Under the pieces are notes generated by a model, which ran no database searches, had not been told where the DNA came from, and saw only the letters and a program-made list of their open reading frames with translations. A stretch of 64,000 nt of DNA. Origin: Candidatus Marinacidobacterales bacterium. GTDB lineage: Bacteria > Acidobacteriota > Vicinamibacteria > Marinacidobacterales > SMYC01. Shown here in pieces: positions 1 through 64,000 of the stretch; within the stretch, counting starts at the first letter, position 1, and the number at the start of each line of letters is the position of its first letter. A program made the translations under genes and the position numbers. The DNA lies in NCBI GenBank assembly GCA_965237955.1, contig OZ250169.1, positions 3,104,001-3,168,000 on the forward strand. The letters are read 5' to 3'.

Positions 1-2550
1 TGCCCGGACTTCCTGATAGACGGGGATGCCTTCGCCCGCCTCAATGGTAACCGCAACTCCGTAGCGGATACTCTGATCCAGAGAACCAGCTTGTTCCCTA
101 CAGAATATGCGAAGCAGCACGTGCCCATCATCGATGAATGACACCGCTTTGCTGCCCTCGTATCGGGTATGGAACACGGTGCCACGGGGGACCGATTTAT
201 CCGAGGGCTGACCGGCCGATCTTTTCACTCCCGCAGCGTCTTCGAATTTCGTGATGGCGCTCACTACCAGCTTCGCTCGGCGATACGCCTGATGACGAGG
301 GTTGATCGGCGAAAACCAGGTGACCGTGATCGTTACCGCTCTCGGCTCGGTGACCATTTCCAGGCTCGGCGGAAGAGGAATTCGATGGATATTCGTTTGA
401 CGGGCCTCAATGGCTCCGTGCCCGACCAGTGTCGCCCGGTTCGGAGCGCATGAGATGGCTTCCTTAACATCAGGGAACCCATACCCCAACAGACGCGCAA
501 TGTTGTCGCGTCTTACGACATGACTTCCCTGCCCATGCGGGCCATAGAGCTGGTCCAAAATGTCCGCACGGTTCCCCCATTTTGACCGATGAACGAGTAG
601 CGCCTTAATCACGACCGCGTAGAATTGCGGATCCATGTCCGTGTGCATAGACCCGCCGGCTGCATCCATCAGCGCCTCGAACAATCGATGTGCCGCTCGC
701 GTGGCGAGGGCCGTGGCAGCACTGGTTCCCTGTGTCAAGCACACGCGATCTAGATTTCCTCCGGCATCCGGAGACGCCGCGCTCAAGCCATATCGCCCCC
801 CGGGAACGACAATGAGTGTCCCGCTGCTCGCCTGAAGCCTTACATGCTCACGGCCGCCTGGCAGGTAGACATCGGGTTTGACGACCTTCCGGTGACCCAG
901 GCCCAAAGCTGAGCTTATGTTGGGAAGGTCCCCGTTTTCGTAGGGATCTGCTGCTCCCGCACCTCGAGGCGCGTTAACTGCGTCGTCATGCAATGCGCCG
1001 ACCGTGACGATGTTCAGCGCTTCCGCCGGTGACAGAAGCGTGCGACGCTCTTTTTGATCGGAGAGAGCCCGGAGCACCGCGCGCTCTCGCTCTACGGGCT
1101 CTGCATCTTCGAAACTCGTCCAGTCGGAGAAGTCGCCTATCGGCAAAGGCAGATCTATGTTTCCGGCGCTTACCAGAAAGAGAATTCCATATCGGTCGGC
1201 AAGATAATCGAGAAGTTTCGCCCAGGGGCTCATGGGACCGCTAAAGGGCCGTCTCGGATCGCCCAAGGAAAGATTCACGAGGAACACCGCCGGGGCTGTC
1301 GCTTGGCTGATCCCGTCTCCTTCCTTCATGCGTCTGATGGCGCGGTAGATCACGTCAACCAAAAGGTGATCCTGTCTTGACTGCTCACGAACGCCGTTTC
1401 CTGGCGCGTACAGGACCGGCCGCAGGTGGAGCCTGCGCTGGATCGATGGCTCGTGACGGTTTCTGTCTCCGTGCAAAATCAGCGACGCCATCGCCGTGCC
1501 GTGATAACGTTCAGTGAGGACGCTCATAGGTTCAAGGTTGTCCGCGTCGTCGACATCAAGCCTGCGGCTCAGCAGTTGGTGGTTCTGTACCGGCAGGCCG
1601 TCGAGTAGCGCCGCAATGGGCGACAGATCGCCGGGAGATTCCACGGGAGCCCTCGATCCAGCTTCGGTTTCATCGGCCGGTTCCGGAACATCGACCGACG
1701 ATTGCGGGCGCAGAAACATCGCGTCGTCGCAGACCGCCAGAGGGATCTCCTCGCGGGCAATCAGACGCTCGATTTCAGAAGACGGCAGGTCGATCAGCGC
1801 CGCTTCGTAACCAATTTCCTCAATGACCGCATGATCGACGACGTTCCCGCCAGCACTGGAAATGGCCTCCTCGAGTCGTCGGTATGCCATTTCTCTGAGC
1901 GACATGCTCTCCCGAAACCACAATTCCACTTCGATCCGGCGTATGGCTGTTGGATCGGCTTCGACCTCCTCACGCCAGCACTCTATGGTCTCATCCGTAA
2001 GCCTATCGACCGGACCCCACGGTCGAATGTCCTTCAAACCCGCAAACAGGTCCCGCCATCGCCCCCAACCGGAGGGAAGATCCCTTTCGCGCTGCCAACG
2101 ATTCCACAACGACAGCAATTCCCTCAGCGCACTAACATCGGGCATGGCGAGATAGAGCCGTCCGCCGACCGGCTTGTCCGTTCGAGGTTGTCCCCTCTTA
2201 CCCTTGCGGGTATCTACCTTGAAAAAATCGTCGTCCGGCTCGAACTCCATCTCTTCGTCGGCAAGAAATTCCAAGCCTTTCACTTGCTTCACGAGTGCGT
2301 AGAAATCACCAATCGACCCGGCGACCTCCAACACGAGCGCACGCTCAGGTGCGATGCGCGATGCATCGTCACGGAGCGAAAGCCCATTGCGGTCCGCCTC
2401 CAAAACGCTCTGGAGGCGTTCGAATTTCGATCCGAGACGTTGCCCCTGCCTCTCTGGGGTCAATCTTGGAAAATCTGGTGGGAAAGATGACGACTTCGGC
2501 GAGTCACCCTGCTCGAATCTCGGCAGGGGCAGAAGCGGATACTCCGGCAT
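1..2550 (-). CDS. S8 (subtilisin-like) serine peptidase, IetS-like; 3' end runs off the window
   Basis: Not in the ORF track. Segments read manually from ATG 2550 (MPEYPLLPLPRFEQ...) include YHGTAMASLILHGD and QGTSAATALATRAAH catalytic motifs; directly downstream of an AAA ATPase. Confidence 0.85.
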   Translation of the reverse strand, partial: MPEYPLLPLPRFEQGDSPKSSSFPPDFPRLTPERQGQRLGSKFERLQSVLEADRNGLSLRDDASRIAPERALVLEVAGSIGDFYALVKQVKGLEFLADEEMEFEPDDDFFKVDTRKGKRGQPRTDKPVGGRLYLAMPDVSALRELLSLWNRWQRERDLPSGWGRWRDLFAGLKDIRPWGPVDRLTDETIECWREEVEADPTAIRRIEVELWFRESMSLREMAYRRLEEAISSAGGNVVDHAVIEEIGYEAALIDLPSSEIERLIAREEIPLAVCDDAMFLRPQSSVDVPEPADETEAGSRAPVESPGDLSPIAALLDGLPVQNHQLLSRRLDVDDADNLEPMSVLTERYHGTAMASLILHGDRNRHEPSIQRRLHLRPVLYAPGNGVREQSRQDHLLVDVIYRAIRRMKEGDGISQATAPAVFLVNLSLGDPRRPFSGPMSPWAKLLDYLADRYGILFLVSAGNIDLPLPIGDFSDWTSFEDAEPVERERAVLRALSDQKERRTLLSPAEALNIVTVGALHDDAVNAPRGAGAADPYENGDLPNISSALGLGHRKVVKPDVYLPGGREHVRLQASSGTLIVVPGGRYGLSAASPDAGGNLDRVCLTQGTSAATALATRAAHRLFEALMDAAGGSMHTDMDPQFYAVVIKALLVHRSKWGNRADILDQLYGPHGQGSHVVRRDNIARLLGYGFPDVKEAISCAPNRATLVGHGAIEARQTNIHRIPLPPSLEMVTEPRAVTITVTWFSPINPRHQAYRRAKLVVSAITKFEDAAGVKRSAGQPSDKSVPRGTVFHTRYEGSKAVSFIDDGHVLLRIFCREQAGSLDQSIRYGVAVTIEAGEGIPVYQEVRA

Positions 2551-2557
2551 GAGCGGC

Positions 2558-3538
2558 TCAGGTGGCGTCCGGTTGACGCGCTCTCGCCTCCCACAGCTTT
2601 AACTGTTCGTCGACAATTGTTTTTAAGGGTTTCTCGCCCATTGACAATGTATGGCGTCTGCAGACGCCGTAGCAGAACTCTTCCGCTTCCGCATAGCTGA
2701 TCTTGCCCAGGGACTTGGCTATCGTTTCCGCGCTGAGCCCCAGGGGCTCGTCCACCCTGCTCGCAAACGCTTCGAGGTAACTGCAGATTTGAGCCCGTGT
2801 CGGAGCTGGCAACTCCAAACGGAGTTGGAAGCGCCGCCAGACGGCACGGTCGAGAAGCTCCGAATGGTTGGACGCCGTTACGACTACCGTATAGCTCGGC
2901 AGGTCATCAATTTGCATCAACAACGACGTCACCACGCGCTTGATTTCACCCGTCTCGTTCACGTCGCCGCGTTCCTTGCCCACGGCATCAAACTCGTCGA
3001 AGAAAAGGACGCACGGCGTCGTCCGCGCGTAATCGAAGACGCGCCTCAGACGGCTCGCCGTCTCGCCCAGGAAACTGCCGATAATCGCATCGTAACGAAC
3101 GACGAAAAACTGAACTGCAAGCGCCTCCGCAATAGCCTCGGCCAATGAAGTTTTCCCGTTGCCTGGCGGACCCACCAGCAGCACTCGGTGGCGTGGCTCC
3201 AGGCTGTGCGAACGCAACAAATCGGCGCGGTGTTGTTCTTCGACAAGCTCGCGGCACGCCCGCTCACAGAGATCGGACAAAAAGAGGTCTTCAAAACGTT
3301 TTCGAGGCGGGACTTCCAGAACGTAGTCCCGGGCGCGCATGGCGGGCTCCACCGCGACGAATCCGGTGGGACTACCGTTGCGGTTGTCTCGCAACACGCG
3401 CGTCAAGCGCTCGGCAAGAACATTGTGCTGTTTGGCGCGCTCTTCCGCGATGATCGCTTCAACGGTGGCGGTCAGTTCTTTCCTGTCCCCCGAGGCACCC
3501 GCCCGGACGAGAGACACAAGAAGGTCGCTACGAGCCAT
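2558..3538 (-). CDS. AAA+ ATPase, IetA-like partner of the S8 peptidase
   Basis: Walker A GPPGNGKT, Walker B FFDEFD, LDRAVWRRF; GGAGGAGG RBS before ATG 3538. Confidence 0.9.
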   Translation of the reverse strand: MARSDLLVSLVRAGASGDRKELTATVEAIIAEERAKQHNVLAERLTRVLRDNRNGSPTGFVAVEPAMRARDYVLEVPPRKRFEDLFLSDLCERACRELVEEQHRADLLRSHSLEPRHRVLLVGPPGNGKTSLAEAIAEALAVQFFVVRYDAIIGSFLGETASRLRRVFDYARTTPCVLFFDEFDAVGKERGDVNETGEIKRVVTSLLMQIDDLPSYTVVVTASNHSELLDRAVWRRFQLRLELPAPTRAQICSYLEAFASRVDEPLGLSAETIAKSLGKISYAEAEEFCYGVCRRHTLSMGEKPLKTIVDEQLKLWEARARQPDAT

Positions 3539-3613
3539 TCCGCCTCCTCCGGCGATCCTTTCCCTGCCGTGCCCGTTTCGAGCAGATCGCCCCATTCCTG
3601 GTATCTGACAACC

Positions 3614-3810
3614 TTAACCCTAATCGCAAAATCTTCGAAGCACGAAAACGCGAAACAGCCGCACTGGGCGCAGGCGAGAAGCTCGTGCTGGGGCACCCGC
3701 TCGCCGCCACTATAGGTGATTCTGCACGGTGTATGCAGAGCCTGGAAAAGGTGCTATTCACGGAGCCAAAGACCTCAGACACGGTGACGTTTATTTGCGA
3801 TTAGGGTTAA
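3614..3810. mobile_element. MITE (~195 bp), copy 1
   Basis: Terminal inverted repeats ACCCTAATCGCAAA...TTTGCGATTAGGGT with TTAA at both edges; no transposase ORF. Confidence 0.8.
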
Positions 3811-3905
3811 GTCATACATCACGGAGGAATTAGCTACTTCGAGCCAGCATATTCTCGCCATCATGCGCGGTGCTGTCAAGTTAGCGGGGCGCAATCGACT
3901 TCCGT

Positions 3906-4370
3906 TCATGCGGAGCGGTATGCCCAGAAGGCATCCCAAGTCCCGGTGCTGCGGTAGACGGAGCGCAGGGCCAACATGGCGTCTGCACCGCGGGCACGCC
4001 AGCGCATTCCCGAACGCTTCATTCGCTGCTGAACCACGTGATTCACAGCGCTCTCCACCGCGCCGCTGCCGATGTCATAACCGCTGTGGCGAAAGCTTTT
4101 GTAGAACATCCTCTGGCGATTGTTCTCGAGGTAGCTCTCTAGCTCGTCTATCTGTTTACGTTTTTCCGCAGAGCGCTGGCCTCTCTTGACGAACCCCAAG
4201 CCTTGGATGACTTTGTCCACCTCGTCTTCCCACAGCCGAGCGAGCTGGACCTTACGCCATTTCTTGGCTTTGTCCGTCCCGTCACCATAGAGCACTCGCG
4301 CCAGGTGACTGATGTGTTCGTCCGCATGATACCAATCAAGGATCTCTACTCGGTCCGGGAACAGCCTGTG
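3906..4370 (-). pseudogene. ISKra4/ISLre2-like transposase, C-terminal fragment
   Basis: IGSGAVESAVNHVVQQRMKRSGMRW motif; 5' part cut by MITE copy 2. Confidence 0.75.
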
Positions 4371-4374
4371 CCTT

Positions 4375-4571
4375 CTAACCCTAATCGCAAATAAACGTCA
4401 CCGTGTCTGAGGTCTTTGGCCCCGTGAATAGCACCTTTTCCAGGTTCTGCATACACCGTGCAGAATCACCTATAGTGGCGGCGAGCGGGTGCCCCAGCAC
4501 GAGCTTCTCGCCTGCGCCCAGTGCGGCTGTTTCGCGTTTTCGTGCTTCGAAGATTTTGCGATTAGGGCTAA
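4375..4571. mobile_element. MITE copy 2, inverted relative to copy 1
   Basis: Near-identical reverse complement of 3614-3810. Confidence 0.8.
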
Positions 4572-4734
4572 TTATTCATCCGCGCGCCCGGAACTTGATT
4601 AGTCTCCGGTCTGCCGGCACCATGCCGGCATGATTTCGTCGTTGGTTCCCGCTCTCATCTCTTGTGTTCCGCAAAAAGTCGATCCGGCGGTACGCGGTCT
4701 TCTTTTTTGCAGATCGCAGCTCCGGCGTCGCCCG

Positions 4735-4925
4735 GCAGGTGGCGATGAAGCCAGGCAAGCGTCGCCTGCTCGGCAGGGACGGCGCCGAGGCGGCGGAGAA
4801 GTGCACAGCGTCGGTACGGGCGCAGGTGGAGCATCCGTTCCTATACGTGAAGCGGCACTTCGGGTACCGCAAGGTCCGCTACCGGGGGCTGGCGAAGAAC
4901 ACGCAGCGCATCGCTCTGCTGCCCG
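4735..4925 (+). pseudogene. IS5-family transposase C-terminal fragment
   Basis: SVRAQVEHPFLYVKRHFGYRKVRYRGLAKN. Confidence 0.75.
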
Positions 4926-5301
4926 CTCGATGGCGACCAGGTGCGCGATGACCTCGACGGCCTCGGCCGCCTTCGCCCTGCGCGCGAGCTGGTTCAGGTT
5001 GTTGCCGATGAGACACTAAGTTGCTGGTTTATGGCCTATTTCAAAAGGGCCGAGTTTTGGCACAGGACGGGCGCGATCTCTTCCCAACGCTCCAGTTGTG
5101 CGAGCAGCATGTACTGTTGCCAGCGCGCTTTGCCGTCGCCGCCCGATTCGGCATTCCGAAGATCGGCCAAGGCGTGTTCGATGCCGGTTTCCAGGTCGAG
5201 GGACGGCTCATGCCTAGACTCCATCGCTGTCAACTGAGATTGCCAGAAATCCCAGAGGGGTTGTGCTGAATCACGGATGAACAGCTCCTTCGTTCGCTCA
5301 A

Positions 5302-8266
5302 GAATCCCGCGGTCGAGCTGCTTGATTTCCTCGGCTACACCTACGTTCCACCCGAATCCCTTGAAGGCGAACGCCAGGGCTTTAAGGAAACGAACCTCAC
5401 CGGACGCCTCGCATCGGCCCTTAAGCGACTGAATCCCTGGCTCTCCGAAACGAATGTCGCCAAGGCAGTGAAGACGGTGACGCACGTCGCTGCGGCCAGT
5501 CTCACGGAGGCGAACGAGAAAGTCTATACATCGCTCACCTACGGCATCGCGTTGGAGCAGGATCGGGGCGACGGACGGAAAAGCCATACAGTCCGGTTCT
5601 TCGACTTCGATCGGCCTGACCGCAACGAATGGATTGTTACCCGTCAGTACAAGGTGCTCGGGTCGAAGAAGCACATCGTCCCGGATGTCGTGGTGTTCGT
5701 CAACGGCCTCCCGCTCGCCGTCATCGAATGCAAGAGCCCGACCATCGGCGATGCCTGGAAGGCGAAGGCGATCCAGCAGCTCCACCGGTACCAGGAGGCT
5801 GGCACGCAGTGGAAGGACCAGGGGGCACCGAGGCTCTGCGAGGTGGCGCAGATTCTCGTCGGAACCTGTGGCGAACGGGCCGTCTACGGAACGGTCGGCA
5901 CGCCGGAGCGGTTCTTCCTGAAATGGAAGGAGCCGTACCCTCTAAGCGTAAAGCAACTCGGTGAGCGGCTCGGGCGCAAGCCAACGCCGCAGGACGTCTT
6001 GCTGTATGGATTACTCGAGCCGCGCAATCTGCTCGACATCGTGCGGAACTTCGTCGTTTTCGAGGTCGAAGGCGGCCGGAGCGTCCGCAAACTGGCACGC
6101 TATAAGCAGTTCATCGCCGTGAACGAGGCCATGGGCCGGATTCGTACGGCTCGGAAGCCTAGCGAGCGCGGCGGTATCGTTTGGCACACACAGGGTTCGG
6201 GCAAGAGCCTGACGATGCTATGGCTTGCACTCAAGCTCCGGCGTGACGCTGCCCAGCAGCAGCCTACCATTGTGATCGTCACCGACCGCACCAAGCTCGA
6301 TCGGCAGATTGCGGGCGTGTTCACTGCGTGCGGGTTCCCGAATCCCGAGCGGGCATACAGTGTGCGCGAGCTGCGGCGAATCCTGGAACATCCGACCGGC
6401 AGGACGGTGATGACCACGATCCAGAAGTTCCAGGAGATCACCGACACCGACCAGCGGGGGGCGGTCCACCCGACACTGTCCGAGGCCACCAACATCTTCG
6501 TCATGGTGGACGAAGCCCACCGCACGCAGTACAGGAGCCTGGCGGCGAACATGCGGCAGGCGCTGCCCAATGCGTGCTTTCTCGGCTTCACCGGCACGCC
6601 AATCGATAAGAAGGACCGCAGCACGCTGCGGACGTTCGGTCCTTACATCGATACCTACACGATTGAGCAGGCAGTTCAGGACGGGGCAACGGTGCCGATC
6701 TTCTACGAGAGTCGGCTCCCCGAGCTGCAGATCATCGGACAGACCATCGATCAGGTATTCGAGCGTGTATTTGCCGATTACACCGAGGACGAACGGACCG
6801 CTATCAAGCAGCGGTTTGCCACCGAGCAAGCGATTGCCGGCGCACCGCGTCGCATCGAGACGATTTGCCTGGACCTGATTGACCATTTCACCAGGTTCAT
6901 CGCACCGAATCGATTCAAGGCCCAGGTGGTGACCACGAGCCGCCACGCTGCGGTCACCTATAAGGAGACCCTGGACCGGCTGAACGGCCCTGAATCGGCT
7001 CTGATCGTGTCGTCGAGCAACAACGACGAGGAACGGCTGGCGCGCTGGCATCTGGGCAAGGAGCAACAAGACCGGCTCATCGAACGGTTCAAGGATCGGA
7101 ACGACCCGCTGTCCATTCTGGTGGTTTGCGACATGCTGTTGACCGGTTTCGACGCGCCGGTCGAGCAGGTCATGTATCTCGATGCGCCGCTCAAGGAACA
7201 CACGCTTCTGCAAGCCATCGCCCGGGTGAACCGGCCGCTCGGAGAGGAGAAGACCTACGGTTTGGTCGTGGACTACTGGGGCGTGTCGGCGAAGCTGCGG
7301 GATGCGCTCGCTGTCTTCTCGACCACGCATGTCCAAGAGGCGCTCATGCCAAAGGTGGACGAGTTGCCGCGTCTTCAGAGTCGGCATGCGGCGGCGATGA
7401 AGTTCTTCCGGATGGTCGAAGACACGAGCGACCTGGAAGCCTGTGTGCGGGTGCTGGAGCCGAAGGATGTCCGTGCGGAGTTCGACCTTGCGTTCCGCCG
7501 CTTCAGCCAGTCGATGGATATGATGCTGCCGGAGCAGCGTGCCCTCGCGTATAACACCGACCTGCGCTGGCTGGGAAAGATTCGTGGAACCGCGCGTGCC
7601 CGCTACCGGGATGACCGGCTCGACCTGTCGGGCTGCGGCGAGAAAGTGCGGAAGCTGATTGCCGACGCCGTAGTCGCGGACGGAATTCAGATCCTGGTCA
7701 CGAAGGTCCAGCTTTTCTCGCCGGAGTTTGAAGAGAAGGTCAATGCGCTCAAGACTGACGAGGCGAAGGCGAGCGAGATGGAGCACGCCATCCGTCACGA
7801 GATCAACGTCCGCGTGGAAGAAAACCCAGCCTTCTATCAGTCGCTGCGCGAACGGTTGGAAGAGATCATTGAACAGCGGCGGCTGGAACGGCTCGATGCC
7901 GCCAAGCAGCTGTCGCTTCTCAACAGCCTGCGCGAAGAACTGAAGGGCGAGCAGGCTCGGGCACAGGACATGGGGCTCGACGGGCGTGGCTTTGCCATCT
8001 ACGGGCTGCTGGAGCGGCAACGTCCGATGGCAGAAGGGGGAGATTCCACTTCGTACAACGCCGCCAACCGCGACCTCGCATCGCTCATCGACGAGGCGGC
8101 GGCACCCTTCACGGAGCTGGTCGACTGGTGGCAGAAGGATGACCTGCAGCGGCAGATGCGTAGCCAGATCAAGCGTCAGCTACGTGCCAGCGGCATCGCC
8201 GCCGAAGCAGTGGAATCGCTGGCGGCGGAAATTGTGGACTTGGCCAAGGTGAGAACCGACCGATGA
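5302..8266 (+). CDS. hsdR: Type I restriction endonuclease subunit R; extreme N-terminus apparently lost
   Basis: PDVV..IECK nuclease motif, WHTQGSGKS, DEAHR, GFTGTP, MLLTGFDAP, QAIARVNR. The frame is open upstream of GTG 5468 with HsdR-like NPAVELLDFLGYTY but has no ATG. Confidence 0.9.
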
Positions 8267-8991
8267 GCACCCCGGAGACCTCTGCCATCGTCTGGGGTAA
8301 CAGACAACTGTCCTACAACATCCGCCGCAGCGCCCGTCGGAAGAAGACGGTGGCCGTGACGGTAGAGCCCTCCGGGAGTGTCCTGGTGATCGCTCCGGAA
8401 CGCCTTGCCACCGACCGACTCGACGCAATTGTGACCCGCAAGGCGGAATGGATCGTGCGACGCCTCCGGCGTGCGGAAGGCCAGGCTCCGCGCGCTTCGC
8501 CGCGCGAGTTCGTCAGCGGGGAGAGTGTCCTGTACCTGGGGCGGCACTACCGCTTGAAGGTCGATCCGCGCGCGACCGGTGAGGCGAAGCTGCGCGGCGG
8601 ATGGCTGCACGTACCCGCGCTGGGGGAAACGCATCAGACCGCTCACGTGCGAGCCGCTTTGGTGTCCTGGTTCCGCCGTCAAGCCGCCGAACGGCTTCCG
8701 GAACGGATGGAGGCATGGCGGTCGAAGGTGGGTACTCCAGTGCCCCGCGTCATCGTCGCGGACCAACAGAAACGCTGGGGAAGCTGCAACCAGCGTGACA
8801 CCATTCGGCTGAACTGGCGCATCATCCAGGCGCCGATGCGGCTCATCGACTACGTCCTCGTCCACGAGCTGGTGCATCTGCGCCACCGCGGCCACAGTCG
8901 CAGCTACTGGTAGGCCGTCGGACGGGTTATGCCGGACTACGAGCGGCGCCGAGAGGAACTGCGGCAGTGCGGACCCGGGTTGGCGTGGTAG
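8263..8991 (+). pseudogene. M48/YgjP-like (DUF45) metallopeptidase with premature TAG at 8911
   Basis: KRWGSC and VHELVHL motifs; homologous-looking tail AVGRVMPDYERRREEL continues in frame to TAG 8989-8991. Confidence 0.8.
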
Positions 8992-10323
8992 GAATAACAG
9001 CGGCTTCCTGCTGCTCCAGCGTGGTCATTAGCAAGCGTAACGTTTGGGCCGAACGGGCCTGAGCCGACGGTTTCGGAAAATCTTGCAATTTGGACAGAAG
9101 GGCTGATTTCCCAAGAAAGGCCGATCAACAACGGGCCGAAGAGCGACGATGGACGGGATGCTCTCAAGCCTTGCCGTATCCTGGTGGATACAAACTCCGA
9201 GGCATCCGAGGCAAGTGAGGGTATCAATGAAGCCCAGGCACACCTGGACCAGAACGTGCTAGCCCGCTACGCCACGGTAGCGCCGGCCTCGATTCTGGGC
9301 CTCGCGGGAGGCCTCTTTTCCGCTGCCGCACGGCCCCCGGTCAGCGCCCGCTCCCCCCTTTGGCGCAAACGTGGCACTCGAAAATCGCGATTAGAGACCA
9401 ATACCGAAAATGAGGCCTGTTCAGCCCTTCTAGCGCGTCTCTGGTGCCACCTACCCCTGCAAAACCCCGCCAACCGCGCGGAAAATCTCACCCGTCTCTG
9501 CAGTGCCACAATTGGCCAGACTGAGTGGCGGATGGTGCAGTCTCGAGCCATCCGGTCTCGGCAAAAGGTATTTTGGCAATTTTGGGAGTCAGGATCGAAC
9601 TTTTGGCCGTGCGCGTGGTTGGGGCAATGTAGCGAAAACTCAGAGAAGCCCTGATGCCCACAGCGTTCTATCCTGTTTTGTTACAGTGACTTAACGGAAG
9701 CCACCACGTGCTGGTCCCCGCACATCTCATCGCGGGTGCTCGTTCCGAGCCGGAATCGAATTTGCTTCAATCAAATTTCTTGTACGGCAATCTCAACCTC
9801 CTGGACGCTTGAAAGAGGGCCGTGTCGTAAACCCTCCGGAGGCGGCTCCGACCGTTACTCATTGTCGCAAAAGGCTTTACGTCTCATCAGCGAATGTTCG
9901 TCGACGGGAACATCTTTCCGGCTATCGCAGTCAGGAGGCTCGAGTGGAGCTTCCGATTCTTGGCTGGAAACGATCAGAAACAGAGCTAAACAGGCCATTA
10001 ACGTGCAATTTGGTGCGATTTTGGGGCTTATCGGGCCGTTTTTCTACTTAATCGCGCAGATAATGAGAAGACGCTTAACGCCTAGATCGCGCCTGAGGAG
10101 AAGGCGAATAGCGGAATTCGAATTGGCCAAACCTCGAATTCATCCAGCGGAGTTTTACGGAGGAAACGAAGATGACTCCGCAGACGGTCCAGTACAAGGA
10201 GCTATCCGAGTCTGGAAACCATGACAGGGAATTTGGGCCAGTTTGAGGCTGATTGGTGGAGGCCAGTGTCGGAGAGCAGCTTGCTGCTAACCGAGCCCAT
10301 TCACGAAGTGGGCGCTGGCAGGC

Positions 10324-11985
10324 TCACAGCGTTTTGACGAGCACTCGCTGTTTCTCCCAATCGTCGGGAAGCGGATGATGCAAGAGGTAGCTCGAGGTCA
10401 GCCCAACGGGCTGGCGGCCTTCGACAATGGCGCGGACGATGTCGGGAGCCAGGAAGGCATAACGGATTGCCTTGCGCACGCGGTCCGTTGGGATGGCGTT
10501 TTCGGTTGCAATCTGCTCATAGGTTTTGCCTGCTTTGATTCGGTCGAGCCAGGAGAGGGCGTTTCTGATATTGCGCAGGAGTGTGCGGTCGACGGATTTC
10601 GTGGGGTTGCCCAGAACGAGCTTGGTCTCGACGCCGCGTCGACGCAAGCGGAACGGTGCGAGGATGCGGAGTGCATCGTCGCGAATGCGTTCGGGTCCCA
10701 TAGAGAGGCAAGCAGCGAACGCATCGCGGTCGAGCAGGATGGACACAGAGCCGGGGCTGATGTCGACCCGCCGGATAAGACGGAGCAGGGGGGCTGCCGA
10801 GGCACTATCATTGTTACTACCGGAACACAGCCCGTCTAAAAAGCGACGCACCGAGGCGAGCTCTTGCATCGTCGGAGTGTGGATCAACGAGGCCGAGAAG
10901 GTCGTGGCATCCACATGCTGTCGGATGAGATGCACGACGGTCTGTTCCAGCATCGGGGCGGGCAGTCGCCAGCCGGAGAGGTCCTTTTGGCCACTGTGCT
11001 GGATGAGGCGCCGGGAGACGTAGTAGCGGAGCCGTTGCCCGTTTTTCTTTTTGGTGTGGCTCGGCGTCAGCCGGTCCCCGGTCTCGTCGAAGAGCTTGCC
11101 TGCCAGTGGGGAAGGGGCGGCACGGCCCTTCGTCGTGCGTCTCCTTGGTTTGGCAGCCCCTGCCTGCAGCTGCGTTTGGACCGCGTCCCAGAGCTCCGGA
11201 GCAATGATCGATGGATGCTGGCCCTCGTACACACGCCTCTGGTGCCGGATGCGGCCGGCGTAGAGAGGATTGGTCAGCAGGCAGTGGAGGTGTCCGCGAC
11301 GGAACGGCAGCCCGCCCGTTCGGGTTCCATCCGCGGTGAAGCGTTGCTTGGTACGCAGTCTCAGACGGTCCGCCTCGGCCTTCACCTGCCGGAGCGTTTC
11401 GTGCTTTCGGTACAGCGCATAGAGCGTCCGGACCGTTTCGGCCTCAGCCTCGTTGATGCGCAGCGTGCGCCCGTCCTTCTCATAGCCTAGCGGTACGCGG
11501 CCGCCCATCCATAGTCCCTTGCGCTTGGAGGCAGCGACCTTATCGTGGATCCGCTCGGCCGTGACCTCGCGTTCGAATTGTGCGAAGGACAGCAGCATAT
11601 GCAGCGTCAGTCGTCCCATGCTGGTCGCGGTGTTGAAGGACTGAGTCACCGAGACGAAAACCGCGCCGGCCGCCTCGAGCCGCTCGACGAGCTTCGCAAA
11701 GTCGGAGAGGGAACGGGTCAGCCGGTCGACCTTGTAGACCACAATCTGGTCGACGAGACCTGCGTCGATGTCGGCGAGCAAGCGCTGGAGGCCCGGGCGC
11801 TCCAGGGTTCCTCCCGAGAGCCCCGCGTCCTCGTAGACGGTTGGCAGCAGCACCCAGCCCTCCGCTTTCTGGCTCGCGACATACGCGGCGCAGGCTTCTC
11901 GCTGCGCATCGAGGGAGTTGAACTCCTGTTCGAGACCCTCTTCCGCACTCTTTCGCGTATAGATGGCACAGCGGATCTTCTTCAT
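10324..11985 (-). CDS. Large serine recombinase, copy 1
   Basis: CAIYTRKS catalytic motif, YKVDRLTRS, FAQFERE, recombinase domain; probable start MKKIRC. Confidence 0.92.
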   Translation of the reverse strand: MKKIRCAIYTRKSAEEGLEQEFNSLDAQREACAAYVASQKAEGWVLLPTVYEDAGLSGGTLERPGLQRLLADIDAGLVDQIVVYKVDRLTRSLSDFAKLVERLEAAGAVFVSVTQSFNTATSMGRLTLHMLLSFAQFEREVTAERIHDKVAASKRKGLWMGGRVPLGYEKDGRTLRINEAEAETVRTLYALYRKHETLRQVKAEADRLRLRTKQRFTADGTRTGGLPFRRGHLHCLLTNPLYAGRIRHQRRVYEGQHPSIIAPELWDAVQTQLQAGAAKPRRRTTKGRAAPSPLAGKLFDETGDRLTPSHTKKKNGQRLRYYVSRRLIQHSGQKDLSGWRLPAPMLEQTVVHLIRQHVDATTFSASLIHTPTMQELASVRRFLDGLCSGSNNDSASAAPLLRLIRRVDISPGSVSILLDRDAFAACLSMGPERIRDDALRILAPFRLRRRGVETKLVLGNPTKSVDRTLLRNIRNALSWLDRIKAGKTYEQIATENAIPTDRVRKAIRYAFLAPDIVRAIVEGRQPVGLTSSYLLHHPLPDDWEKQRVLVKTL

Positions 11986-11986
11986 G

Positions 11987-12418
11987 TTAGGCCTTGCGCT
12001 TGGGCGTGAGACCGAAAAAGCGTGGTCCTGACCAGTGGGTGCCGGTGATTCGCTTTGTGATGGCGGTGAGGGACGGATAGGTTTTGCCATCGAACCGATA
12101 GCCGTTGTCGATTACCTCGACCTGGTAGGTCCGGCCATTCCACTCGCGGACGAGATGGGTGCCGGCAGAAACGGACCCTGCGGGAGCGCCGGAGCTTGGT
12201 GTCTCGTTCGCCATGGCAGCCAGAGCGCGCCGGGTTGTGGCCGAATGCCAGCCAAGGGTCCGGCACTGGCGTTCGTACGCAAGAACGCGGCGCATGAAAA
12301 CGCGAGAGAGCGAGCTTGGAGGAGCAGCCCCAAAGGTCTGCTCCCAGACCCGCCGCAAGCTGGCGAAGTCCAAACCGTCCAGAACGACGTTCCGCCCAAC
12401 CCCTGTATCCTGCGGCAT
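11987..12418 (-). CDS. DUF2924 family protein, copy 1
   Basis: GTHLVREWNGRTYQVEV...SLTAITKRITGTHWSGPRFFGL, the usual upstream partner of this LSR family. Confidence 0.85.
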   Translation of the reverse strand: MPQDTGVGRNVVLDGLDFASLRRVWEQTFGAAPPSSLSRVFMRRVLAYERQCRTLGWHSATTRRALAAMANETPSSGAPAGSVSAGTHLVREWNGRTYQVEVIDNGYRFDGKTYPSLTAITKRITGTHWSGPRFFGLTPKRKA

Positions 12419-12926
12419 CACCGAACGTTCGCTCTTGTGCTCGATAAAGTCCAGTCTAATGAGGGACTTCCGGGTGCGCAGTCCGTTGCTCGTAGCTCGC
12501 CCCGCAGCCGATTTGAGCCAGCCGTGCGCACCCCCGGTGGGCCTGTCGCTCGCCACCCGCAGCCCAGGGGTCATAAGCCAGCCCTGCGGCGCGAAATACA
12601 CTCGATTCTGCGCGGATTCCAAGGGCGTCTAAGCTGCTGATTTGTGGTCTATTTCAAAAGGGCCGAGTTTTGGCACAGGACGGGGTGGCGGATAAGCGAA
12701 ACCTCCTCGGGCTTTCTCGGAAAAAGCTGGAATCATGCGCGACGCCCGAAGCTGACAAGTGGTGGGGTTGTCTGCGAGCGTTGAATGGTGCGGCCAGTCT
12801 AGATGCCTTAACGCTCCAAGTTCATAAGACTCCGGTGGCGTCGTCGGGTCGAACGGCACGAAGCAGCCAAGCGATGGCAAGTCCTAACCACGCAATCAAC
12901 GCTGGATCGACTTTTTGCGGAGCACA

Positions 12927-13075
12927 GGTTACCCAGCTTCTTCAGAGTATCCTGCGCGGTGTTTCTCGCTTTGATTCGCTCTCCTTCCGCGCCGTCGCGT
13001 ACGTCGCGTGTTGGGTTCCCGCGACAAGAGTCACCCGCACGGATCCCGTCACGACCACTTCTTCGCGAGTGAAAC
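12927..13075 (+). pseudogene. ABC/ADOP-family permease C-terminal fragment
   Basis: ILRGVSRFDSLSF..VACWVPATRVTRTDP resembles the ADOP terminal motif. Confidence 0.55.
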
Positions 13076-13113
13076 GGAGTGCGCCGTCTCCGGATTTCCA
13101 GTCGAGAACGCGG

Positions 13114-13575
13114 CTAGTTGGACTCGATCGGAGCGCTCAGGACGTTGGTCCCCCACATCAGCTTGATCTCGCCGCTGTTGCCGGAGCCGGACAGCTCGAT
13201 CGTGAACTGTTCCGTCGCGTCTCCGTCCTTCTTCCACGTGAGCTGGGCTTCGCCCACGTCGCGGCTGGCGTCGTGGGACGTGCCCCACTGCCCGGTCTGG
13301 GAGTTGAACACTAGGTGCCACGTGTCTTCGCTCACTCGTTTCGTGAACAAGCTGTACGCGCCCTTCGCGATCGCAGTGCCGGAAACGGTGATGTCGGCCC
13401 CGGTCGTGAACGTGGTGGATTGATCCGCGCCTGTGCGCCAAACGGTACCCACGGGGGCTTGGCCGAGCATGTCGCGTCCCCGGAGACTCGGCCGACCGTA
13501 GTCCACGGAAACCTCGCTTCCGCCTATGGTCGCTTTGGATGTGCCGCGGGGAGACTGAGCCCACGCCACGACGCC
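13114..13575 (-). pseudogene. DUF2911 family protein, signal peptide truncated by an IS end
   Basis: SPRG...VDYGRPSLRGR..WRTGAD..GAYSLF..GQWG; 5' junction with a type 1 end/transposase start. Confidence 0.75.
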
Positions 13576-13992
13576 CAGCCAGCTAGAACGAGCAGTAGGA
13601 ATTGCACGTGGTACGTCATCATGGATCTGAAGATAACACCCTCGGGCCAGACGATTGTAAAGCCTACGGCCCTTGGTCCGGTCGCAAACACAGACACTAA
13701 GCTGCTGATTTATGGTCTATTTCAAAAGGGCCGAGTTTTGGCACAGGACGGGGAATTGAGATAAACGAATAGGGGAATGTCAGAGCAGCACGTGAGGAGT
13801 TCCATTCGAGCACACGAATGGTTTTCTGCCTCTCCGTTCAAAAGAGTTGTGCTCCGCAAAAAGTCGATCCGGCGTTGATTCCGCGGGTTAGACCTACCAT
13901 AGTCGGCTGCTTCTGGCCGGTTTTCTTTTTTGCGGATCACAACAGCCAGCGGCCAACGTGGTCAATACCGGAAAATCAGGTGTTGCCTAGCC

Positions 13993-15408
13993 CTAGCTGA
14001 AGTCCACCCCGAAGAACAGCACCGCGATGATGATCGCCGCCACGGCCAGCGGCGACACGAACTGAATGAAGAACCGCCACGCTCCATAGTTGAACCACCT
14101 GGGTTCTGAGCCATCCACGAGCTCCCGCTCGGTGTACTTGCGCGTCAGGAACCAGCCCGCCGCGATCGTGATCGCAAATCCCCCGGTCGGGAGCATCCAG
14201 TTCGACACGAAGTGGTCGACCATGCCGAACCAGCTCGCCTTGCCGCCGAAGAGCATCTGGCCGAGCGCGCCGCCGAGTTGGAGCTCGGTGATCGCGCCGA
14301 CACCACCGAACGACAACGCGGCGAGGACCGTGAAGGCAAACACCGCACCACCACACAGCAGCGTCGCCGTGGCCCGCGGCATGTGGTGTTCGTCGATCAC
14401 GTAGGCAGCGACCACTTCCAGTAGCGACATCGTCGAGGTGAGCGCCGCGAGGGCCACCAACACGTAGAAGAGTGGCCCCAGGAATGCCCCGAACGGGACC
14501 TCGGTGAAGAACAGCTGCGGCAGCGAGATGAAGAGCATCCCCACAGTGCCCGTGCCGCTGACCTGCTCATCCATACCCGGCACGCTGAAGATCACCGAGA
14601 ACATGATCACCGTGGCCACGAGTGCGATCAGCGTATCGAGCACGACGATGATCGCCGAGGCTTTCACGATCGACTGATGCTTTGCGATGTACGAGCCGTA
14701 CGTCACCATCGCGCCCATGCCGAGCGAGAGCGTGAAGAACGCGTGGCCGAGCGCCTCGAGGACGCTCCCCCCATCCAACTCGCCGAAGCGCGGCAGGAAG
14801 ATGAAGCGGAGCGCCTCACCGGCCCCGGCCATCTCCAAGGCGGAGACAAGCAGCAAGACGAGGATCCCGAAGAGAATCGGCAGAAAGACACGCGCGATGC
14901 GCTCGATGCCCTTTTGGACGCCGAAGTAGACGACCGAGACCGTGGCGATACTGAACCCGAGAGACAAGCCAAGCTGCAGGCCGCCATTGGCCGCCTGCGC
15001 ACCGAACAGCTCGCCCATCGAGGCGCCCGCCGGGAATCCACCGACCGACCAGCCCGCGGACTTGGCGAAGTAGAAGAGCGACCAGCCCGCAATCACCGTG
15101 TAGTAGCTGAGCAGCAGAAAGCCGCAGAGCACGCCCCAGAGGCCAACGATGCCCCACGCCGGCCCGATGGCCTGCTTGAGCGCCCCGACCACGCTCTTCT
15201 GCGTCGCTCGCCCGATCAGCAGTTCGGCCATCATGATGGGCAGGCCCACGGCGGCGATGCACACGAGGTACACGAGGACGAAGGCCCCGCCGTTGTTCTC
15301 CCACGTGACGAACGGGAACTTCCACAGGTTGCCGAGGCCGATCGCGCTCCCGGTCGCGGCGAGAATTAAGCCGGTGTTCGAACTCCAATGGCCGCGCGGC
15401 TCTGACAT
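13993..15408 (-). CDS. Sodium-dependent transporter (NSS/SNF family), copy 1
   Basis: GSAIGLGNLWKFPF..NGGAF, AFFTLSLGMG; multiple TM helices. Confidence 0.93.
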   Translation of the reverse strand: MSEPRGHWSSNTGLILAATGSAIGLGNLWKFPFVTWENNGGAFVLVYLVCIAAVGLPIMMAELLIGRATQKSVVGALKQAIGPAWGIVGLWGVLCGFLLLSYYTVIAGWSLFYFAKSAGWSVGGFPAGASMGELFGAQAANGGLQLGLSLGFSIATVSVVYFGVQKGIERIARVFLPILFGILVLLLVSALEMAGAGEALRFIFLPRFGELDGGSVLEALGHAFFTLSLGMGAMVTYGSYIAKHQSIVKASAIIVVLDTLIALVATVIMFSVIFSVPGMDEQVSGTGTVGMLFISLPQLFFTEVPFGAFLGPLFYVLVALAALTSTMSLLEVVAAYVIDEHHMPRATATLLCGGAVFAFTVLAALSFGGVGAITELQLGGALGQMLFGGKASWFGMVDHFVSNWMLPTGGFAITIAAGWFLTRKYTERELVDGSEPRWFNYGAWRFFIQFVSPLAVAAIIIAVLFFGVDFS

Positions 15409-15687
15409 GTGTCGTTCTCCGATCGATGGCGTGGTCTACGGGAGGCGATGCGGCCCCAATAGATCCCGGCCCGTGAAGTCTCGCCCAGTAGACGTTACGT
15501 AAATACTCTAAAGGATTTCTGTCGGGCCAGCGAGCGGCACGGCAGTATCGCGCGTCAGCACGCCACGGAGAGAGGTCGGAAGCCAGCCCTGCGGCGCGAA
15601 ATACCCTCGATTCTGCGCGGATTCCAAGGGCGTCTAAGCAGCTGATTTGTGGTCTATTTCAAAAGGGCTGAGTTTTGGCACAGGACG

Positions 15688-17005
15688 GGGTGTACCTCTC
15701 GGCGGTAGAGGATGCGTTCGGATCTGATATCGACTACGTAATGTTGATCAAAAACTACGGAGACGCGCCGGAAGGTCAGAGGCGGTACAGCCCGGCCGTC
15801 TGCACCGGAGCGACGCGGATACGCGTCACTGGCGACCCCGACGATGACCACATCTCCACGAGCTACGTCGAGCGCCAGAACCTGACGATGCGGATGTCGA
15901 TGCGGCGTTACACGCGGCTGACGAACGCCTTCTCGAAGAAGCTGGCGAACCTGGAGCATCACGTCGCGCTCTACTTCGTGCACTACAACTTCTGCCGGGT
16001 CCACAAGACGTTGAGAACGTCGCCGGCGATGGCAGCCAAAATCACGGACACGCTTCACGACATGGAGTGGATCGTCGGCCTCATCGATGCGCGGGCACCG
16101 AAGCCAGGCCCACGCGGACCCTACCGAAAGCGCCAGCAGGCAGCATAACCCAGGGCTTGGGACTGTTGGTGCTTGATCTGCCAACCTCGTTCAGCTTAGA
16201 ATCCCACTAGCTCGGTTTCCCCGAGTCCGTTGATTCTTTCGGCTTAGTCTCCATAGAATCAGCCGCCCCGCTAGCCGGCCGCTAGCGGGGCGGCGCACTT
16301 TCGCCGGCCTCGATGGAGCCGAAACATGGAGACTAAGGATGATAATTCCGTCTTTACCCCCGATCCCTGATCCGTTCGACGACCCACGACTCAAAAAAGA
16401 ACTTCTCCAAATGGCGAAGGCGTTCGAAACCCACGAGAAGAAGTTCGCTGCGCTTAAGCCACAAGTGGAGCGTCAGTTCCGTCATATGTCGGCAGAGTTA
16501 GCGCGAAGCTGGCCTGCTCTGAGGCAGTCGCGTGTCAAACTTGAAGGAAAACCAAGCATGAAGATTCCATCTATACCCGTCGCTCCATTTGAGCTGAAGC
16601 TCCCTAGAAGCGATCAGCTAGAAACCATCATCCGTAGACTTGACGAAATTGATTCTACTCTGGGAAAGGTCGTAATTTTGATGCAGGAAGGGTTGAATCG
16701 GAAGGTTCAGACCGAGACGAGCCCAACGTCGGAAGGACATACTCAACCACCCTCAAAGCCGAAAACTGTTCGTTAAATGTCGTTCCACTGTTTTCCAAAA
16801 GCTCGATGATAGACTGGGCCAGGGCGAGCGAAATGGCGCGTTTTCCGACTAGATGAGAACCGGGAAGGTCCGACATGAAACCCCACTTGTGAAGGCCTGG
16901 AAGGAAATTATAGCATGAAGCCCAACTGGTAGCGTTCAGAGCGGCGAGGCTTACGCCTTCCAACTTGTGAGCTCCATTTTCTTAATTTCAAACTGAGACA
17001 CTACC
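15688..17005 (+). mobile_element. IS1-family element, 5'-truncated, with passenger DNA
   Basis: Transposase C-half 15688-16148 (STSYVERQNLTMRMSMRRYTRLTNAFSKK..YNF); right-end-like TTTCAAACTGAGACACTACC at 16986-17005. Confidence 0.7.
16339..16776 (+). CDS. Hypothetical passenger protein (coiled-coil-like)
   Basis: 145 aa ORF in lower-GC DNA inside the IS1-like element. Confidence 0.5.
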   Translation: MIIPSLPPIPDPFDDPRLKKELLQMAKAFETHEKKFAALKPQVERQFRHMSAELARSWPALRQSRVKLEGKPSMKIPSIPVAPFELKLPRSDQLETIIRRLDEIDSTLGKVVILMQEGLNRKVQTETSPTSEGHTQPPSKPKTVR

Positions 17006-17264
17006 CCATCAAGTGTTGCTTCAGTTGGCCTGCCTGTGCCGGCGAACGCGTCGTGTCCAAAAATACAAACGAACTCAAGATCGGCACGCCGGGACGTTTC
17101 GGAATAGATTGATGACAGCTAGTGGACCCACTGGTAGTTGATGCGGGCACGAATCAAAGCTGGGGATTATTACAGCGAATTGGAATCCTCGTTCAAGGGG
17201 AAACCGTAGTATCCTGGGAGCGTCTTTCAATACAGAAGGGGGCAACGCCATTTGGAGGAGAACT

Positions 17265-17516
17265 ATGGCAAAAGCGCGAGTGTTGACGCGGTTGGAACTA
17301 GCCGAGCATTTGGGTGTCGATAAACAGATGGTAACGAAATGGGAGCGGTCTGGGATGCCGGTCCACACCAGAGGGCGCGGCGTGGCGTCTCAATTCCGTC
17401 TGGGGGAGGTCCGGGCGTGGCTAAGGGTGCGGGAAGCGAAGGCCAAAGCGGCGGAGAAGGCGAAGGTGCGGGAAGCCAAAGCGTCAGAGAAGGCGAAGAA
17501 GACAGCGAAGGGTTAG
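17265..17516 (+). pseudogene. Phage terminase small subunit Nu1-like HTH protein, 3'-truncated
   Basis: GGAGGAG RBS; LAEHLGVDKQMVTKWERSGMP..FRLGEVRAWL; ends at a DUF2924-module fragment. Confidence 0.6.
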
Positions 17517-17871
17517 CCCCAAAGGTTTGCTCCCAGACCCGCCGTAAGCTGGCGAAGTCCAAACCGTCCAAAACGACGTTCCGGCCAATCCCTGTATCCT
17601 GCGGCATCACCGAACGTTCGCTCTTGTGCTCGATAAAGTCCAGTCTAATGAAGGACTTCCGGGTGCGAAGTTCACTGCCCGCAGCTCGCCCCGCAGCCGA
17701 TTTGAGCCAGCCGTGCGCACCCCCGGTGGGCCTGTCGCTCGCCACCCGCAGCCCAGGGGTCGGAAGCCAGCCCTGCGGCGCGAAATACCCTCGATTCTGC
17801 GCGGATTCCAAGAGCGTCTAAGCTGCTGATTTGTGGTCTATTTCAAAAGGGCCGAGTTTTGGCACAGGACG
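17515..17871 (-). pseudogene. Fourth, partial copy of the DUF2924 module (5' region plus type 1 end)
   Basis: Near-identical to 12326-12682. Confidence 0.85.
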
Positions 17872-18404
17872 GGGAGCGGCGCACCTCGCTCACGGCCGTA
17901 CGAAGTCATGGCACGCTGGTACGATGTCGACGGCAAGCCGTCGCTGTTCATCTTCGGTCCCGCCGCTCAGACCCCGTTTGGCCTAATCTCCGATCCCCAG
18001 AAGGGCAAGGTAGGGGCCATCCTGCGGGAGGTATGTCGGAATGGACGATAGACGATGTTTCGTTCAGTTCTCGCACCCCGGGGGCGTTGTTGCACCGCTC
18101 TTGGCTGAGAGCGAAATCTGCCTATCGTGGTGGCCGGGGTCGGAGAGCAGATGATGCAAGAGGTAGCTTGAGGTCAGCCCAACAGGCTGGCGGCCGTCGA
18201 CAATGGCACGGACGATGTCGGGTGCCAGGAAAGCATAGCGGATTGCCTCGATATTCGCTCTCGACTAGGTGGTCATCTGCATGGTGACGACCCGCCCGCC
18301 CAAGACAATTGTAGAGCCTACGGCCCTTGGCCCAGTCGCAAACACAGACACTAAGCTGTTGATTTATCAGCTATTTCAAAAGGGCTGAGTTTTGGCACAG
18401 GACG

Positions 18405-18627
18405 CCATCCGGACAACCAGGCCCGTTTCAATCGCCATGTCTGAATAGACCCGTTGACCGCCAGGCTTACCGGTCTTGTCGGCCTTCCAGTTCGCGATTG
18501 CCTCCTCGTCAAACCAGACTGTCAAATCGCCCCGGCGGCGCAGCCCTTCGTTGTATTCCGCCCAGTTGCGAACGTGGTACTTCTTCTGCTTCGCGTGCTT
18601 GTACTGGCAGCGCTTGGGATACTTCAT
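18405..18627 (-). pseudogene. IS5-family (IS903 group) transposase N-terminal fragment
   Basis: YHVRNWAEYNEGLRRRGDLTVWF..YSDMAIET; cut by a type 1 end. Confidence 0.8.
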
Positions 18628-18882
18628 GCTCGAACATACCTCGGCCACCACCATAGGCGGATTGCGTATTCCGGGGCATCGTGAACGCAGATTCCAGCCG
18701 AAGGTGAACATCCATTCCAAAGCATCGTGAACACGGATTCCGGGGATCGTGAACATCGATTCCGGGGAAGGTGAACACGGATTCCAGGCAACGTGAACGC
18801 CGGTTCCGGCATCGCGAACGCTCATCGATAGCACGTTTCAAGGCAACTCTAGGTCGTACCCGGAAGGAGGACGATCTAGGAA

Positions 18883-20439
18883 ATGGCAGCTAAGAGGTTA
18901 TCGATGAGAAAAATACGAGAGGTTCTAAGGTTAAAGTACGAGCTGGGTTTTACTCACCGCATGATCGCAAAGGCACTTCGCGTGGCGGTTGGAACGGTGA
19001 GTGAGTACCTGGCCAAGGCGAAGAAGGGTGGTCTGAGCTGGCCGCTCCCGGAGGAGCTGAGCGAAGGGGAGCTGGAGGCAGGGCTGTTTCCGCCGCCGGG
19101 CTCGTCTGGCGCACGGCCGGGTCTGGACTATGCCCACATCCACGAGGAGCTGAGGCGTCACCGAGAGCTGACGTTGCTGCAGCTGTGGGTGGAGTACGCG
19201 GAGAATAAGCCGGGAGCGTACGGCTACAGCCGTTATTGCGAGCTGTACGGTCAGTGGAAGAAGAAGCTGAACCCGACGATGCGTCAACGGCATCGAGCAG
19301 GCGAGAAGACATTCGTCTATTTTTCGGGGAAGAAGCCTCACATCGTCGATCCGAAAACGGGAGAGCTCGTCGAAATGGAGCTGTTCGTCGGGACGTTGGG
19401 CGCGAGCAGTTACACCTACGTCGAAGCGACACTGAACCAGTCGCTGGAATCGTGGGCGAAGGCCCATAAGGGGATGTCGGATTACTTCGGTGGCAGTACG
19501 GAGATCTGGGTTCCGGACAACTTGAAGAGCGGCGTGGATTTGGTGGACCGTTACGAGCCAGGGATCAACCGGACGTACGAAGAGCTGGCGACGCATTACG
19601 GTGCGGTTGTGGTCCCGGCTCGGGTGTTCAAGCCGAAAGACAAAGCGAAGGTGGAGTCGGCAGTGCAGGTGGCGCAGCGCTGGATCCTGGCGGTGCTTCG
19701 TCATCGCACGTTCTTCAGCCTGGCGGAACTGAACGAAGCCATCTGGGAGAAGTTAGAGGTCCTGAATGCGCGTCCGATGCAGAAGCTCGGTGTGAGTCGG
19801 CGGGAGTTGTACGAAAGGCTAGACCGGCCCGTACTGAAACCGCTACCGCAGGAGAGCTACGAGTTATCGACGTGGAAGCGGTGCAGAGTGAACATCGACT
19901 ACCACGTGGAGGTGGAGAACAACTTGTACAGCGTTCCCTATCAGCTCATTCACGAGAAAGTCGAGGCACGGGTGACGGCCTCGGTGGTGGAGGTCCTGTT
20001 CAAGGGAAAGCGCGTCGCGTCGCATCCCCGCAAGAAAGGAAAGGGGCACTACTCCACGAACCCGGAGCATATGCCACGTTCGCATCGGGAGCACCTGGAG
20101 TGGACGCCGTCGCGGCTGCTCCACTGGGCGGAGCAGTCAGGTCGCGCCACGGGAAGGCTGGTTGCGGGGATTCTAGAGAGTCGGCCTCACCCGGAGCAGG
20201 GATTTCGCTCTTGCCTGGGAGTCATGCGACTAGGCAGCCGCTGGGGCAGTGAGCGTCTCGAGGCCGCTTGCGCACGAGCGGAAGCTTTGAGCTCTTACAG
20301 CTATCGCACGGTGAAAAACATTCTCTCGGCTGGTCTGGATCGTGTGGTGCTCGAATCGGACGCCGAAGCGAAACCGCGAGAGGAGCACGAGAACATCCGA
20401 GGCGCGGATCACTACGAAGGAGGAGAGTCCCGATGCTGA
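18883..20439 (+). CDS. istA: IS21 transposase
   Basis: N-terminal HTH, VPDNLKSGV, PKDKAKVE. Confidence 0.92.
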   Translation: MAAKRLSMRKIREVLRLKYELGFTHRMIAKALRVAVGTVSEYLAKAKKGGLSWPLPEELSEGELEAGLFPPPGSSGARPGLDYAHIHEELRRHRELTLLQLWVEYAENKPGAYGYSRYCELYGQWKKKLNPTMRQRHRAGEKTFVYFSGKKPHIVDPKTGELVEMELFVGTLGASSYTYVEATLNQSLESWAKAHKGMSDYFGGSTEIWVPDNLKSGVDLVDRYEPGINRTYEELATHYGAVVVPARVFKPKDKAKVESAVQVAQRWILAVLRHRTFFSLAELNEAIWEKLEVLNARPMQKLGVSRRELYERLDRPVLKPLPQESYELSTWKRCRVNIDYHVEVENNLYSVPYQLIHEKVEARVTASVVEVLFKGKRVASHPRKKGKGHYSTNPEHMPRSHREHLEWTPSRLLHWAEQSGRATGRLVAGILESRPHPEQGFRSCLGVMRLGSRWGSERLEAACARAEALSSYSYRTVKNILSAGLDRVVLESDAEAKPREEHENIRGADHYEGGESRC

Positions 20440-21191
20440 CACCCGAAACGATAGAAAAGATGAACGCCATGAAGTTGTTCGGCTTGGTGTCCGCGTTCGA
20501 AACCCAGTTGAGCTCGAGCGAATACAAGGAGCTGAGCTTCGAGGAACGTGTGGGACTCCTGGTCGATGCCGAGTGGACCGCCCGCGAACAGCGTAAGCTT
20601 TCTCGACGACTGCGAGCGGCAAAGCTCCGCTATCCGGCATGTTTGGAGAACGTGAACTTCCAAGCGCCTCGAGGCTTAAACCGCGAACAGATCTTGAGCC
20701 TGGGCAACTGCCGCTTTGTCGGTGAGCGCCATAACCTGCTCATCACCGGCCCGACGGGGATTGGCAAATCGTTCTTGGCTTGCGCCTTCGTGGAGCGGGC
20801 CTGTCGTCGCGGCTTCACCGGATGCTACGTGCGAGCACCGCGCTTGCTCCACGAGCTCGCGGTCGCTCGTGGTGATGGTTCCTACGCCCGGCTTTTGACG
20901 AAACTCGCCAAGCTGGACTTACTGGCTATCGATGATTGGCTGCTTCACCCGCTGAAAGAATCGGAGAGACGGGATCTAATGGAGGTCATCGAAGACCGCG
21001 CCGAGCGTGGCTCCACACTCATCGCGACCCAGATTCCGCTCAAGCAGTGGCACGAAGCGATTGGCGACCCAAACCAGGCAGACGCTATCTGCGATCGCAT
21101 TCTCCACAGCGCGCACCGCATCACTCTCAAAGGAGCTTCTCTGAGAAAGACCAAGGCTGCGCCAAAGGCATTTGACAACGCCGATGCATGA
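20433..21191 (+). CDS. istB: IS21 helper ATPase
   Basis: GPTGIGKS, LLAIDDW, ADAICDRI; overlaps the istA stop. Confidence 0.92.
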   Translation: MLTPETIEKMNAMKLFGLVSAFETQLSSSEYKELSFEERVGLLVDAEWTAREQRKLSRRLRAAKLRYPACLENVNFQAPRGLNREQILSLGNCRFVGERHNLLITGPTGIGKSFLACAFVERACRRGFTGCYVRAPRLLHELAVARGDGSYARLLTKLAKLDLLAIDDWLLHPLKESERRDLMEVIEDRAERGSTLIATQIPLKQWHEAIGDPNQADAICDRILHSAHRITLKGASLRKTKAAPKAFDNADA

Positions 21192-21940
21192 GCGAGCGAG
21201 GGACCACAGCGTCGATGCGATAAAAACGGGTGAAACCGCCAAACCCGGGGCCAGACGATGCGGCGCCAAAACGACGCGCGAGAATGCCTCAGGAAGCGTC
21301 TTCTCGAGCCAGGCCATACCCCAGCAACCCCCCGAAACCAGCCCCACATCGCCCGGGGTTCGGCCGCGGCAGGTCGCTGCCTACGGGAGCGGGAAGGTCG
21401 CTTCGCGTCTTTCCTTACGCCCGCTCCCTCCGGCACCGACCTGCCGCCCCTTGCTACACAACACGCAGGTAAGATAGGTTCACGTTTTCAATCAGTGGGA
21501 AGGAGGTCACCCAACACTTCATCGCTTCGATGAGCGTTCGGCTTCACCGGATTCGCTGTTCAGCTTGCTCTGGATTCGGCGTTCACGATGGCTGGAATAC
21601 GCACCGGATTTCGCTCTCAGCCAGAGCGGTGCAACAACGCCGGCTTATCGGGACGTTTTTGCGCTTAATCGTGCAGACAATGAGAAGACGCTCTACGCCT
21701 AGATCGCGCCTGAGGAGAAGGCGAATAGCGGAATTCGAATTAGCCAAACCTCGAATTCATCCAGCGGAGTTTTACGGAGGAAACGAAGATGACTCCGCAG
21801 ACGGTCCAGTACAAGGAGCTATCCGAGTCTGGAAACCATGACAGGGAATTTGGGCCAGTTTAAGTCTGATTGGTGGAGGCCAGTGTCGGAGAGCAGCTTG
21901 CTGCTAACCGAGGCCATTCACGAAGTGGGCGCTGGCAGGC

Positions 21941-23603
21941 TCACAGCGTTTTGACGAGCACTCGCTGTTTCTCCCAATCGTCGGGAAGCGGATGATGCAA
22001 GAGGTAGCTCGAGGTCAGCCCAACGGGCTGGCGGCCTTCGACAATGGCGCGGACGATGTCGGGAGCCAGGAAGGCATAACGGATTGCCTTGCGCACGCGG
22101 TCCGTTGGGATGGCGTTTTCGGTGGCAATCTGCTCATAGGTTTTGCCTGCTTTGATTCGGTCGAGCCAGGAGAGGGCGTTTCTGATATTGCGCAGGAGTG
22201 TGCGGTCGACGGATTTCGTGGGGTTGCCCAGAACGAGCTTGGTCTCGACGCCGCGTCGACGCAAGCGGAACGGTGCGAGGATGCGGAGTGCATCCTCGCG
22301 AATGCGGTCAGGTCCCATAGACAGGCAATCAGCGAACGCATTGCGGTCGAGCAGGATGGACACAGAGCCGGGGCTGATATCGACCTGCCGGATAAGACGG
22401 AGCAGGGGGGCTGCCGAGGCACTATCATCATTAGTATCGGAACACAGCCCGTCTAAAAAGCGACGCACCGAGGCGAGCTCTTGCATCGTCGGAGTGTGGA
22501 TCAACGAGGCCGAGAAGGTCGTGACATCCACATGCTGTCGGATGAGATGCACGACGGTCTGTTCCAGCATCGGGGCCGGGCAGTCGCCAGCCGGAGAGGT
22601 CCTTTTGACCACTGTGCTGGATGAGGCGCCGGGAGACGTAGTAGCGGAGCCGTTGCCCGTTTTTCTTTTTGGTGTGGCTCGGCGTCAGCCGGTCCCCGGT
22701 CTCGTCGAAGAGCTTGCTTGCCAGTGGGGAGGGGGCTGCACGGCCCTTCGTCGTGCGTCTCCTTGGTTTGGCAGCCCCTGCCTGCAGCTGTGTTTGGACC
22801 GCGTCCCAGAGCTCCGGAGCAATGATCGATGGATGCTGGCCCTCGTAGACACACCTCTGGTGCCGGATGCGGCCGGCGTAGAGAGGATTGGTCAGCAGGC
22901 AGTGGAGGTGTCCGCGACGGAACGGCAGCCCGCCCGTTCGGGTTCCATCCGCGGTGAAGCGTTGCTTGGTACGCAGTCTCAGACGGTCCGCCTCGGCCTT
23001 CACCTGCCGGAGCGTTTCGTGCTTTCGGTACAGCGCATAGAGCGTCCGGACCGTTTCGGCCTCAGCCTCGTTGATGCGCAGCGTGCGCCCGTCCTTCTCA
23101 TAGCCTAGCGGTACGCGGCCGCCCATCCATAGTCCCTTGCGCTTGGAGGCAGCGACCTTATCGCGGATCCGCTCGGCCGTGACCTCGCGTTCGAATTGTG
23201 CGAAGGACAGCAGCATATGCAGCGTCAGTCGTCCCATGCTGGTCGCGGTGTTGAAGGACTGAGTCACCGAGACGAAAACCGCGCCGGCCGCCTCGAGCCG
23301 CTCGACGAGCTTTGCAAAGTCGGAGAGGGAACGGGTCAGCCGGTCGACCTTGTAGACCACAATCTGCTCGACGAGACCTGCGTCGATGTCGGCGAGCAAG
23401 CGCTGCAGGCCCGGGCGCTCCAGGGTTCCTCCCGAGAGCCCCGCGTCCTCGTAGACGGTTGGCAGCAGCACCCAGCCCTCCGCTTTCTGGCTCGTGACAT
23501 ACGCGGCGCAGGCTTCTCGCTGCGCATCGAGGGAGTTGAACTCCTGTTCGAGACCCTCTTCCGCACTCTTTCGCGTATAGATGGCACAGCGGATCTTCTT
23601 CAT
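21941..23603 (-). pseudogene. Large serine recombinase, copy 2, +1 frameshift near 22576
   Basis: CGGGGCCGGG versus CGGGGCGGG in copies 1 and 3. Confidence 0.85.
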
Positions 23604-23604
23604 G

Positions 23605-24036
23605 TTAGGCCTTGCGCTTGGGCGTGAGACCGAAAAAGCGTGGTCCAGACCAGTGGGTGCCGGTGATTCGCTTTGCGATGGTAGTGAGGGACGGATAGGT
23701 TTTGCCATCGAACCGATAGCCGTTGTCGATTACCTCGACCTGGTAGGTCCGGCCATTCCACTCGCGGACGAGATGGGTGCCGGCAGAAACGGACCCTGCG
23801 AGAGCGCCGGGGCTTGGTGTCTCGTTCGCCATGGCAGCCAGAGCGCGCCGGGTTGCGGCCGAAAGCCCGCCATGGGTCCGGCACTGGCGTTCGTGCAAGA
23901 GAACGCGGCGCAGGAAAACACGCGAGAGCGAGCTTGGAGGAGCAGCCCCAAAGGTCTGCTCCCAGACCCGCCGTAAGCTGGCGAAGTCCAAACCGTCCAA
24001 AACGACGTTCCGGCCAACCCCTGTATCCTGCGGCAT
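23605..24036 (-). CDS. DUF2924 family protein, copy 2
   Basis: Near-identical to copy 1. Confidence 0.85.
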   Translation of the reverse strand: MPQDTGVGRNVVLDGLDFASLRRVWEQTFGAAPPSSLSRVFLRRVLLHERQCRTHGGLSAATRRALAAMANETPSPGALAGSVSAGTHLVREWNGRTYQVEVIDNGYRFDGKTYPSLTTIAKRITGTHWSGPRFFGLTPKRKA

Positions 24037-24359
24037 CACCGAACGTTCGCTCTTGTGCTCGATAAAGTCCAGTCTAATGAGGGACTTCCGGGTGCGCAGT
24101 TCACTGCCCGTAGCTCGCCCCGCAGCCGATTTGAGCCAGCCGTGCGCACCCCCGGTGGGCCTGTCGCTCGCCACCCGCAGCTCTGGGGTCGGAAGCCAGC
24201 CCTGCGGCGCGAAATACCCTCGATTTTGCGCGGATTCCAAGGGCGTCTAAGCTGCTGATTTGTGGTCTATTTCAAAAGAGCCGAGTTTTGGCACAGGACG
24301 GGGTAGCCGAAGCACGGCCGACCAGTTGACCTGACCCCACGGTTAGTACCACGTTGTAT

Positions 24360-24545
24360 CTCAGTAATTCGGCGCCGTATCCCATGGAAAAGCATGGACC
24401 ATTTGTTGCGCCGTCCACTCGGCAGAAGGATGTTCGGTGACATCGAGATACGGCGACGGTCGTGGCGAAGGACGATGAAGACGGACAGAACTCTGAAGGT
24501 TGCGGTCGGCAAAGTGAAAAAGTCGAGCGACACCAAGTCTTTTTG
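24360..24545 (-). pseudogene. Integrase-core (rve) transposase internal fragment
   Basis: DFFTLPTATFRVL..HDRRR..VTEHPSAEWTAQQM. Confidence 0.75.
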
Positions 24546-25491
24546 GCCCGGTCGCAAACCCAAACACAAAGCTACTGATTTATGGTCTATTTCAAAGGGG
24601 CCGAGTTTTGGCACAGGACGGGGTGGCGGATGGTGCAGGTTGGAGCTATCCGGTCTCGGCAAAAGGCGGTCCAGCTTTTGGCGGAAATCCTCAACCAGAA
24701 AAGCAAGTGGAAATTCAGGAGGTTTCGAGTTTCGCGCATTTCTTGACTTTTTTGACGCGTACACAGGTTTTGCGAGAAGGCTGTTTTACGCCCTCTCGGG
24801 TTTCAACCATGATGCCAATTTCGTTCCATCCTATTCCCCTACAGTGATTTAACGGCCTCCGTCACGTGCTGGTCCCCGCACGCATTATCGACGGGTGGTC
24901 GTTCGAGCCGGAATTTTAATTGGCTTTAATCAGATTTTCTATACGGCAATTTCAACCTCCTGGACGCCTGAAAGAAGGCCGTGTCGTGAACCCTCCGGCG
25001 CCACCGCCGACCGTTACTCATTGTTATAAAAAGCTTTACGTCTCATCAGCGAATATTCGTCGACGGGAACATCTTTCCAGCTATCGCAGTCGGGAGGCTT
25101 GAGTGGGGGCGAGTGGAGCTTCCGGTTCTTGGCTGGAAACGATCAGAAACAGAGCAAAACAGGTCCTTAGCGTGCAATTTGGGGCGATTTTGGGGCTTAT
25201 CGTGTCGTTTTTGCACTTAATCGCGCAGACAATGAGAAGACGCTCAACGCCTAGATCGCGCCTGAGGAGAAGGCAAATGGCGGAATTCGAATTGGCCAAA
25301 CCTCGAATTCATCCAGCGGAGTTTTATGGAGGAAACGAAGATGACTCCGCAGACGGTCCAGTACAAGGAGCTATCCGAGTCTGGAAACCATGACAGGGAA
25401 TTTGGGCCAGTTTGAGGCTGATTGGTGGAGGCCAGTGTCGGAGAGCAGCTTGCTGCTAACCGAGCCGATTCACGGAGTGGGCGCTGGAGGC

Positions 25492-27153
25492 TCACAGCGT
25501 TTTGACGAGCACTCGCTGTTTCTCCCAATCGTCGGGAAGCGGATGATGCAAGAGGTAGCTCGAGGTCAGCCCAACGGGCTGGCGGCCTTCGACAATGGCG
25601 CGGACGATGTCAGGAGCCAGGAAGGCATAACGGATTGCCTTGCGCACGCGGTCCGTTGGGATGGCGTCTTCGGTGGCAATCTCCTCATAGGTTTTGCCTG
25701 CTTTGATTCGGTCGAGCCAGGAGCGGGCGTTTCTGATATTGCGCAGGAGTGTGCGGTCGACGGATTTCGTGGGGTTGCCCAGAACGAGCTTGGTCTCGAC
25801 GCCGCGTCGGCGCAAGCGGAACGGTGCGAGGATGCGGAGTGCATCCTCGCGAATGCGGTCAGGTCCCATAGAGAGGCAAGCAGCGAACGCATTGCGGTCG
25901 AGCAGGATGGACACAGAGCCAGGGCTGATGTCGACCCGCCGGATAAGACGGAGCAGGGGGGCTGCCGAGGCACTATCATCATTACTGCCGGAACACAGCC
26001 CGTCTAAAAAGCGACGCACCGAGGCGAGCTCTTGCATCGTCGGAGTGTGGATCAACGAGGCCGAGAAGGTCGTGGCATCCACATGCTGTCGGATGAGATG
26101 CACGGCGGTCTGTTCCAGCATCGGGGCGGGCAGTCGCCAGCCGGAGAGGTCCTTTTGGCCACTGTGCTGGATGAGGCGCCGGGAGACGTAGTAGCGGAGC
26201 CGTTGCCCGTTTTTCTTTTTGGTGTGGCTCGGCGTCAGCCGGTCCCCGGTCTCGTCGAAGAGCTTGCCTGCCAGTGGGGAGGGGGCTGCACGGCCCTTCG
26301 TCGTGCGTCTCCTTGGTTTGGCAGCCCCTGCCTGCAGCTGCGTTTGGACCGCGTCCCAGAGCTCCGGAGCAATGATCGATGGATGCTGGCCCTCGTAGAC
26401 ACGCCTCTGGTGCCGGATGCGGCCGGCGTAGAGAGGATTGGTCAGCAGGCAGTGGAGGTGTCCGCGACGGAACGGCAGCCCGCCCGTTCGGGTTCCATCC
26501 GCGGTGAAGCGTTGCTTGGTACGCAGTCTCAGACGGTCCGCCTCGGCCTTCACCTGCCGGAGCGTTTCGTGCTTTCGGTACAGCGCATAGAGCGTCCGGA
26601 CCGTTTCGGCCTCAGCCTCGTTGATGCGCAGCGTGCGCCCGTCCTTCTCATAGCCGAGCGGTACGCGGCCGCCCATCCATAGTCCCTTGCGCTTGGAGGC
26701 AGCGACCTTATCGCGGATCCGCTCGGCCGTGACCTCCCGCTCGAATTGTGCGAAGGACAGCAGCATATGCAGCGTCAGTCGTCCCATGCTGGTCGCGGTG
26801 TTGAAGGACTGAGTCACCGAGACGAAAACCGCGCCGGCAGCCTCGAGCCGCTCGACGAGCTTTGCAAAGTCGGAGAGGGAACGGGTCAGCCGGTCGACCT
26901 TGTAGACCACAATCTGCTCGACGAGACCTGCGTCGATGTCGGCGAGCAAGCGCTGCAGGCCCGGGCGCTCCAGGGTTCCTCCCGAGAGCCCCGCGTCCTC
27001 GTAGACGGTTGGCAGCAGCACCCAGCCCTCCGCTTTCTGGCTCGCGACATACGCGGCGCAGGCTTCTCGCTGCGCATCGAGGGAGTTGAACTCCTGTTCG
27101 AGACCCTCTTCCGCACTCTTTCGCGTATAGATGGCACAGCGGATCTTCTTCAT
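25492..27153 (-). CDS. Large serine recombinase, copy 3
   Basis: Intact ORF near-identical to copy 1. Confidence 0.92.
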   Translation of the reverse strand: MKKIRCAIYTRKSAEEGLEQEFNSLDAQREACAAYVASQKAEGWVLLPTVYEDAGLSGGTLERPGLQRLLADIDAGLVEQIVVYKVDRLTRSLSDFAKLVERLEAAGAVFVSVTQSFNTATSMGRLTLHMLLSFAQFEREVTAERIRDKVAASKRKGLWMGGRVPLGYEKDGRTLRINEAEAETVRTLYALYRKHETLRQVKAEADRLRLRTKQRFTADGTRTGGLPFRRGHLHCLLTNPLYAGRIRHQRRVYEGQHPSIIAPELWDAVQTQLQAGAAKPRRRTTKGRAAPSPLAGKLFDETGDRLTPSHTKKKNGQRLRYYVSRRLIQHSGQKDLSGWRLPAPMLEQTAVHLIRQHVDATTFSASLIHTPTMQELASVRRFLDGLCSGSNDDSASAAPLLRLIRRVDISPGSVSILLDRNAFAACLSMGPDRIREDALRILAPFRLRRRGVETKLVLGNPTKSVDRTLLRNIRNARSWLDRIKAGKTYEEIATEDAIPTDRVRKAIRYAFLAPDIVRAIVEGRQPVGLTSSYLLHHPLPDDWEKQRVLVKTL

Positions 27154-27154
27154 G

Positions 27155-27586
27155 TTAGGCCTTGCGCTTGGGCGTGAGACCGAAAAAGCGTGGTCCAGAC
27201 CAGTGGGTGCTGGTGATTCGCTTTGCGATGGTAGTGAGGGACGGATAGGTTTTGCCATCGAACCGATAGCCGTTGTCGATTACCTCGACCTGGTAGGTCC
27301 GGCCATTCCACTCGCGGACGAGATGGGTGCCGGCAGAAACGGACCCTGCGAGAGCGCCGGAGCTTGGTGTCTCGTTCGCCATGGCAGCCAGAGCGCGCCG
27401 GGTTGCGGCCGAAAGCCCGCCATGGGTCCGGCACTGGCGTTCGTGCAAGAGAACGCGGCGCAGGAAAACACGCGAGAGCGAGCTTGGAGGAGCAGCCCCA
27501 AAGGTCTGCTCCCAGACCCGCCGTAAGCTGGCGAAGTCCAAACCGTCCAAAACGACGTTCCGGCCAACCCCTGTATCCTGCGGCAT
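27155..27586 (-). CDS. DUF2924 family protein, copy 3
   Basis: Near-identical to copy 2. Confidence 0.85.
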   Translation of the reverse strand: MPQDTGVGRNVVLDGLDFASLRRVWEQTFGAAPPSSLSRVFLRRVLLHERQCRTHGGLSAATRRALAAMANETPSSGALAGSVSAGTHLVREWNGRTYQVEVIDNGYRFDGKTYPSLTTIAKRITSTHWSGPRFFGLTPKRKA

Positions 27587-28158
27587 CACCGAACGTTCGC
27601 TCTTGTGCTCGATAAAGTCCAGTCTAATGAGGGGCTTCCGGGTGCGCAGTCCGCTGCCCGCAGCTCGCCCCGCAGCCCAAGGGTCGGCGGATTCCAAGGG
27701 CGTCTAAGCTGCTGATTTGTGGTCTATTTCAAGAGGGCCGAGTTTTGGCACAGGACGCGGTTCTCCTCTTGCTGGTAGTCGATCACATCCTGCTGCTGGC
27801 GGTTGACCCAGCCAGCTAGAACGAGCAGTAGGAATTGCGCGTGGTACGTCATCATAGATCTGAAGATAACACCCTCGGGCCAGACGATTGTAAAGCCTAC
27901 GGCCCTTGGCCCGGTCGCAAACACAGACACTAAGCTGCTGATTTATGGTCTATTTCAAAAGGGCCGAGTTTTGGCACAGGACGGGGAGGTCATGGGGACT
28001 ATTGATATTAACTTTGGGGGGTACTTTCGAGTGAACGAACGATTTCGGTCACTCCCCGATGACCTCCGCCCACGCGGGCAGTGCCATTGCTGTCAAATTG
28101 GGCTGGCGTCTGACAGACTGGGAGGATGAAAAGGGACACGCCGAGCGGTGCTTGCGCT

Positions 28159-29600
28159 CGTCATGTCCAAAAATACAAACGAACTCAAGACCATCTCGCC
28201 GGGACGTTTCGGAATAGACGTATCTACGCTTGATTGGCCAATGGGAGCTAGTCCCCTGTATCAGAACAAACTAGATAAAGCAGAGCTTGCCGAAACCCTT
28301 CTAAGTGCATGAATCTTATGAATCTTATGGGCTGGCGAAAAGCCTAACTTTGTATAGTAATCAAAGATCCATGGGACTAGAATCCTCGGTCATGAGCACG
28401 CCGATCCAGCCCTTGACTTTGTTGGTCGTCGCCATCGCTGGTTGGCTCCAGCGTGACCAACAGGCCGCTATGGTCTACTTGCTCGAGGAGAACAAAGTCC
28501 TCAAAGCTCGGCTTTGCGGGAGGAAGCTTCGTCTCACAGACGACGAGCGACGTCGGCTCGCGGTAAAGGGTAAGGCGCTTGGCCGGAAACCCTGCTGGCT
28601 TGGCACCGAAGGCTGATTGCGCGGAAGTGGGACTACAGCGAGCGGCGGAAACAGCCCGGACGGCCCCTGGGTCATGGCCGAGATTAGCAAGCTTGTCGTA
28701 GGGATGGCGCAGTCGAATCCGAGGTGGGGGTATACACGCATTCGCGGCGCCCTCTCGAATCTCGGCCATACGGTAGCCAGGAGCACCATCGCCAATATTC
28801 TGCGAGAACATGGCATCGAGCCTGCGCCGGAGCGAAGTGAGCGAACGCCATGGCGCACGTTTCTCGCCGCCCATTGGGAAACCGTTGCTGCGACCGACTT
28901 TTTCACCGTCGAGGTCGCCACAGTTCGCAGGCTCGTGACCTAACTATGTGCTCGTCGTCATCGAGCTGTCTTCGCGAAAAGTGCACATTGCCGGAATCAC
29001 TCCGGGGCCGGATGGCCCGTTCATGATGCAGGTCGGTCGGAATCTCACCGACCCATTCGACGGCTTTCTGCGCGGCAAGCGATTCCTCATCCTGGACCGC
29101 GACAAGAAGTTCACCACGGAGTTTCGCGATTTGCTCGAGCACGCCGGAACGGACGTCATTCGGCTGCCGCACCGTTCGCCGAATCTGAACGCTTATGTCG
29201 AAAGGTTTGTTTTGTCGATCAAGAGCGAGTGCTTGGAGCGGATGATCTTCTTCAGTGAGCAATCGCTGCGCCGTGCCGTCGCTGAGTTCATCCATCATTA
29301 TCACGGAGAGCGCAACCATCAAGGGCTCGGGAACGCGTTGCTCGAAGCGGAAGAATGCGTCGGCAGTCCTCACGGGAAAGTGCGATGTCGTAAGCGATTG
29401 GGCGGCTTGCTCAGCTATTACCACCGCGACGCCGCATAGGAGTTCGGGCGCGCCAGTTGGACGGAACGGATGGTCTGCAGGAGAGGTCTGCTCGGGGTCG
29501 CCTATCGCAGAGCCAGTACCGCGTCGGCTGGTCTCCGCGAGTTTTGAGAACGCCTCTAGGATTCGACCTTGCCGCTCCGTTCGCGTTTTCGGACAGGACG
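28159..29600 (+). mobile_element. Integrase-core (rve, IS481/IS3-like) IS with both IRs ('type 2' ends); transposase 28392-29439 disrupted
   Basis: IRL CGTCATGTCCAAAAATACAAACG and IRR CGTTCGCGTTTTCGGACAGGACG; [39 protein letters not shown]; breaks at ~28590 and ~28943. Confidence 0.85.
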
Positions 29601-29699
29601 GGCAAGCCGTAACCCTAAAGCGTACCTTGGTAGAGCGCCAGGGGTTGGCCTCGGAAGGTGTGACAAACGTTTCAAGGTTTCATCGCGAACTGAAGGCCG

Positions 29700-29900
29700 C
29701 CTTGCAACAATAACTCGATTTCGCCGTCAGGTCTTGATAACGCAGCTTGCGGTTGAAGGATTCCACATACCTGTTCTCCCACGGACTGCCGGGCTCGATG
29801 AACAACGTCTCAACGTCCAGGGTCTCAAGATTGGGTTGCCCGAGATTCGAGCTGCCCACGATCGTGTTCACCTGGACAAACATCAAGGCTACAGTAAAGT
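29700..29900 (-). pseudogene. IS3-family transposase remnant
   Basis: IEPGSPWENRYVESFNRKLR. Confidence 0.65.
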
Positions 29901-29966
29901 GACCGCCGAAGCGTCGACTACGCCGACCAGTAGTTTTCCGCTCAATCTTAATCTCAATCAGACCCT

Positions 29967-30920
29967 CTAGAAAAGGTACTTTAAGTTCAGGCCGACGCCG
30001 AACATTTGGATGTCGCCGACCTCAAGGCCGCCCGACACAGGCTCGCTGCCATCCCTGCGAAGATTGGGCGGGTGGCTGCGCAGTGGATCCCAGACAATAC
30101 TGTCGTCGTTTCGAAAAGAATGAAAGTTAACCCAGCGTCCCTTAACCCCGAGCAGTAATGCCTCCGTGAGCGCGTAGTCCACACCAAATAATACCTGGTA
30201 GCCGAACAGCGTATCGCTGAGCACGGTCTGTGCGCTGCTAGTCGATCCGGCAAGGGTCTGACGGATCTGCTCCACATTGTCTAGCCCCTCCCCGGTCGTG
30301 ATCGCATTCGCATCAAGGTTCCTCTGCCACAGGGAACCATAATCCATATTGGTAAACCCGGTGCCCACACCAACCCCGACATACGGCGTAAGCCGGCTAG
30401 CGTTCTTAAAATCGAAATACAGGTTGGCAAACAAGTTGTGCGAGGTAAGGCTGCCGATGCGGTCTGTGGCTACCTGGAGTTCCTGGGCGAGCTTGTCACC
30501 GGAGGCTCCAGTGGCCCCGGGAATATCGGAAGTTTGGTCATGGCCGGTGTCACGGTAGAAGTATTCCAGTTCAAAACGGAAGGAGTTATCCGCGAAGCGA
30601 TAGCCGAGCGCCATACCGAACAGAGGGCCCTTGGCGGAATCGAATGCGTTTTGCCAATCGTCACCCTGACCGCGATTTGCGCCGGTGCAGTTGTAGTTCT
30701 CGTACCCCAGAGTGCCCATGACTGTATCGAACGCAGGGTTGATGTATTCGTCACACACACTCGCCCGGTCGTTGCTGAATCCGACCATATCCAACGACGA
30801 GCCGAAATTCGCTCCCCACTCGCTGCCGAAATAGAACCCCGATTGGGCGTGCGCCGGGGTGCCTATCCAGAATGTAATGAAGATAACTATCAAAATTACG
30901 GACTGGAAAAACTTGTTCAT
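29967..30920 (-). CDS. Outer membrane beta-barrel protein (opacity/Msp4-like porin family)
   Basis: Signal peptide (AHA|Q), RFELEY, FANLYFDF..TPYVGVGVG, C-terminal aromatic LKYLF. Confidence 0.8.
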   Translation of the reverse strand: MNKFFQSVILIVIFITFWIGTPAHAQSGFYFGSEWGANFGSSLDMVGFSNDRASVCDEYINPAFDTVMGTLGYENYNCTGANRGQGDDWQNAFDSAKGPLFGMALGYRFADNSFRFELEYFYRDTGHDQTSDIPGATGASGDKLAQELQVATDRIGSLTSHNLFANLYFDFKNASRLTPYVGVGVGTGFTNMDYGSLWQRNLDANAITTGEGLDNVEQIRQTLAGSTSSAQTVLSDTLFGYQVLFGVDYALTEALLLGVKGRWVNFHSFRNDDSIVWDPLRSHPPNLRRDGSEPVSGGLEVGDIQMFGVGLNLKYLF

Positions 30921-30960
30921 GAAGTCCCTCTCACTTTTGTCGAAATACTCATGCGTACAT

Positions 30961-31325
30961 TGTACCGCGCCCGGTGATCCGCTCCGGGTTTTCCGGAGGC
31001 TCTATTTCTTGAGAGGATGGGAGTCATTATGGGAAGATCAACGCGATATTCTTCAGAAGTTCGTGAGCGTGCCGTCGGGATGGTGTTGGAGCATCGGGAC
31101 GAGTACGAATCGCAATGGGCGTCGCTGACGTCGATTGCCTCGAAGACCGGGTATGCAAGCGGCTTATTCTCAGCTTGTCTGCCAGGGCTGCCTTCGTCAA
31201 TCCCTCCTGCAAATGCTCTCGCAGCAACACTCGTTTCTCCCTTCCGTACATGGGTCGCCTCCGCTCTTGAGGGACTACTTTGTCTGAAGGGCCGCGGTCC
31301 TCGTGAGATCAAAATACTCATGCGC
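30961..31325. pseudogene. Abutting IS3 orfA (+) and IS21 istA (-) 5' remnants
   Basis: MGRSTRYSSEVRERAVGMVLEH (+); MYGREKRVLLREHLQEGLTKAALA (-). Confidence 0.65.
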
Positions 31326-31328
31326 CTT

Positions 31329-31531
31329 CTGTCCAAAAACACAAACGAACTCAAGACTGGCGCGCCGGGACGTTTCGGATCAGAGACGTCTGAGGCTTGG
31401 TTGGCCAATGGAAGCTAGAATCCTCGGTCATGAGGAGGCAGAGCCAGCCCTGAACCTTGTTGGTCGTCGCCATCGCTGGCTGGCTCCAGCGTGACCAACA
31501 GGCCGCTATCGTTTGTGTTTTTGGACACGAC
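31329..31531. mobile_element. Miniature derivative of the type 2 IS (two facing left ends)
   Basis: TGTCCAAAAACACAAACG ... CGTTTGTGTTTTTGGACACGACG around the transposase's first codons. Confidence 0.7.
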
Positions 31532-31793
31532 GGCGTCAGCACGCGGGCGTCGACACCGAAACGCCGGTAGTTGTGATAGGTGGCCGTGCATCAGTGATGG
31601 CGGTCTGGACCGCCCCGCCGGCCGCCGTGCTCCGCACCTCCACGGTCACGCCGGGCAGCACAGCATCCGTGGCGTCTCTGACCGTGCCGCTAATGGTCCC
31701 GTCCTCCTGGGCGCTGACGCTCGGAGCGAGCGCCAGCGCGGCGAGGACCGCCGAGGTGATCATGACGATTGACTGTCGGCGAGACTGGGGCAT
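31532..31793 (-). pseudogene. TonB-dependent receptor N-terminal fragment
   Basis: Signal peptide + GTISGTVRDATDAVLPGVTVEV, similar to the 47236 ORF. Confidence 0.7.
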
Positions 31794-31929
31794 CTTCTTT
31801 CCCTTTCAGCGACTCGGGCGTGGAGGCAGACTCCTTCACAGGATTTGCCTGTCGGTCAGCTGTAAGTCACTCAAAACACGTGATTCTACTACGAATACGT
31901 GTGATATTCACGTATTCTTTAATCGATGG

Positions 31930-32227
31930 TCTCGGGATGGAGCAGGTCCTTACCGCACCGCACTCCCCGTGGCAGAATCCATTTGTCGAAAGGATGCTCG
32001 GCTCCATTCGATGTGAGTGTCTCGACCACGTGATCGTCCTCGACGAGCACTACCTGAGTCGAATCCTACGCAAATACGTCAACTACTATCACTCGTGCCG
32101 GACTCATTTGTCACTTGAGAAGGACGCGCCCGAGCCTCGCCGGGTAGAGTCGTCGGCGATGGGCAAAGTGAAAGCCATTCCAAAGGTCGGTGGCCTCCAT
32201 CATTACTACACTCGACACGCTGCTTGA
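31930..32227 (+). pseudogene. Integrase-core transposase C-terminal fragment
   Basis: SPWQNPFVERMLGSIRCECLDH..VGGLHHYY. Confidence 0.8.
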
Positions 32228-32452
32228 GTCCGCGCCGCTCGGAACGGCTGCGGGACTTCGCACCAGGTTCCACCTCTGCCCCTGAGTAGAGCCGACGCCG
32301 GCTCTCAAAACGTCCTACATGAAGACGACCAAAGCATCCCGGTTGTAGGCAGTTCGCCAATCTCATGCAGCTCGAGTTTATGAAAGGGACAGGCGTAGCA
32401 GCACTTGGTGGCAGCTGCACCGACATCATTTCATCAAACACCGGGTTGAGAA

Positions 32453-32791
32453 TTAGCGGCGGCGGCGATCACGATCGTCATTCACAGCTTCACGAACGCG
32501 ATAGGCCAACTCGACGACATCTTTGGCAACAGCTACCGCTTCATCGTCGGAGAGCATCTCGATCGACGGCTTATAACGGCCCTCCCGCTCGGACCCGGCC
32601 GATGACGTTACGCTTTGCCAGACACGCTCATAGATTGGCTTGCAATAACTTGGTAGGACGGGCTCCGGCACAAAGACAAGACCTTTGTGGCAGGCCTTGA
32701 TCAGTCGCTCTTGGATGCGTCCGGGATGCGTCGCGAGGATCCCAACGGCTGTCCAGAGCTTCCCGTTGGCATAGATCAAAGTACCCATCAT
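32453..32791 (-). CDS. Hypothetical protein
   Basis: AGAGGAGGA RBS and a 112-aa ORF; no recognised motif. Confidence 0.55.
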   Translation of the reverse strand: MMGTLIYANGKLWTAVGILATHPGRIQERLIKACHKGLVFVPEPVLPSYCKPIYERVWQSVTSSAGSEREGRYKPSIEMLSDDEAVAVAKDVVELAYRVREAVNDDRDRRRR

Positions 32792-32857
32792 TCCTCCTCT
32801 GTTCTTTGCCGTCGGCGGGATGTCCGATATTACCTTCTGCAAGGTGCTTCCGCAGTT

Positions 32858-33510
32858 AAAGTGACCCCCGGCAAAGCCGGGGGCCTATTCATAAGAGCCC
32901 CTCGAAGGGGCTGTTCATGAGCCCCCTAAAGGGGGCGATCTTGCTCCCCAACTACGAGCCCGACCAGTCCATATTCAGCTGGTCCAGACGTTGGTCCTCC
33001 TGCTCTTGGAATGTACTTGCGGACCATCTCTTCGTCCAAGCCTACGGTCGACACGAAGTAACCGCGTGCCCAGAAGCTTTCGCCGGTGAAGTTGCGTCTG
33101 CGTCCGCGGAAGTTCCGTGCCACCGAGATCGCACTCTTGCCTTTGATGAACCCCACCACGTTCGACACCGCAAACTTCGGTGGGATGCTGATGCACATGT
33201 GGACGTGGTCCGACATCAAGTGGCCCTCCAGAATCCGGGCCTCTTTTTGTTTCGCCAGCTCGTGGAGAATCTTTCCCAGATGCGTTCTGATTGCACCATA
33301 CATCTTCTTCCTTCGGTACTTCGGGATGAACACAACGTGATATTTGCAGTCCCATCGTGTGTGGGATAGGCTCTTGTATTCTTTCACCTTGGTAGTCCTC
33401 CTTGTTTGGAAGTTCGCGCTTTCCAAGGAGGACTTTCTTTCCTACTTCCTTACACGGTCAAACCTCTGGGAGTCACCCCGGCAGAGCCGGGGGTTTACCT
33501 CAATGAATTA
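32858..33510 (-). mobile_element. tnpA: IS200-like element (tnpA from GTG 33387, frameshift near 33010)
   Basis: YHVVFIPKYRRK, DHVHM (HUH), FWARGYFVSTVG; terminal hairpins CCCCCGGCAAAGCCGGGGG and CCCCGGCAGAGCCGGGG. Confidence 0.88.
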
Positions 33511-33603
33511 AGTGTTGGCGGCCAGCCCCTAACCGGTCTGCGTGCTAGAGTTTGAACCAGAATTCTGAAGACACAGTTCTCTCATCGTCAGGGCCGAGCC
33601 GAA

Positions 33604-33930
33604 GTGAAGAATCGCAGATGTCTCAATCCCGCATGTCCGTTGCGGGGCAAAGTCAGTTCCGGAAACATCGTTCGCCACGGATTCTACCGAACCAGGTCCG
33701 GGAAACGCCGTCGATACCGGTGCGGCGAGTGCGGAAAGACGTTCTCCTCGACGAAAGGCACGCTCTACTACCGTCTCCAACATCGAAGAGCTACTTTCGA
33801 TGGGGTCATCGCTCTCAGAGTCGAGGGCGTCAGCATTTCCTCGATTTCTCGGATCGAAGGGATTGCCTGGAACACCGTCGCCCGCTGGCTCGAGAAGGCA
33901 GCCCAAGTGTGTCGTCGATTCAACCACTTG
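33604..33930 (+). pseudogene. IS1-family transposase N-terminal fragment
   Basis: CLNPAC..RYRCGECGKTFS Zn ribbon + HTH; cut by a type 1 end. Confidence 0.7.
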
Positions 33931-33988
33931 ATGGCGGAAGCACCGATTTATGGCCTATTTCAAAAGGGCCGAGTTTTTGCGCAGGACG

Positions 33989-34231
33989 GGGGTCGAGAAG
34001 CTGCGCACCGAGCCGGTGTTCGTGCTCTGGATCGAAAACAAGGAGTTCCAGTGGCTCGAGCCGACCATCACCACCGAGCAGATCGCCGAGCTTGGCGGCT
34101 GGGATCCGTCGAAGGGCGTTCAGCAGATCGACCTTGCCACGAACAAGGCACACACACTCAAGCCGGGTGAAATCGTCGATCTGAGGGATATCAAGACCTT
34201 CGTGAAAAAGATCGGCTGGCGACGTGGCTGA
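33989..34231 (+). pseudogene. Ubiquitin-like (multi-ubiquitin domain) protein, 5'-truncated
   Basis: LWIENKEFQWLEPTITTEQIAELGGW...LKPGEIVDL, C-terminal Gly (GWRRG*); starts at a type 1 end. Confidence 0.7.
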
Positions 34232-34635
34232 GCGCGAGCTCCGCCTCGAGGAAGAACACCGGCTGATCGCCACGGTCTTTCCAAGCGTCGTTCAGTCGGG
34301 GGATTGGTTCCTCATCCCGGACGACGCTCGGGCGACGCGGTACGGCTGGACTCTGGATCCGTTTCCGGTTGCGTTTCACGCACAGCCAGGACACCCGGGG
34401 CAGGTGCCATACGGTATATACGTGCCGTCCTCCGCACAGGCCGGCGGCCAAGTGCCGAACAACTTCAACGGCAACGCGAGCAATCGGCCGCCGTTCGAGG
34501 GGCAGTGGGGTGTTCTCTCCTGGCAGGGCGACGACCAAGGAATCCCCTGGGTCCCGGCGCAGCGGATTCGCGAGGGGGCCAACCTGTTGAACTTCCTCAT
34601 TCACGTTCGACGAGCGGTTCAAAGAAGGTGTCTGA
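34224..34635 (+). CDS. Prokaryotic E2-like protein (Prok-E2_E-like), apparent +1 frameshift near 34600
   Basis: WFLIP..GW..VAF..PGHPGQVPYGIYVP..WGVLSW..W.P..NLLNFL; removing one base gives TFDERFKEGV* overlapping the next GTG. Confidence 0.7.
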
Positions 34636-35176
34636 ATCCACTAAGGAACGGAGGCTCCGCTTCGAGAGCAAGGCGCATTACCAAGCATTTCGCTCCGCGC
34701 TCGTGTGCGGAGCATACGCATACTATCGCGAGCAAGGGGCTTTTCTCTTCGCGTCCCCGGCGGCAAATGGAGAGCTGGACGTCGTTGATGTCGCCGTGCT
34801 CAAGACGGCCGATTTCGTTATGCAGTCGGCCGGCTACGTGGAGCTGCACGACGATGCGCTCCAGGAGATGATCGTCCGTGCGCATAGGACGGACACCGCG
34901 CTGATGGAGGCTCACTCGCACCCCCTCGCGGAAGGGCCTCGGGTGCGTTTTTCGTCCTTCGATTGCGAGGGCTTGGCCGACATCGGGCCGCAGATGTCGT
35001 GGCGACTTCCAGGCCGGCCCTACATCGCCTTGGTCTTAGGTCGGGATGCGTTCGATTCCCTTTACTGGGAAGGTCGAGAGCGAAGGCCTCGGGGCTCCGT
35101 GGACCTTGTCGTCGCCGGGCAACTGCTACGCGCGAGTCGTGAATCCGAGCGCTCTTGGGGGCGAGACCATGGATAG
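34628..35176 (+). CDS. JAB/MPN metallopeptidase
   Basis: EQGAFLF, EAHSHP...FSSFD JAMM motif. Confidence 0.8.
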   Translation: MSESTKERRLRFESKAHYQAFRSALVCGAYAYYREQGAFLFASPAANGELDVVDVAVLKTADFVMQSAGYVELHDDALQEMIVRAHRTDTALMEAHSHPLAEGPRVRFSSFDCEGLADIGPQMSWRLPGRPYIALVLGRDAFDSLYWEGRERRPRGSVDLVVAGQLLRASRESERSWGRDHG

Positions 35177-35978
35177 GTTCGACAGGCAACGGAAGATCTT
35201 CGGAGACGAGGGACAGAAGCGCCTGCGCGCCGCGACGGTTGGTGTCGTCGGCGGGGGAGGCCTGGGCTCGTTCATAGTGCTCGAGCTTGCCTATCTGGGG
35301 ATTGGGAAGATCCTAATTGTCGACCAGAAGCTGCTCAAGTGCTCGAATCGGAACCGGTTGGTGGGTGCTTGGGCGTCGCACCCAGACGGGACGCCCAAGG
35401 TCCAGCTACTACGCGACCTCGCGGGACTGATCGACTCCAAGATCGAGATCGAGCTGGTACAGGACGGTGTCGAAAGCTCCGATGCACAAGCCGCACTCGC
35501 AAGCGTGGACATCGTTGTGGGATGCGTCGACCACGATGGCCCTCGGTTCGTGCTGAACGAATTCTGCTGCAAGCAAGGTCTGCCGCTTATCGACGCGGCA
35601 AGCGATACAGTGCATGAAAAGGACAGGGTTCTCTTCGGAGGGCGGGTTTGTGTCGCAACGCAGGAGACGGGCTGCCTCGCGTGCTTCAAGGTGTTGGACC
35701 AGAACGAGCTTCAGGACTACTTCGCTTCGCCACAGCAGCGGACTGACCGGGGTGCGATCTACGGCGTGCCCGAGAGCGCCCTGGCCGGTGGCGGTCCGTC
35801 GGTGGTCACGGTCAACGGAGTGGTAGCGTCGATCGCGGCGACAGAATTGATGGTGTTGGTGACCGAGATCCGTGCTCCCATCGCGCATCAGGACTGGCGT
35901 GGCCATGAGGGTTGCCTGCTTCGTGTTGTCGACCGCGAGGAAGGCTGCTACTACTGTGGCTTGCGTCCTGTTGATTAG
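35169..35978 (+). CDS. ThiF/E1-like adenylyltransferase
   Basis: RFDRQ, VGGGGLGS, SNRNRL, GCVD, CLAC and CYYC Zn pairs. Confidence 0.88.
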   Translation: MDRFDRQRKIFGDEGQKRLRAATVGVVGGGGLGSFIVLELAYLGIGKILIVDQKLLKCSNRNRLVGAWASHPDGTPKVQLLRDLAGLIDSKIEIELVQDGVESSDAQAALASVDIVVGCVDHDGPRFVLNEFCCKQGLPLIDAASDTVHEKDRVLFGGRVCVATQETGCLACFKVLDQNELQDYFASPQQRTDRGAIYGVPESALAGGGPSVVTVNGVVASIAATELMVLVTEIRAPIAHQDWRGHEGCLLRVVDREEGCYYCGLRPVD

Positions 35979-36656
35979 CCGGGTCCTATTGCTCACTACG
36001 GTACTTTCGAGTGAACGAACGATTTCGGTCACTCCCCGATGGCCTCCGCCCACGCGGGCGGTGCCGTCCTGTGCCAAAACTCGGCCCTTTTAACTGAAAG
36101 GGATGTCCGAGTCTATGTCAGAATCAGCGGCACAGCGGCAGCGACACCTGTGCTCCGCAAAAAGTCGATCCGGCGTTGATTACGTGGTTTAGACCTGCCA
36201 TGCTCGGCTGCCTTGTGCCGGTCGACCCGACGGCGCCACCGGCGTCTTAGGAACGTGGAGAGGCTCGCTCTTGCGACTGTTTTCGAATATCCGGTCTATT
36301 GTTCTGGACGCCATCGCGTTCGCTCGCAACCTATGCCGCTCGCGCCGCGCCCTCGCCGCAGAGAACTTTTTCCTTCGGAAGCAGCTCACGTTCTTTGTCG
36401 AGCGTAAGCAGGCTGTGCTCCGCAAAAAGTCGATCCAGCGTTGATTGCGCGGTTTAGACCTGCCATGTTCAGCTGCTTTCGCTCCGATCGACCCGACGAC
36501 GCCACCGGCGTCTTATGAACGTGGAGAGGCTCCCTCGGGCCAGACGATTGTAAAGCCTACGGCCCTTGGCCCGGTCGCGAACACAGACACTAAGCTGCTG
36601 ATTTATAGTCTATTTCAAAAGGGCCGAGTTTTGGCACAGGACGGGGGGGACACCAG

Positions 36657-38108
36657 CTAATGTCTACGTTCGCCGACTACCCAGAGGTTGGCGCTCGAGC
36701 GAATGAACAGCTGGCCCTGTGACACCGCCACCGAGCTGAGGCAGTACGGCGTGCAGCCGTCGTCGAACGAGTTTGACGCGAGGATCTCGAATTCCGGCCC
36801 GGTCCGGTACACGGTCCACAGGCCCTCCTCCTCGGTCGAGACGTAGATCTTGCCGTCGGCGAGGATGGGAGACGAGCTGTAGGTGCCGCTCGGCAAACGC
36901 TCGGGGCCGTAGACGACCTCGCCCGTGTCGAGCCTCAGACAGTAGGCCACGCCGCGGTCGGTCACGACGTAGACATACTCGCCGGCGCTCACCGGCGTCG
37001 GCACGTCGGGGCCTCGGTCGAACTCCCACGCGACGTGCGTGTCGCCGATGTCACCGCTGCCGCCCGGCCGGATCGCGACCATGGGCCGCACCCGACTCGG
37101 CGCGACGATCAGATCGCCCATGATCGTCGGCGAGGCGATGATCCGGTAGGCCCCGTTGTTCTGGGGATTGAGGACGTTCGCGCGCCAGAGTTCTCGGCCG
37201 GTGTCGGGATCGTGCCCGGTGACCGCATCCCCGCCGGTGATGACGAGTTCCGTCTTGCCGTCGTACTCGAGCCACGTCGGCGTCGTGTAAGAATCCGGAG
37301 ACTCGCGCCGTGCCGTCGTCGGCCGCTCGATGTACCACAGCGTCTCGCCGGTCATCTTGTCGACCTTGACCACGTACGACGGATCGTCGGTCCGCATACC
37401 GTGGAGCACCTGCAGGTAAAGCGCGTCCCCCTGCAGGAGCGGCGACGAGGCGTATCCCCAGTTGAGCCCGAACCGATAGTAATCGTCCGAGATGTTGCGC
37501 GACCAGATCTCGTTGCCCTCGAAGTTGAACGCCTTCAGGGCGCCGACGCCGGTCATCACCCAGACACGTTCGCCGTCGGTCACGGGCGACGGCGACGACA
37601 TGTTCTGCTTGCGCTGCATGTTGTTGCCGTCGGCGATGGGTCGCTTCCAGGCCACGTCCTGCGTCCGGCGGTCGACCGCCCAGAGTTCAAGGCTGCCCGA
37701 GGCCGTCTCCGTGGCTACATTGAGGAACACCAGGTCGTCCCAGATGATCGGTGTCGATCCGCTATAGGCTGGCAGCGGGAGCCGCCACGCGATGTTCTCG
37801 GTGTCGAACTCATCGCAGTTCGGCGGATGCGTCGGGACCGCAACCGATCGGCCGAAGCCGCGCCCCCGCTGCCGCTGGCCTCCCTGCAAGTTCGGACTGG
37901 CCTGGACGCTACGGGGGCCGCTCTCGGGCACCCCGGACACCCTGGGCTCGTCTTCGTCCAGGCACGTGGCGCTCCAGCTCACCGGCAGTCTGGTCTCGGT
38001 GCTGACGCTGTTGCGGGTCGGGCCGCGCCAGTGTGGCCAGTTGTCGGCCAGAAGCGACGATCGGGCCGCGACCGTCAGGATACAGGTCACCCAGAGTAAT
38101 CTCCGCAT
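36657..38108 (-). CDS. PQQ-like beta-propeller protein (BamB-like repeat family)
   Basis: Signal peptide, NWPHWRGP, repeated SSP/TG..W motifs. Confidence 0.88.
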   Translation of the reverse strand: MRRLLWVTCILTVAARSSLLADNWPHWRGPTRNSVSTETRLPVSWSATCLDEDEPRVSGVPESGPRSVQASPNLQGGQRQRGRGFGRSVAVPTHPPNCDEFDTENIAWRLPLPAYSGSTPIIWDDLVFLNVATETASGSLELWAVDRRTQDVAWKRPIADGNNMQRKQNMSSPSPVTDGERVWVMTGVGALKAFNFEGNEIWSRNISDDYYRFGLNWGYASSPLLQGDALYLQVLHGMRTDDPSYVVKVDKMTGETLWYIERPTTARRESPDSYTTPTWLEYDGKTELVITGGDAVTGHDPDTGRELWRANVLNPQNNGAYRIIASPTIMGDLIVAPSRVRPMVAIRPGGSGDIGDTHVAWEFDRGPDVPTPVSAGEYVYVVTDRGVAYCLRLDTGEVVYGPERLPSGTYSSSPILADGKIYVSTEEEGLWTVYRTGPEFEILASNSFDDGCTPYCLSSVAVSQGQLFIRSSANLWVVGERRH

Positions 38109-38341
38109 GTCGGGAACTCCCTTCGATGGTTAGCGTAACCGGAGATACGAACAGGTTCAACACGATGTCAACTCTATCGGTATCAGGCGTAAACGTGCCG
38201 GGTAGTCCCTCGTTCGGGGGGGTGCACCCGAGCCGCGACGAGTGCAAGGCCGGGCTAAGCCTCGCTCCGGCTTGGCACGTTCTTTGGGATTCCTCGACAG
38301 AGCGCTCAGCCTGCGGCGACGGTGGAGTCAAGCCCATTCTC

Positions 38342-39642
38342 CTAAGAAACTACCGCCTGAACGACGTCGCCCGTTTGAGTGTCGATGAGAGCGAAACCGA
38401 GGTCAGCGGCGCGTTGGGTCAGGCGGCGCACGGCACGGGAGCGATCTTGAGCGTTGTAGGCGGCGGCCCCGGGGTCTTGATAGACGAGCCCATCCTTGAG
38501 AGTGCGGTAGACGAGAATGGCGAGCTTTCGAGCGGTGGCGGTGATGGCTTTGGATTTACCGACGCGATAGGCGAGACGTCGATAGTAGGCGCCGAGAGCG
38601 GTCTGTGTACGCCCGAGGCTGAGTGCGGCCATGCGGAGAATGCCAGCGGCGCGGTTTGCAGAGGGTTGTGTTTTCGAGCTGAGGAGTCGCCCGCCGGAGA
38701 TTTTGTTATTGGGCGCGAGGGTAAGCCAGGAAGTGAAGTGCTTTTCAGTAGGCCATCGGTTCATATCGGTCCGATCTCGGCGAGCAAGCGAAGCGCGGAA
38801 TAGGGTCCGATGGCGTCGATCTGGGAGAGGTCGACCCCGGCGATCTGGTGGAGGAGAGGCCGGAGCTCGAACCGAGGTTCGTTCACTCGGGGCTTGCGCG
38901 ATTTTCGAGGCGGTGGCAAGGAGGTGTTCGGGGTTGAGCGTTGAGCTAGAAGCTGCAGGTGCGATTCGATGGCCACGTCACAGGTTTGGATCTGGAGCTG
39001 AAAAGCATCAAAGAGTTCGAGGTTCTGCTTGAGAGCGAAGAGGTGCTCGGGGCGATAGTTGCCGGTGAGTGCAGCGGCGATCTCGGCCTCGGAGGACTGA
39101 CAACGGTGGTCACGGTGCTTGGCGAGCCGATGGGGGTCGGTTTGTCCGGCAACGATGTCTCGTAGAATCCGCATGCCAGTGACACCCGTGATATCAGTGA
39201 CCACAAGGTGGAGTTGAAGATTCATTTGCACGAGAGCCTTCTGCATGCGCTGGATATGGGTTACCGCACTCTGAACGAGAGTCTCTCGGTGGCGGAGGTA
39301 GCCACGCAGGGCGGTGATGGCTGCTTCGGGTCGAAAGCTTCCGCGGAGCAACCCCACGCTGTGCAACTCCCGGAGCCATTCGCAATCGCTGACATCGCTC
39401 TTGCGCCCCGGGACGTTTTTGACGTGGCGCGCGTTGACCAAGAGGACCTGGAAGCCACGGGCTTCGAGGATTTCATACAGGGCGATCCAGTAGACGCCGG
39501 TCGACTCCATCGCGACGCTCGTCACGCCGCAAGTCGCGAGCCGATGAAGATCGGCCGTGAAACTCCTGAAGGAACGGACCGGTTTAGGATCGCGCTCCGG
39601 TGGAACTGCGACGAAATGCTCGGCCGAGCCGCAATCGATCCC
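38342..39642 (-). pseudogene. IS110-family recombinase, 5'-truncated, frameshift near 38763
   Basis: GID, MESTGVYW, GRKSDVSD, ISGG, TARKLA. Confidence 0.85.
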
Positions 39643-40313
39643 AGGCTCGTGACCTACTATGTGCTCGTCGTCATCGAGCTGTCTTCGCGAAAAGTGCACA
39701 TTGCCGGAATCACTCCGGGGCCGGATGGCCCGTTCATGATGCAGGTCGGTCGGAATCTCACCGACTCATTCGACGGCTTTCTGCGCGGCAAGCGATTCCT
39801 CATCCTGGACAGCGACAAGAAGTTCACCACGGAGTTTCGCGATTTGCTCGAGCACGCCGGAACGGACGTCATTCGGCTGCCGCACCGTTCGCCGAATCTG
39901 AACGCTTACGTCGAAAGGTTTGTTTTGTCGATCAAGAGCGAGTGCTTGGAGCGGATGATCTTCTTCAGTGAGCAATCGCTGCGCCGTGCCGTCGCTGAGT
40001 TCATCCATCATTATCACGGAGAGCGCAACCATCAAGGGCTCGGGAACGCGTTGCTCGAAGCGGAAGAATGCGTCGGCAGTCCTCACGGGAAAGTGCGATG
40101 TCGTAAGAGATTGGGCGGCTTGCTCAGCTATTACCACCGCGACGCCGCATAGGAGTTCGGGCGCGCCAGTTGGACGGAACGGATGGTCTGCAGGAGAGGT
40201 CTGCTCGGGGTCGCCTATCGCAGAGCTAGTACCGCGTCGGCTGGTCTCCGCGAGTTTTGAGAACGCCTCTAGGATTCGACCTTGCCGCTCCGTTCGCGTT
40301 TTCGGACAGGACG
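39643..40313 (+). mobile_element. 3' half + IRR of the type 2 integrase-core IS
   Basis: Near-identical to 28928-29600. Confidence 0.88.
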
Positions 40314-40550
40314 CGATCAACAACGGGCCGAAGAGCGACGATGGACGGGATGCTCTCAAGCCTTGCCGGATCCTGGTTGATACAAAATCCGAGGCAAGTG
40401 AGGGCTGTGCTCCGCAAAAAGTCGATCCGGCGTTGATTGCGCGGGTTAGACCTACCATAGTCGGCTGCTTCTGGCCGGTTTTCTTTTTTGCGGATCACAA
40501 CAGCCAGCGGCCAACGTGGTCAATACCGGAAAATCAGGTGTTGCCTAGCC

Positions 40551-41966
40551 CTAGCTGAAGTCCACCCCGAAGAACAGCACCGCGACGATGATCGCCGCCA
40601 CGGCCAGCGGCGACACGAACTGAATGAAGAACCGCCACGCTCCATAGTTGAACCACCTGGGTTCTGAGCCATCCACGAGCTCCCGCTCGGTGTACTTGCG
40701 CGTCAGGAACCAGCCCGCCGCGATCGTGATCGCAAATCCCCCGGTCGGGAGCATCCAGTTCGACACGAAGTGGTCGACCATGCCGAACCAGCTCGCCTTG
40801 CCGCCGAAGAGCATCTGGCCGAGCGCGCCGCCGAGTTGGAGCTCGGTGATCGCGCCGACACCACCGAACGACAACGCGGCGAGGACCGTGAAGGCAAACA
40901 CCGCACCACCACACAGCAGCGTCGCCGTGGCCCGCGGCATGTGGTGTTCGTCGATCACGTAGGCAGCGACCACTTCCAGTAGCGACATCGTCGAGGTGAG
41001 CGCCGCGAGGGCCACCAGCACGTAGAAGAGTGGCCCCAGGAATGCCCCGAACGGGACCTCGGTGAAGAACAGCTGCGGCAGCGAGATGAAGAGCATCCCC
41101 ACAGTGCCCGTGCCGCTGACCTGCTCATCCATACCCGGCACGCTGAAGATCACCGAGAACATGATCACCGTGGCCACGAGTGCGATCAGCGTATCGAGCA
41201 CGACGATGATCGCCGAGGCTTTCACGATCGACTGATGCTTTGCGATGTACGAGCCGTACGTCACCATCGCGCCCATGCCGAGCGAGAGCGTGAAAAACGC
41301 GTGGCCGAGCGCCTCGAGGACGCTCCCCCCATCCAATTCGCCGAAGCACGGCAGGAAGATGAAGCGGAGCGCCTCACCGGCCCCGGCCATCTCCAAGGCG
41401 GAGACGAGCAGCAAGACGAGGATCCCGAAGAGAATCGGCAGAAAGACACGCGCGATGCGCTCGATGCCCTTTTGGACGCCGAAGTAGACGACCGAGACCG
41501 TGGCGATACTGAACCCGAGAGACAAGCCAAGCTGCAGGCCGCCATTGGCCGCCTGCGCACCGAACAGCTCGCCCATCGAGGCGCCCGCCGGGAATCCACC
41601 GACCGACCAGCCCGCGGACTTGGCGAAGTAGAAGAGCGACCAGCCCGCAATCACCGTGTAGTAGCTGAGCAGCAGAAAGCCGCAGAGCACGCCCCAGAGG
41701 CCAACGATGCCCCACGCCGGCCCGATGGCCTGCTTGAGCGCCCCGACCACGCTCTTCTGCGTCGCTCGCCCGATCAGCAGTTCGGCCATCATGATGGGCA
41801 GGCCCACGGTGGCGATGCACACGAGGTACACGAGGACGAAGGCCCCGCCGTTGTTCTCCCACGTGACGAACGGGAACTTCCACAGGTTGCCGAGGCCGAT
41901 CGCGCTCCCGGTCGCGGCGAGAATTAAGCCGGTGTTCGAACTCCAATGGCCGCGCGGCTCTGACAT
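40551..41966 (-). CDS. Sodium-dependent transporter (NSS family), copy 2
   Basis: Three amino acid differences seen versus copy 1 (A/T, R/C, I/V). Confidence 0.93.
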   Translation of the reverse strand: MSEPRGHWSSNTGLILAATGSAIGLGNLWKFPFVTWENNGGAFVLVYLVCIATVGLPIMMAELLIGRATQKSVVGALKQAIGPAWGIVGLWGVLCGFLLLSYYTVIAGWSLFYFAKSAGWSVGGFPAGASMGELFGAQAANGGLQLGLSLGFSIATVSVVYFGVQKGIERIARVFLPILFGILVLLLVSALEMAGAGEALRFIFLPCFGELDGGSVLEALGHAFFTLSLGMGAMVTYGSYIAKHQSIVKASAIIVVLDTLIALVATVIMFSVIFSVPGMDEQVSGTGTVGMLFISLPQLFFTEVPFGAFLGPLFYVLVALAALTSTMSLLEVVAAYVIDEHHMPRATATLLCGGAVFAFTVLAALSFGGVGAITELQLGGALGQMLFGGKASWFGMVDHFVSNWMLPTGGFAITIAAGWFLTRKYTERELVDGSEPRWFNYGAWRFFIQFVSPLAVAAIIVAVLFFGVDFS

Positions 41967-41989
41967 GTGTCGTTCTCCGATCGATGGGC

Positions 41990-42609
41990 GTGGTCAACGC
42001 GCATGCTGGAAGTGGCGGGCTGCAAACTCCTCTGCCGCCACAATCTCGGTCCCGTCCACGATGCGGACACGCTTGCCCTCGGTCTTGGGTGCAAAGGTGG
42101 CATTGAGGCGGACTTCCTCTACGTCCTGTTGCGCTAAGAACTCGGCCTGCGAAGTCTCCTTGAAGTCGTACTTAGGGTTGGTCGCGTGTAGTTGCTTTGT
42201 CTCTTCAAGCACTTCGTGCTCCACTTCCTCCCTAAGCGCCTTGGCTTCGTCGGTCCAAAGAGTACCCGGGTCCAGGCCTGCAGCCTCTGCACGGTCCGCG
42301 AACCGCTTGAACACCCCGAACTGCAACTCGCGCCAGTAGTAGCGTTTGACCATGCATGGCTGCACGCGGGTGCGCTTCGACCGGCATCCCACGGCACTCG
42401 CGGCAAATGTCGTCGACGAACCCGAGGGTGACAGGTATCCGCTCCTGAGTCTCCAGCACACACCCTTCCCGTAGCTGGTGGGCGAGGAAGCGTTCACCAT
42501 TCTCGCGGTCGCATACGCACATCATGACGCCGCTGCAAGTGCCGCAACGGTACTTGCGGATCAGCTCGTATTCGTTGAGACACAGGACAGATTTGTGAAG
42601 ACAAGACAT
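41990..42609 (-). pseudogene. Cys-rich hypothetical protein, frameshifted and 3'-truncated
   Basis: RCGTC..MCVC..CREC; continues in another frame as KRYYWRELQF. Confidence 0.5.
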
Positions 42610-42853
42610 GGAGCTACCCTCAAAAAGTGTGGAAATGAAGTAAAGGCGGAGTAACCTTCCGCGTCGCAAAACACGGCCTGAAGAGGCCTACGGAAGGAAG
42701 ACACCGCCATGAAGGAAAAGACCACAGGAGGTAGGAGCTCGTCAAGGGTGGCCTGGGAGTCGCTGGAGAAGTGGGCGAGGCTTGAGATCCAGGATTGGCT
42801 CCAGGAGCTGATGGTCGTCCTGTTTCAAAAGGCCCGAGTTTTGGCACAGGACG

Positions 42854-43111
42854 GGGAAGAGTCTTGACCTGGGTCACGAGCGCTAGAAACTTCCGCCAAT
42901 TCAGAAACTGTCTGAACCGCTCCCGGACTCGATAAGTGCCGCTGCCGAGATCTTCGATGAAGCCCCGAAACTGCTTCGACCAATAAGTATTGAGCGCGCC
43001 AAGCGTCCAGCCCGTGGCGTTGAGCACGTCCTCCTTTGTGAACGGCTCCAGCGTGTGCAATCGTTCCGCGAAGAATTTATGCGCAGCGCGTTGTGTCGTG
43101 TCATCTGCCAT
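42854..43111 (-). pseudogene. Hypothetical protein (wHTH-like), 3'-truncated by a type 1 end
   Basis: Coupled to the upstream nuclease stop; MADDTTQRAAHKFF. Confidence 0.5.
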
Positions 43112-43534
43112 CAGATCGTCTCCTTTGCTCTTGCGATGAACGAATCGAGGGTTAGAACTTCCACGTTCTCCGAGTTTCTCAAATATTGCTGCAGCCTACC
43201 GCTCGTGTAGAAGCTTCGCGGCTTCCACCCCTCACCGCCGAGAACGACGTAGGCTTTGTGATGGATTCCTGGCTGCGGCTGCATGGCTTCGACGAGACAG
43301 ATCATCTCGAATGGAACCTTCTGTTCTGCCGTGCCGGAGACCTGTTGCCATTTCACCGAGATCAAATGCTTGCGTCCGTTCTTCTCGGCAACCGCGTCGA
43401 CGTAGTGCCGCCCGTGACCGAGTCGCTGACCGATGTGGACTTGAGCGGTCCATTGATAATTGTCCCTGCTCTAGCGCTGGTAAGATCATCGCCTCCAATA
43501 CACCGCCGGTTCGCGTATCGCGGCCTGGGCTCAT
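43111..43534 (-). pseudogene. PD-(D/E)XK nuclease (putative restriction endonuclease), frameshifted near 43460
   Basis: TGGVLE..HYVD..ISVKWQQVSGTAEQKVPFE split over two frames; overlaps the methylase stop. Confidence 0.7.
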
Positions 43535-44439
43535 TTCAGGTTACGGAAGGCGAGGACCTCGGGTGCGGGCGTCCGATCCCCGTTGCAGCTTATACGTCGA
43601 GGTGCGTCGAGGAATTTCAACCTGAACTTCAGGGACTCATAGAGCGTTACTATTCGATCAGTAGCTTGGTTCGACAAGATCACTGGCCCCTTATGCTTCG
43701 AGAGCCATTCCGCCGTCTGCAATTGTTCATCCCAACCGAAGCCACCTCGCGAGTATTGGGTGAACTCAACATCGTATGGCGGATCAGCGTAAACAAAGTC
43801 ATCGTCTCGAAGCTCTAGCGCCTCGAAATGAGTGTTGGCTAATTCCCACTTCGCGAAGATTGACTTGTATTCGAGGAAATCTGTACGGTAGTTGATGCTC
43901 TTGTACTTCCCAAAGGGAACATTGAAACCGCCGCTGCTATTAAACCGACACAGCCCGTTATAGCCAGTCCGGTTCAAGTAGTAAAAGAGGGATGCGGCCT
44001 CGACCGTATCGCCTTGCCCCGCCGCAAGTAGCTTGTTGAACCGCTTCCGGTGCGTGTAATAACGTGTCTTTGCGTTGGTCATCGACAACGTGATGACGAG
44101 GCCCTGCTTCAACCAGCGGTAGAAGTTAATCAGATGTGGATTGATGTCGTTGAGAAGCGCCCGGTCCGGTAGAAGTCCCAGGGTGACGGCGAGTGCACCA
44201 CAGAACGGTTCGACGAGGCGGCGATGGCTTTCGGCGCGCCAGACGTCAATCAGGTGGCGAACCTGCCATCTCTTGCCGCCGGCCCACTTGAGAGGGGGGC
44301 GGGGGGCGAGCGCTTTGGAAACTTTAGGCGGCTGAGGCTGAAGGTTTACTGAGCGTAGCACTGATCGTGTCCTATCAAGAGGATGTCCCGCGCCCTGTTG
44401 AACTTGGTCGGTACAGCGGCTCATTGTGAACGTACTCAC
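43531..44439 (-). CDS. Dam-family DNA adenine methyltransferase (true start uncertain)
   Basis: PPLKWAGGK, EPFCG, YLNRTGYNGLCRFN, DPPY. Confidence 0.9.
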   Translation of the reverse strand: MSTFTMSRCTDQVQQGAGHPLDRTRSVLRSVNLQPQPPKVSKALAPRPPLKWAGGKRWQVRHLIDVWRAESHRRLVEPFCGALAVTLGLLPDRALLNDINPHLINFYRWLKQGLVITLSMTNAKTRYYTHRKRFNKLLAAGQGDTVEAASLFYYLNRTGYNGLCRFNSSGGFNVPFGKYKSINYRTDFLEYKSIFAKWELANTHFEALELRDDDFVYADPPYDVEFTQYSRGGFGWDEQLQTAEWLSKHKGPVILSNQATDRIVTLYESLKFRLKFLDAPRRISCNGDRTPAPEVLAFRNLK

Positions 44440-44479
44440 GCAATATTCTCAGTAACAATGGAATCTTGTTCGCTTCGAA

Positions 44480-44640
44480 CGGGTGAGGCACCGAGTTCAT
44501 CTCACGGTACCCCTTGATTCGGCGAAACTTCTCTTCGGCGGTGATGACACCGAGAGCGGTCCACCGACGAATCATCTCCGGACTCCTCCATCTCTTCACG
44601 TTGCGAGGCTCCCTTGTTTTCTTGTTGATGTACCTGCAGT
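44480..44640 (-). pseudogene. IS256-family transposase C-terminal remnant
   Basis: RNVKRWR..AEEKFRRIKGY. Confidence 0.65.
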
Positions 44641-45031
44641 TCGAAATCCTTCTACAGCGTAAGAACTGACAGCCCAGACAACATCGTCCCTTCCCCTCAT
44701 TCGCACGCACAGAGACGCCCCCTCATTGGATTATAGGGTTAACGCGGATTCGTGTGGGTAAGTTCTGACGGAAAAACAGTGTAACTCATTGTGTGGAAAA
44801 GGTATCGAGTACTTCATCAGGTGCTGAAAAGTGGTCCATTTTTAGGATAGGCTAACCGAGTGAAAAATTCCCAGTCGATCCCGTATGGTGCAAATAGTAC
44901 GTCGAGCTCGACGTCGCGTCTGGTCAATATACTCGAACGCCCAGCGGGTCAGCAGTTTGCACCTTTCCAAAGGCTGCTTGAATCCGCCATCGCGGTCGGA
45001 TACGTATTCCAGTTCAGCGGAAGGAGTCGCG

Positions 45032-45241
45032 ATGGACTGGAAGACCATGCTGGGCTACGTCTCAGGATCCGTGGATGAGAAATTGCTCCTGCGCAACGGG
45101 TATCTTGTGGCCGAGAATCGAGTTCTTCGAAATCAGATCCAGGGTCGCTTGCGCCTGACCGATGCGAAACGTCCCGGCGCGACGGTCTTGAGTCCGTTTG
45201 TGTTTTTGGACACGACGGCGTTTGTGTTTTTGGACACCACG
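45032..45241 (+). pseudogene. Integrase-core transposase N-terminus followed by two tandem inverted type 2 ends
   Basis: LLLRNGYLVAENRVLRNQ; (CGTTTGTGTTTTTGGACAC.ACGG)x2. Confidence 0.7.
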
Positions 45242-45258
45242 GGGACACTATGAGGTAC

Positions 45259-45287
45259 TTGACAGGATTTGGCCCATTTTATATGCT
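45259..45287 (+). promoter_or_regulatory. Putative sigma70 promoter of the XRE-IrrE operon
   Basis: TTGACA-17 bp-TATGCT. Confidence 0.6.
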
Positions 45288-45320
45288 AATCAGCGGATTA
45301 TCATAGGCGGAGGCCACGAT

Positions 45321-45644
45321 TTGAAAACGTTCGGTCAGATCATCGCCGAGGCCCGCAAAACGCTCGGTATCAGCCAGAAGGACCTAGCCGGCAAGACGCT
45401 CAAGCAAGACGGGACGCCGATCTCGCCCCAATATCTCAACGATATCGAGCATGGCCGGCGCGACCCGCCCGCGGAGTTCATCATCGATCAGCTGGCCAGG
45501 ACCCTGAAGCTCTCCAAGGAGTACCTCACGGCCGCCGCGGGCCAGTGGCCGCCAGATCTGCGCGACAAGCTCGCCGGGTCCGATCCCAAGAAGGTCGAAG
45601 AGGCGTTTACGGCCTTCCGCAAGGTGCTCAAGGACAAGTCCTGA
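45321..45644 (+). CDS. XRE-family HTH regulator
   Basis: GGAGG RBS + TTG; TFGQII..ISQKDLA..ISPQYLNDIEHGRRDPP. Confidence 0.85.
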   Translation: MKTFGQIIAEARKTLGISQKDLAGKTLKQDGTPISPQYLNDIEHGRRDPPAEFIIDQLARTLKLSKEYLTAAAGQWPPDLRDKLAGSDPKKVEEAFTAFRKVLKDKS

Positions 45645-45663
45645 TACGAAAGGGCTGATCAGC

Positions 45664-46365
45664 ATGAGGTGGACCTGCGACACGTCCGGCCGGTTCCGGC
45701 AGCGCCCGTATTACACAGATTCGGAACTTGAGCAGATCTGCGAGGACGCGATTTGCGGGTTTCTTCGAGAGCGCCACGGCAAGGCCGTTTTCCCGGTCAG
45801 CACCGCCGACCTGACCGTCCTGATCGAGCAACACGTCGACGATCTCGACAGCTATAGCGACCTTGAGGACGGCATCGATGGCCTCACGCACTTCTTCCCG
45901 AAGAAGAAGCCGAAGGTCAAGATCGCCTCCCGGCTCCAGGAAGCGTATCTCGAGAACCGCTTGCGCACGACACTGACACACGAACACGGGCACGTCCTTC
46001 TCCACGGCTTCCTGTTCGCCATGGAAGAAGAACTGAAGAAGCTGTTCGATGGAGAGCCAAAGGAGACGCGCAACACCTGCCACCGAGACCACATTCACGG
46101 AGGCGCCACCGACTGGATGGAGTGGCAGGCCGGCTTCGCCTGCGGCGCCCTGCTTATGCCTCAGACCGAACTCTCACGCGCCGTCAAGGCGTTCCGGGAC
46201 GCCGAACAGATACCCTACGCCGATATCGGTGTGAAGACGGAATCCGGCAAGCGACTCATTTCAAAGGTGATGGACGTGTTTCAGGTGTCCGAGGACGCCG
46301 CGCGCGTGCGCCTCGAGCAGCGCAAGGCCATCGTCCGGAACCCGGTGGCCGGGCTCGTCGGCTGA
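45664..46365 (+). CDS. ImmA/IrrE-family zinc metallopeptidase
   Basis: RTTLTHEHGHVLLH, EWQA..ALLMP, FQVSEDAARVRL. Confidence 0.88.
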   Translation: MRWTCDTSGRFRQRPYYTDSELEQICEDAICGFLRERHGKAVFPVSTADLTVLIEQHVDDLDSYSDLEDGIDGLTHFFPKKKPKVKIASRLQEAYLENRLRTTLTHEHGHVLLHGFLFAMEEELKKLFDGEPKETRNTCHRDHIHGGATDWMEWQAGFACGALLMPQTELSRAVKAFRDAEQIPYADIGVKTESGKRLISKVMDVFQVSEDAARVRLEQRKAIVRNPVAGLVG

Positions 46366-46511
46366 ATTTTTTTGCGTATGGTATACTCTGAACCGCGGAT
46401 TCGCGGATATGCGTGGTATAATTAACCGTATGGAGGTTTTGCGATTCGTGAGCCTTAACCAGACGCAAGGAGGATTCGCCCAAATCCTTTCACAATCGGA
46501 GGAGCAAACCC

Positions 46512-46760
46512 ATGAATGGTGACACGCAGATTTACGTGAGCGGTCGAGAGTACAAAGTCCCAGGCGATGTCGTGAGTTATGAGCAGATCGTGAAGATCTG
46601 GAACGAGCTGCACGAGGCGGAGAACAAGCACATCATCGGCACGCCCGGCATCGACTACGACGACAGCTTGAAAGGTGAGGACGGTATTCTCCTTCCGGGC
46701 AAGGACGTTGAGGTCAAGGACGGCACGAGCTTCTCGGTCGACCCCGAACATGTCTCGTAA
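46512..46760 (+). CDS. Ubiquitin-like multi-ubiquitin-domain protein
   Basis: IYVSGREYKV..VSYEQIV..GILLPGKDVEVKDGTSFSV beta-grasp pattern; GGAGGAG RBS. Confidence 0.7.
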   Translation: MNGDTQIYVSGREYKVPGDVVSYEQIVKIWNELHEAENKHIIGTPGIDYDDSLKGEDGILLPGKDVEVKDGTSFSVDPEHVS

Positions 46761-46890
46761 GGACCGCCTCTCCGCGTTCGGTGAGCAGGCCGGGTTTACC
46801 GTCAGGGTTGAATCCGACGTTCTCCGGGCCATCCGGGTTCCTTGTCTCCTTGCAGGTGGGGTTGTTGGCACTTGTACCATTGAGAAGTTT
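46750..46890 (+). pseudogene. Truncated ORF coupled to the Ubl, resembling the N-terminus of DUF6791/ThiF (E2-E1) proteins
   Basis: MSRKDRLSAFGEQAGFTVRVESDVLRAIRVPCL..GTCTI; cut by an IS200 remnant. Confidence 0.45.
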
Positions 46891-47065
46891 AAAGACAACA
46901 TGGTATTTGCAGTCGTACCGCGTGTGCGATAGGCTTTCGTAGTTTTTCATTGAGTCCTCCTTGTTTGGAAGTTGGCGCTTTCTAAGGAGGACTTTGTTAT
47001 TACTGCCTCACACGGTCAAACCTCTGTGAGTCACCCCCGGCAGAGCCGGGGTTTACCTGTGATAA
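46891..47065 (-). mobile_element. IS200 left-end remnant
   Basis: MKNYESLSHTRYDCKYHVVF plus hairpin CCCCCGGCAGAGCCGGGG. Confidence 0.8.
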
Positions 47066-47235
47066 TTACAGCCAAAAATAGCGCTCGCGACCTTCGCCGC
47101 ACGCTAAATGGAGTGTAAGCGCTTTTTTTGCAAAGGGATACGTACACATCACCAACAGCAAACAGCGCAAGCACCCTGAAACTTGACAATACCCCGGTTC
47201 CAAACGAAACAGGCCGTCGGCTTTTCTAGCGACAA

Positions 47236-50142
47236 ATGGAGCGACAAATGTTGACACTTTGCAATCACAGACCGGCTTTCCTTTTGCTGGTGCTGGTTTT
47301 CGCTGCCGTCGTGTACGCGCCCGGCGTTGCCAACGCCCAGGACGCGACGATCTCCGGGACGGTTACCGACGCCACGGGCAGCATTCTCCCCGGCGTCACC
47401 GTGGAAGCGCGGGACGCGGCGGGCAGCGGGCGGGTGACCGTCACCGACGGGACTGGCCAGTTCACGTTCAGCGGTCTCGCCCCGGGGACATACGGCGTGA
47501 CGTTCACTCTCTCCGGCTTCACCGCGCCCGCGCAGGTGGTGGAGGTGAGCGCCGGCGCCACGGCCTCCATCAACGTGGAGATGGCGGTCGGAGGATTTGA
47601 AGAACTGGTGGTCGTTGTCGGGACCCGTGCCCAGCCGCGGTCGGTGACCGACTCGGCCGTGCCGATCGACGTCATCCGAAGCGAGGATTTCGCCAGCCAG
47701 GGCAGTACGGACCTGGGCGAGCAGTTGCGGACCGTCATCCCCTCGTTCAACATCAGCATTCAACCGATCAGCGACGCGGCGACCATCGTCCGGCCAGCGT
47801 CCCTGCGCAATTTGGCGCCGGATCACACGCTGATCCTAGTCAACGGCAAGCGCCGCCACCGCGCGGCGGTCATCACCTGGCTTGGCAACGGCATCGCGGA
47901 TGGTTCGCAGGGACCGGATCTCTCCGTCATCCCCTCGATTGCGATTCGGCAGGCCGAGGTGCTGCGCGACGGCGCAGCGGCGCAATACGGCTCGGATGCC
48001 ATTGCCGGCGTCATGAACTTCCAGCTCAAGGATGCCCGTTCGGGCGGCAGCCTGGAGTTCCGCACAGGCGCCTACCTCGATGCGAACCCGGGTAGCCTGT
48101 CCACCTGCGGGGAGGGCATCATCGGCGACATCAAGCATTCCTGCAACGGGATCGGCGGCCGGGGGCAGGCGGTCACGGTCGCCGCGAATGCCGGACTGCC
48201 GCTCGGCAGGACCGGGTTCGTGAACCTCAGCCTGGAGTACGGCAACGCCGGGCCGACCAACCGCAGCATTCAGCGCACGGATGCGCAGAACATCATCGAG
48301 GCCGGCAATACGAACCTGCGCAACCCGGCCCAGGTCTGGGGATCACCGAAACTCGAGGACGACCTGAAGCTGTTCGTCAACTTCGGTCATCTGTTCGCGA
48401 ACCAATGGCAATTTTACGGCCACACCAACTACGCGAGCCGCACGGTGACTGGCGGCTTCTACTTCCGGAACCCGCATACCCGCGGCGGGGTCTTCCGCGG
48501 CCCCGTGGTCGACGGCCTCCCGACCCTGCTCGTCGGCGACCGGGTCTGGGCCGAGACCGGCGTCAAGGGCGCCGGCGGCTGCCCCGCGGTCCCGATCATC
48601 GGCAACGTCCCCGATGCGGCCGCCCTCCAGCAGGTCGAGGCCGACCCGAACTGCTTCACGCTCCACAGCCGGTTCCCCGGCGGGTTCACGCCGCAGTTCG
48701 GCGGCGACCTCATCGACCATTCGGTAGTCGCCGGCCTGCGCCGGCTCTCAAGCACCGGCCTCAACTGGGACACGAGCATCAACATCGGCACCAGCCAAGT
48801 CGATCAGTTCATCTTTGATACGGTCAACGCGTCGCTCGGCTACGACACGCCGACGTCGTTCAAGCCCGGCAGCTACCGGCAGCACGACGTCAACATCAAC
48901 TTCGACGTCTCGTACCCGGTCAGCGACATGGTGAACGTCGCGGGCGGCACGGAGTGGCGTGACGAGCAGTTCACGATCGGCGCGGGCGGGCAGCCGTCGT
49001 GGGAGATCGGCCCGTATGCCGCCCAGGGCTTTAGCTCCGGGTCGAACGGCTTCAACGGTTACCGAGCTGACACGACGGCGGGCAGCTGGAACCGCAGCAA
49101 CGTGGCGGTCTACGGGGACGTCGAGTTTAACGACCCGGGCGGCCAGTGGACGGTCGGCACGGCCGTCCGGTTCGAGAACTTCGAGGACTTCGGCACAACG
49201 ACGAACGGCAAGCTCGCGGCGCGCGTCGGACTGACCGACGCGTTCTCGCTGCGTGGCGCCGTGAGCAGCGGGTTCCGGGCACCGACCCCAGGGCAGCAGC
49301 ACGCGTTCAACGTGACGACTGCGTTCATCGGCGGGCAGTTGACCAACAACGGCGTCGTCCCGGCTACCTCCGCGGTGGCCGTCGCGCGGGGCGGCGGGCA
49401 GCTCCAGCCTGAAAAATCACTCAACGTCAGCGCGGGCGTGGTCTTCGAGCAAGGCCCATTCACTTTCACCGCCGACTACTTCCGGATCAATATTGACGAT
49501 CGTGTCGCCCTGTCGCAGGAAATCGCACTGTCGGAGCCCGAGATCCTGACGCTGCTTGAGGAAGGGATTCCCGAGGCGCGGAATTTCCCCGTGTTCCGGT
49601 TCTTCCTGAACGACTTCTCGACGACAACCCAGGGTCTCGACTTGATTGCGAGCCTGGCGGTCGGGCGCACGACGGTCAGCGCGGTCTTCAACTACACGGA
49701 CACAGCAGTCAAGAATATCGAGAGCGCCGTGATCGATGAATTCCGCATCAACACGCTGGAACGGGGATTGCCGAATACCCGATGGAACGTCAGCACCATC
49801 CACCGCGCCGACCGGTGGAGCCTGATGGGCCGGCTGAACTACTTCGGCCAGTTCTGGGACAGCGAAGATGGACGGAATGCCGTCGATGTCGCTGGCGGAC
49901 CGGCGGAGCCCTGGCTGTACCCGGCCTATTCAGGCAAGGCGTTGCTCGACCTCGAACTCGGCATTCCGTTCGGCGATGCCGTCACCCTGGTGGTCGGCGG
50001 TGAAAACGTGCTGGGCACGTACCCCGACGTGAACAGGTTCGGCACTGACACGGTCGGCAATCAATACGGCCAGTTCTCACCGTTTGGCTTCAATGGCACC
50101 TACTACTACACGCGCCTCAACTACCGGTGGGGAGGCATGTAG
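47236..50142 (+). CDS. TonB-dependent receptor
   Basis: Carboxypeptidase-regulatory-like N-domain, VVVGTR, LVNGKR, EVLRDGAAAQYGSDAIAGV plug; barrel C-terminus. Confidence 0.93.
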   Translation: MERQMLTLCNHRPAFLLLVLVFAAVVYAPGVANAQDATISGTVTDATGSILPGVTVEARDAAGSGRVTVTDGTGQFTFSGLAPGTYGVTFTLSGFTAPAQVVEVSAGATASINVEMAVGGFEELVVVVGTRAQPRSVTDSAVPIDVIRSEDFASQGSTDLGEQLRTVIPSFNISIQPISDAATIVRPASLRNLAPDHTLILVNGKRRHRAAVITWLGNGIADGSQGPDLSVIPSIAIRQAEVLRDGAAAQYGSDAIAGVMNFQLKDARSGGSLEFRTGAYLDANPGSLSTCGEGIIGDIKHSCNGIGGRGQAVTVAANAGLPLGRTGFVNLSLEYGNAGPTNRSIQRTDAQNIIEAGNTNLRNPAQVWGSPKLEDDLKLFVNFGHLFANQWQFYGHTNYASRTVTGGFYFRNPHTRGGVFRGPVVDGLPTLLVGDRVWAETGVKGAGGCPAVPIIGNVPDAAALQQVEADPNCFTLHSRFPGGFTPQFGGDLIDHSVVAGLRRLSSTGLNWDTSINIGTSQVDQFIFDTVNASLGYDTPTSFKPGSYRQHDVNINFDVSYPVSDMVNVAGGTEWRDEQFTIGAGGQPSWEIGPYAAQGFSSGSNGFNGYRADTTAGSWNRSNVAVYGDVEFNDPGGQWTVGTAVRFENFEDFGTTTNGKLAARVGLTDAFSLRGAVSSGFRAPTPGQQHAFNVTTAFIGGQLTNNGVVPATSAVAVARGGGQLQPEKSLNVSAGVVFEQGPFTFTADYFRINIDDRVALSQEIALSEPEILTLLEEGIPEARNFPVFRFFLNDFSTTTQGLDLIASLAVGRTTVSAVFNYTDTAVKNIESAVIDEFRINTLERGLPNTRWNVSTIHRADRWSLMGRLNYFGQFWDSEDGRNAVDVAGGPAEPWLYPAYSGKALLDLELGIPFGDAVTLVVGGENVLGTYPDVNRFGTDTVGNQYGQFSPFGFNGTYYYTRLNYRWGGM

Positions 50143-50791
50143 GGGGGAGGGCTCCCGGTAGGGTCGAGGGCTGGCGCGGTGCTCCGTAGGCGCGGCCTAT
50201 CTGTTTCTCCCCGTCCTGTGCCAAAACTCGACCCTTTCGAAATAGACCATAAATCACCGGCTTAGTGTCTGTGTTTGCGACCGGGCCAATAAAAGGCCCA
50301 CCGATGAGGCTCCCTCACTATTATAGTCGGCACCCTGGGCATCAGCGGGGGAACTGTCCGGCCCAGCAGGCTTCTGGTCAGGCTCCATCGCGGTAGGGTC
50401 GAGGGCTGGCACGGTGCTCCGTAGGCGCGGCCTATCTGTTTTCCCCGTTTCCTGTGGGAGTGCCCGTAAGGTCAAAATACTCATGCGGCTTCCCTATGGT
50501 AGAAACGTAGCAACCCGCCAAGCCGTTCACGGGAGCGCACCATAGACACTAAGCTGCTGATTTATGGTCTATTTCAAAAGGGCCGAGTTTTGGCACAGGA
50601 CGGGGTGGCGGATGGTGCAGGTTGGAGCTATCCGGTCTCGGCAAAAGGTGGTCCAGCTTTTGGCGGAAATCCTCAAACAGAAAAGTCAGTGGAGATTCAG
50701 GAGGTTTCGAGCTTCGCGCATTTCTAGAATTTATGGATGCGTACGCACAGGTTTTGCGAGAAGGCTGTTTTACGCGCTCTCGGGTTTCAAC

Positions 50792-51880
50792 CTGCCTTGG
50801 TGCACAACTCCGATAGAGGCCGAGAGCTCGCTTGGCCCCGACTCCCATCATCCGATCATCTCGCTATCAGGCATCCCGAGCGCCGTCATGGTGTTGAGAA
50901 TCTTGCACCCGATCCTTGCCTCGACTCTCTGTGCCGCCAACCCTCTCGCTCGCATTGCTGAGCCCACGATAGCCTTGTAGCGATGGAACGTTGTCTCGAC
51001 TTTGCTCCGTTTGCTGTAGCCCGATTCTGTGTGCCACTTTCGTTTGCCGAGCCGAGCTTGTGCTGCAATGTTGCGATTGCGCTGTCGGCTGCTCGCCGGC
51101 CCCGATGCGAGCTGGGCGCCCTTGCGCGGCGGTATCAGCACCCTCGGCGAGCGATGAGCGCTGTGATTCTCGATCGCCTCATAGACGCCGCTGGCGTCGT
51201 ATGCGGTGTCAGCTCTGGCCGATGAGATGGGACTGTCGATCTGTCCGACAAGCGATGCAACCCGCGATGAATCGCGGGCTCTTTTGCTCGTCAGCTCGCC
51301 GGCAACGACTTCGCCAGTCTGCTCGTCGACACACAGATGGAGCTTGCGATAGTCCCTGCTCTTTGGTGCTCTGCGCAGCTGGCCGGCGTGGACAGCGAGA
51401 CCGCTGCTGTCGATCAAGATGTGCAACGGCGTCTTCTGCTTGTCTTGGTAGAAGGGGACCTTACCCAGCTTCGCCTTGCGCCTCGAAATCGTGGTGTGAT
51501 CGGGCACATCATTGTCTAGCTTCATCAGAGCGAACAACGATCGTAGCAATCCCTCGCTCTGCCTAGATGACAGATGAAACACCATGCCCAGGGTGACAGC
51601 CGTCTCGATGGCGTGGTTCGAGTACTTGCGTTGACGGCCCGGTTTCCTCCTCCTTGGCCGGGGCGCGTCCCAGTTCACAAGCTTGCCGGCGGTGAGCGAG
51701 ATCCAGACGGTCAGGCTCCCACGGTTGCGTAGACCCGCCTCATATTCACGCCAATTCCTCACGCGATAGGCCTTCTTCACATACTTCCGCTGAGTGCGTT
51801 TGAAAATGCTCATGGGGAACCTCGAATCCGTGAGTACAGGACAATTGTGGACCGAGATCGCGAGTTGTGCACCAAGGCAG
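50792..51880 (-). mobile_element. IS5-family (IS903 group) element; transposase 50848-51813
   Basis: IRs CTGCCTTGGTGCACAACTC / GAGTTGTGCACCAAGGCAG; IDSSG, ADTAYD, RSKVET. Confidence 0.92.
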
Positions 51881-52493
51881 TTGCGACGCGGGAAATTTCC
51901 GCCTCGCGGCGGCTCGTTCATGTCGAACTCGGAGATTACGGCGCCGTTTCGAGAAATTTGCTCCGCGAGTTTCCGGTGCTCGCGTGGATAGATGTTTCTG
52001 AGCCCGGAGCCGAGGACGGCGATGGTGCGGCCACGGGCGTCGAGGGCGCCGCGATGCGAGGCCGCGTCGATACCGCGTGCGAGGCCGCTCACGATCGTCA
52101 GTCCAGCCGCCGAGAGTGCGGCCGCGAGGCGGCGGCTCATTTCGAGGCCGTAACGGGTCGCGCGTCTCGAGCCGACGATCGCGAGACCGAGTGCGTCGTC
52201 AGGCTCGAGTCGGCCCAAAACCGAGATCACCGGAGGCGGGTCGGGGGCGGCTCGGAGAAGGCGAGGGTAGAGAGGGTCCGTCATGCACAGAGCTTCGAGA
52301 CCCGCTGTTCGAATCTCCTCGAGGACCCGTTTCCGGCGGCGGACGCCGAATGGGGGATCCGGCTGAGCGCCGCGCGGAAGCTCCCGTGCTCGCGCACGAG
52401 TTCGAGTCGCACCCGCCGCGGCGGGGTGGTTAGCATGGCCACGGTAAAAGCCGCGAGCAGCTCCGGGTGGGGTGTTGAGCCTTTCACAGACAT
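51881..52493 (-). pseudogene. dprA: DNA-processing protein DprA, frameshifted and cut by IS5
   Basis: YPRLL..DPPP, AIVGSR, IVSGLARGID, FPRRN followed by the IS end. Confidence 0.85.
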
Positions 52494-52737
52494 GGGGACC
52501 TCCTTTGAGGAGAATGCAGACGCGCTTCGCTAACGGAGCGCTTGTTCACTGAAGATGACGAGAAACGGCCCGGCAGACCTCCCTCGACACCAGGTTGAAA
52601 ATCGCTCGAGCCCGTCAACCGTGTCAGGGACGCGAAGGTGCTTCTTGCGCGGCCTAGGGGGGTGGGCTACCATGGCCAAGCCGCCGCCACCACGAGAGTG
52701 ATGGAACCTCGTTATTTGCTGAAATACAGAGGTAGAT

Positions 52738-53106
52738 TTGTCCTTACGTGCCCATCTCGCCGTCCTGTTTCTGCTTGCCATCCCCTGTGGAGTTTCGGCC
52801 GACGACCGCGAAAAGGAGTCTCGCGAGCAGGTAGCGTTCGGTATCGAAGTGGCCCGGATGGGTCTGTGGCGAGAAGCCATTTACCGTTGGGAAAAAGCGG
52901 TGGAGCTCGATCCGGCGAACGCCAGCGCGCGGAACAACCTGGCCGTTGCGTACGAGCAGTCCGGGGAGTTCGACCTTGCGAACGAGGAGTACGAAAGGGC
53001 ACTCGAGCTCGATTCCGACAACTTGTATATTCGTCAGAATTATGAGCTCTTCAGAGAAGCCTATGAGAGAAAAAAGCGTACTGACAGGCGGGCGCGCCGG
53101 AACTGA
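52738..53106 (+). CDS. Exported TPR protein
   Basis: Signal-like start; WEKAVELDP..NNLAVAYE. Confidence 0.8.
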   Translation: MSLRAHLAVLFLLAIPCGVSADDREKESREQVAFGIEVARMGLWREAIYRWEKAVELDPANASARNNLAVAYEQSGEFDLANEEYERALELDSDNLYIRQNYELFREAYERKKRTDRRARRN

Positions 53107-53899
53107 ACGGCGCTTGTTCGGATTTCTCTGGCCGTTCGGCCTTTTCTTGTTGATGGCCGTAGGCGGCTGCACGTCCTATTACGAGGTGCCCATCGAGGTG
53201 CCCATCGCGGCGAAGCTGGACATCACCGACTACAACCGAGTCCTCGTGGCCAGCTTCACCACCCAAACCAGCGAGCGGCTGGACCTCGATTCCGAGACAG
53301 TGCGGCTTTTGCGCAACCAGCTCCGCATGCGCGCCAACCTTCAGGTCCTCGATGCTGATGTCGAGCCGTTGGGCGATTTCTCCGAGGGCACTCTCGAACA
53401 GCTGGGACTTCTCGACGAATTCAAGGAGATGGAAGAAAAAGCGCGGGCGGAGGGCGAAGAGGAGATCTCCCAACAGGAATGGATCGATCTCGAGCAGGAC
53501 AAGCTGCTCGAGGACGAGGAATACTGGCAGCAGATCGGCGAGGAGTACCAGAATCCTCTGATCGTGACCGGGAAGCTCCGTTTCGGCTCCGAGTCCCGCT
53601 CCGGCTTCACCCGACGCGATCGCTACGTCCGGGATTCTTTCAATCGACCGCAGCTCCAAAGAACTTCAGCGTTCCAGGAGCGAACCGGATTCACGTTGAA
53701 CGCGGAGTTCTACTTTATCGATGGTGAGACCGGGCGCACCATCCACCGTGAGCGGTTCACCGAAGAAGTCATCTATGGACGAGAAGAGCAAAGCTCGGCT
53801 TTGTCATCGTATTTCGAGCTCATGGACCGGCTGCTTCCGAATTTTCTGAGCATCCTTTCGCCCCAGACGTTCAGGGGCACGCGAATTCTCTTGAAGTGA
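53100..53899 (+). CDS. Putative lipoprotein (start uncertain)
   Basis: Hydrophobic stretch followed by VGGC lipobox. Confidence 0.65.
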
Positions 53900-54071
53900 A
53901 GTGGTGATGGTGACGATTGAATAAATTCTCCAACAGGAGGGACACTGCCCTTCACGAGCGCCAGGCTTCTCGCCGCCAAGCTTCGCGTCGTTCGGGCAAG
54001 TGCCGAAGAGACACTTCGGCGCCTTGGAACATTCGAACCTACGTACCTACGTAAACGACACGAGGTAACCC

Positions 54072-57056
54072 ATGATGAATAGCTCGAAGAAATCGATGGG
54101 AAGAGCGGCTCTCGTCGGGATCATCTTGTTGGCATCGGCCACGCTCACGTTCGGCCAGTCATTTACTCCTTTTTACGGCAAGAACAAGGTCAAGTGGGAC
54201 AAACACGGGTGGCAGGTGTATCGCTCGCCCCACTTCGAGGTCTATTACTATCCGGAGTTCGAACAGGAGCTCGGCCGCCTCGTGAGCTACGCCGAAAGCG
54301 CCTACGAAAAAGTCTCGAACGACCTGAAGCACGAGATCTCGTTTCCGATTCCACTCATCCTCTATAAGACGTTTTCAGAGTTCGCGCAGACGAACCTGTT
54401 TCCCATCGAGATTCCCGAAGGAGTGGGGGCGTTCGCCGAGCCGGCGCGCGATCGGATGGTCATCCCCATCGACAACCCGCCCGACGAGCTCCAAGAGCTC
54501 TTTATCCACGAGCTCACACATATCTTCCAGTTCGACATCATCCCGCGCTCGCTCGTCAGGCGTTCGGTCCCGGTGTGGATCGACGAGGGCATGGCGACGT
54601 ACATGGAGAGTGAATGGGATCCACTCGACCTCATGGTGATCCGTGACGCCGCGGTCACCGATCAAATCCCGAGCTTCGAAGCACTGAACGTCGGCTTCGC
54701 GCGCGCCGCGTATAGCTTTGGCGCTTCGGTGTTCGAGTTCATCGAGGAGAGGTTCGGCAAGGAAGGCGTACGCCAGTTCATCTTCGCGCTCCGCCGCGCC
54801 ATCGTCGGAGGCGTGGGCGCCGAGGTGTATCAGCAAGCGTTTCGTCTGAAGCCCGAAGAGTTCTACCGCGAATGGAAGCGCTGGCTTGTCGAACAGTACA
54901 AGCCGTTTCGCGACAAGGAGATTCCCGACGACTACAGCCTCGATATGTCGCCGGACCCGTTAAGGGGCAACTTCGTCGCAGCACTGTCCGCGGCGCCGTC
55001 GCCTTCCAAAGAGCTCATCGCGGTGATGAGCGTGAACCGGAAAGAGGCCGAGTTCGACATCATCTTGCTCTCGGCCGCCGACGGATCGATCATCAAGAAT
55101 TTGACGCCTGGTTACACCGGTGCCTTCGAGAACATCGTCGGGCTCATCGGTGAAGATTCGCTCATCGGTCGTAACATCGCGTGGATGCCCGATGGCGACA
55201 ACATTGTTTTCTTCGGTCGATACAAAAAGCGCCGTGCCCTCATCGTGGTGAACGTTCTCAACGAGCAAGTGGTCAAACGGATCCAGATTCCCGTCGACCG
55301 GGCGCTGTTCCCCCACGTAGGACCGAAAGGCGAGTGGGCTTATTTCACTGCTCTGAAAGACGGTATCAGCGACGTTTGGCGCGTCAATCTCGAGACGGAA
55401 CAGTTCGAGAACATGACCGACGACGGCTTTTTCGACAAGTTCCCGACGGTGACCCCCGATGGCGAGTGGCTCTATTGGAGCCGTCGCATCAGTGGATACG
55501 ACAAGCTGTACCGTTTGCGGCTCGAGGATCCGACCAAAAAGGAGCAAGTCACGTTCGGGACGCACGACGATGCGTCACCGACATTCTCCGATGACGGCCG
55601 TTTGGTCTTCTACACGTCGAACGAGGATGACGACATCTTCAACCTTCGCTCGATGGACGTCGAGACCGGCGATATCATCCAGTACACCGACGTGCTCGGT
55701 GGAAATTTCTCCCCGACGATCATCAAGGACATGAAGTCCGAGGATGATGTCCTCCTGTTCACGAGCTACTACAAAGGAAACTATGGTCTCTATCGGCTCC
55801 CGATGGACGAGCCCGTCAAGGAGATCACGTCCGACCTGATCGTCCGCACCGAAGGTCCGGTGATCGACTTCGTGCCGCCGGTGAGCCATCAGATCATCTC
55901 CGAGAACAAACGCAAGAAAGGAACGTTCGAGAATTTTTACGTCGACGGTGCGCCACCTATCGCCATCGGCGTCACCTCGGGCGGCGATTTCTTCGGTGGC
56001 GCCGGTGTCAGCTTTTCCGACGTTTTGGGTGATCAGAGCTTCACGTTCATGGCGTTGTCGGTGCGCGAGTTCCGGAGCTATCTCGGATCGTACATGAATC
56101 GCGCCGGCCGGTTGCAGTACTCACTGACGGGGTTCGACTCGACGAGCTTTTTCTTCGCGTCGCCGTTCTCTTTCCAGCCGGGCTTCGGCCGTGAAGGCTT
56201 ACTGGCCACGATCCGGCAGACCGGCGCCACCGGCGCCGCCGTGTACGCTCTGAGCCGCTTCCGGCGCTTCGAGCTCGGCACCGGCATCGTGCGGCAACGC
56301 ACGGGGTTCGATGATCCTTTTCTCGACCCGCGCTTCAACCTGGGACTGCCGCCGGACTTTGAGCAGGCGATCGAGTCGCGCTATCCCAACGGAACCGCGC
56401 TGCCGGTCTCGGCCACGTACGTCCAGGAGACGACACGGTTCAGAAATTTCGGTCCGATGGCCGGTAGCACCGTGCTCGCCGGGGTGTCGATTTCGCCTGG
56501 TGGTCCGTTCCTTTCGCGCCAGACGTTCAACCTCGACGCGCGGAAGTACTTACAACTGACGTCGGCGAGCCTTCTCGCGCTGCGGGTGCGAGGCCTGTGG
56601 AGCAGCGGGGAGAACCCCGACCTTTTTTGGTTCGGCGGTAACGGCGACATGCGCGGCTACGACTATCAGTCCTTCGTGGGCAATCAGGCGTTCTACGCGA
56701 ACGCCGAGCTACGGTTTCCGATCATCGATGCCGCGATCACGCCCATAGGGTTCTTTGGACCGCTCCGTGGTTTGTTCTTCGTCAATATGGGCGGTGCGAG
56801 CTTTGTCGACGAGCCGTTCAAGCTCTTCAGCAGCGACAGGCGCCTCTCGTCGCTCGGTGCGCGGTGCGGCCCGGCCGGTACGTCATTGTGTATCTCGGAT
56901 GGATTCGGTCTCGGCGACGCCGTCGCTTCCTACGGCATCGGCCTGACGTTCAACTTCTTCGGGATGCCGATGAACATCAACTGGTCGAAGCTGACGGATT
57001 TCGCGACCACTGTCGAAGGCTGGAAGACGGACTTTTGGATTGGATATACGTTCTGA
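54072..57056 (+). CDS. Peptidase-MA-like + PD40/TolB repeats + Omp85/BamA-type barrel protein
   Basis: HELTH..WIDEGMA, WD40-like PD repeats, MRGY, NAELRFP, terminal F. Confidence 0.82.
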   Translation: MMNSSKKSMGRAALVGIILLASATLTFGQSFTPFYGKNKVKWDKHGWQVYRSPHFEVYYYPEFEQELGRLVSYAESAYEKVSNDLKHEISFPIPLILYKTFSEFAQTNLFPIEIPEGVGAFAEPARDRMVIPIDNPPDELQELFIHELTHIFQFDIIPRSLVRRSVPVWIDEGMATYMESEWDPLDLMVIRDAAVTDQIPSFEALNVGFARAAYSFGASVFEFIEERFGKEGVRQFIFALRRAIVGGVGAEVYQQAFRLKPEEFYREWKRWLVEQYKPFRDKEIPDDYSLDMSPDPLRGNFVAALSAAPSPSKELIAVMSVNRKEAEFDIILLSAADGSIIKNLTPGYTGAFENIVGLIGEDSLIGRNIAWMPDGDNIVFFGRYKKRRALIVVNVLNEQVVKRIQIPVDRALFPHVGPKGEWAYFTALKDGISDVWRVNLETEQFENMTDDGFFDKFPTVTPDGEWLYWSRRISGYDKLYRLRLEDPTKKEQVTFGTHDDASPTFSDDGRLVFYTSNEDDDIFNLRSMDVETGDIIQYTDVLGGNFSPTIIKDMKSEDDVLLFTSYYKGNYGLYRLPMDEPVKEITSDLIVRTEGPVIDFVPPVSHQIISENKRKKGTFENFYVDGAPPIAIGVTSGGDFFGGAGVSFSDVLGDQSFTFMALSVREFRSYLGSYMNRAGRLQYSLTGFDSTSFFFASPFSFQPGFGREGLLATIRQTGATGAAVYALSRFRRFELGTGIVRQRTGFDDPFLDPRFNLGLPPDFEQAIESRYPNGTALPVSATYVQETTRFRNFGPMAGSTVLAGVSISPGGPFLSRQTFNLDARKYLQLTSASLLALRVRGLWSSGENPDLFWFGGNGDMRGYDYQSFVGNQAFYANAELRFPIIDAAITPIGFFGPLRGLFFVNMGGASFVDEPFKLFSSDRRLSSLGARCGPAGTSLCISDGFGLGDAVASYGIGLTFNFFGMPMNINWSKLTDFATTVEGWKTDFWIGYTF

Positions 57057-57281
57057 GGCGCGGCTTCGCCGCGCCGAGGCGGCCATCAGCCGTCGGCCAT
57101 CGGCCATCAGCAGGCCACAGCTGTGCAGGGGTTGGAAGCTCAACTCAGCTCCGGAGCTGCGTTGAGCTGCGGGCTATCAGCACAACTCTGTTCTGCTGAT
57201 GGCTGATGGCCGTTCCCTTGACGCTTTCGTCTCCGAAGGCTAAACTGTTCAGATCTACGCAGGCGTTTAACGGAGGCACCC

Positions 57282-57593
57282 TTGTACGCAATCATCGAAA
57301 CTGGCGGAAAGCAGCAGAAAGCGGCGCCCGGTGAGAAGCTCAAAATCGAGAAGCTCGACGCCCAGGTGGGAGATACCGTCCGCTTCGACAAGGTGATGCT
57401 CGTCAATCGTGACGGCGCGGTCGAGCTCGGAAAGCCGTACGTGGACGGCGCCTCGGTCACCGCTACCGTCACCGAACAGGGTCGCGCGAGAAAAATTATA
57501 GTTTTTAAAAAGAAGCGCCGCAAGCAGTATCGCCGGACGCGCGGCCACCGGCAGGCTTTCACTGCCGTGACCGTTGAGGCCATCGAAGGATAG
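57282..57593 (+). CDS. rplU: 50S ribosomal protein L21
   Basis: [10 protein letters not shown]...GHRQ. Confidence 0.97.
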
Positions 57594-57599
57594 ACATCC

Positions 57600-57863
57600 A
57601 TGGCGCACAAAAAAGGTCAAGGAAGCTCTCGTAACGGTCGGGACAGCAACGCTCAGATGCTCGGCGTCAAAGCGTTCGCCGGGCAGAACGTGACCGGCGG
57701 GTCCATCCTGGTGCGACAACGCGGCACCCGCTTCAAGCCCGGCAAGAACGTGGGGCGCGGCAAGGACGATACGCTGTTCGCGAAAGTGGGTGGTGTGGTG
57801 GAGTTCCAAAGCCGCGGGCAACGGGGACGGTTCATCCACGTCCACCCCGCGAGCGCTGCCTGA
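57600..57863 (+). CDS. rpmA: 50S ribosomal protein L27
   Basis: [16 protein letters not shown]. Confidence 0.97.
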
Positions 57864-57954
57864 TACCGTTTGACACCGAACCACGAGCTGTTCTTCCTCC
57901 TCCACGACACCCGCGCGTTTTCCTCCACCGAACCTCCGCGGTCATAATAGTTCC

Positions 57955-58968
57955 ATGTGGATCGACGAAGCCGTCCTCGAGCTTCGAGCCGGTAAAGGTG
58001 GCGACGGCGTGGTCAGCTTCCGGCGCGAGAAGTTCGTTCCCAAAGGCGGCCCCGATGGCGGCAGGGGAGGGCACGGCGGTTCGATCTGGCTGGTGGCACG
58101 TTCCGAGCAAAATACGCTCGCCGGCTATCGATACCGACCTCACTATCGAGCGGAGCGAGGCCGTAACGGCGAGGGCCAAACGCGGACGGGTCGAAGTGGA
58201 GAGGACCTAGAGCTTGCCGTTCCTCTGGGGACACTCGTCAGAGATGGTGCGTCGGGCGAGCTCCTAGGGGATTTGACCGAAGAAGGTCAAAGGCTGCTCG
58301 TGGCACGTGGTGGTCGCGCGGGTCGTGGGAACACGTCGTTCGCTTCCGCGACCAACCGGGCGCCGCGACAGGCCGAGAAGGGAGCACCGGGCGAGGAGCT
58401 CTCAGTTCGACTCGAGCTTCGATTGCTCGCCGACGTCGGGCTCGTCGGGTTTCCGAACGCGGGCAAGTCCACGTTCATCTCGCGGGTGAGCGCGGCGCGG
58501 CCCAAGATCGCGGACTACCCGTTCACGACGCTCGTGCCGCACCTGGGAGTGGTGGAGATTTCCGACGACGCTTCGTTCGTGTTGGCCGACGTGCCGGGTT
58601 TGATCCCCGGAGCCAGCGAAGGAGCCGGGCTCGGCGATCGCTTCTTACGGCACTTGAGCCGGACCGCGTACCTCGTTTATTTCGTGGACGTATCCGAGGG
58701 CTCGGGACGAGCGCCGGCCGATGATCTGATCGCGCTTCGGCGAGAAATCGAAGCTTACGGTGAAGGGATGGACGGAAAACCGGCGTTCGTGGTTGCGAAC
58801 AAGATCGATGCGCTCGAAGACGACTCGAGGCTGAAATCGCTCGAGGAAGCGGCGCAAGGTCTGGGCCTTCCGTTTCTTGCCGTCTCCGCTGCGACCGGAG
58901 AAGGTTGCGCCGAGATGGTTCAGGACCTCTATCATCGCATCGCGGCCGCGCGAGCACCAGTAGCATGA
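57955..58968 (+). CDS. obgE: GTPase ObgE/CgtA
   Basis: FRREKFVPKGGPDGG, GFPNAGKS, YPFTT, NKID. Confidence 0.97.
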   Translation: MWIDEAVLELRAGKGGDGVVSFRREKFVPKGGPDGGRGGHGGSIWLVARSEQNTLAGYRYRPHYRAERGRNGEGQTRTGRSGEDLELAVPLGTLVRDGASGELLGDLTEEGQRLLVARGGRAGRGNTSFASATNRAPRQAEKGAPGEELSVRLELRLLADVGLVGFPNAGKSTFISRVSAARPKIADYPFTTLVPHLGVVEISDDASFVLADVPGLIPGASEGAGLGDRFLRHLSRTAYLVYFVDVSEGSGRAPADDLIALRREIEAYGEGMDGKPAFVVANKIDALEDDSRLKSLEEAAQGLGLPFLAVSAATGEGCAEMVQDLYHRIAAARAPVA

Positions 58969-59558
58969 GCAGAGTAGGTGTGCTCGGCGGCACGTTCGAT
59001 CCGTTGCACCTCGGTCATTTACGAGCTGCGGAAGTCGCGCGCGACGAGCTGACCCTCGAACGCGTTCTCTTCGTCCCCGCTGCGAACCCTCCTCACAAGC
59101 TGGGGGATGCGGTGACCGACGCGAGCGCGCGGGTTTCGATGCTCGAGCTCGTGCTCGGCGACGAGGACGGCTTCGAGCTTTCGAGCGTCGAAATCGAAAG
59201 AGGTGGACCGTCGTACACGATCGAGACCCTCGATGAGCTGCAGCGGAGGCATCCCGGCGACGACTACTGGTTCATCAGCGGTAGCGACGCGTTTACGGAG
59301 ATTCGGACGTGGAAGGATTGGGAAGCGCTCTTCGAGAGGTATGCATTCGCCGTGCACGAGCGACCCGGCGTTTTATTGGAAGAGGCGTCTCGGGCGGTAC
59401 CGCCGTCGCTTCACGAGCGCATCGTGTTCCTGAAACGTGAGATGCTCAACGTGTCCTCGACCGAGATCCGGAGCTCGGTTCGAGACGGGCGCTCCATCCG
59501 CTTCCTCGTTCCGGAAGCGGTAGAGGACTACATTCGCCGAAATCGTCTATATGAGTGA
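58965..59558 (+). CDS. nadD: Nicotinate-nucleotide adenylyltransferase
   Basis: GGTFDPLHLGH, SYTIET, VSSTEIR. Confidence 0.95.
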   Translation: MSRVGVLGGTFDPLHLGHLRAAEVARDELTLERVLFVPAANPPHKLGDAVTDASARVSMLELVLGDEDGFELSSVEIERGGPSYTIETLDELQRRHPGDDYWFISGSDAFTEIRTWKDWEALFERYAFAVHERPGVLLEEASRAVPPSLHERIVFLKREMLNVSSTEIRSSVRDGRSIRFLVPEAVEDYIRRNRLYE

Positions 59559-59570
59559 GGATTTGAGAAC

Positions 59571-59939
59571 TTGACCGAATCGAAATTGACACTGAGCTCA
59601 CTCGAGCCTGAACTGCGAGGCGCCGTCGAGGCGGCGCAGGAGAAGAAAGCCGGAGACATTCTCGTGCTCGACCTGCGCGGTCTTGCGAGCTTCACCGACT
59701 ACTTCTTGATTTGCTCCGGCACGAGCCACCGCCAGATCGAGTCGATCGCGGACGAGGTGGCATCGTCGCTCCGATCGCTGTCACGAAGACCGTCCCATAT
59801 CGAAGGGTATCCGCGAGGAGAGTGGATTCTCATGGACTACGTCGACTTCGTCGTTCACATCTTCACGACCACGGGCCGCGACTACTATGATCTGGAACGG
59901 CTCTGGGGTGACGCGGAGAAACTCGCCGTGGCCAGCTGA
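59571..59939 (+). CDS. rsfS: Ribosome silencing factor
   Basis: WILMDY..VVHIF..YYDLERLW. Confidence 0.93.
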   Translation: MTESKLTLSSLEPELRGAVEAAQEKKAGDILVLDLRGLASFTDYFLICSGTSHRQIESIADEVASSLRSLSRRPSHIEGYPRGEWILMDYVDFVVHIFTTTGRDYYDLERLWGDAEKLAVAS

Positions 59940-59967
59940 TACCGCGGCTCACGTCGACGACCAGACG

Positions 59968-60939
59968 ATGGCGAAAGTAAACATCGGGCGAGCCCGATCT
60001 CAAGTTGACGCGACCATCATCGCAATAGATCCGCAGATGGTGGAAGTGGTCAAGCTTCTGAAGCGGCTCGCCGGCACCAACAGCAACGTTCTCCTCAGCG
60101 GGGAAACCGGCACCGGAAAAGACGTCGCCGCCCATGCGCTTCACTTCTGGGGTGAGCGATCCTCGCTGCCGATGGTCAAGGTCGACTTGCCTGCCATTCC
60201 GGCGACGCTCATCGAGAGTGAGCTCTTCGGCTACGAGCGAGGCGCGTTCACCGGCGCCGCGGCGACGAAAGCGGGCAAGTTGGAGCTCGCCGCTCGAGGC
60301 ACCGTTTTTCTCGATCAGATCGGTGAGCTTGCGCCGGTGCTGCAGGCGAAGCTCCTGCGTGTCGTCGAAGATCGGCACTACGAGCGGCTCGGTGGGACCG
60401 AGTCGATCGAGCTCGAGGCGAGGATCGTCGCATCGGCGAGCGCGGATCTCGAGCAAGCCGTCGAGCGTGAGCGTTTCCGGCGAGATCTCTTCCATCGTTT
60501 GGGAGTCTTTTGGATTCGCCTCCCGCCGCTCCGGGAGCGCATGCGCGATATCGTCCCCCTCGCCGAGTATTTCCTCGAGCGAGAGATCGAGCGTCGCGGC
60601 CGGGCACCATCCAAGTTCGCGGCCGACGCTATCGAAGCGCTCGAAAGCTACGCTTGGCCGGGCAACGTACGTGAGCTCAAAGGCGTCGTCGAGCACGGCG
60701 TGCTCATGGCCCGGGGGGAGACCTTGGAGCGATCCGACATCCCCGACTACGTGCTCGACAGCCCGTCAGTGGCGTGGGGGTTCACCCGTGACAAGAGGCC
60801 GTCGCTCGCCGAAGTAGAAAAGAGCTACATCGAACGCGTCTTGAAAGACGTGGGTGGGAACCAGACGCGGGCGGCGGAGATTCTCGGCATCAGCCGGAAG
60901 TCGCTGTGGCAGCGACGGCGGCGTTATGAAATTGAGTAA
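59968..60939 (+). CDS. Sigma54-interaction AAA+ regulator with Fis HTH
   Basis: GETGTGKD, ESELFG..GAFTGA, WPGNVREL, C-terminal HTH. Confidence 0.9.
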   Translation: MAKVNIGRARSQVDATIIAIDPQMVEVVKLLKRLAGTNSNVLLSGETGTGKDVAAHALHFWGERSSLPMVKVDLPAIPATLIESELFGYERGAFTGAAATKAGKLELAARGTVFLDQIGELAPVLQAKLLRVVEDRHYERLGGTESIELEARIVASASADLEQAVERERFRRDLFHRLGVFWIRLPPLRERMRDIVPLAEYFLEREIERRGRAPSKFAADAIEALESYAWPGNVRELKGVVEHGVLMARGETLERSDIPDYVLDSPSVAWGFTRDKRPSLAEVEKSYIERVLKDVGGNQTRAAEILGISRKSLWQRRRRYEIE

Positions 60940-61003
60940 GATCTGCCATCGGCCATCGGCCATCAGCCATCAGCCATCGGCCAGAGTTGCTAGACTAGAG
61001 ACG

Positions 61004-62377
61004 ATGCGAGTTCGGACGGTTCTGACCATTCTCTTGGTTTTTGGGTCGGTGTGGTTCGCGGTGTCGACGATCCGCCTCAACGAAGCTCTGGTTACGATTC
61101 AGTTCGCGTTCTTCCAGCCCATCGAGCTCGAGCTGTGGATGGTGATGCTCGCCGCGTTTGGAGTGGGTGCGGGCGTGATCTTGTTCTTCGATCTCGCCGG
61201 AGGTGCCCGCCGGTTTGCCCGTGATCGTCGTCGCCGCCGCGCGAGCCGGGCTCACGCGGAAGTGGAAGACTTGTACCTCGCTGGGCTCGACGCGATGGTC
61301 AACGGACATTACGAGAAGGCGCTCAACCGCTTCGAGAGCGTCCTCGCGCGAGAGCCGGAGGATGAGAATGCGCTCGTGAAAAAAGGCGACAGCCTGCGCA
61401 CGCTCGGTCGCTATCGCGAGGCCGCCGACACGCTCGAACGTGTCTCGGGAGCGGCGCCCGAGAATCTTCTCGCGCTCTACTCGCTGTCGGACGTCTATCT
61501 CGCCGCCGGCGCGGACGAACGGGCCAAGTTGACCCTCGAGCGGATCATCCACCTCGGTCCCGAGACGACGGTCTCGGCGCACCGCAAGCTCCGGGACCTC
61601 CTGTTGCAGCAAGCCAAGTGGCAAGAAGCGAACGCGCTTCAAAGCCGACTCGTCGACATGGTCACGAACAAGGAAGAGCGAGCGCTCGAGGCGGCGATGG
61701 CGAACGGCATTCTGCTCGGTCTCGGAGTCTCCAAAATGAGCAACGTCGAAGCAGGCGACGTCGAAGAGGCCATGCTCATGTTCCGCTCGATTCTCGAGAA
61801 CGACGAGAGGTTCATTCCGGCGTATGTGAGGCTCGGCGAAGCGCTCGCGTCTGAAGACGACACCGAGCAAGCCGTGCGCACCTGGCGGCGCGGCTACGAA
61901 ATCACTGGATCCACCGAGCCGCTGACGGCGCTCCAGAACTTTTACCTGCGCGCCGAGCAACCTGAAGAGGCCATCGCCGTGTGGAAGCAGGCGCTCGTCC
62001 TCGCGGACAACGAGGTGCCGCTCCGCTACTGTCTCGGCAAGCTGCATTACCGCCTGTTCATGCTCGACGAAGCGCTCCGAGAATTTCGGTTGATTGAAGA
62101 CCGCGTGAGCGGGCTTCCCGCGCTCCACCTCTATATCGCGCGTATTCTGGAGAGCAAGAACGACCCCTCTGCAGCCCTCGCCAAGACCAAGATGCTCGTC
62201 ACCGAAGTCGAAGAGTTGATGATGGACTACGTGTGCGCCGCGTGCGAGTGGCGTGCCGGCGAATGGATTGAGCGCTGCGCGCGATGCGGCTGCTGGGGTT
62301 CGATAGCGTTGCATTTGCCCGCCGCGGCGACGCCGGAGCCGACCATGCAGCCATCGCCTACGTGGTCTACTCCGTAG
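61004..62377 (+). CDS. LapA-like membrane domain + TPR + rubredoxin-type Zn finger (LapB-like)
   Basis: Two N-terminal TM helices, TPRs, CAAC..CARCGCWGS. Confidence 0.75.
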   Translation: MRVRTVLTILLVFGSVWFAVSTIRLNEALVTIQFAFFQPIELELWMVMLAAFGVGAGVILFFDLAGGARRFARDRRRRRASRAHAEVEDLYLAGLDAMVNGHYEKALNRFESVLAREPEDENALVKKGDSLRTLGRYREAADTLERVSGAAPENLLALYSLSDVYLAAGADERAKLTLERIIHLGPETTVSAHRKLRDLLLQQAKWQEANALQSRLVDMVTNKEERALEAAMANGILLGLGVSKMSNVEAGDVEEAMLMFRSILENDERFIPAYVRLGEALASEDDTEQAVRTWRRGYEITGSTEPLTALQNFYLRAEQPEEAIAVWKQALVLADNEVPLRYCLGKLHYRLFMLDEALREFRLIEDRVSGLPALHLYIARILESKNDPSAALAKTKMLVTEVEELMMDYVCAACEWRAGEWIERCARCGCWGSIALHLPAAATPEPTMQPSPTWSTP

Positions 62378-62435
62378 TTCAGTTCAGCATGCTAACCCCG
62401 GGAGGATTTCACCTTCAAATCTCGTCTACTACTTT

Positions 62436-63176
62436 GTGGCTTCTTTGGGCGGCGTGTTCTCTGCGGCACTTCACGGGCTGGGCGCGGTCCTGGTCCCGGG
62501 GGAGTGCCTTCTCTGCAGCGCGCTTCTTGCTCGTCCGCTTCGGGGGCCGATTTGTGTTCGTTGCTTGGACCGGTTGCCTCGTATCACGGAGCCGTTTTGT
62601 CCGCGGTGCGGGCTTCCCTACAGCCGCTTTGTAGCACCGGGGCTTTGTGGGCCGTGCCGCGGTGGTGGGCGCGCGTTTCGCCGGGCGCGTGCCGGCTTGG
62701 TTTACGAGGATGACGTGCGCCTTGCGGTACACGCGTTGAAGTTCGGCGGGCGGGAGAGGATCGCGCACGTTCTGGAGGCTCTCGCCGCGGAGTTGTGGGT
62801 CCGGCCAGGCAAGCTCGAGGGGCACGCGGCTGTCCTTCCCGTGCCGTTGTCGGGCAAGCGCCGGCGCGAGCGGGGGTTCAACCAGGCGGAGCTCATCGCG
62901 CGGGCCGTGGCCCAAAATGCCGCGATCCCCATCCGGGGTCGGCTCCTCGTCAAGAAGAGGGACTGTCCGCCGCAGGCCGGACGCTCCGCCTCCGCCCGGC
63001 GGAAAAACGTCGCGTCGGTGTACCGGGCGTCGATCCCGCGCTCGCTCCAGGGTCGGGACCTCCTCGTGGTGGACGACGTGCTCACCACCGGTGCGACGGT
63101 CGAGGCGGCGGCGAGGGCGCTTCGGCGTGGCGGTGCCGGCGCCGTCGACGTGCTGACCCTCGCCCGCGTGCTGTAG
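62436..63176 (+). CDS. comF: ComF family phosphoribosyltransferase
   Basis: Zn ribbons, RGFNQA, VVDDVLTTGAT. Confidence 0.9.
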   Translation: MASLGGVFSAALHGLGAVLVPGECLLCSALLARPLRGPICVRCLDRLPRITEPFCPRCGLPYSRFVAPGLCGPCRGGGRAFRRARAGLVYEDDVRLAVHALKFGGRERIAHVLEALAAELWVRPGKLEGHAAVLPVPLSGKRRRERGFNQAELIARAVAQNAAIPIRGRLLVKKRDCPPQAGRSASARRKNVASVYRASIPRSLQGRDLLVVDDVLTTGATVEAAARALRRGGAGAVDVLTLARVL

Positions 63177-63245
63177 GATCAACCGGGTTGCCCCCTGCCT
63201 GATCAAGACCCCAGAGCAATTCGGCCTTGACAAGCAATCGAGACG

Positions 63246-64000
63246 CTGCCTTGGTGCACAACTCCGATAGAGGCCGAGAGCTCGCTTGGCCCCGACTCCC
63301 ATCATCCGATCATCTCGCTATCAGGCATCCCGAGCGCCGTCATGGTGTTGAGAATCTTGCACCCGATCCTTGCCTCGACTCTCTGTGCCGCCAACCCTCT
63401 CGCTCGCATCGCTGAGCCCACGATAGCCTTGTAGCGATGGAACGTTGTCTCGACTTTGCTCCGTTTGCTGTAGCCCGATTCTGTGTGCCACTTTCGTTTG
63501 CCGAGCCGAGCTTGTGCTGCAATGTTGCGATTACGCTGTCGGCTGCTCGCCGGCCCCGATGCGAGCTGGGCGCCCTTGCGCGGCGGTATCAGCACCCTCG
63601 GCGAGCGATGAGCGCTGTGATTCTCGATCGCCTCATAGACGCCGCTGGCGTCGTATGCGGTGTCAGCTCTGGCCGATGAGATGGGACTGTCGATCTGTCC
63701 GACAAGCGATGCAACCCGCGATGAATCGCGGGCTCTTTTGCTCGTCAGCTCGCAGGCGATGACTTCGCCACTCTGCTCGTCGACACACAGATGGAGCTTG
63801 CGATAGTCCCTGCTCTTTGATGCTCTGCGCAGCTGGCCGGCGTGGACAGCGAGACCGCTGCTGTCGATCAAGATGTGCAACGGCGTCTTCTGCTTGTCTT
63901 GGTAGAAGGGGACCTTACCCAGCTTCGCCTTGCGCCTCGAGATCGTGGTGTGATTGGGCACATCATTGTCTAGCTTCATCAGAGCGAACAATGATCGCAG
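63246..64000 (-). mobile_element. IS5-family element, second copy (partial at window edge)
   Basis: Near-identical to 50792-51545. Confidence 0.92.

Follow-up and report, generated by a model that had tools for sequence, protein, structure and literature searches.

The termini of the prokaryotic IS481 members are TGT...ACA. Members of this family make target duplications of 2 to 15 bp, mostly 6 bp, according to excerpts of PMC10045372, and excerpts of PMC11708052 describe an IS481 copy at the center of a 60-kb duplication with no target duplication. The insertion sequence (IS) we describe here comes from a 64-kb stretch of a Candidatus Marinacidobacterales chromosome, which was analyzed as a whole and is called the window below. 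This IS is a variant of the IS481/IS3-like kind with a likely one-ended mode. It resembles IS481 in its single-ORF rve-type DDE transposase of similar size. Its termini, however, are CGT...ACG rather than TGT...ACA, its inverted repeats are 102 bp long, its target is asymmetric, and its 356-aa protein scores 102 bits against the IS481 model (NCBIfam NF033577), below the cutoff of 224. No duplication was found at 65 units of this genome and 44 of two relatives.

With IS3 and the copy-out-paste-in elements (IS911, ISCth4) the IS shares an integrase-like DD(35)E core. IS3-type copy-out includes an asymmetric single-strand transfer into flanking DNA, as excerpts of PMC7780238 describe it, and the single-end step that we propose equals that transfer. 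Unlike these elements, the IS has one 356-aa ORF and no OrfA/OrfB frameshift, it scores 84 bits against the IS3 model (cutoff, 160), and the 3- to 5-bp duplication is missing. Arrays of IS-bounded pieces, often without flanking repeats, are known for IS26, which also forms units of one IS plus neighboring DNA (excerpts of PMC7986276); positions 15685 to 17874 of our window look like such a translocatable unit. Adjacent-deletion arrays of IS26 and IS1, and one-ended mobilizers, are similar in working. Excerpts of PMC10045372 give 24- to 29-bp duplications for the IS1202 group. We found none in cis, only outward-end slices of 24 to 27 bp (three here) and 28 bp (in one of five relatives). No IS6 transposase match was found here; IS6 members have 8-bp duplications and directly repeated arrays, whereas our ends show neither duplication nor strand bias.

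Starting from one defined end, IS91/ISCR and ISEcp1 pick up adjacent DNA of varying length. IS91/ISCR elements use an HUH transposase and have unequal ori and ter ends, and ISEcp1 makes 5-bp duplications. The transposase described here differs from that of IS91/ISCR in having an RNase H fold, and the IS has two equal inverted ends. Our locus resembles an integron in its series of end-delimited gene pieces and differs from one in that there is no integrase and no polarity, and the pieces are cut at arbitrary points inside genes. Telomeric transposons also capture from one defined end, yet they use two ends and make 5-bp duplications (excerpts of bioRxiv 10.1101/2024.11.13.623437).

Results

The motif is the inverted repeat of an insertion sequence and its derivatives

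A 22-mer motif matches the window at 16 places, 14 on the plus strand and 2 on the minus strand, and has no match in 100 shuffles. These are the places and orientations given by the sequence-only reading, which took the motif for the left end of an IS with no right end. It is in fact the tip of a 102-bp inverted repeat carried at both ends of a 1,428-bp IS, and only 3 of the 16 window ends can be assigned as left ends and 1 as a right end. Another 5 are of the recombinase-unit type (on the unit or on what remains of it), 2 delimit one miniature element, and the last 5 are short remnants. All are terminal inverted repeats, either of the IS itself or of its miniature and cargo-carrying derivatives. 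The window contains the following features:

5011 to 5069, plus strand: IS terminal-repeat remnant of 59 bp, fused to an interrupted ORF that lies upstream of hsdR
9649 to 12682, minus strand: cargo unit with a DUF2924 protein and a large serine recombinase, capped by an IS-type end at 12629 to 12682
13574 to 13750, minus strand: IS left end, positions 1 to 177, including the transposase start
15571 to 15687, plus strand: recombinase-unit-type end of 117 bp, joined into an IS1-like transposase gene
15685 to 17874, plus strand: captured segment of 2.19 kb, 99.95% identical to genome positions 2044120 to 2046309
17515 to 17871, plus strand: recombinase-unit-type end of 357 bp
18245 to 18404, plus strand: IS right end, positions 1269 to 1428, joined into an IS5-family transposase gene
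21642 to 24300, minus strand: second recombinase cargo unit, with the recombinase in two ORFs and the end at 24247 to 24300
24543 to 24620, plus strand: end remnant of 78 bp, joined to a recurrent site that flanks the recombinase unit on its far side
24807 to 27757, minus strand: third recombinase cargo unit, its end (27704 to 27757) joined into the IS's own transposase gene
27752 to 27983, minus strand: IS left end, positions 1 to 232, with the first 33 transposase codons
28159 to 29600, plus strand: sibling rve IS, frameshifted, with related CGT...ACG ends; its family likewise lacks contiguous flanks
33945 to 33988, plus strand: end remnant of 44 bp, fused into a multi-ubiquitin ORF that lies upstream of a ThiF gene
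36065 to 36091, minus strand: end remnant of 27 bp
36532 to 36643, minus strand: IS left end, positions 1 to 112, joined next to a PQQ-like beta-propeller gene
42819 to 42853, plus strand: end remnant of 35 bp, cutting an ORF of a restriction-modification-like cluster
50212 to 50602, unstranded: complete 391-bp miniature element with both inverted ends, unrelated flanks, and no duplication

The cut-off cargo reported after the ends is real: an uninterrupted allele exists elsewhere in the genome for 9 of the 16 ends. At 15688, the allele of the IS1-like gene extends about 240 nt further (Pfam DDE_Tnp_IS1 matches only at E = 0.008, below its cutoff); the IS5-family transposase at 18405 has 54 uninterrupted alleles, and the IS's own transposase at 27758 has 19. 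Two other ends cut ORFs that have no allele in the genome. One flank, starting at 33989, begins inside the multi-ubiquitin ORF (PF14452), and the other, at 42854, cuts an ORF adjoining a pair of PD-(D/E)XK and D12 methylase genes. Within the window there was no tRNA or Rfam match, and Pfam detected no tyrosine integrase among the 81 ORFs scanned.

The genome holds 24 full-length two-ended units of the IS. In 19 of them the single ORF, which encodes the 356-aa rve-type DDE transposase, is intact, and in all 19 the second D and the E are 35 residues apart, as in DD(35)E. The claim that no intact cognate transposase exists is thus right for the window, whose nearest intact copy lies 34 kb before it, and wrong for the genome. 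The predicted structure (mean pLDDT, 76) matches the folds of Mos1, IstA, retroviral integrases, and MuA; by sequence, no solved structure was matched to the transposase (best E, 0.067). All 54 aligned homologues match both the IS481 and the IS3 models, with IS481 as the best family match for each of the 54 and 1e-30 as the best IS481-model E value. Transposase homologues made up 7,997 of the 7,998 scored candidates. The closest copies, with about 95 to 99% protein identity, are in Candidatus Marinacidobacterales genomes (Acidobacteriota, Vicinamibacteria), and plasmid homologues are annotated only as "integrase core domain-containing protein." No description of this IS family was found in the openly accessible literature that was searched.

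The end of the IS is also found on miniature elements of about 134, 317, and 391 bp and on a 3-kb unit whose genes encode a DUF2924 protein and a large serine recombinase. The multiplication of the 317-bp miniature element, with both of its ends, is a point against the single-end scheme considered below, in which insertion is not paired. Conservation of the ends is 99% as far as ...ACG and stops there; a GG(G/A)T bias follows. At 248 of 501 ends in the genome, no more than 110 bp of the element is retained.

Ends are clustered in islands and have no orientation bias

The genome is a single 8.13-Mb contig, in which we counted ends as 22-mer matches with up to 3 mismatches. There are 501, of which 241 are on the plus strand and 260 on the minus strand, and 487 lie within 11 islands (clusters) totaling 1.76 Mb. 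A genome-wide check of the motif for clustering and orientation bias had been suggested, and it revealed the former and not the latter. Neighboring ends have like orientation in 224 of 500 cases. When the orientations of the 501 ends were shuffled 5,000 times, at least 14 of 16 neighbors fell on one strand in 48.5% of the shuffles (P = 0.49). The 14:2 polarity of the window is therefore real locally, but it is due to chance and carries no information. The window itself is unremarkable, 64 kb out of 1.76 Mb of similar islands. Among 30 relatives, 9 have the motif, and 8 of these carry 29 to 437 copies with balanced strands. A polarized, integron-like platform specific to this locus, as originally pictured, is not supported: the strands are balanced here and in the relatives, the window bias is chance, and both ends and intact parents exist.

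We did not see anchoring of the islands by tRNA genes, which lie within 3 kb of no more than 2 of the 22 borders. Scarcity of targets outside the islands was rejected as a cause of the clustering (0.76 versus 0.88 sites per kb). Another candidate, that clean inserters reach the core and the IS with CGT...ACG ends cannot, is true for IS21 and fails for an IS5-family element.

Junctions show an asymmetric target and no paired-insertion footprint

The GG noted after the ends in the window is general, since the flank starts with GG at 368 of the 501 ends. From 178 distinct pre-insertion sites we obtained the target logo ACN^GGRT, with A at −3 (57%), C at −2 (66%), G at +1 (69%), G at +2 (84%), G or A at +3, and T at +4 (60%); C is the rarest base at −1 (13%). 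No palindromic register fits this logo, from −4 (a 4-bp deletion) to +11 (an 11-bp duplication), the summed chi-square being at least 275 with 12 df. Because paired insertion needs a palindromic logo, the asymmetric one fits no symmetric insertion. For the sibling rve family, 68 sites gave another logo, also asymmetric, and target choice therefore tracks the transposase family. At +1 the junction base is not that of the allele in 17 of 181 sites, and at +2 this holds for 11 of 181 (background, about 3); the change is mostly towards G. These departures may be carry-over from the old flank, and they are not explained by clean transfer at one fixed bond.

A direct repeat of 4 to 30 bp flanked none of the 65 two-ended units, as the sequence-only reading had found at the junctions it checked. 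In 59 of these units at least one flank has another copy, which makes them informative, and in none of the 59 are the two flanks contiguous elsewhere. The search that had been recommended for a parent IS and its opposite end recovered both; a 24- to 29-bp or fixed short duplication in cis was also looked for and rejected. IS21 served as a positive control: its flanks are contiguous in 17 of 30 informative copies, with 6- to 8-bp duplications, and in 9 of 15 inside islands. In the sibling rve family, contiguous flanks were found in 0 of 33 cases. The IS5-family element, with 80 full copies, has no cis duplication in 79 of them and contiguous flanks in 0 of 47 cases; footprints in this genome can thus be lost through extensive later rearrangement. 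The IS5-family element does keep a 9-bp duplication in trans, with the two repeats at distant copies; this was seen for 14 of 263 ends, against a shuffled mean of 1.4. By the same test, the 501 ends had no excess of trans-split duplications at any length from 5 to 15 bp.

We also looked for the reciprocal (partner) junction at offsets of −6 to +10 among the 202 of 501 ends with an uninterrupted allele and found none; many of these alleles are in multicopy elements and hence not independent. Taken alone, the missing reciprocal pairs are moderate evidence, because by the rate of the IS5-family element only a handful would be expected among the roughly 200 informative ends. In 27 of 39 groups of ends with one common flank, the inner sequences differ. 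Flanks were therefore also swapped, or ends truncated, at a later time, and this could hide the first insertion.

The pattern recurs elsewhere. A replicate sample of 790 kb from end-rich parts of two relatives contained 282 ends, with the same target logo from 113 sites and no strand bias; duplications were found in 0 of 44 units and contiguous flanks in 0 of 37. Complete copies in related loci number 24; no direct repeat is present at 22 of them, and the other 2 have only a run of two or three C's. At 8 of 20 distant loci (54 to 66% protein identity), CGT and ACG termini were both found by pattern, and these 8 have no flanking repeat in the 8 flank bases examined. Three Streptomyces plasmid relatives (36 to 38% identity) have short inverted repeats after CTG or CCTG and no obvious duplication.

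Ends border duplicated and captured segments

Repeats of at least 97% identity make up half of the island bases versus 13% outside, and low-copy duplications make up 20.5% versus 2.8%. Of the 130 boundaries of low-copy duplications that are at least 1.5 kb long, 28 coincide with an end (chance, 0.86%). The segment at 15685 to 17874 is the clearest capture. It starts right after an end, its counterpart 1.07 Mb away starts inside an uninterrupted gene, and both copies stop at an end. The nesting into earlier elements and the capture of cut gene pieces that had been proposed are supported.

Between two outward-facing ends lie slices, 24, 25, 27, and 105 bp long, of sequences that are otherwise intact, and 24 bp is the shortest end-to-end spacer of the IS. 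An abutted end-to-end junction with a spacer of a few bases was not found among the chromosomal copies, to which this search applied. The three slices of 24 to 27 bp here and the one of 28 bp in one of five relatives give a weak hint of a preferred end spacing near 25 bp. Long variable duplications were considered as well. In five low-copy pairs (383, 773, 1,508, 1,763, and 1,768 bp), the two copies carry an end at opposite flanks, in a list that left out multicopy pairs and whole-segment duplicates; one or two such pairs are expected from the density of ends, and we did not count the five as evidence. Scarless reciprocal junctions at the breakpoints of five repeats gave no clear pattern among those listed of 243 unassigned breakpoints.

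Discussion

The motifs are IS terminal inverted repeats, and we think that each end was probably, though far from certainly, joined alone, in a predicted strand transfer of a single end into ACN^GGRT and not in a paired insertion. The suggestion of one-ended joining or adjacent deletion made from the window agrees with what the genome holds: no duplication in 65 units, no contiguous flanks in 59, and an asymmetric target. Our evidence base is static assemblies, in which no circle or strand-transfer product was observed, and from them we infer that the deletions, duplications, and captured pieces may result from uncoupled single-end strand transfer. The transposase would nick at the 3′ ACG of one end and attack a target whose AC-N^NN-GT register is the same. 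Replication or repair by the host would then resolve the branch, giving an adjacent deletion, an inversion, a duplication, or a circle made of the end and neighboring DNA. Such a reaction would correspond to the asymmetric step with which copy-out transposition begins, except that no fixed partner end takes part. Two-ended copies would arrive at a new location through two separate, uncoupled transfers, and flanks would be swapped further by recombination within the shared 54 to 102 bp. Such events would be tolerated only in dispensable DNA, and ends would pile up in islands that grow by self-copying.

The same ends could have arrived by ordinary two-ended insertion, whether copy-out-paste-in or replicative (of the IS3, IS903, or IS26 type), with all footprints later erased by adjacent deletions and by recombination among some 500 near-identical ends. 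Adjacent deletion and inter-copy recombination are documented causes of missing duplications (excerpts of PMC11708052). Here, the IS5-family element has lost its cis duplications, flank swapping is evident in the 27 of 39 groups, and complete two-ended copies and miniature elements are common. On the other side, in the same islands IS21 retains its duplications (9 of 15), and the IS5-family element retains its 9 bp in trans, while the CGT...ACG element has neither. The logo fits no symmetric register and recurs in two relatives, and the eight distant relatives with both ends visible have no repeat in 8 flank bases. We regard this explanation as a serious one that is nonetheless unlikely.

We consider it improbable that the ends serve as recombination sites in a site-specific cassette platform of the integron kind, perhaps acted on by the large serine recombinase whose unit carries the same end. 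The junction and the target do have the AC-NNN-GT pattern in common. The recombinase unit is also present in about 35 to 40 copies genome-wide, with 78 of 80 breakpoints in islands, and it occurs in all 4 tested relatives that carry the IS and is absent from one without it. But the polarity is not beyond chance, the window has no tyrosine integrase among the 81 ORFs scanned, there are no reciprocal products, and the ends belong to a DDE element whose target is degenerate and whose sibling family has its own logo. That misassembly at repeats produced the unrelated flanks is hardly credible, even though half of the island bases are in highly similar repeats and the comparison data are contigs of other runs, not raw reads. 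The contigs of four sequencing runs fail to bridge the repeats, and two continue for about 400 unlike letters left of 36639. The genome is nevertheless one contig, the 248 ends that keep 110 bp or less are too short to mislead long-contig assembly, and misjoins would not create junctions with a specific target logo. IS21 flanks in the same islands are correctly paired, and separate assemblies give the same pattern.

If ends are joined singly, as we favor, the IS would offer a defined case in which to study how IS-linked rearrangements arise without duplications, a question raised as open in excerpts of PMC11708052. Its size of 1.4 kb, 19 intact copies, and known target logo make it simple to test. 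DDE insertion sequences are defined by paired-end insertion and target duplication, and a widespread family with asymmetric, one-ended marks in three genomes would offer a separate way for deletions, duplications, and gene capture to arise. For this organism, the structure of about a fifth of the chromosome (about 22%) would be accounted for as a patchwork of cut and copied gene pieces. Tentatively, the IS may be the type member of a large family with CGT...ACG ends and thousands of "integrase core domain" homologues, whose transposase gave up paired integration and makes only single-end transfers into a short asymmetric site. If this is true, the IS would be dedicated to shuffling, assembling plasticity zones of megabase size and picking up gene pieces, and would be the DDE analogue of the one-ended rolling-circle mobilizers.

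Cargo beside IS ends, and duplicated segments

Two kinds of cargo in the window lie against an IS end, that is, a terminal repeat of the 1,428-bp rve-type IS or of its derivatives:

9649-12682, 21642-24300 and 24807-27757: DUF2924 and large serine recombinase unit, with an IS end as cap
33989-35978: multi-ubiquitin ORF, unassigned ORF and ThiF/E1 gene in a row

The genome holds about 35 to 40 copies of the DUF2924/recombinase unit. Full copies, 95 to 98% identical, are also found in four relatives from two families, all of which carry the IS. At 33989-35978, an IS end cuts the first gene of the row, the multi-ubiquitin ORF. As a row, these genes resemble a ubiquitin-like defence operon.

Duplicated segments were found as well. 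The TonB-dependent receptor segment at window positions 46996-50221 recurs at genome positions 1079239-1082464 with 100% identity across 3,226 bp, and its terminus adjoins the 391-bp miniature element, which has both inverted ends. Genome positions 642415-651011 and 661246-669844 form an 8.6-kb inverted duplication with an IS end at one boundary. Within the window, a pair of 196-bp inverted repeats (3614-3809 and 4376-4571) flanks a 566-bp stretch containing a UPF0236-like fragment.

As for miniature elements in relatives, those of 316 to 318 bp make up 31 of the 44 two-ended units in the end-rich stretches sampled from two of them (L084-L123, from genomes G021 and G023).

Other mobile element families

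The window also contains these elements and ends:

28159-29600, 17049-17108, 31325-31532, 39645-40313 and 45165-45217: sibling rve families, CGT...ACG ends
4662, 12874-12929, 13847, 36148, 36413 and 40405: further repeated end type, family D14/D18
50793-51879 and 63244-64000: IS5-family element

The sibling rve families have 221 ends in the genome, 199 of them no more than 20 kb from the same islands as the IS ends, and an asymmetric target logo of their own. The D14/D18 end type is present in about 50 genome copies. Both window copies of a sodium:neurotransmitter symporter gene (13848-15440 and 40406-41999, 99.4% identical) begin at a D14-type end.

One reading frame at 50848-52284 joins an IS5-family transposase ORF to the N-terminal portion of a DprA gene. 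None of the 80 full copies of the IS5-family element in the genome is flanked by a 9-bp duplication in cis; distant copies share split 9-bp duplications, left-left and right-right pairs included. This pattern suggests that replicative inversions have taken place across the chromosome.

Follow-up and report, generated by a model that had tools for sequence, protein, structure and literature searches.

What kind of system is encoded by the four short genes at positions 33989–35978 (+ strand) of the analysed window, a 64,000-nt stretch of a Candidatus Marinacidobacterales genome (G000:C1:3104001–3168000, where G000 denotes the genome that carries the studied operon), and does this copy still work? 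A sequence-only reading of the locus had proposed a ubiquitination-like operon of Bil or Bub type, excised between two insertion sequence (IS) ends and probably inactivated.

The genes lie in the order Ubl remnant, E2, JAB and E1, and every start codon in the operon overlaps the preceding gene by 8 nt. The Ubl remnant (33989–34231, +) matches Multi_ubiq (E 1.6e-5) and ends in RRG-stop. It is followed by a BubB-like E2 gene (34224–34635, +; GTG start at 34224; 136 aa in relatives) with Ser99, Tyr63 and no His two residues after the Ser, by a stand-alone JAB/JAMM peptidase gene (34628–35176, +; 182 aa) and by a stand-alone E1 gene (35169–35978, +; 269 aa) with a single adenylation domain, CxxC pairs at 169/172 and 260/263, and a crossover-loop Tyr198. 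The JAB matches Prok-JAB at E 0.003, below the cut-off, and keeps all of its motif residues (E35, H96-x-H98 and S109-x-x-D112), and the E1 matches the Pfam ThiF family at E 9.5e-36. Searched alone, neither the window E2 nor that of the relative G008 has a Pfam match, and PADLOC returns nothing for the Ubl, E2 or JAB and generic E1-E2 matches for the E1. Order, profile matches and overlaps thus bear out the proposed gene set, including the separate JAB and E1 genes, and the two features on which the sequence-only reading had staked itself, a beta-grasp fold in the first ORF and a UBC fold in the second, were both found, the latter in a BubB-like model.

Comparison with an intact relative shows what this copy has lost. 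The E2 is present in 3 of 61 related genomes searched, G000 among them, and the search for intact homologous operons that had been suggested was successful: G008 (locus L004) encodes a Ubl of 236 aa that carries three Multi_ubiq domains, an E2 of 136 aa, a JAB and an E1, and upstream on the opposite strand lie an HTH gene and an ImmA/IrrE-type peptidase gene. The match between the window and G008 begins with the base immediately following the IS end (33989), at a GGGGT site that resembles the usual flank of the 1428-bp IS, so the described 5′-cut, Gly-terminated Ubl is cut exactly at 33988/33989. What remains, 80 residues in all, corresponds to residues 157–236 of the G008 Ubl, that is, the last strand of beta-grasp domain 2 and the whole of domain 3. 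For Ubl residues 1–156, the HTH and ImmA genes and the DNA between the genes, no match was found anywhere in G000 (assembly 98% complete, 6% contamination), and we therefore rejected a move of the missing half to elsewhere in this genome. G008 has a strong sigma-70-like promoter (TTGACG-17-TATAAT) 90 nt before the Ubl; window positions 33400–36300 contain no sigma-70-like site. The G008 Ubl is also similar to three-domain Ubls with solved structures (E 1.8e-24), and by our count in the alignment it retains all four of the intra-dimer Ca2+ ligands. The solved proteins are reported to form Ca2+ filaments by means of their domains 1 and 2 (10.1101/2024.11.21.623966); because those are the domains deleted here, the filament domains are lost. 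The comparison upholds the proposed loss of the promoter and the Ubl N-terminus, and the left junction is a genuine IS-associated, one-sided deletion in an IS-dense island.

The idea that the operon was excised between two IS ends is not supported. The flanking sequences belong to the terminal inverted repeat of the 1428-bp element, which carries an rve_3 transposase and has 24 full copies and 501–511 ends in G000, clustered in a few islands; 16 of these ends lie within the window (for example at 5069, 12682 and 50212). Around the operon the median gap between IS ends is 1.5 kb and 60% of gaps are at most 2.2 kb, and at this density ends on both sides are expected. Oppositely oriented ends of this type do flank the genes as had been noted, but both are mere stubs without transposase, of 44 nt (33945–33988, +, abutting the cut Ubl) and 27 nt (36065–36091, −), and the element bodies lie outside the operon. 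On the right, host DNA joins the end of a different repeat with 26 genome copies (35999–36064, +) at 35999, the actual right-hand host junction, and the 27-nt stub is nested inside that repeat. A composite transposon, or an excised cassette mobilised by two flanking IS ends, would account for the opposite orientation of the ends. It is disfavoured, and in our judgement barely plausible, given the stubs, the foreign repeat at the right junction and the expected flanking; moreover, the operon is single-copy in G000, and there are neither two complete IS copies nor a transposase-linked end pair.

The IS landscape has further features. Outward flanks of the 1428-bp IS favour GGGT/GGAT, target-site duplications of at least 5 bp were found at 0 of 91 adjacent end pairs, a search for empty sites found none, and three head-to-head pairs of ends enclose just 24–27 bp. 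Left of the operon, 32926–33944 holds nested remnants, namely a transposase gene of IS200 type (Y1_Tnp) and a truncated piece of a zinc-finger/HTH transposase, which we take to be IS1-like and whose end cuts the IS stub.

A second lesion lies within the E2 gene. In the window, comparison with G008 reveals a single additional T near 34600 (34600–34601, +), a +1 frameshift that swaps the last 10 E2 residues for 89 others, puts the natural stop at 34633–34635 out of frame and extends the ORF as read to 34871; the 85 E2 homologues are mostly 132–136 aa long with TFEERFxxGV-like ends. The translational coupling proposed earlier is consistent with the 8-nt overlaps, but the frameshift, which had gone unmentioned, breaks it between E2 and the JAB start. 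Contigs from public sequencing runs carry the extra T in X2 and X3 and lack it in X1 and X5, and the IS–Ubl junction is spanned without differences by contigs of X1 and X2, which are one sample and possibly the source of the assembly. Since both features recur in public-run contigs, sequencing error was rejected as the cause of either. A 361-nt X5 contig is identical to 33989–34270 and then carries on into upstream Ubl sequence similar to that of G008; hence there is an allele without the cut. These contigs are unphased and several have a depth under 6 (X1 contigs under 5); the assembled genome carries the frameshifted allele.

The E1, by contrast, shows no change at columns conserved in at least 10 of 11 relatives, which counts against inactivation. 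Its residues 54 and 57 (35328–35342), in the ATP-binding loop, are Lys where relatives are acidic, a difference that may weaken adenylation. We rejected these as signs of decay, as the X5 contig differs there at only one other site, and they may be lineage variants. With its IS truncation and frameshift, the copy in the window is nonetheless likely inactive.

To which family does the operon belong? Type I and II BilABCD operons likewise consist of four separate genes in the order Ubl-E2-JAB-E1, and Type II Bil can have three-domain Ubls and CapH/CapP (Chambers et al., 10.1101/2023.09.26.559546). The Bil E1, however, is built of IAD, AAD and CYS domains with catalytic Cys417, and the Bil E2 has Cys138 (10.1101/2023.09.26.559546), whereas the E1 here has a single domain and the E2 is Cys-free. 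Of the two assignments offered by the sequence-only reading, Bub-like therefore stands and Bil does not, for lack of the catalytic cysteines and the IAD and CYS domains. The antiphage evidence for Bil, which had been mentioned, does not transfer: the authors of the Bub study report finding no phage protection (10.1101/2024.11.21.623953), and Bub antiphage activity is likewise described elsewhere as not demonstrated (PMC13373217).

Bub systems are reported to conjugate through E1 Tyr370 and E2 Ser333 (Ye et al., 10.1101/2024.11.21.623953), and candidates for both residues are present here. The best structural matches of the E1 are to BubCD (Z 27.3–27.6), tied with MoeB (26.8); among the strong PDB-chain matches, BubCD and MccB alone span the crossover loop in one stretch. 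That loop contains no conserved Cys. Tyr198 is invariant in the 12 E1s aligned, and the loop YG is found in 34 of 36 E1s, both misses being cut by contig ends. The Tyr198 region of the E1 model has a pLDDT of 50–56, and we equate Tyr198 with Bub Tyr370 by position, not by residue-level alignment.

For the E2, the predicted G008 model (pLDDT 92.6) has Citrobacter BubB as its first-ranked Foldseek match (TM 0.61, E 0.2), and by VIA BubB scores Z 12.3 (rmsd 2.5 over 117), with the next E2 at Z 8.2. BubB is also the sole match below E 0.1 of the E2 profile A5 (2e-8), and 65 of 98 E2 family members match Prok-E2_E at E ≤ 0.05; the close-homologue profile A1 had no match by sequence in the PDB. Neither the native-frame window E2 nor the G008 E2 contains a Cys. 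After two long repetitive matches had been dropped, 137 of the 148 remaining representative rows keep Ser99, or 137 of 144 once the 4 gapped rows are set aside. Tyr63 aligns with BubB Asp299 in the profile alignment. Ser99 and position 101 reach BubB Ser333 and His335 only via the alignment of a sister clade that has Asp and His, and the HMMER register of profile A5 itself placed Ser99 on S337, not S333, so that the equivalence of Ser99 and Ser333 is presumed from this indirect alignment. Because the E2 folds like BubB with Ser99 and the single-domain E1 has the invariant Tyr198, the operon probably works like the cysteine-free Bub systems, as judged from sequence and predicted models.

The remainder of the active site is different. 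Type I Bub E2s are reported to have invariant His335 and Asp299 (10.1101/2024.11.21.623953), and the window E2 has Gln101 and Tyr63 in their places. The two positions co-vary: among the 137 Ser-bearing rows, 111 have Tyr and a non-His, 15 Asp and His, 2 Tyr and His, and 9 other combinations, with no row having Asp without His. In a quick unrooted tree, a single branch (SH-aLRT 85) divides the Tyr/non-His from the Asp/His E2s, and the change may thus have been a single event. A Ser without the flanking His and Asp may be unreactive, given that these residues are absent and that the published loss-of-function mutant of BubB is the S333A/H335A double (10.1101/2024.11.21.623953). The sister clade (the P0203–P0234 group) consists of stand-alone E2s with Asp/His and an SWH motif; one of its loci, L032 on a Bradyrhizobium plasmid, has a phosphotransferase gene between E1 and BubE.

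The intact relatives form a widespread family. A profile search yielded 162 E2 clusters at 50% identity, and we examined 47 loci (13 from genomes, 1 from a plasmid and 33 metagenomic, with one duplicate omitted and several near-duplicates remaining) from Acidobacteriota, Planctomycetota, Gammaproteobacteria, Deltaproteobacteria and others. The order Ubl-E2-JAB-E1 holds in all 47 as far as contigs reach, with the complete four genes in 35; the JAB motif is present in 44, the remaining 3 being cut off. Ubl and E2, separate in the window, are fused in 21 of 42 related loci; JAB and E1 are fused in one of 40 and separate in the other 39 and in the window. Unfused Ubls end in RG-stop in 20 of 21 cases, and Ubls are single-domain in 28 of 42 related loci. 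Four intact relatives gave dN/dS values of 0.06–0.30. The operon neighbourhoods contain no recurrent conserved metabolic gene. Several metagenomic contigs with Ubl-E2-fused members (L041–L050) have adjoining type I restriction-modification-like genes, as judged from ORF sequences. A search of the same phylum gave weak matches in 3 of 400 other genomes, all of them Asp-type Bub-like loci of another clade; viral contigs yielded no relative, with sequence patterns (A3) so narrow that this is not evidence of absence.

Upstream, 22 of 25 loci with at least 1.8 kb of upstream DNA have an HTH gene, an ImmA gene or both. The divergent pair of HTH and IrrE/ImmA M78 peptidase genes in intact relatives resembles CapH and CapP (PMC13373217, 10.1101/2024.11.21.623953). 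Matches of these regulators to Pfam M78 and PADLOC profiles are weak (capP E 2.9e-8, capH E 0.003), the branch uses several unrelated HTH/ImmA pairs, DNA-damage sensing is putative, and in the window the pair is deleted.

The closest described system is Type I Bub (6E.1/DUF6527; BubAB, BubCD and BubE in Citrobacter sp. RHBSTW-00271), with which the branch shares the domain order, a BubB-type UBC fold with Ser in place of Cys, a single-domain E1 with a crossover-loop Tyr and no conserved Cys, a Gly-terminated Multi_ubiq Ubl of one or three domains and, in intact relatives, CapH/CapP-like regulators. What it lacks is BubE. The gene bubE (DUF6527) is described as present in all Bub operons (10.1101/2024.11.21.623953), and 6e operons were listed with a metal-binding protein (Iyer et al. 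2006, PMC1779556); with a local BubE profile, for which its own training loci served as positive controls, we found it in none of 29 loci with at least 1 kb downstream. Of 14 genomes, 3 contain the BubE family PF20137, each time far from the operon and next to BubBD genes of Type II. In the Type I rows of Table S1 of the Bub study that we covered, JAB is always fused to E1, and some operons have separate Ubl and E2. With BubE absent, JAB and E1 separate, and an E2 without His335 and Asp299, the operon is outside Type I Bub as defined, quite apart from the truncation and frameshift of the window copy. Type II Bub (6E.2; BubA, a BubBD fusion and BubE) shares the oxyester-type Ser and Tyr residues and Multi_ubiq Ubls; it differs in its E2-E1 fusion (DUF6791+ThiF), its BubE and its usual lack of JAB, whereas here JAB separates E2 from E1. 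The description of the operon as a divergent member is correct in that it differs from the defined types, although the absence of BubE and the lack of the E2 His and Asp had been missed. Table S1 catalogues DUF6527-containing operons (10.1101/2024.11.21.623953), which is why BubE-less ones are absent from it; our literature search found no published account of BubE-less operons, and the 2026 NSMB journal version of the Bub study may discuss more types.

We consider it probable that the window holds an inactive member of a branch that is sister to Type I Bub and has no BubE; for intact operons of this branch, cysteine-free protein tagging is predicted. For chemistry, regulation and biological role we infer the following scheme. 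A divergent HTH repressor and ImmA-type metallopeptidase, similar to CapH/CapP, would silence the promoter as long as neither DNA damage nor infection occurs. The homodimeric E1 would adenylate the terminal Gly of the Ubl, hold the Ubl as an oxyester on Tyr198 and hand it to E2 Ser99, from which it would pass to lysines of target proteins with no E3 involved. Where Ubl and E2 are fused, JAB would release the Ubl; it would also be the sole eraser of conjugates, a role suggested by the intact JAB in operons that have no BubE and whose Ubl has a Gly terminus from the start. Three-domain Ubls may form Ca2+-dependent filaments through domains 1–2. In the window copy, the IS-associated deletion took the regulators, promoter and filament domains, and the +1 insertion the last helix of the E2. 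The intact relatives likely act in stress or phage defence. More tentatively, and with slightly less than even confidence, we propose that intact members are a third, widespread Bub type, with the tag passed on from an E2 Ser lacking the His/Asp pair, a conserved Tyr at the Asp position and JAB replacing BubE as eraser.

The absence of the Bub E2-site His and Asp from 111 of the 137 Ser-bearing rows, together with the original prediction that 6e E2s are inactive (PMC1779556), would also fit an E2 without catalytic activity that serves as a Ubl-binding adaptor, with the E1 passing Ubl from the adenylate or from Tyr198 to E2-recruited targets. We think this unlikely: Ser99 is among the most conserved positions across about 160 clusters at 50% identity, and the BubB Ser is reported to be required for conjugation in both Bub types, of which Type II uses other helpers (10.1101/2024.11.21.623953). 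Nor do the E1 sequences, whose best matches are MoeB, Uba4 and ThiF, make a sulfur-carrier system of ThiS/ThiF or MoaD/MoeB kind anything but highly improbable in place of protein tagging, against a UBC-fold gene that adjoins the Ubl in every case and is frequently fused to it, an upstream repressor/peptidase switch and neighbourhoods devoid of a recurring metabolic gene.

The remaining alternatives concern the relation to Type I Bub and the state of the copy. An ordinary Type I operon in which bubE was lost and the fusions came apart locally, or one supplied with BubE from elsewhere, would have the same domains in the same order; G000 does hold two bubE genes elsewhere, and Table S1 includes Type I operons with unfused Ubl and E2. 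It is very unlikely in view of the 29 loci devoid of bubE, the 11 of 14 genomes in which it was not found, its position with Type II BubBD genes where present, and the single branch that separates the two E2 groups in the quick tree. As for the window copy, an ORF at 33950–34231 runs in frame from an ATG at 33950 inside the IS stub and could encode a 93-aa single-domain Ubl, expressed by read-through transcription without the HTH/ImmA switch and alongside a frameshift-free E2 allele. Ubl domain 3 alone is reported to bind E1 in Citrobacter (10.1101/2024.11.21.623953), single-domain Ubls are common in the family, and separate contigs of run X1 contain the IS junction and a T-free E2. Such a working copy is nevertheless decidedly unlikely: an in-frame insertion is expected by chance in one of three cases, the region is devoid of a sigma-70-like promoter, the assembled genome has the frameshift, and the X1 contigs are shallow and unphased. 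An inactive remnant of the BubE-less branch thus remains our preferred reading of the window copy.

G000 has other loci of related kinds. About 40 kb before the window, L024 (G000:C1:3062.9–3065.0 kb) is a second ubiquitination-like operon, in which a short Ubl-like ORF ends in PGPAS-stop, a putative E2 of 134 aa bears an SRP motif, and a protein of 503 aa combines a JAB-like N-terminus with a ThiF domain; an IS end lies upstream and no BubE nearby. L022 (G000:C1:132.1–133.7 kb) and L023 (G000:C1:401.7–404.2 kb) are Type II Bub loci. In one of these two, BubBD (DUF6791+ThiF) and BubE are present and an upstream Ubl was not seen; in the other, BubBD is 5′-cut by the same 1428-bp IS and BubE lies beyond another IS piece. 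Degenerate CRISPR-like arrays of two repeat types adjoin the BubE gene at L023:5400–6250. Altogether, three of the four Bub-like loci in G000 look damaged.

The broken copy is of little weight in itself. It does catch a population in the course of losing a putative defence operon, public runs containing cut and uncut as well as frameshifted and intact alleles, and its family shows that cysteine-free ubiquitin-like systems reach beyond the DUF6527-defined catalogue. If intact members are indeed a third Bub type, their active site would solve oxyester chemistry in a different way, one that escaped notice because the published catalogue was drawn up from operons with DUF6527. The E2 of this branch offers a natural test of whether serine oxyester reactivity needs the His/Asp pair, and the intact four-gene versions with single-domain Ubls are small, simple to reconstitute and could help to find the targets and role of Bub.
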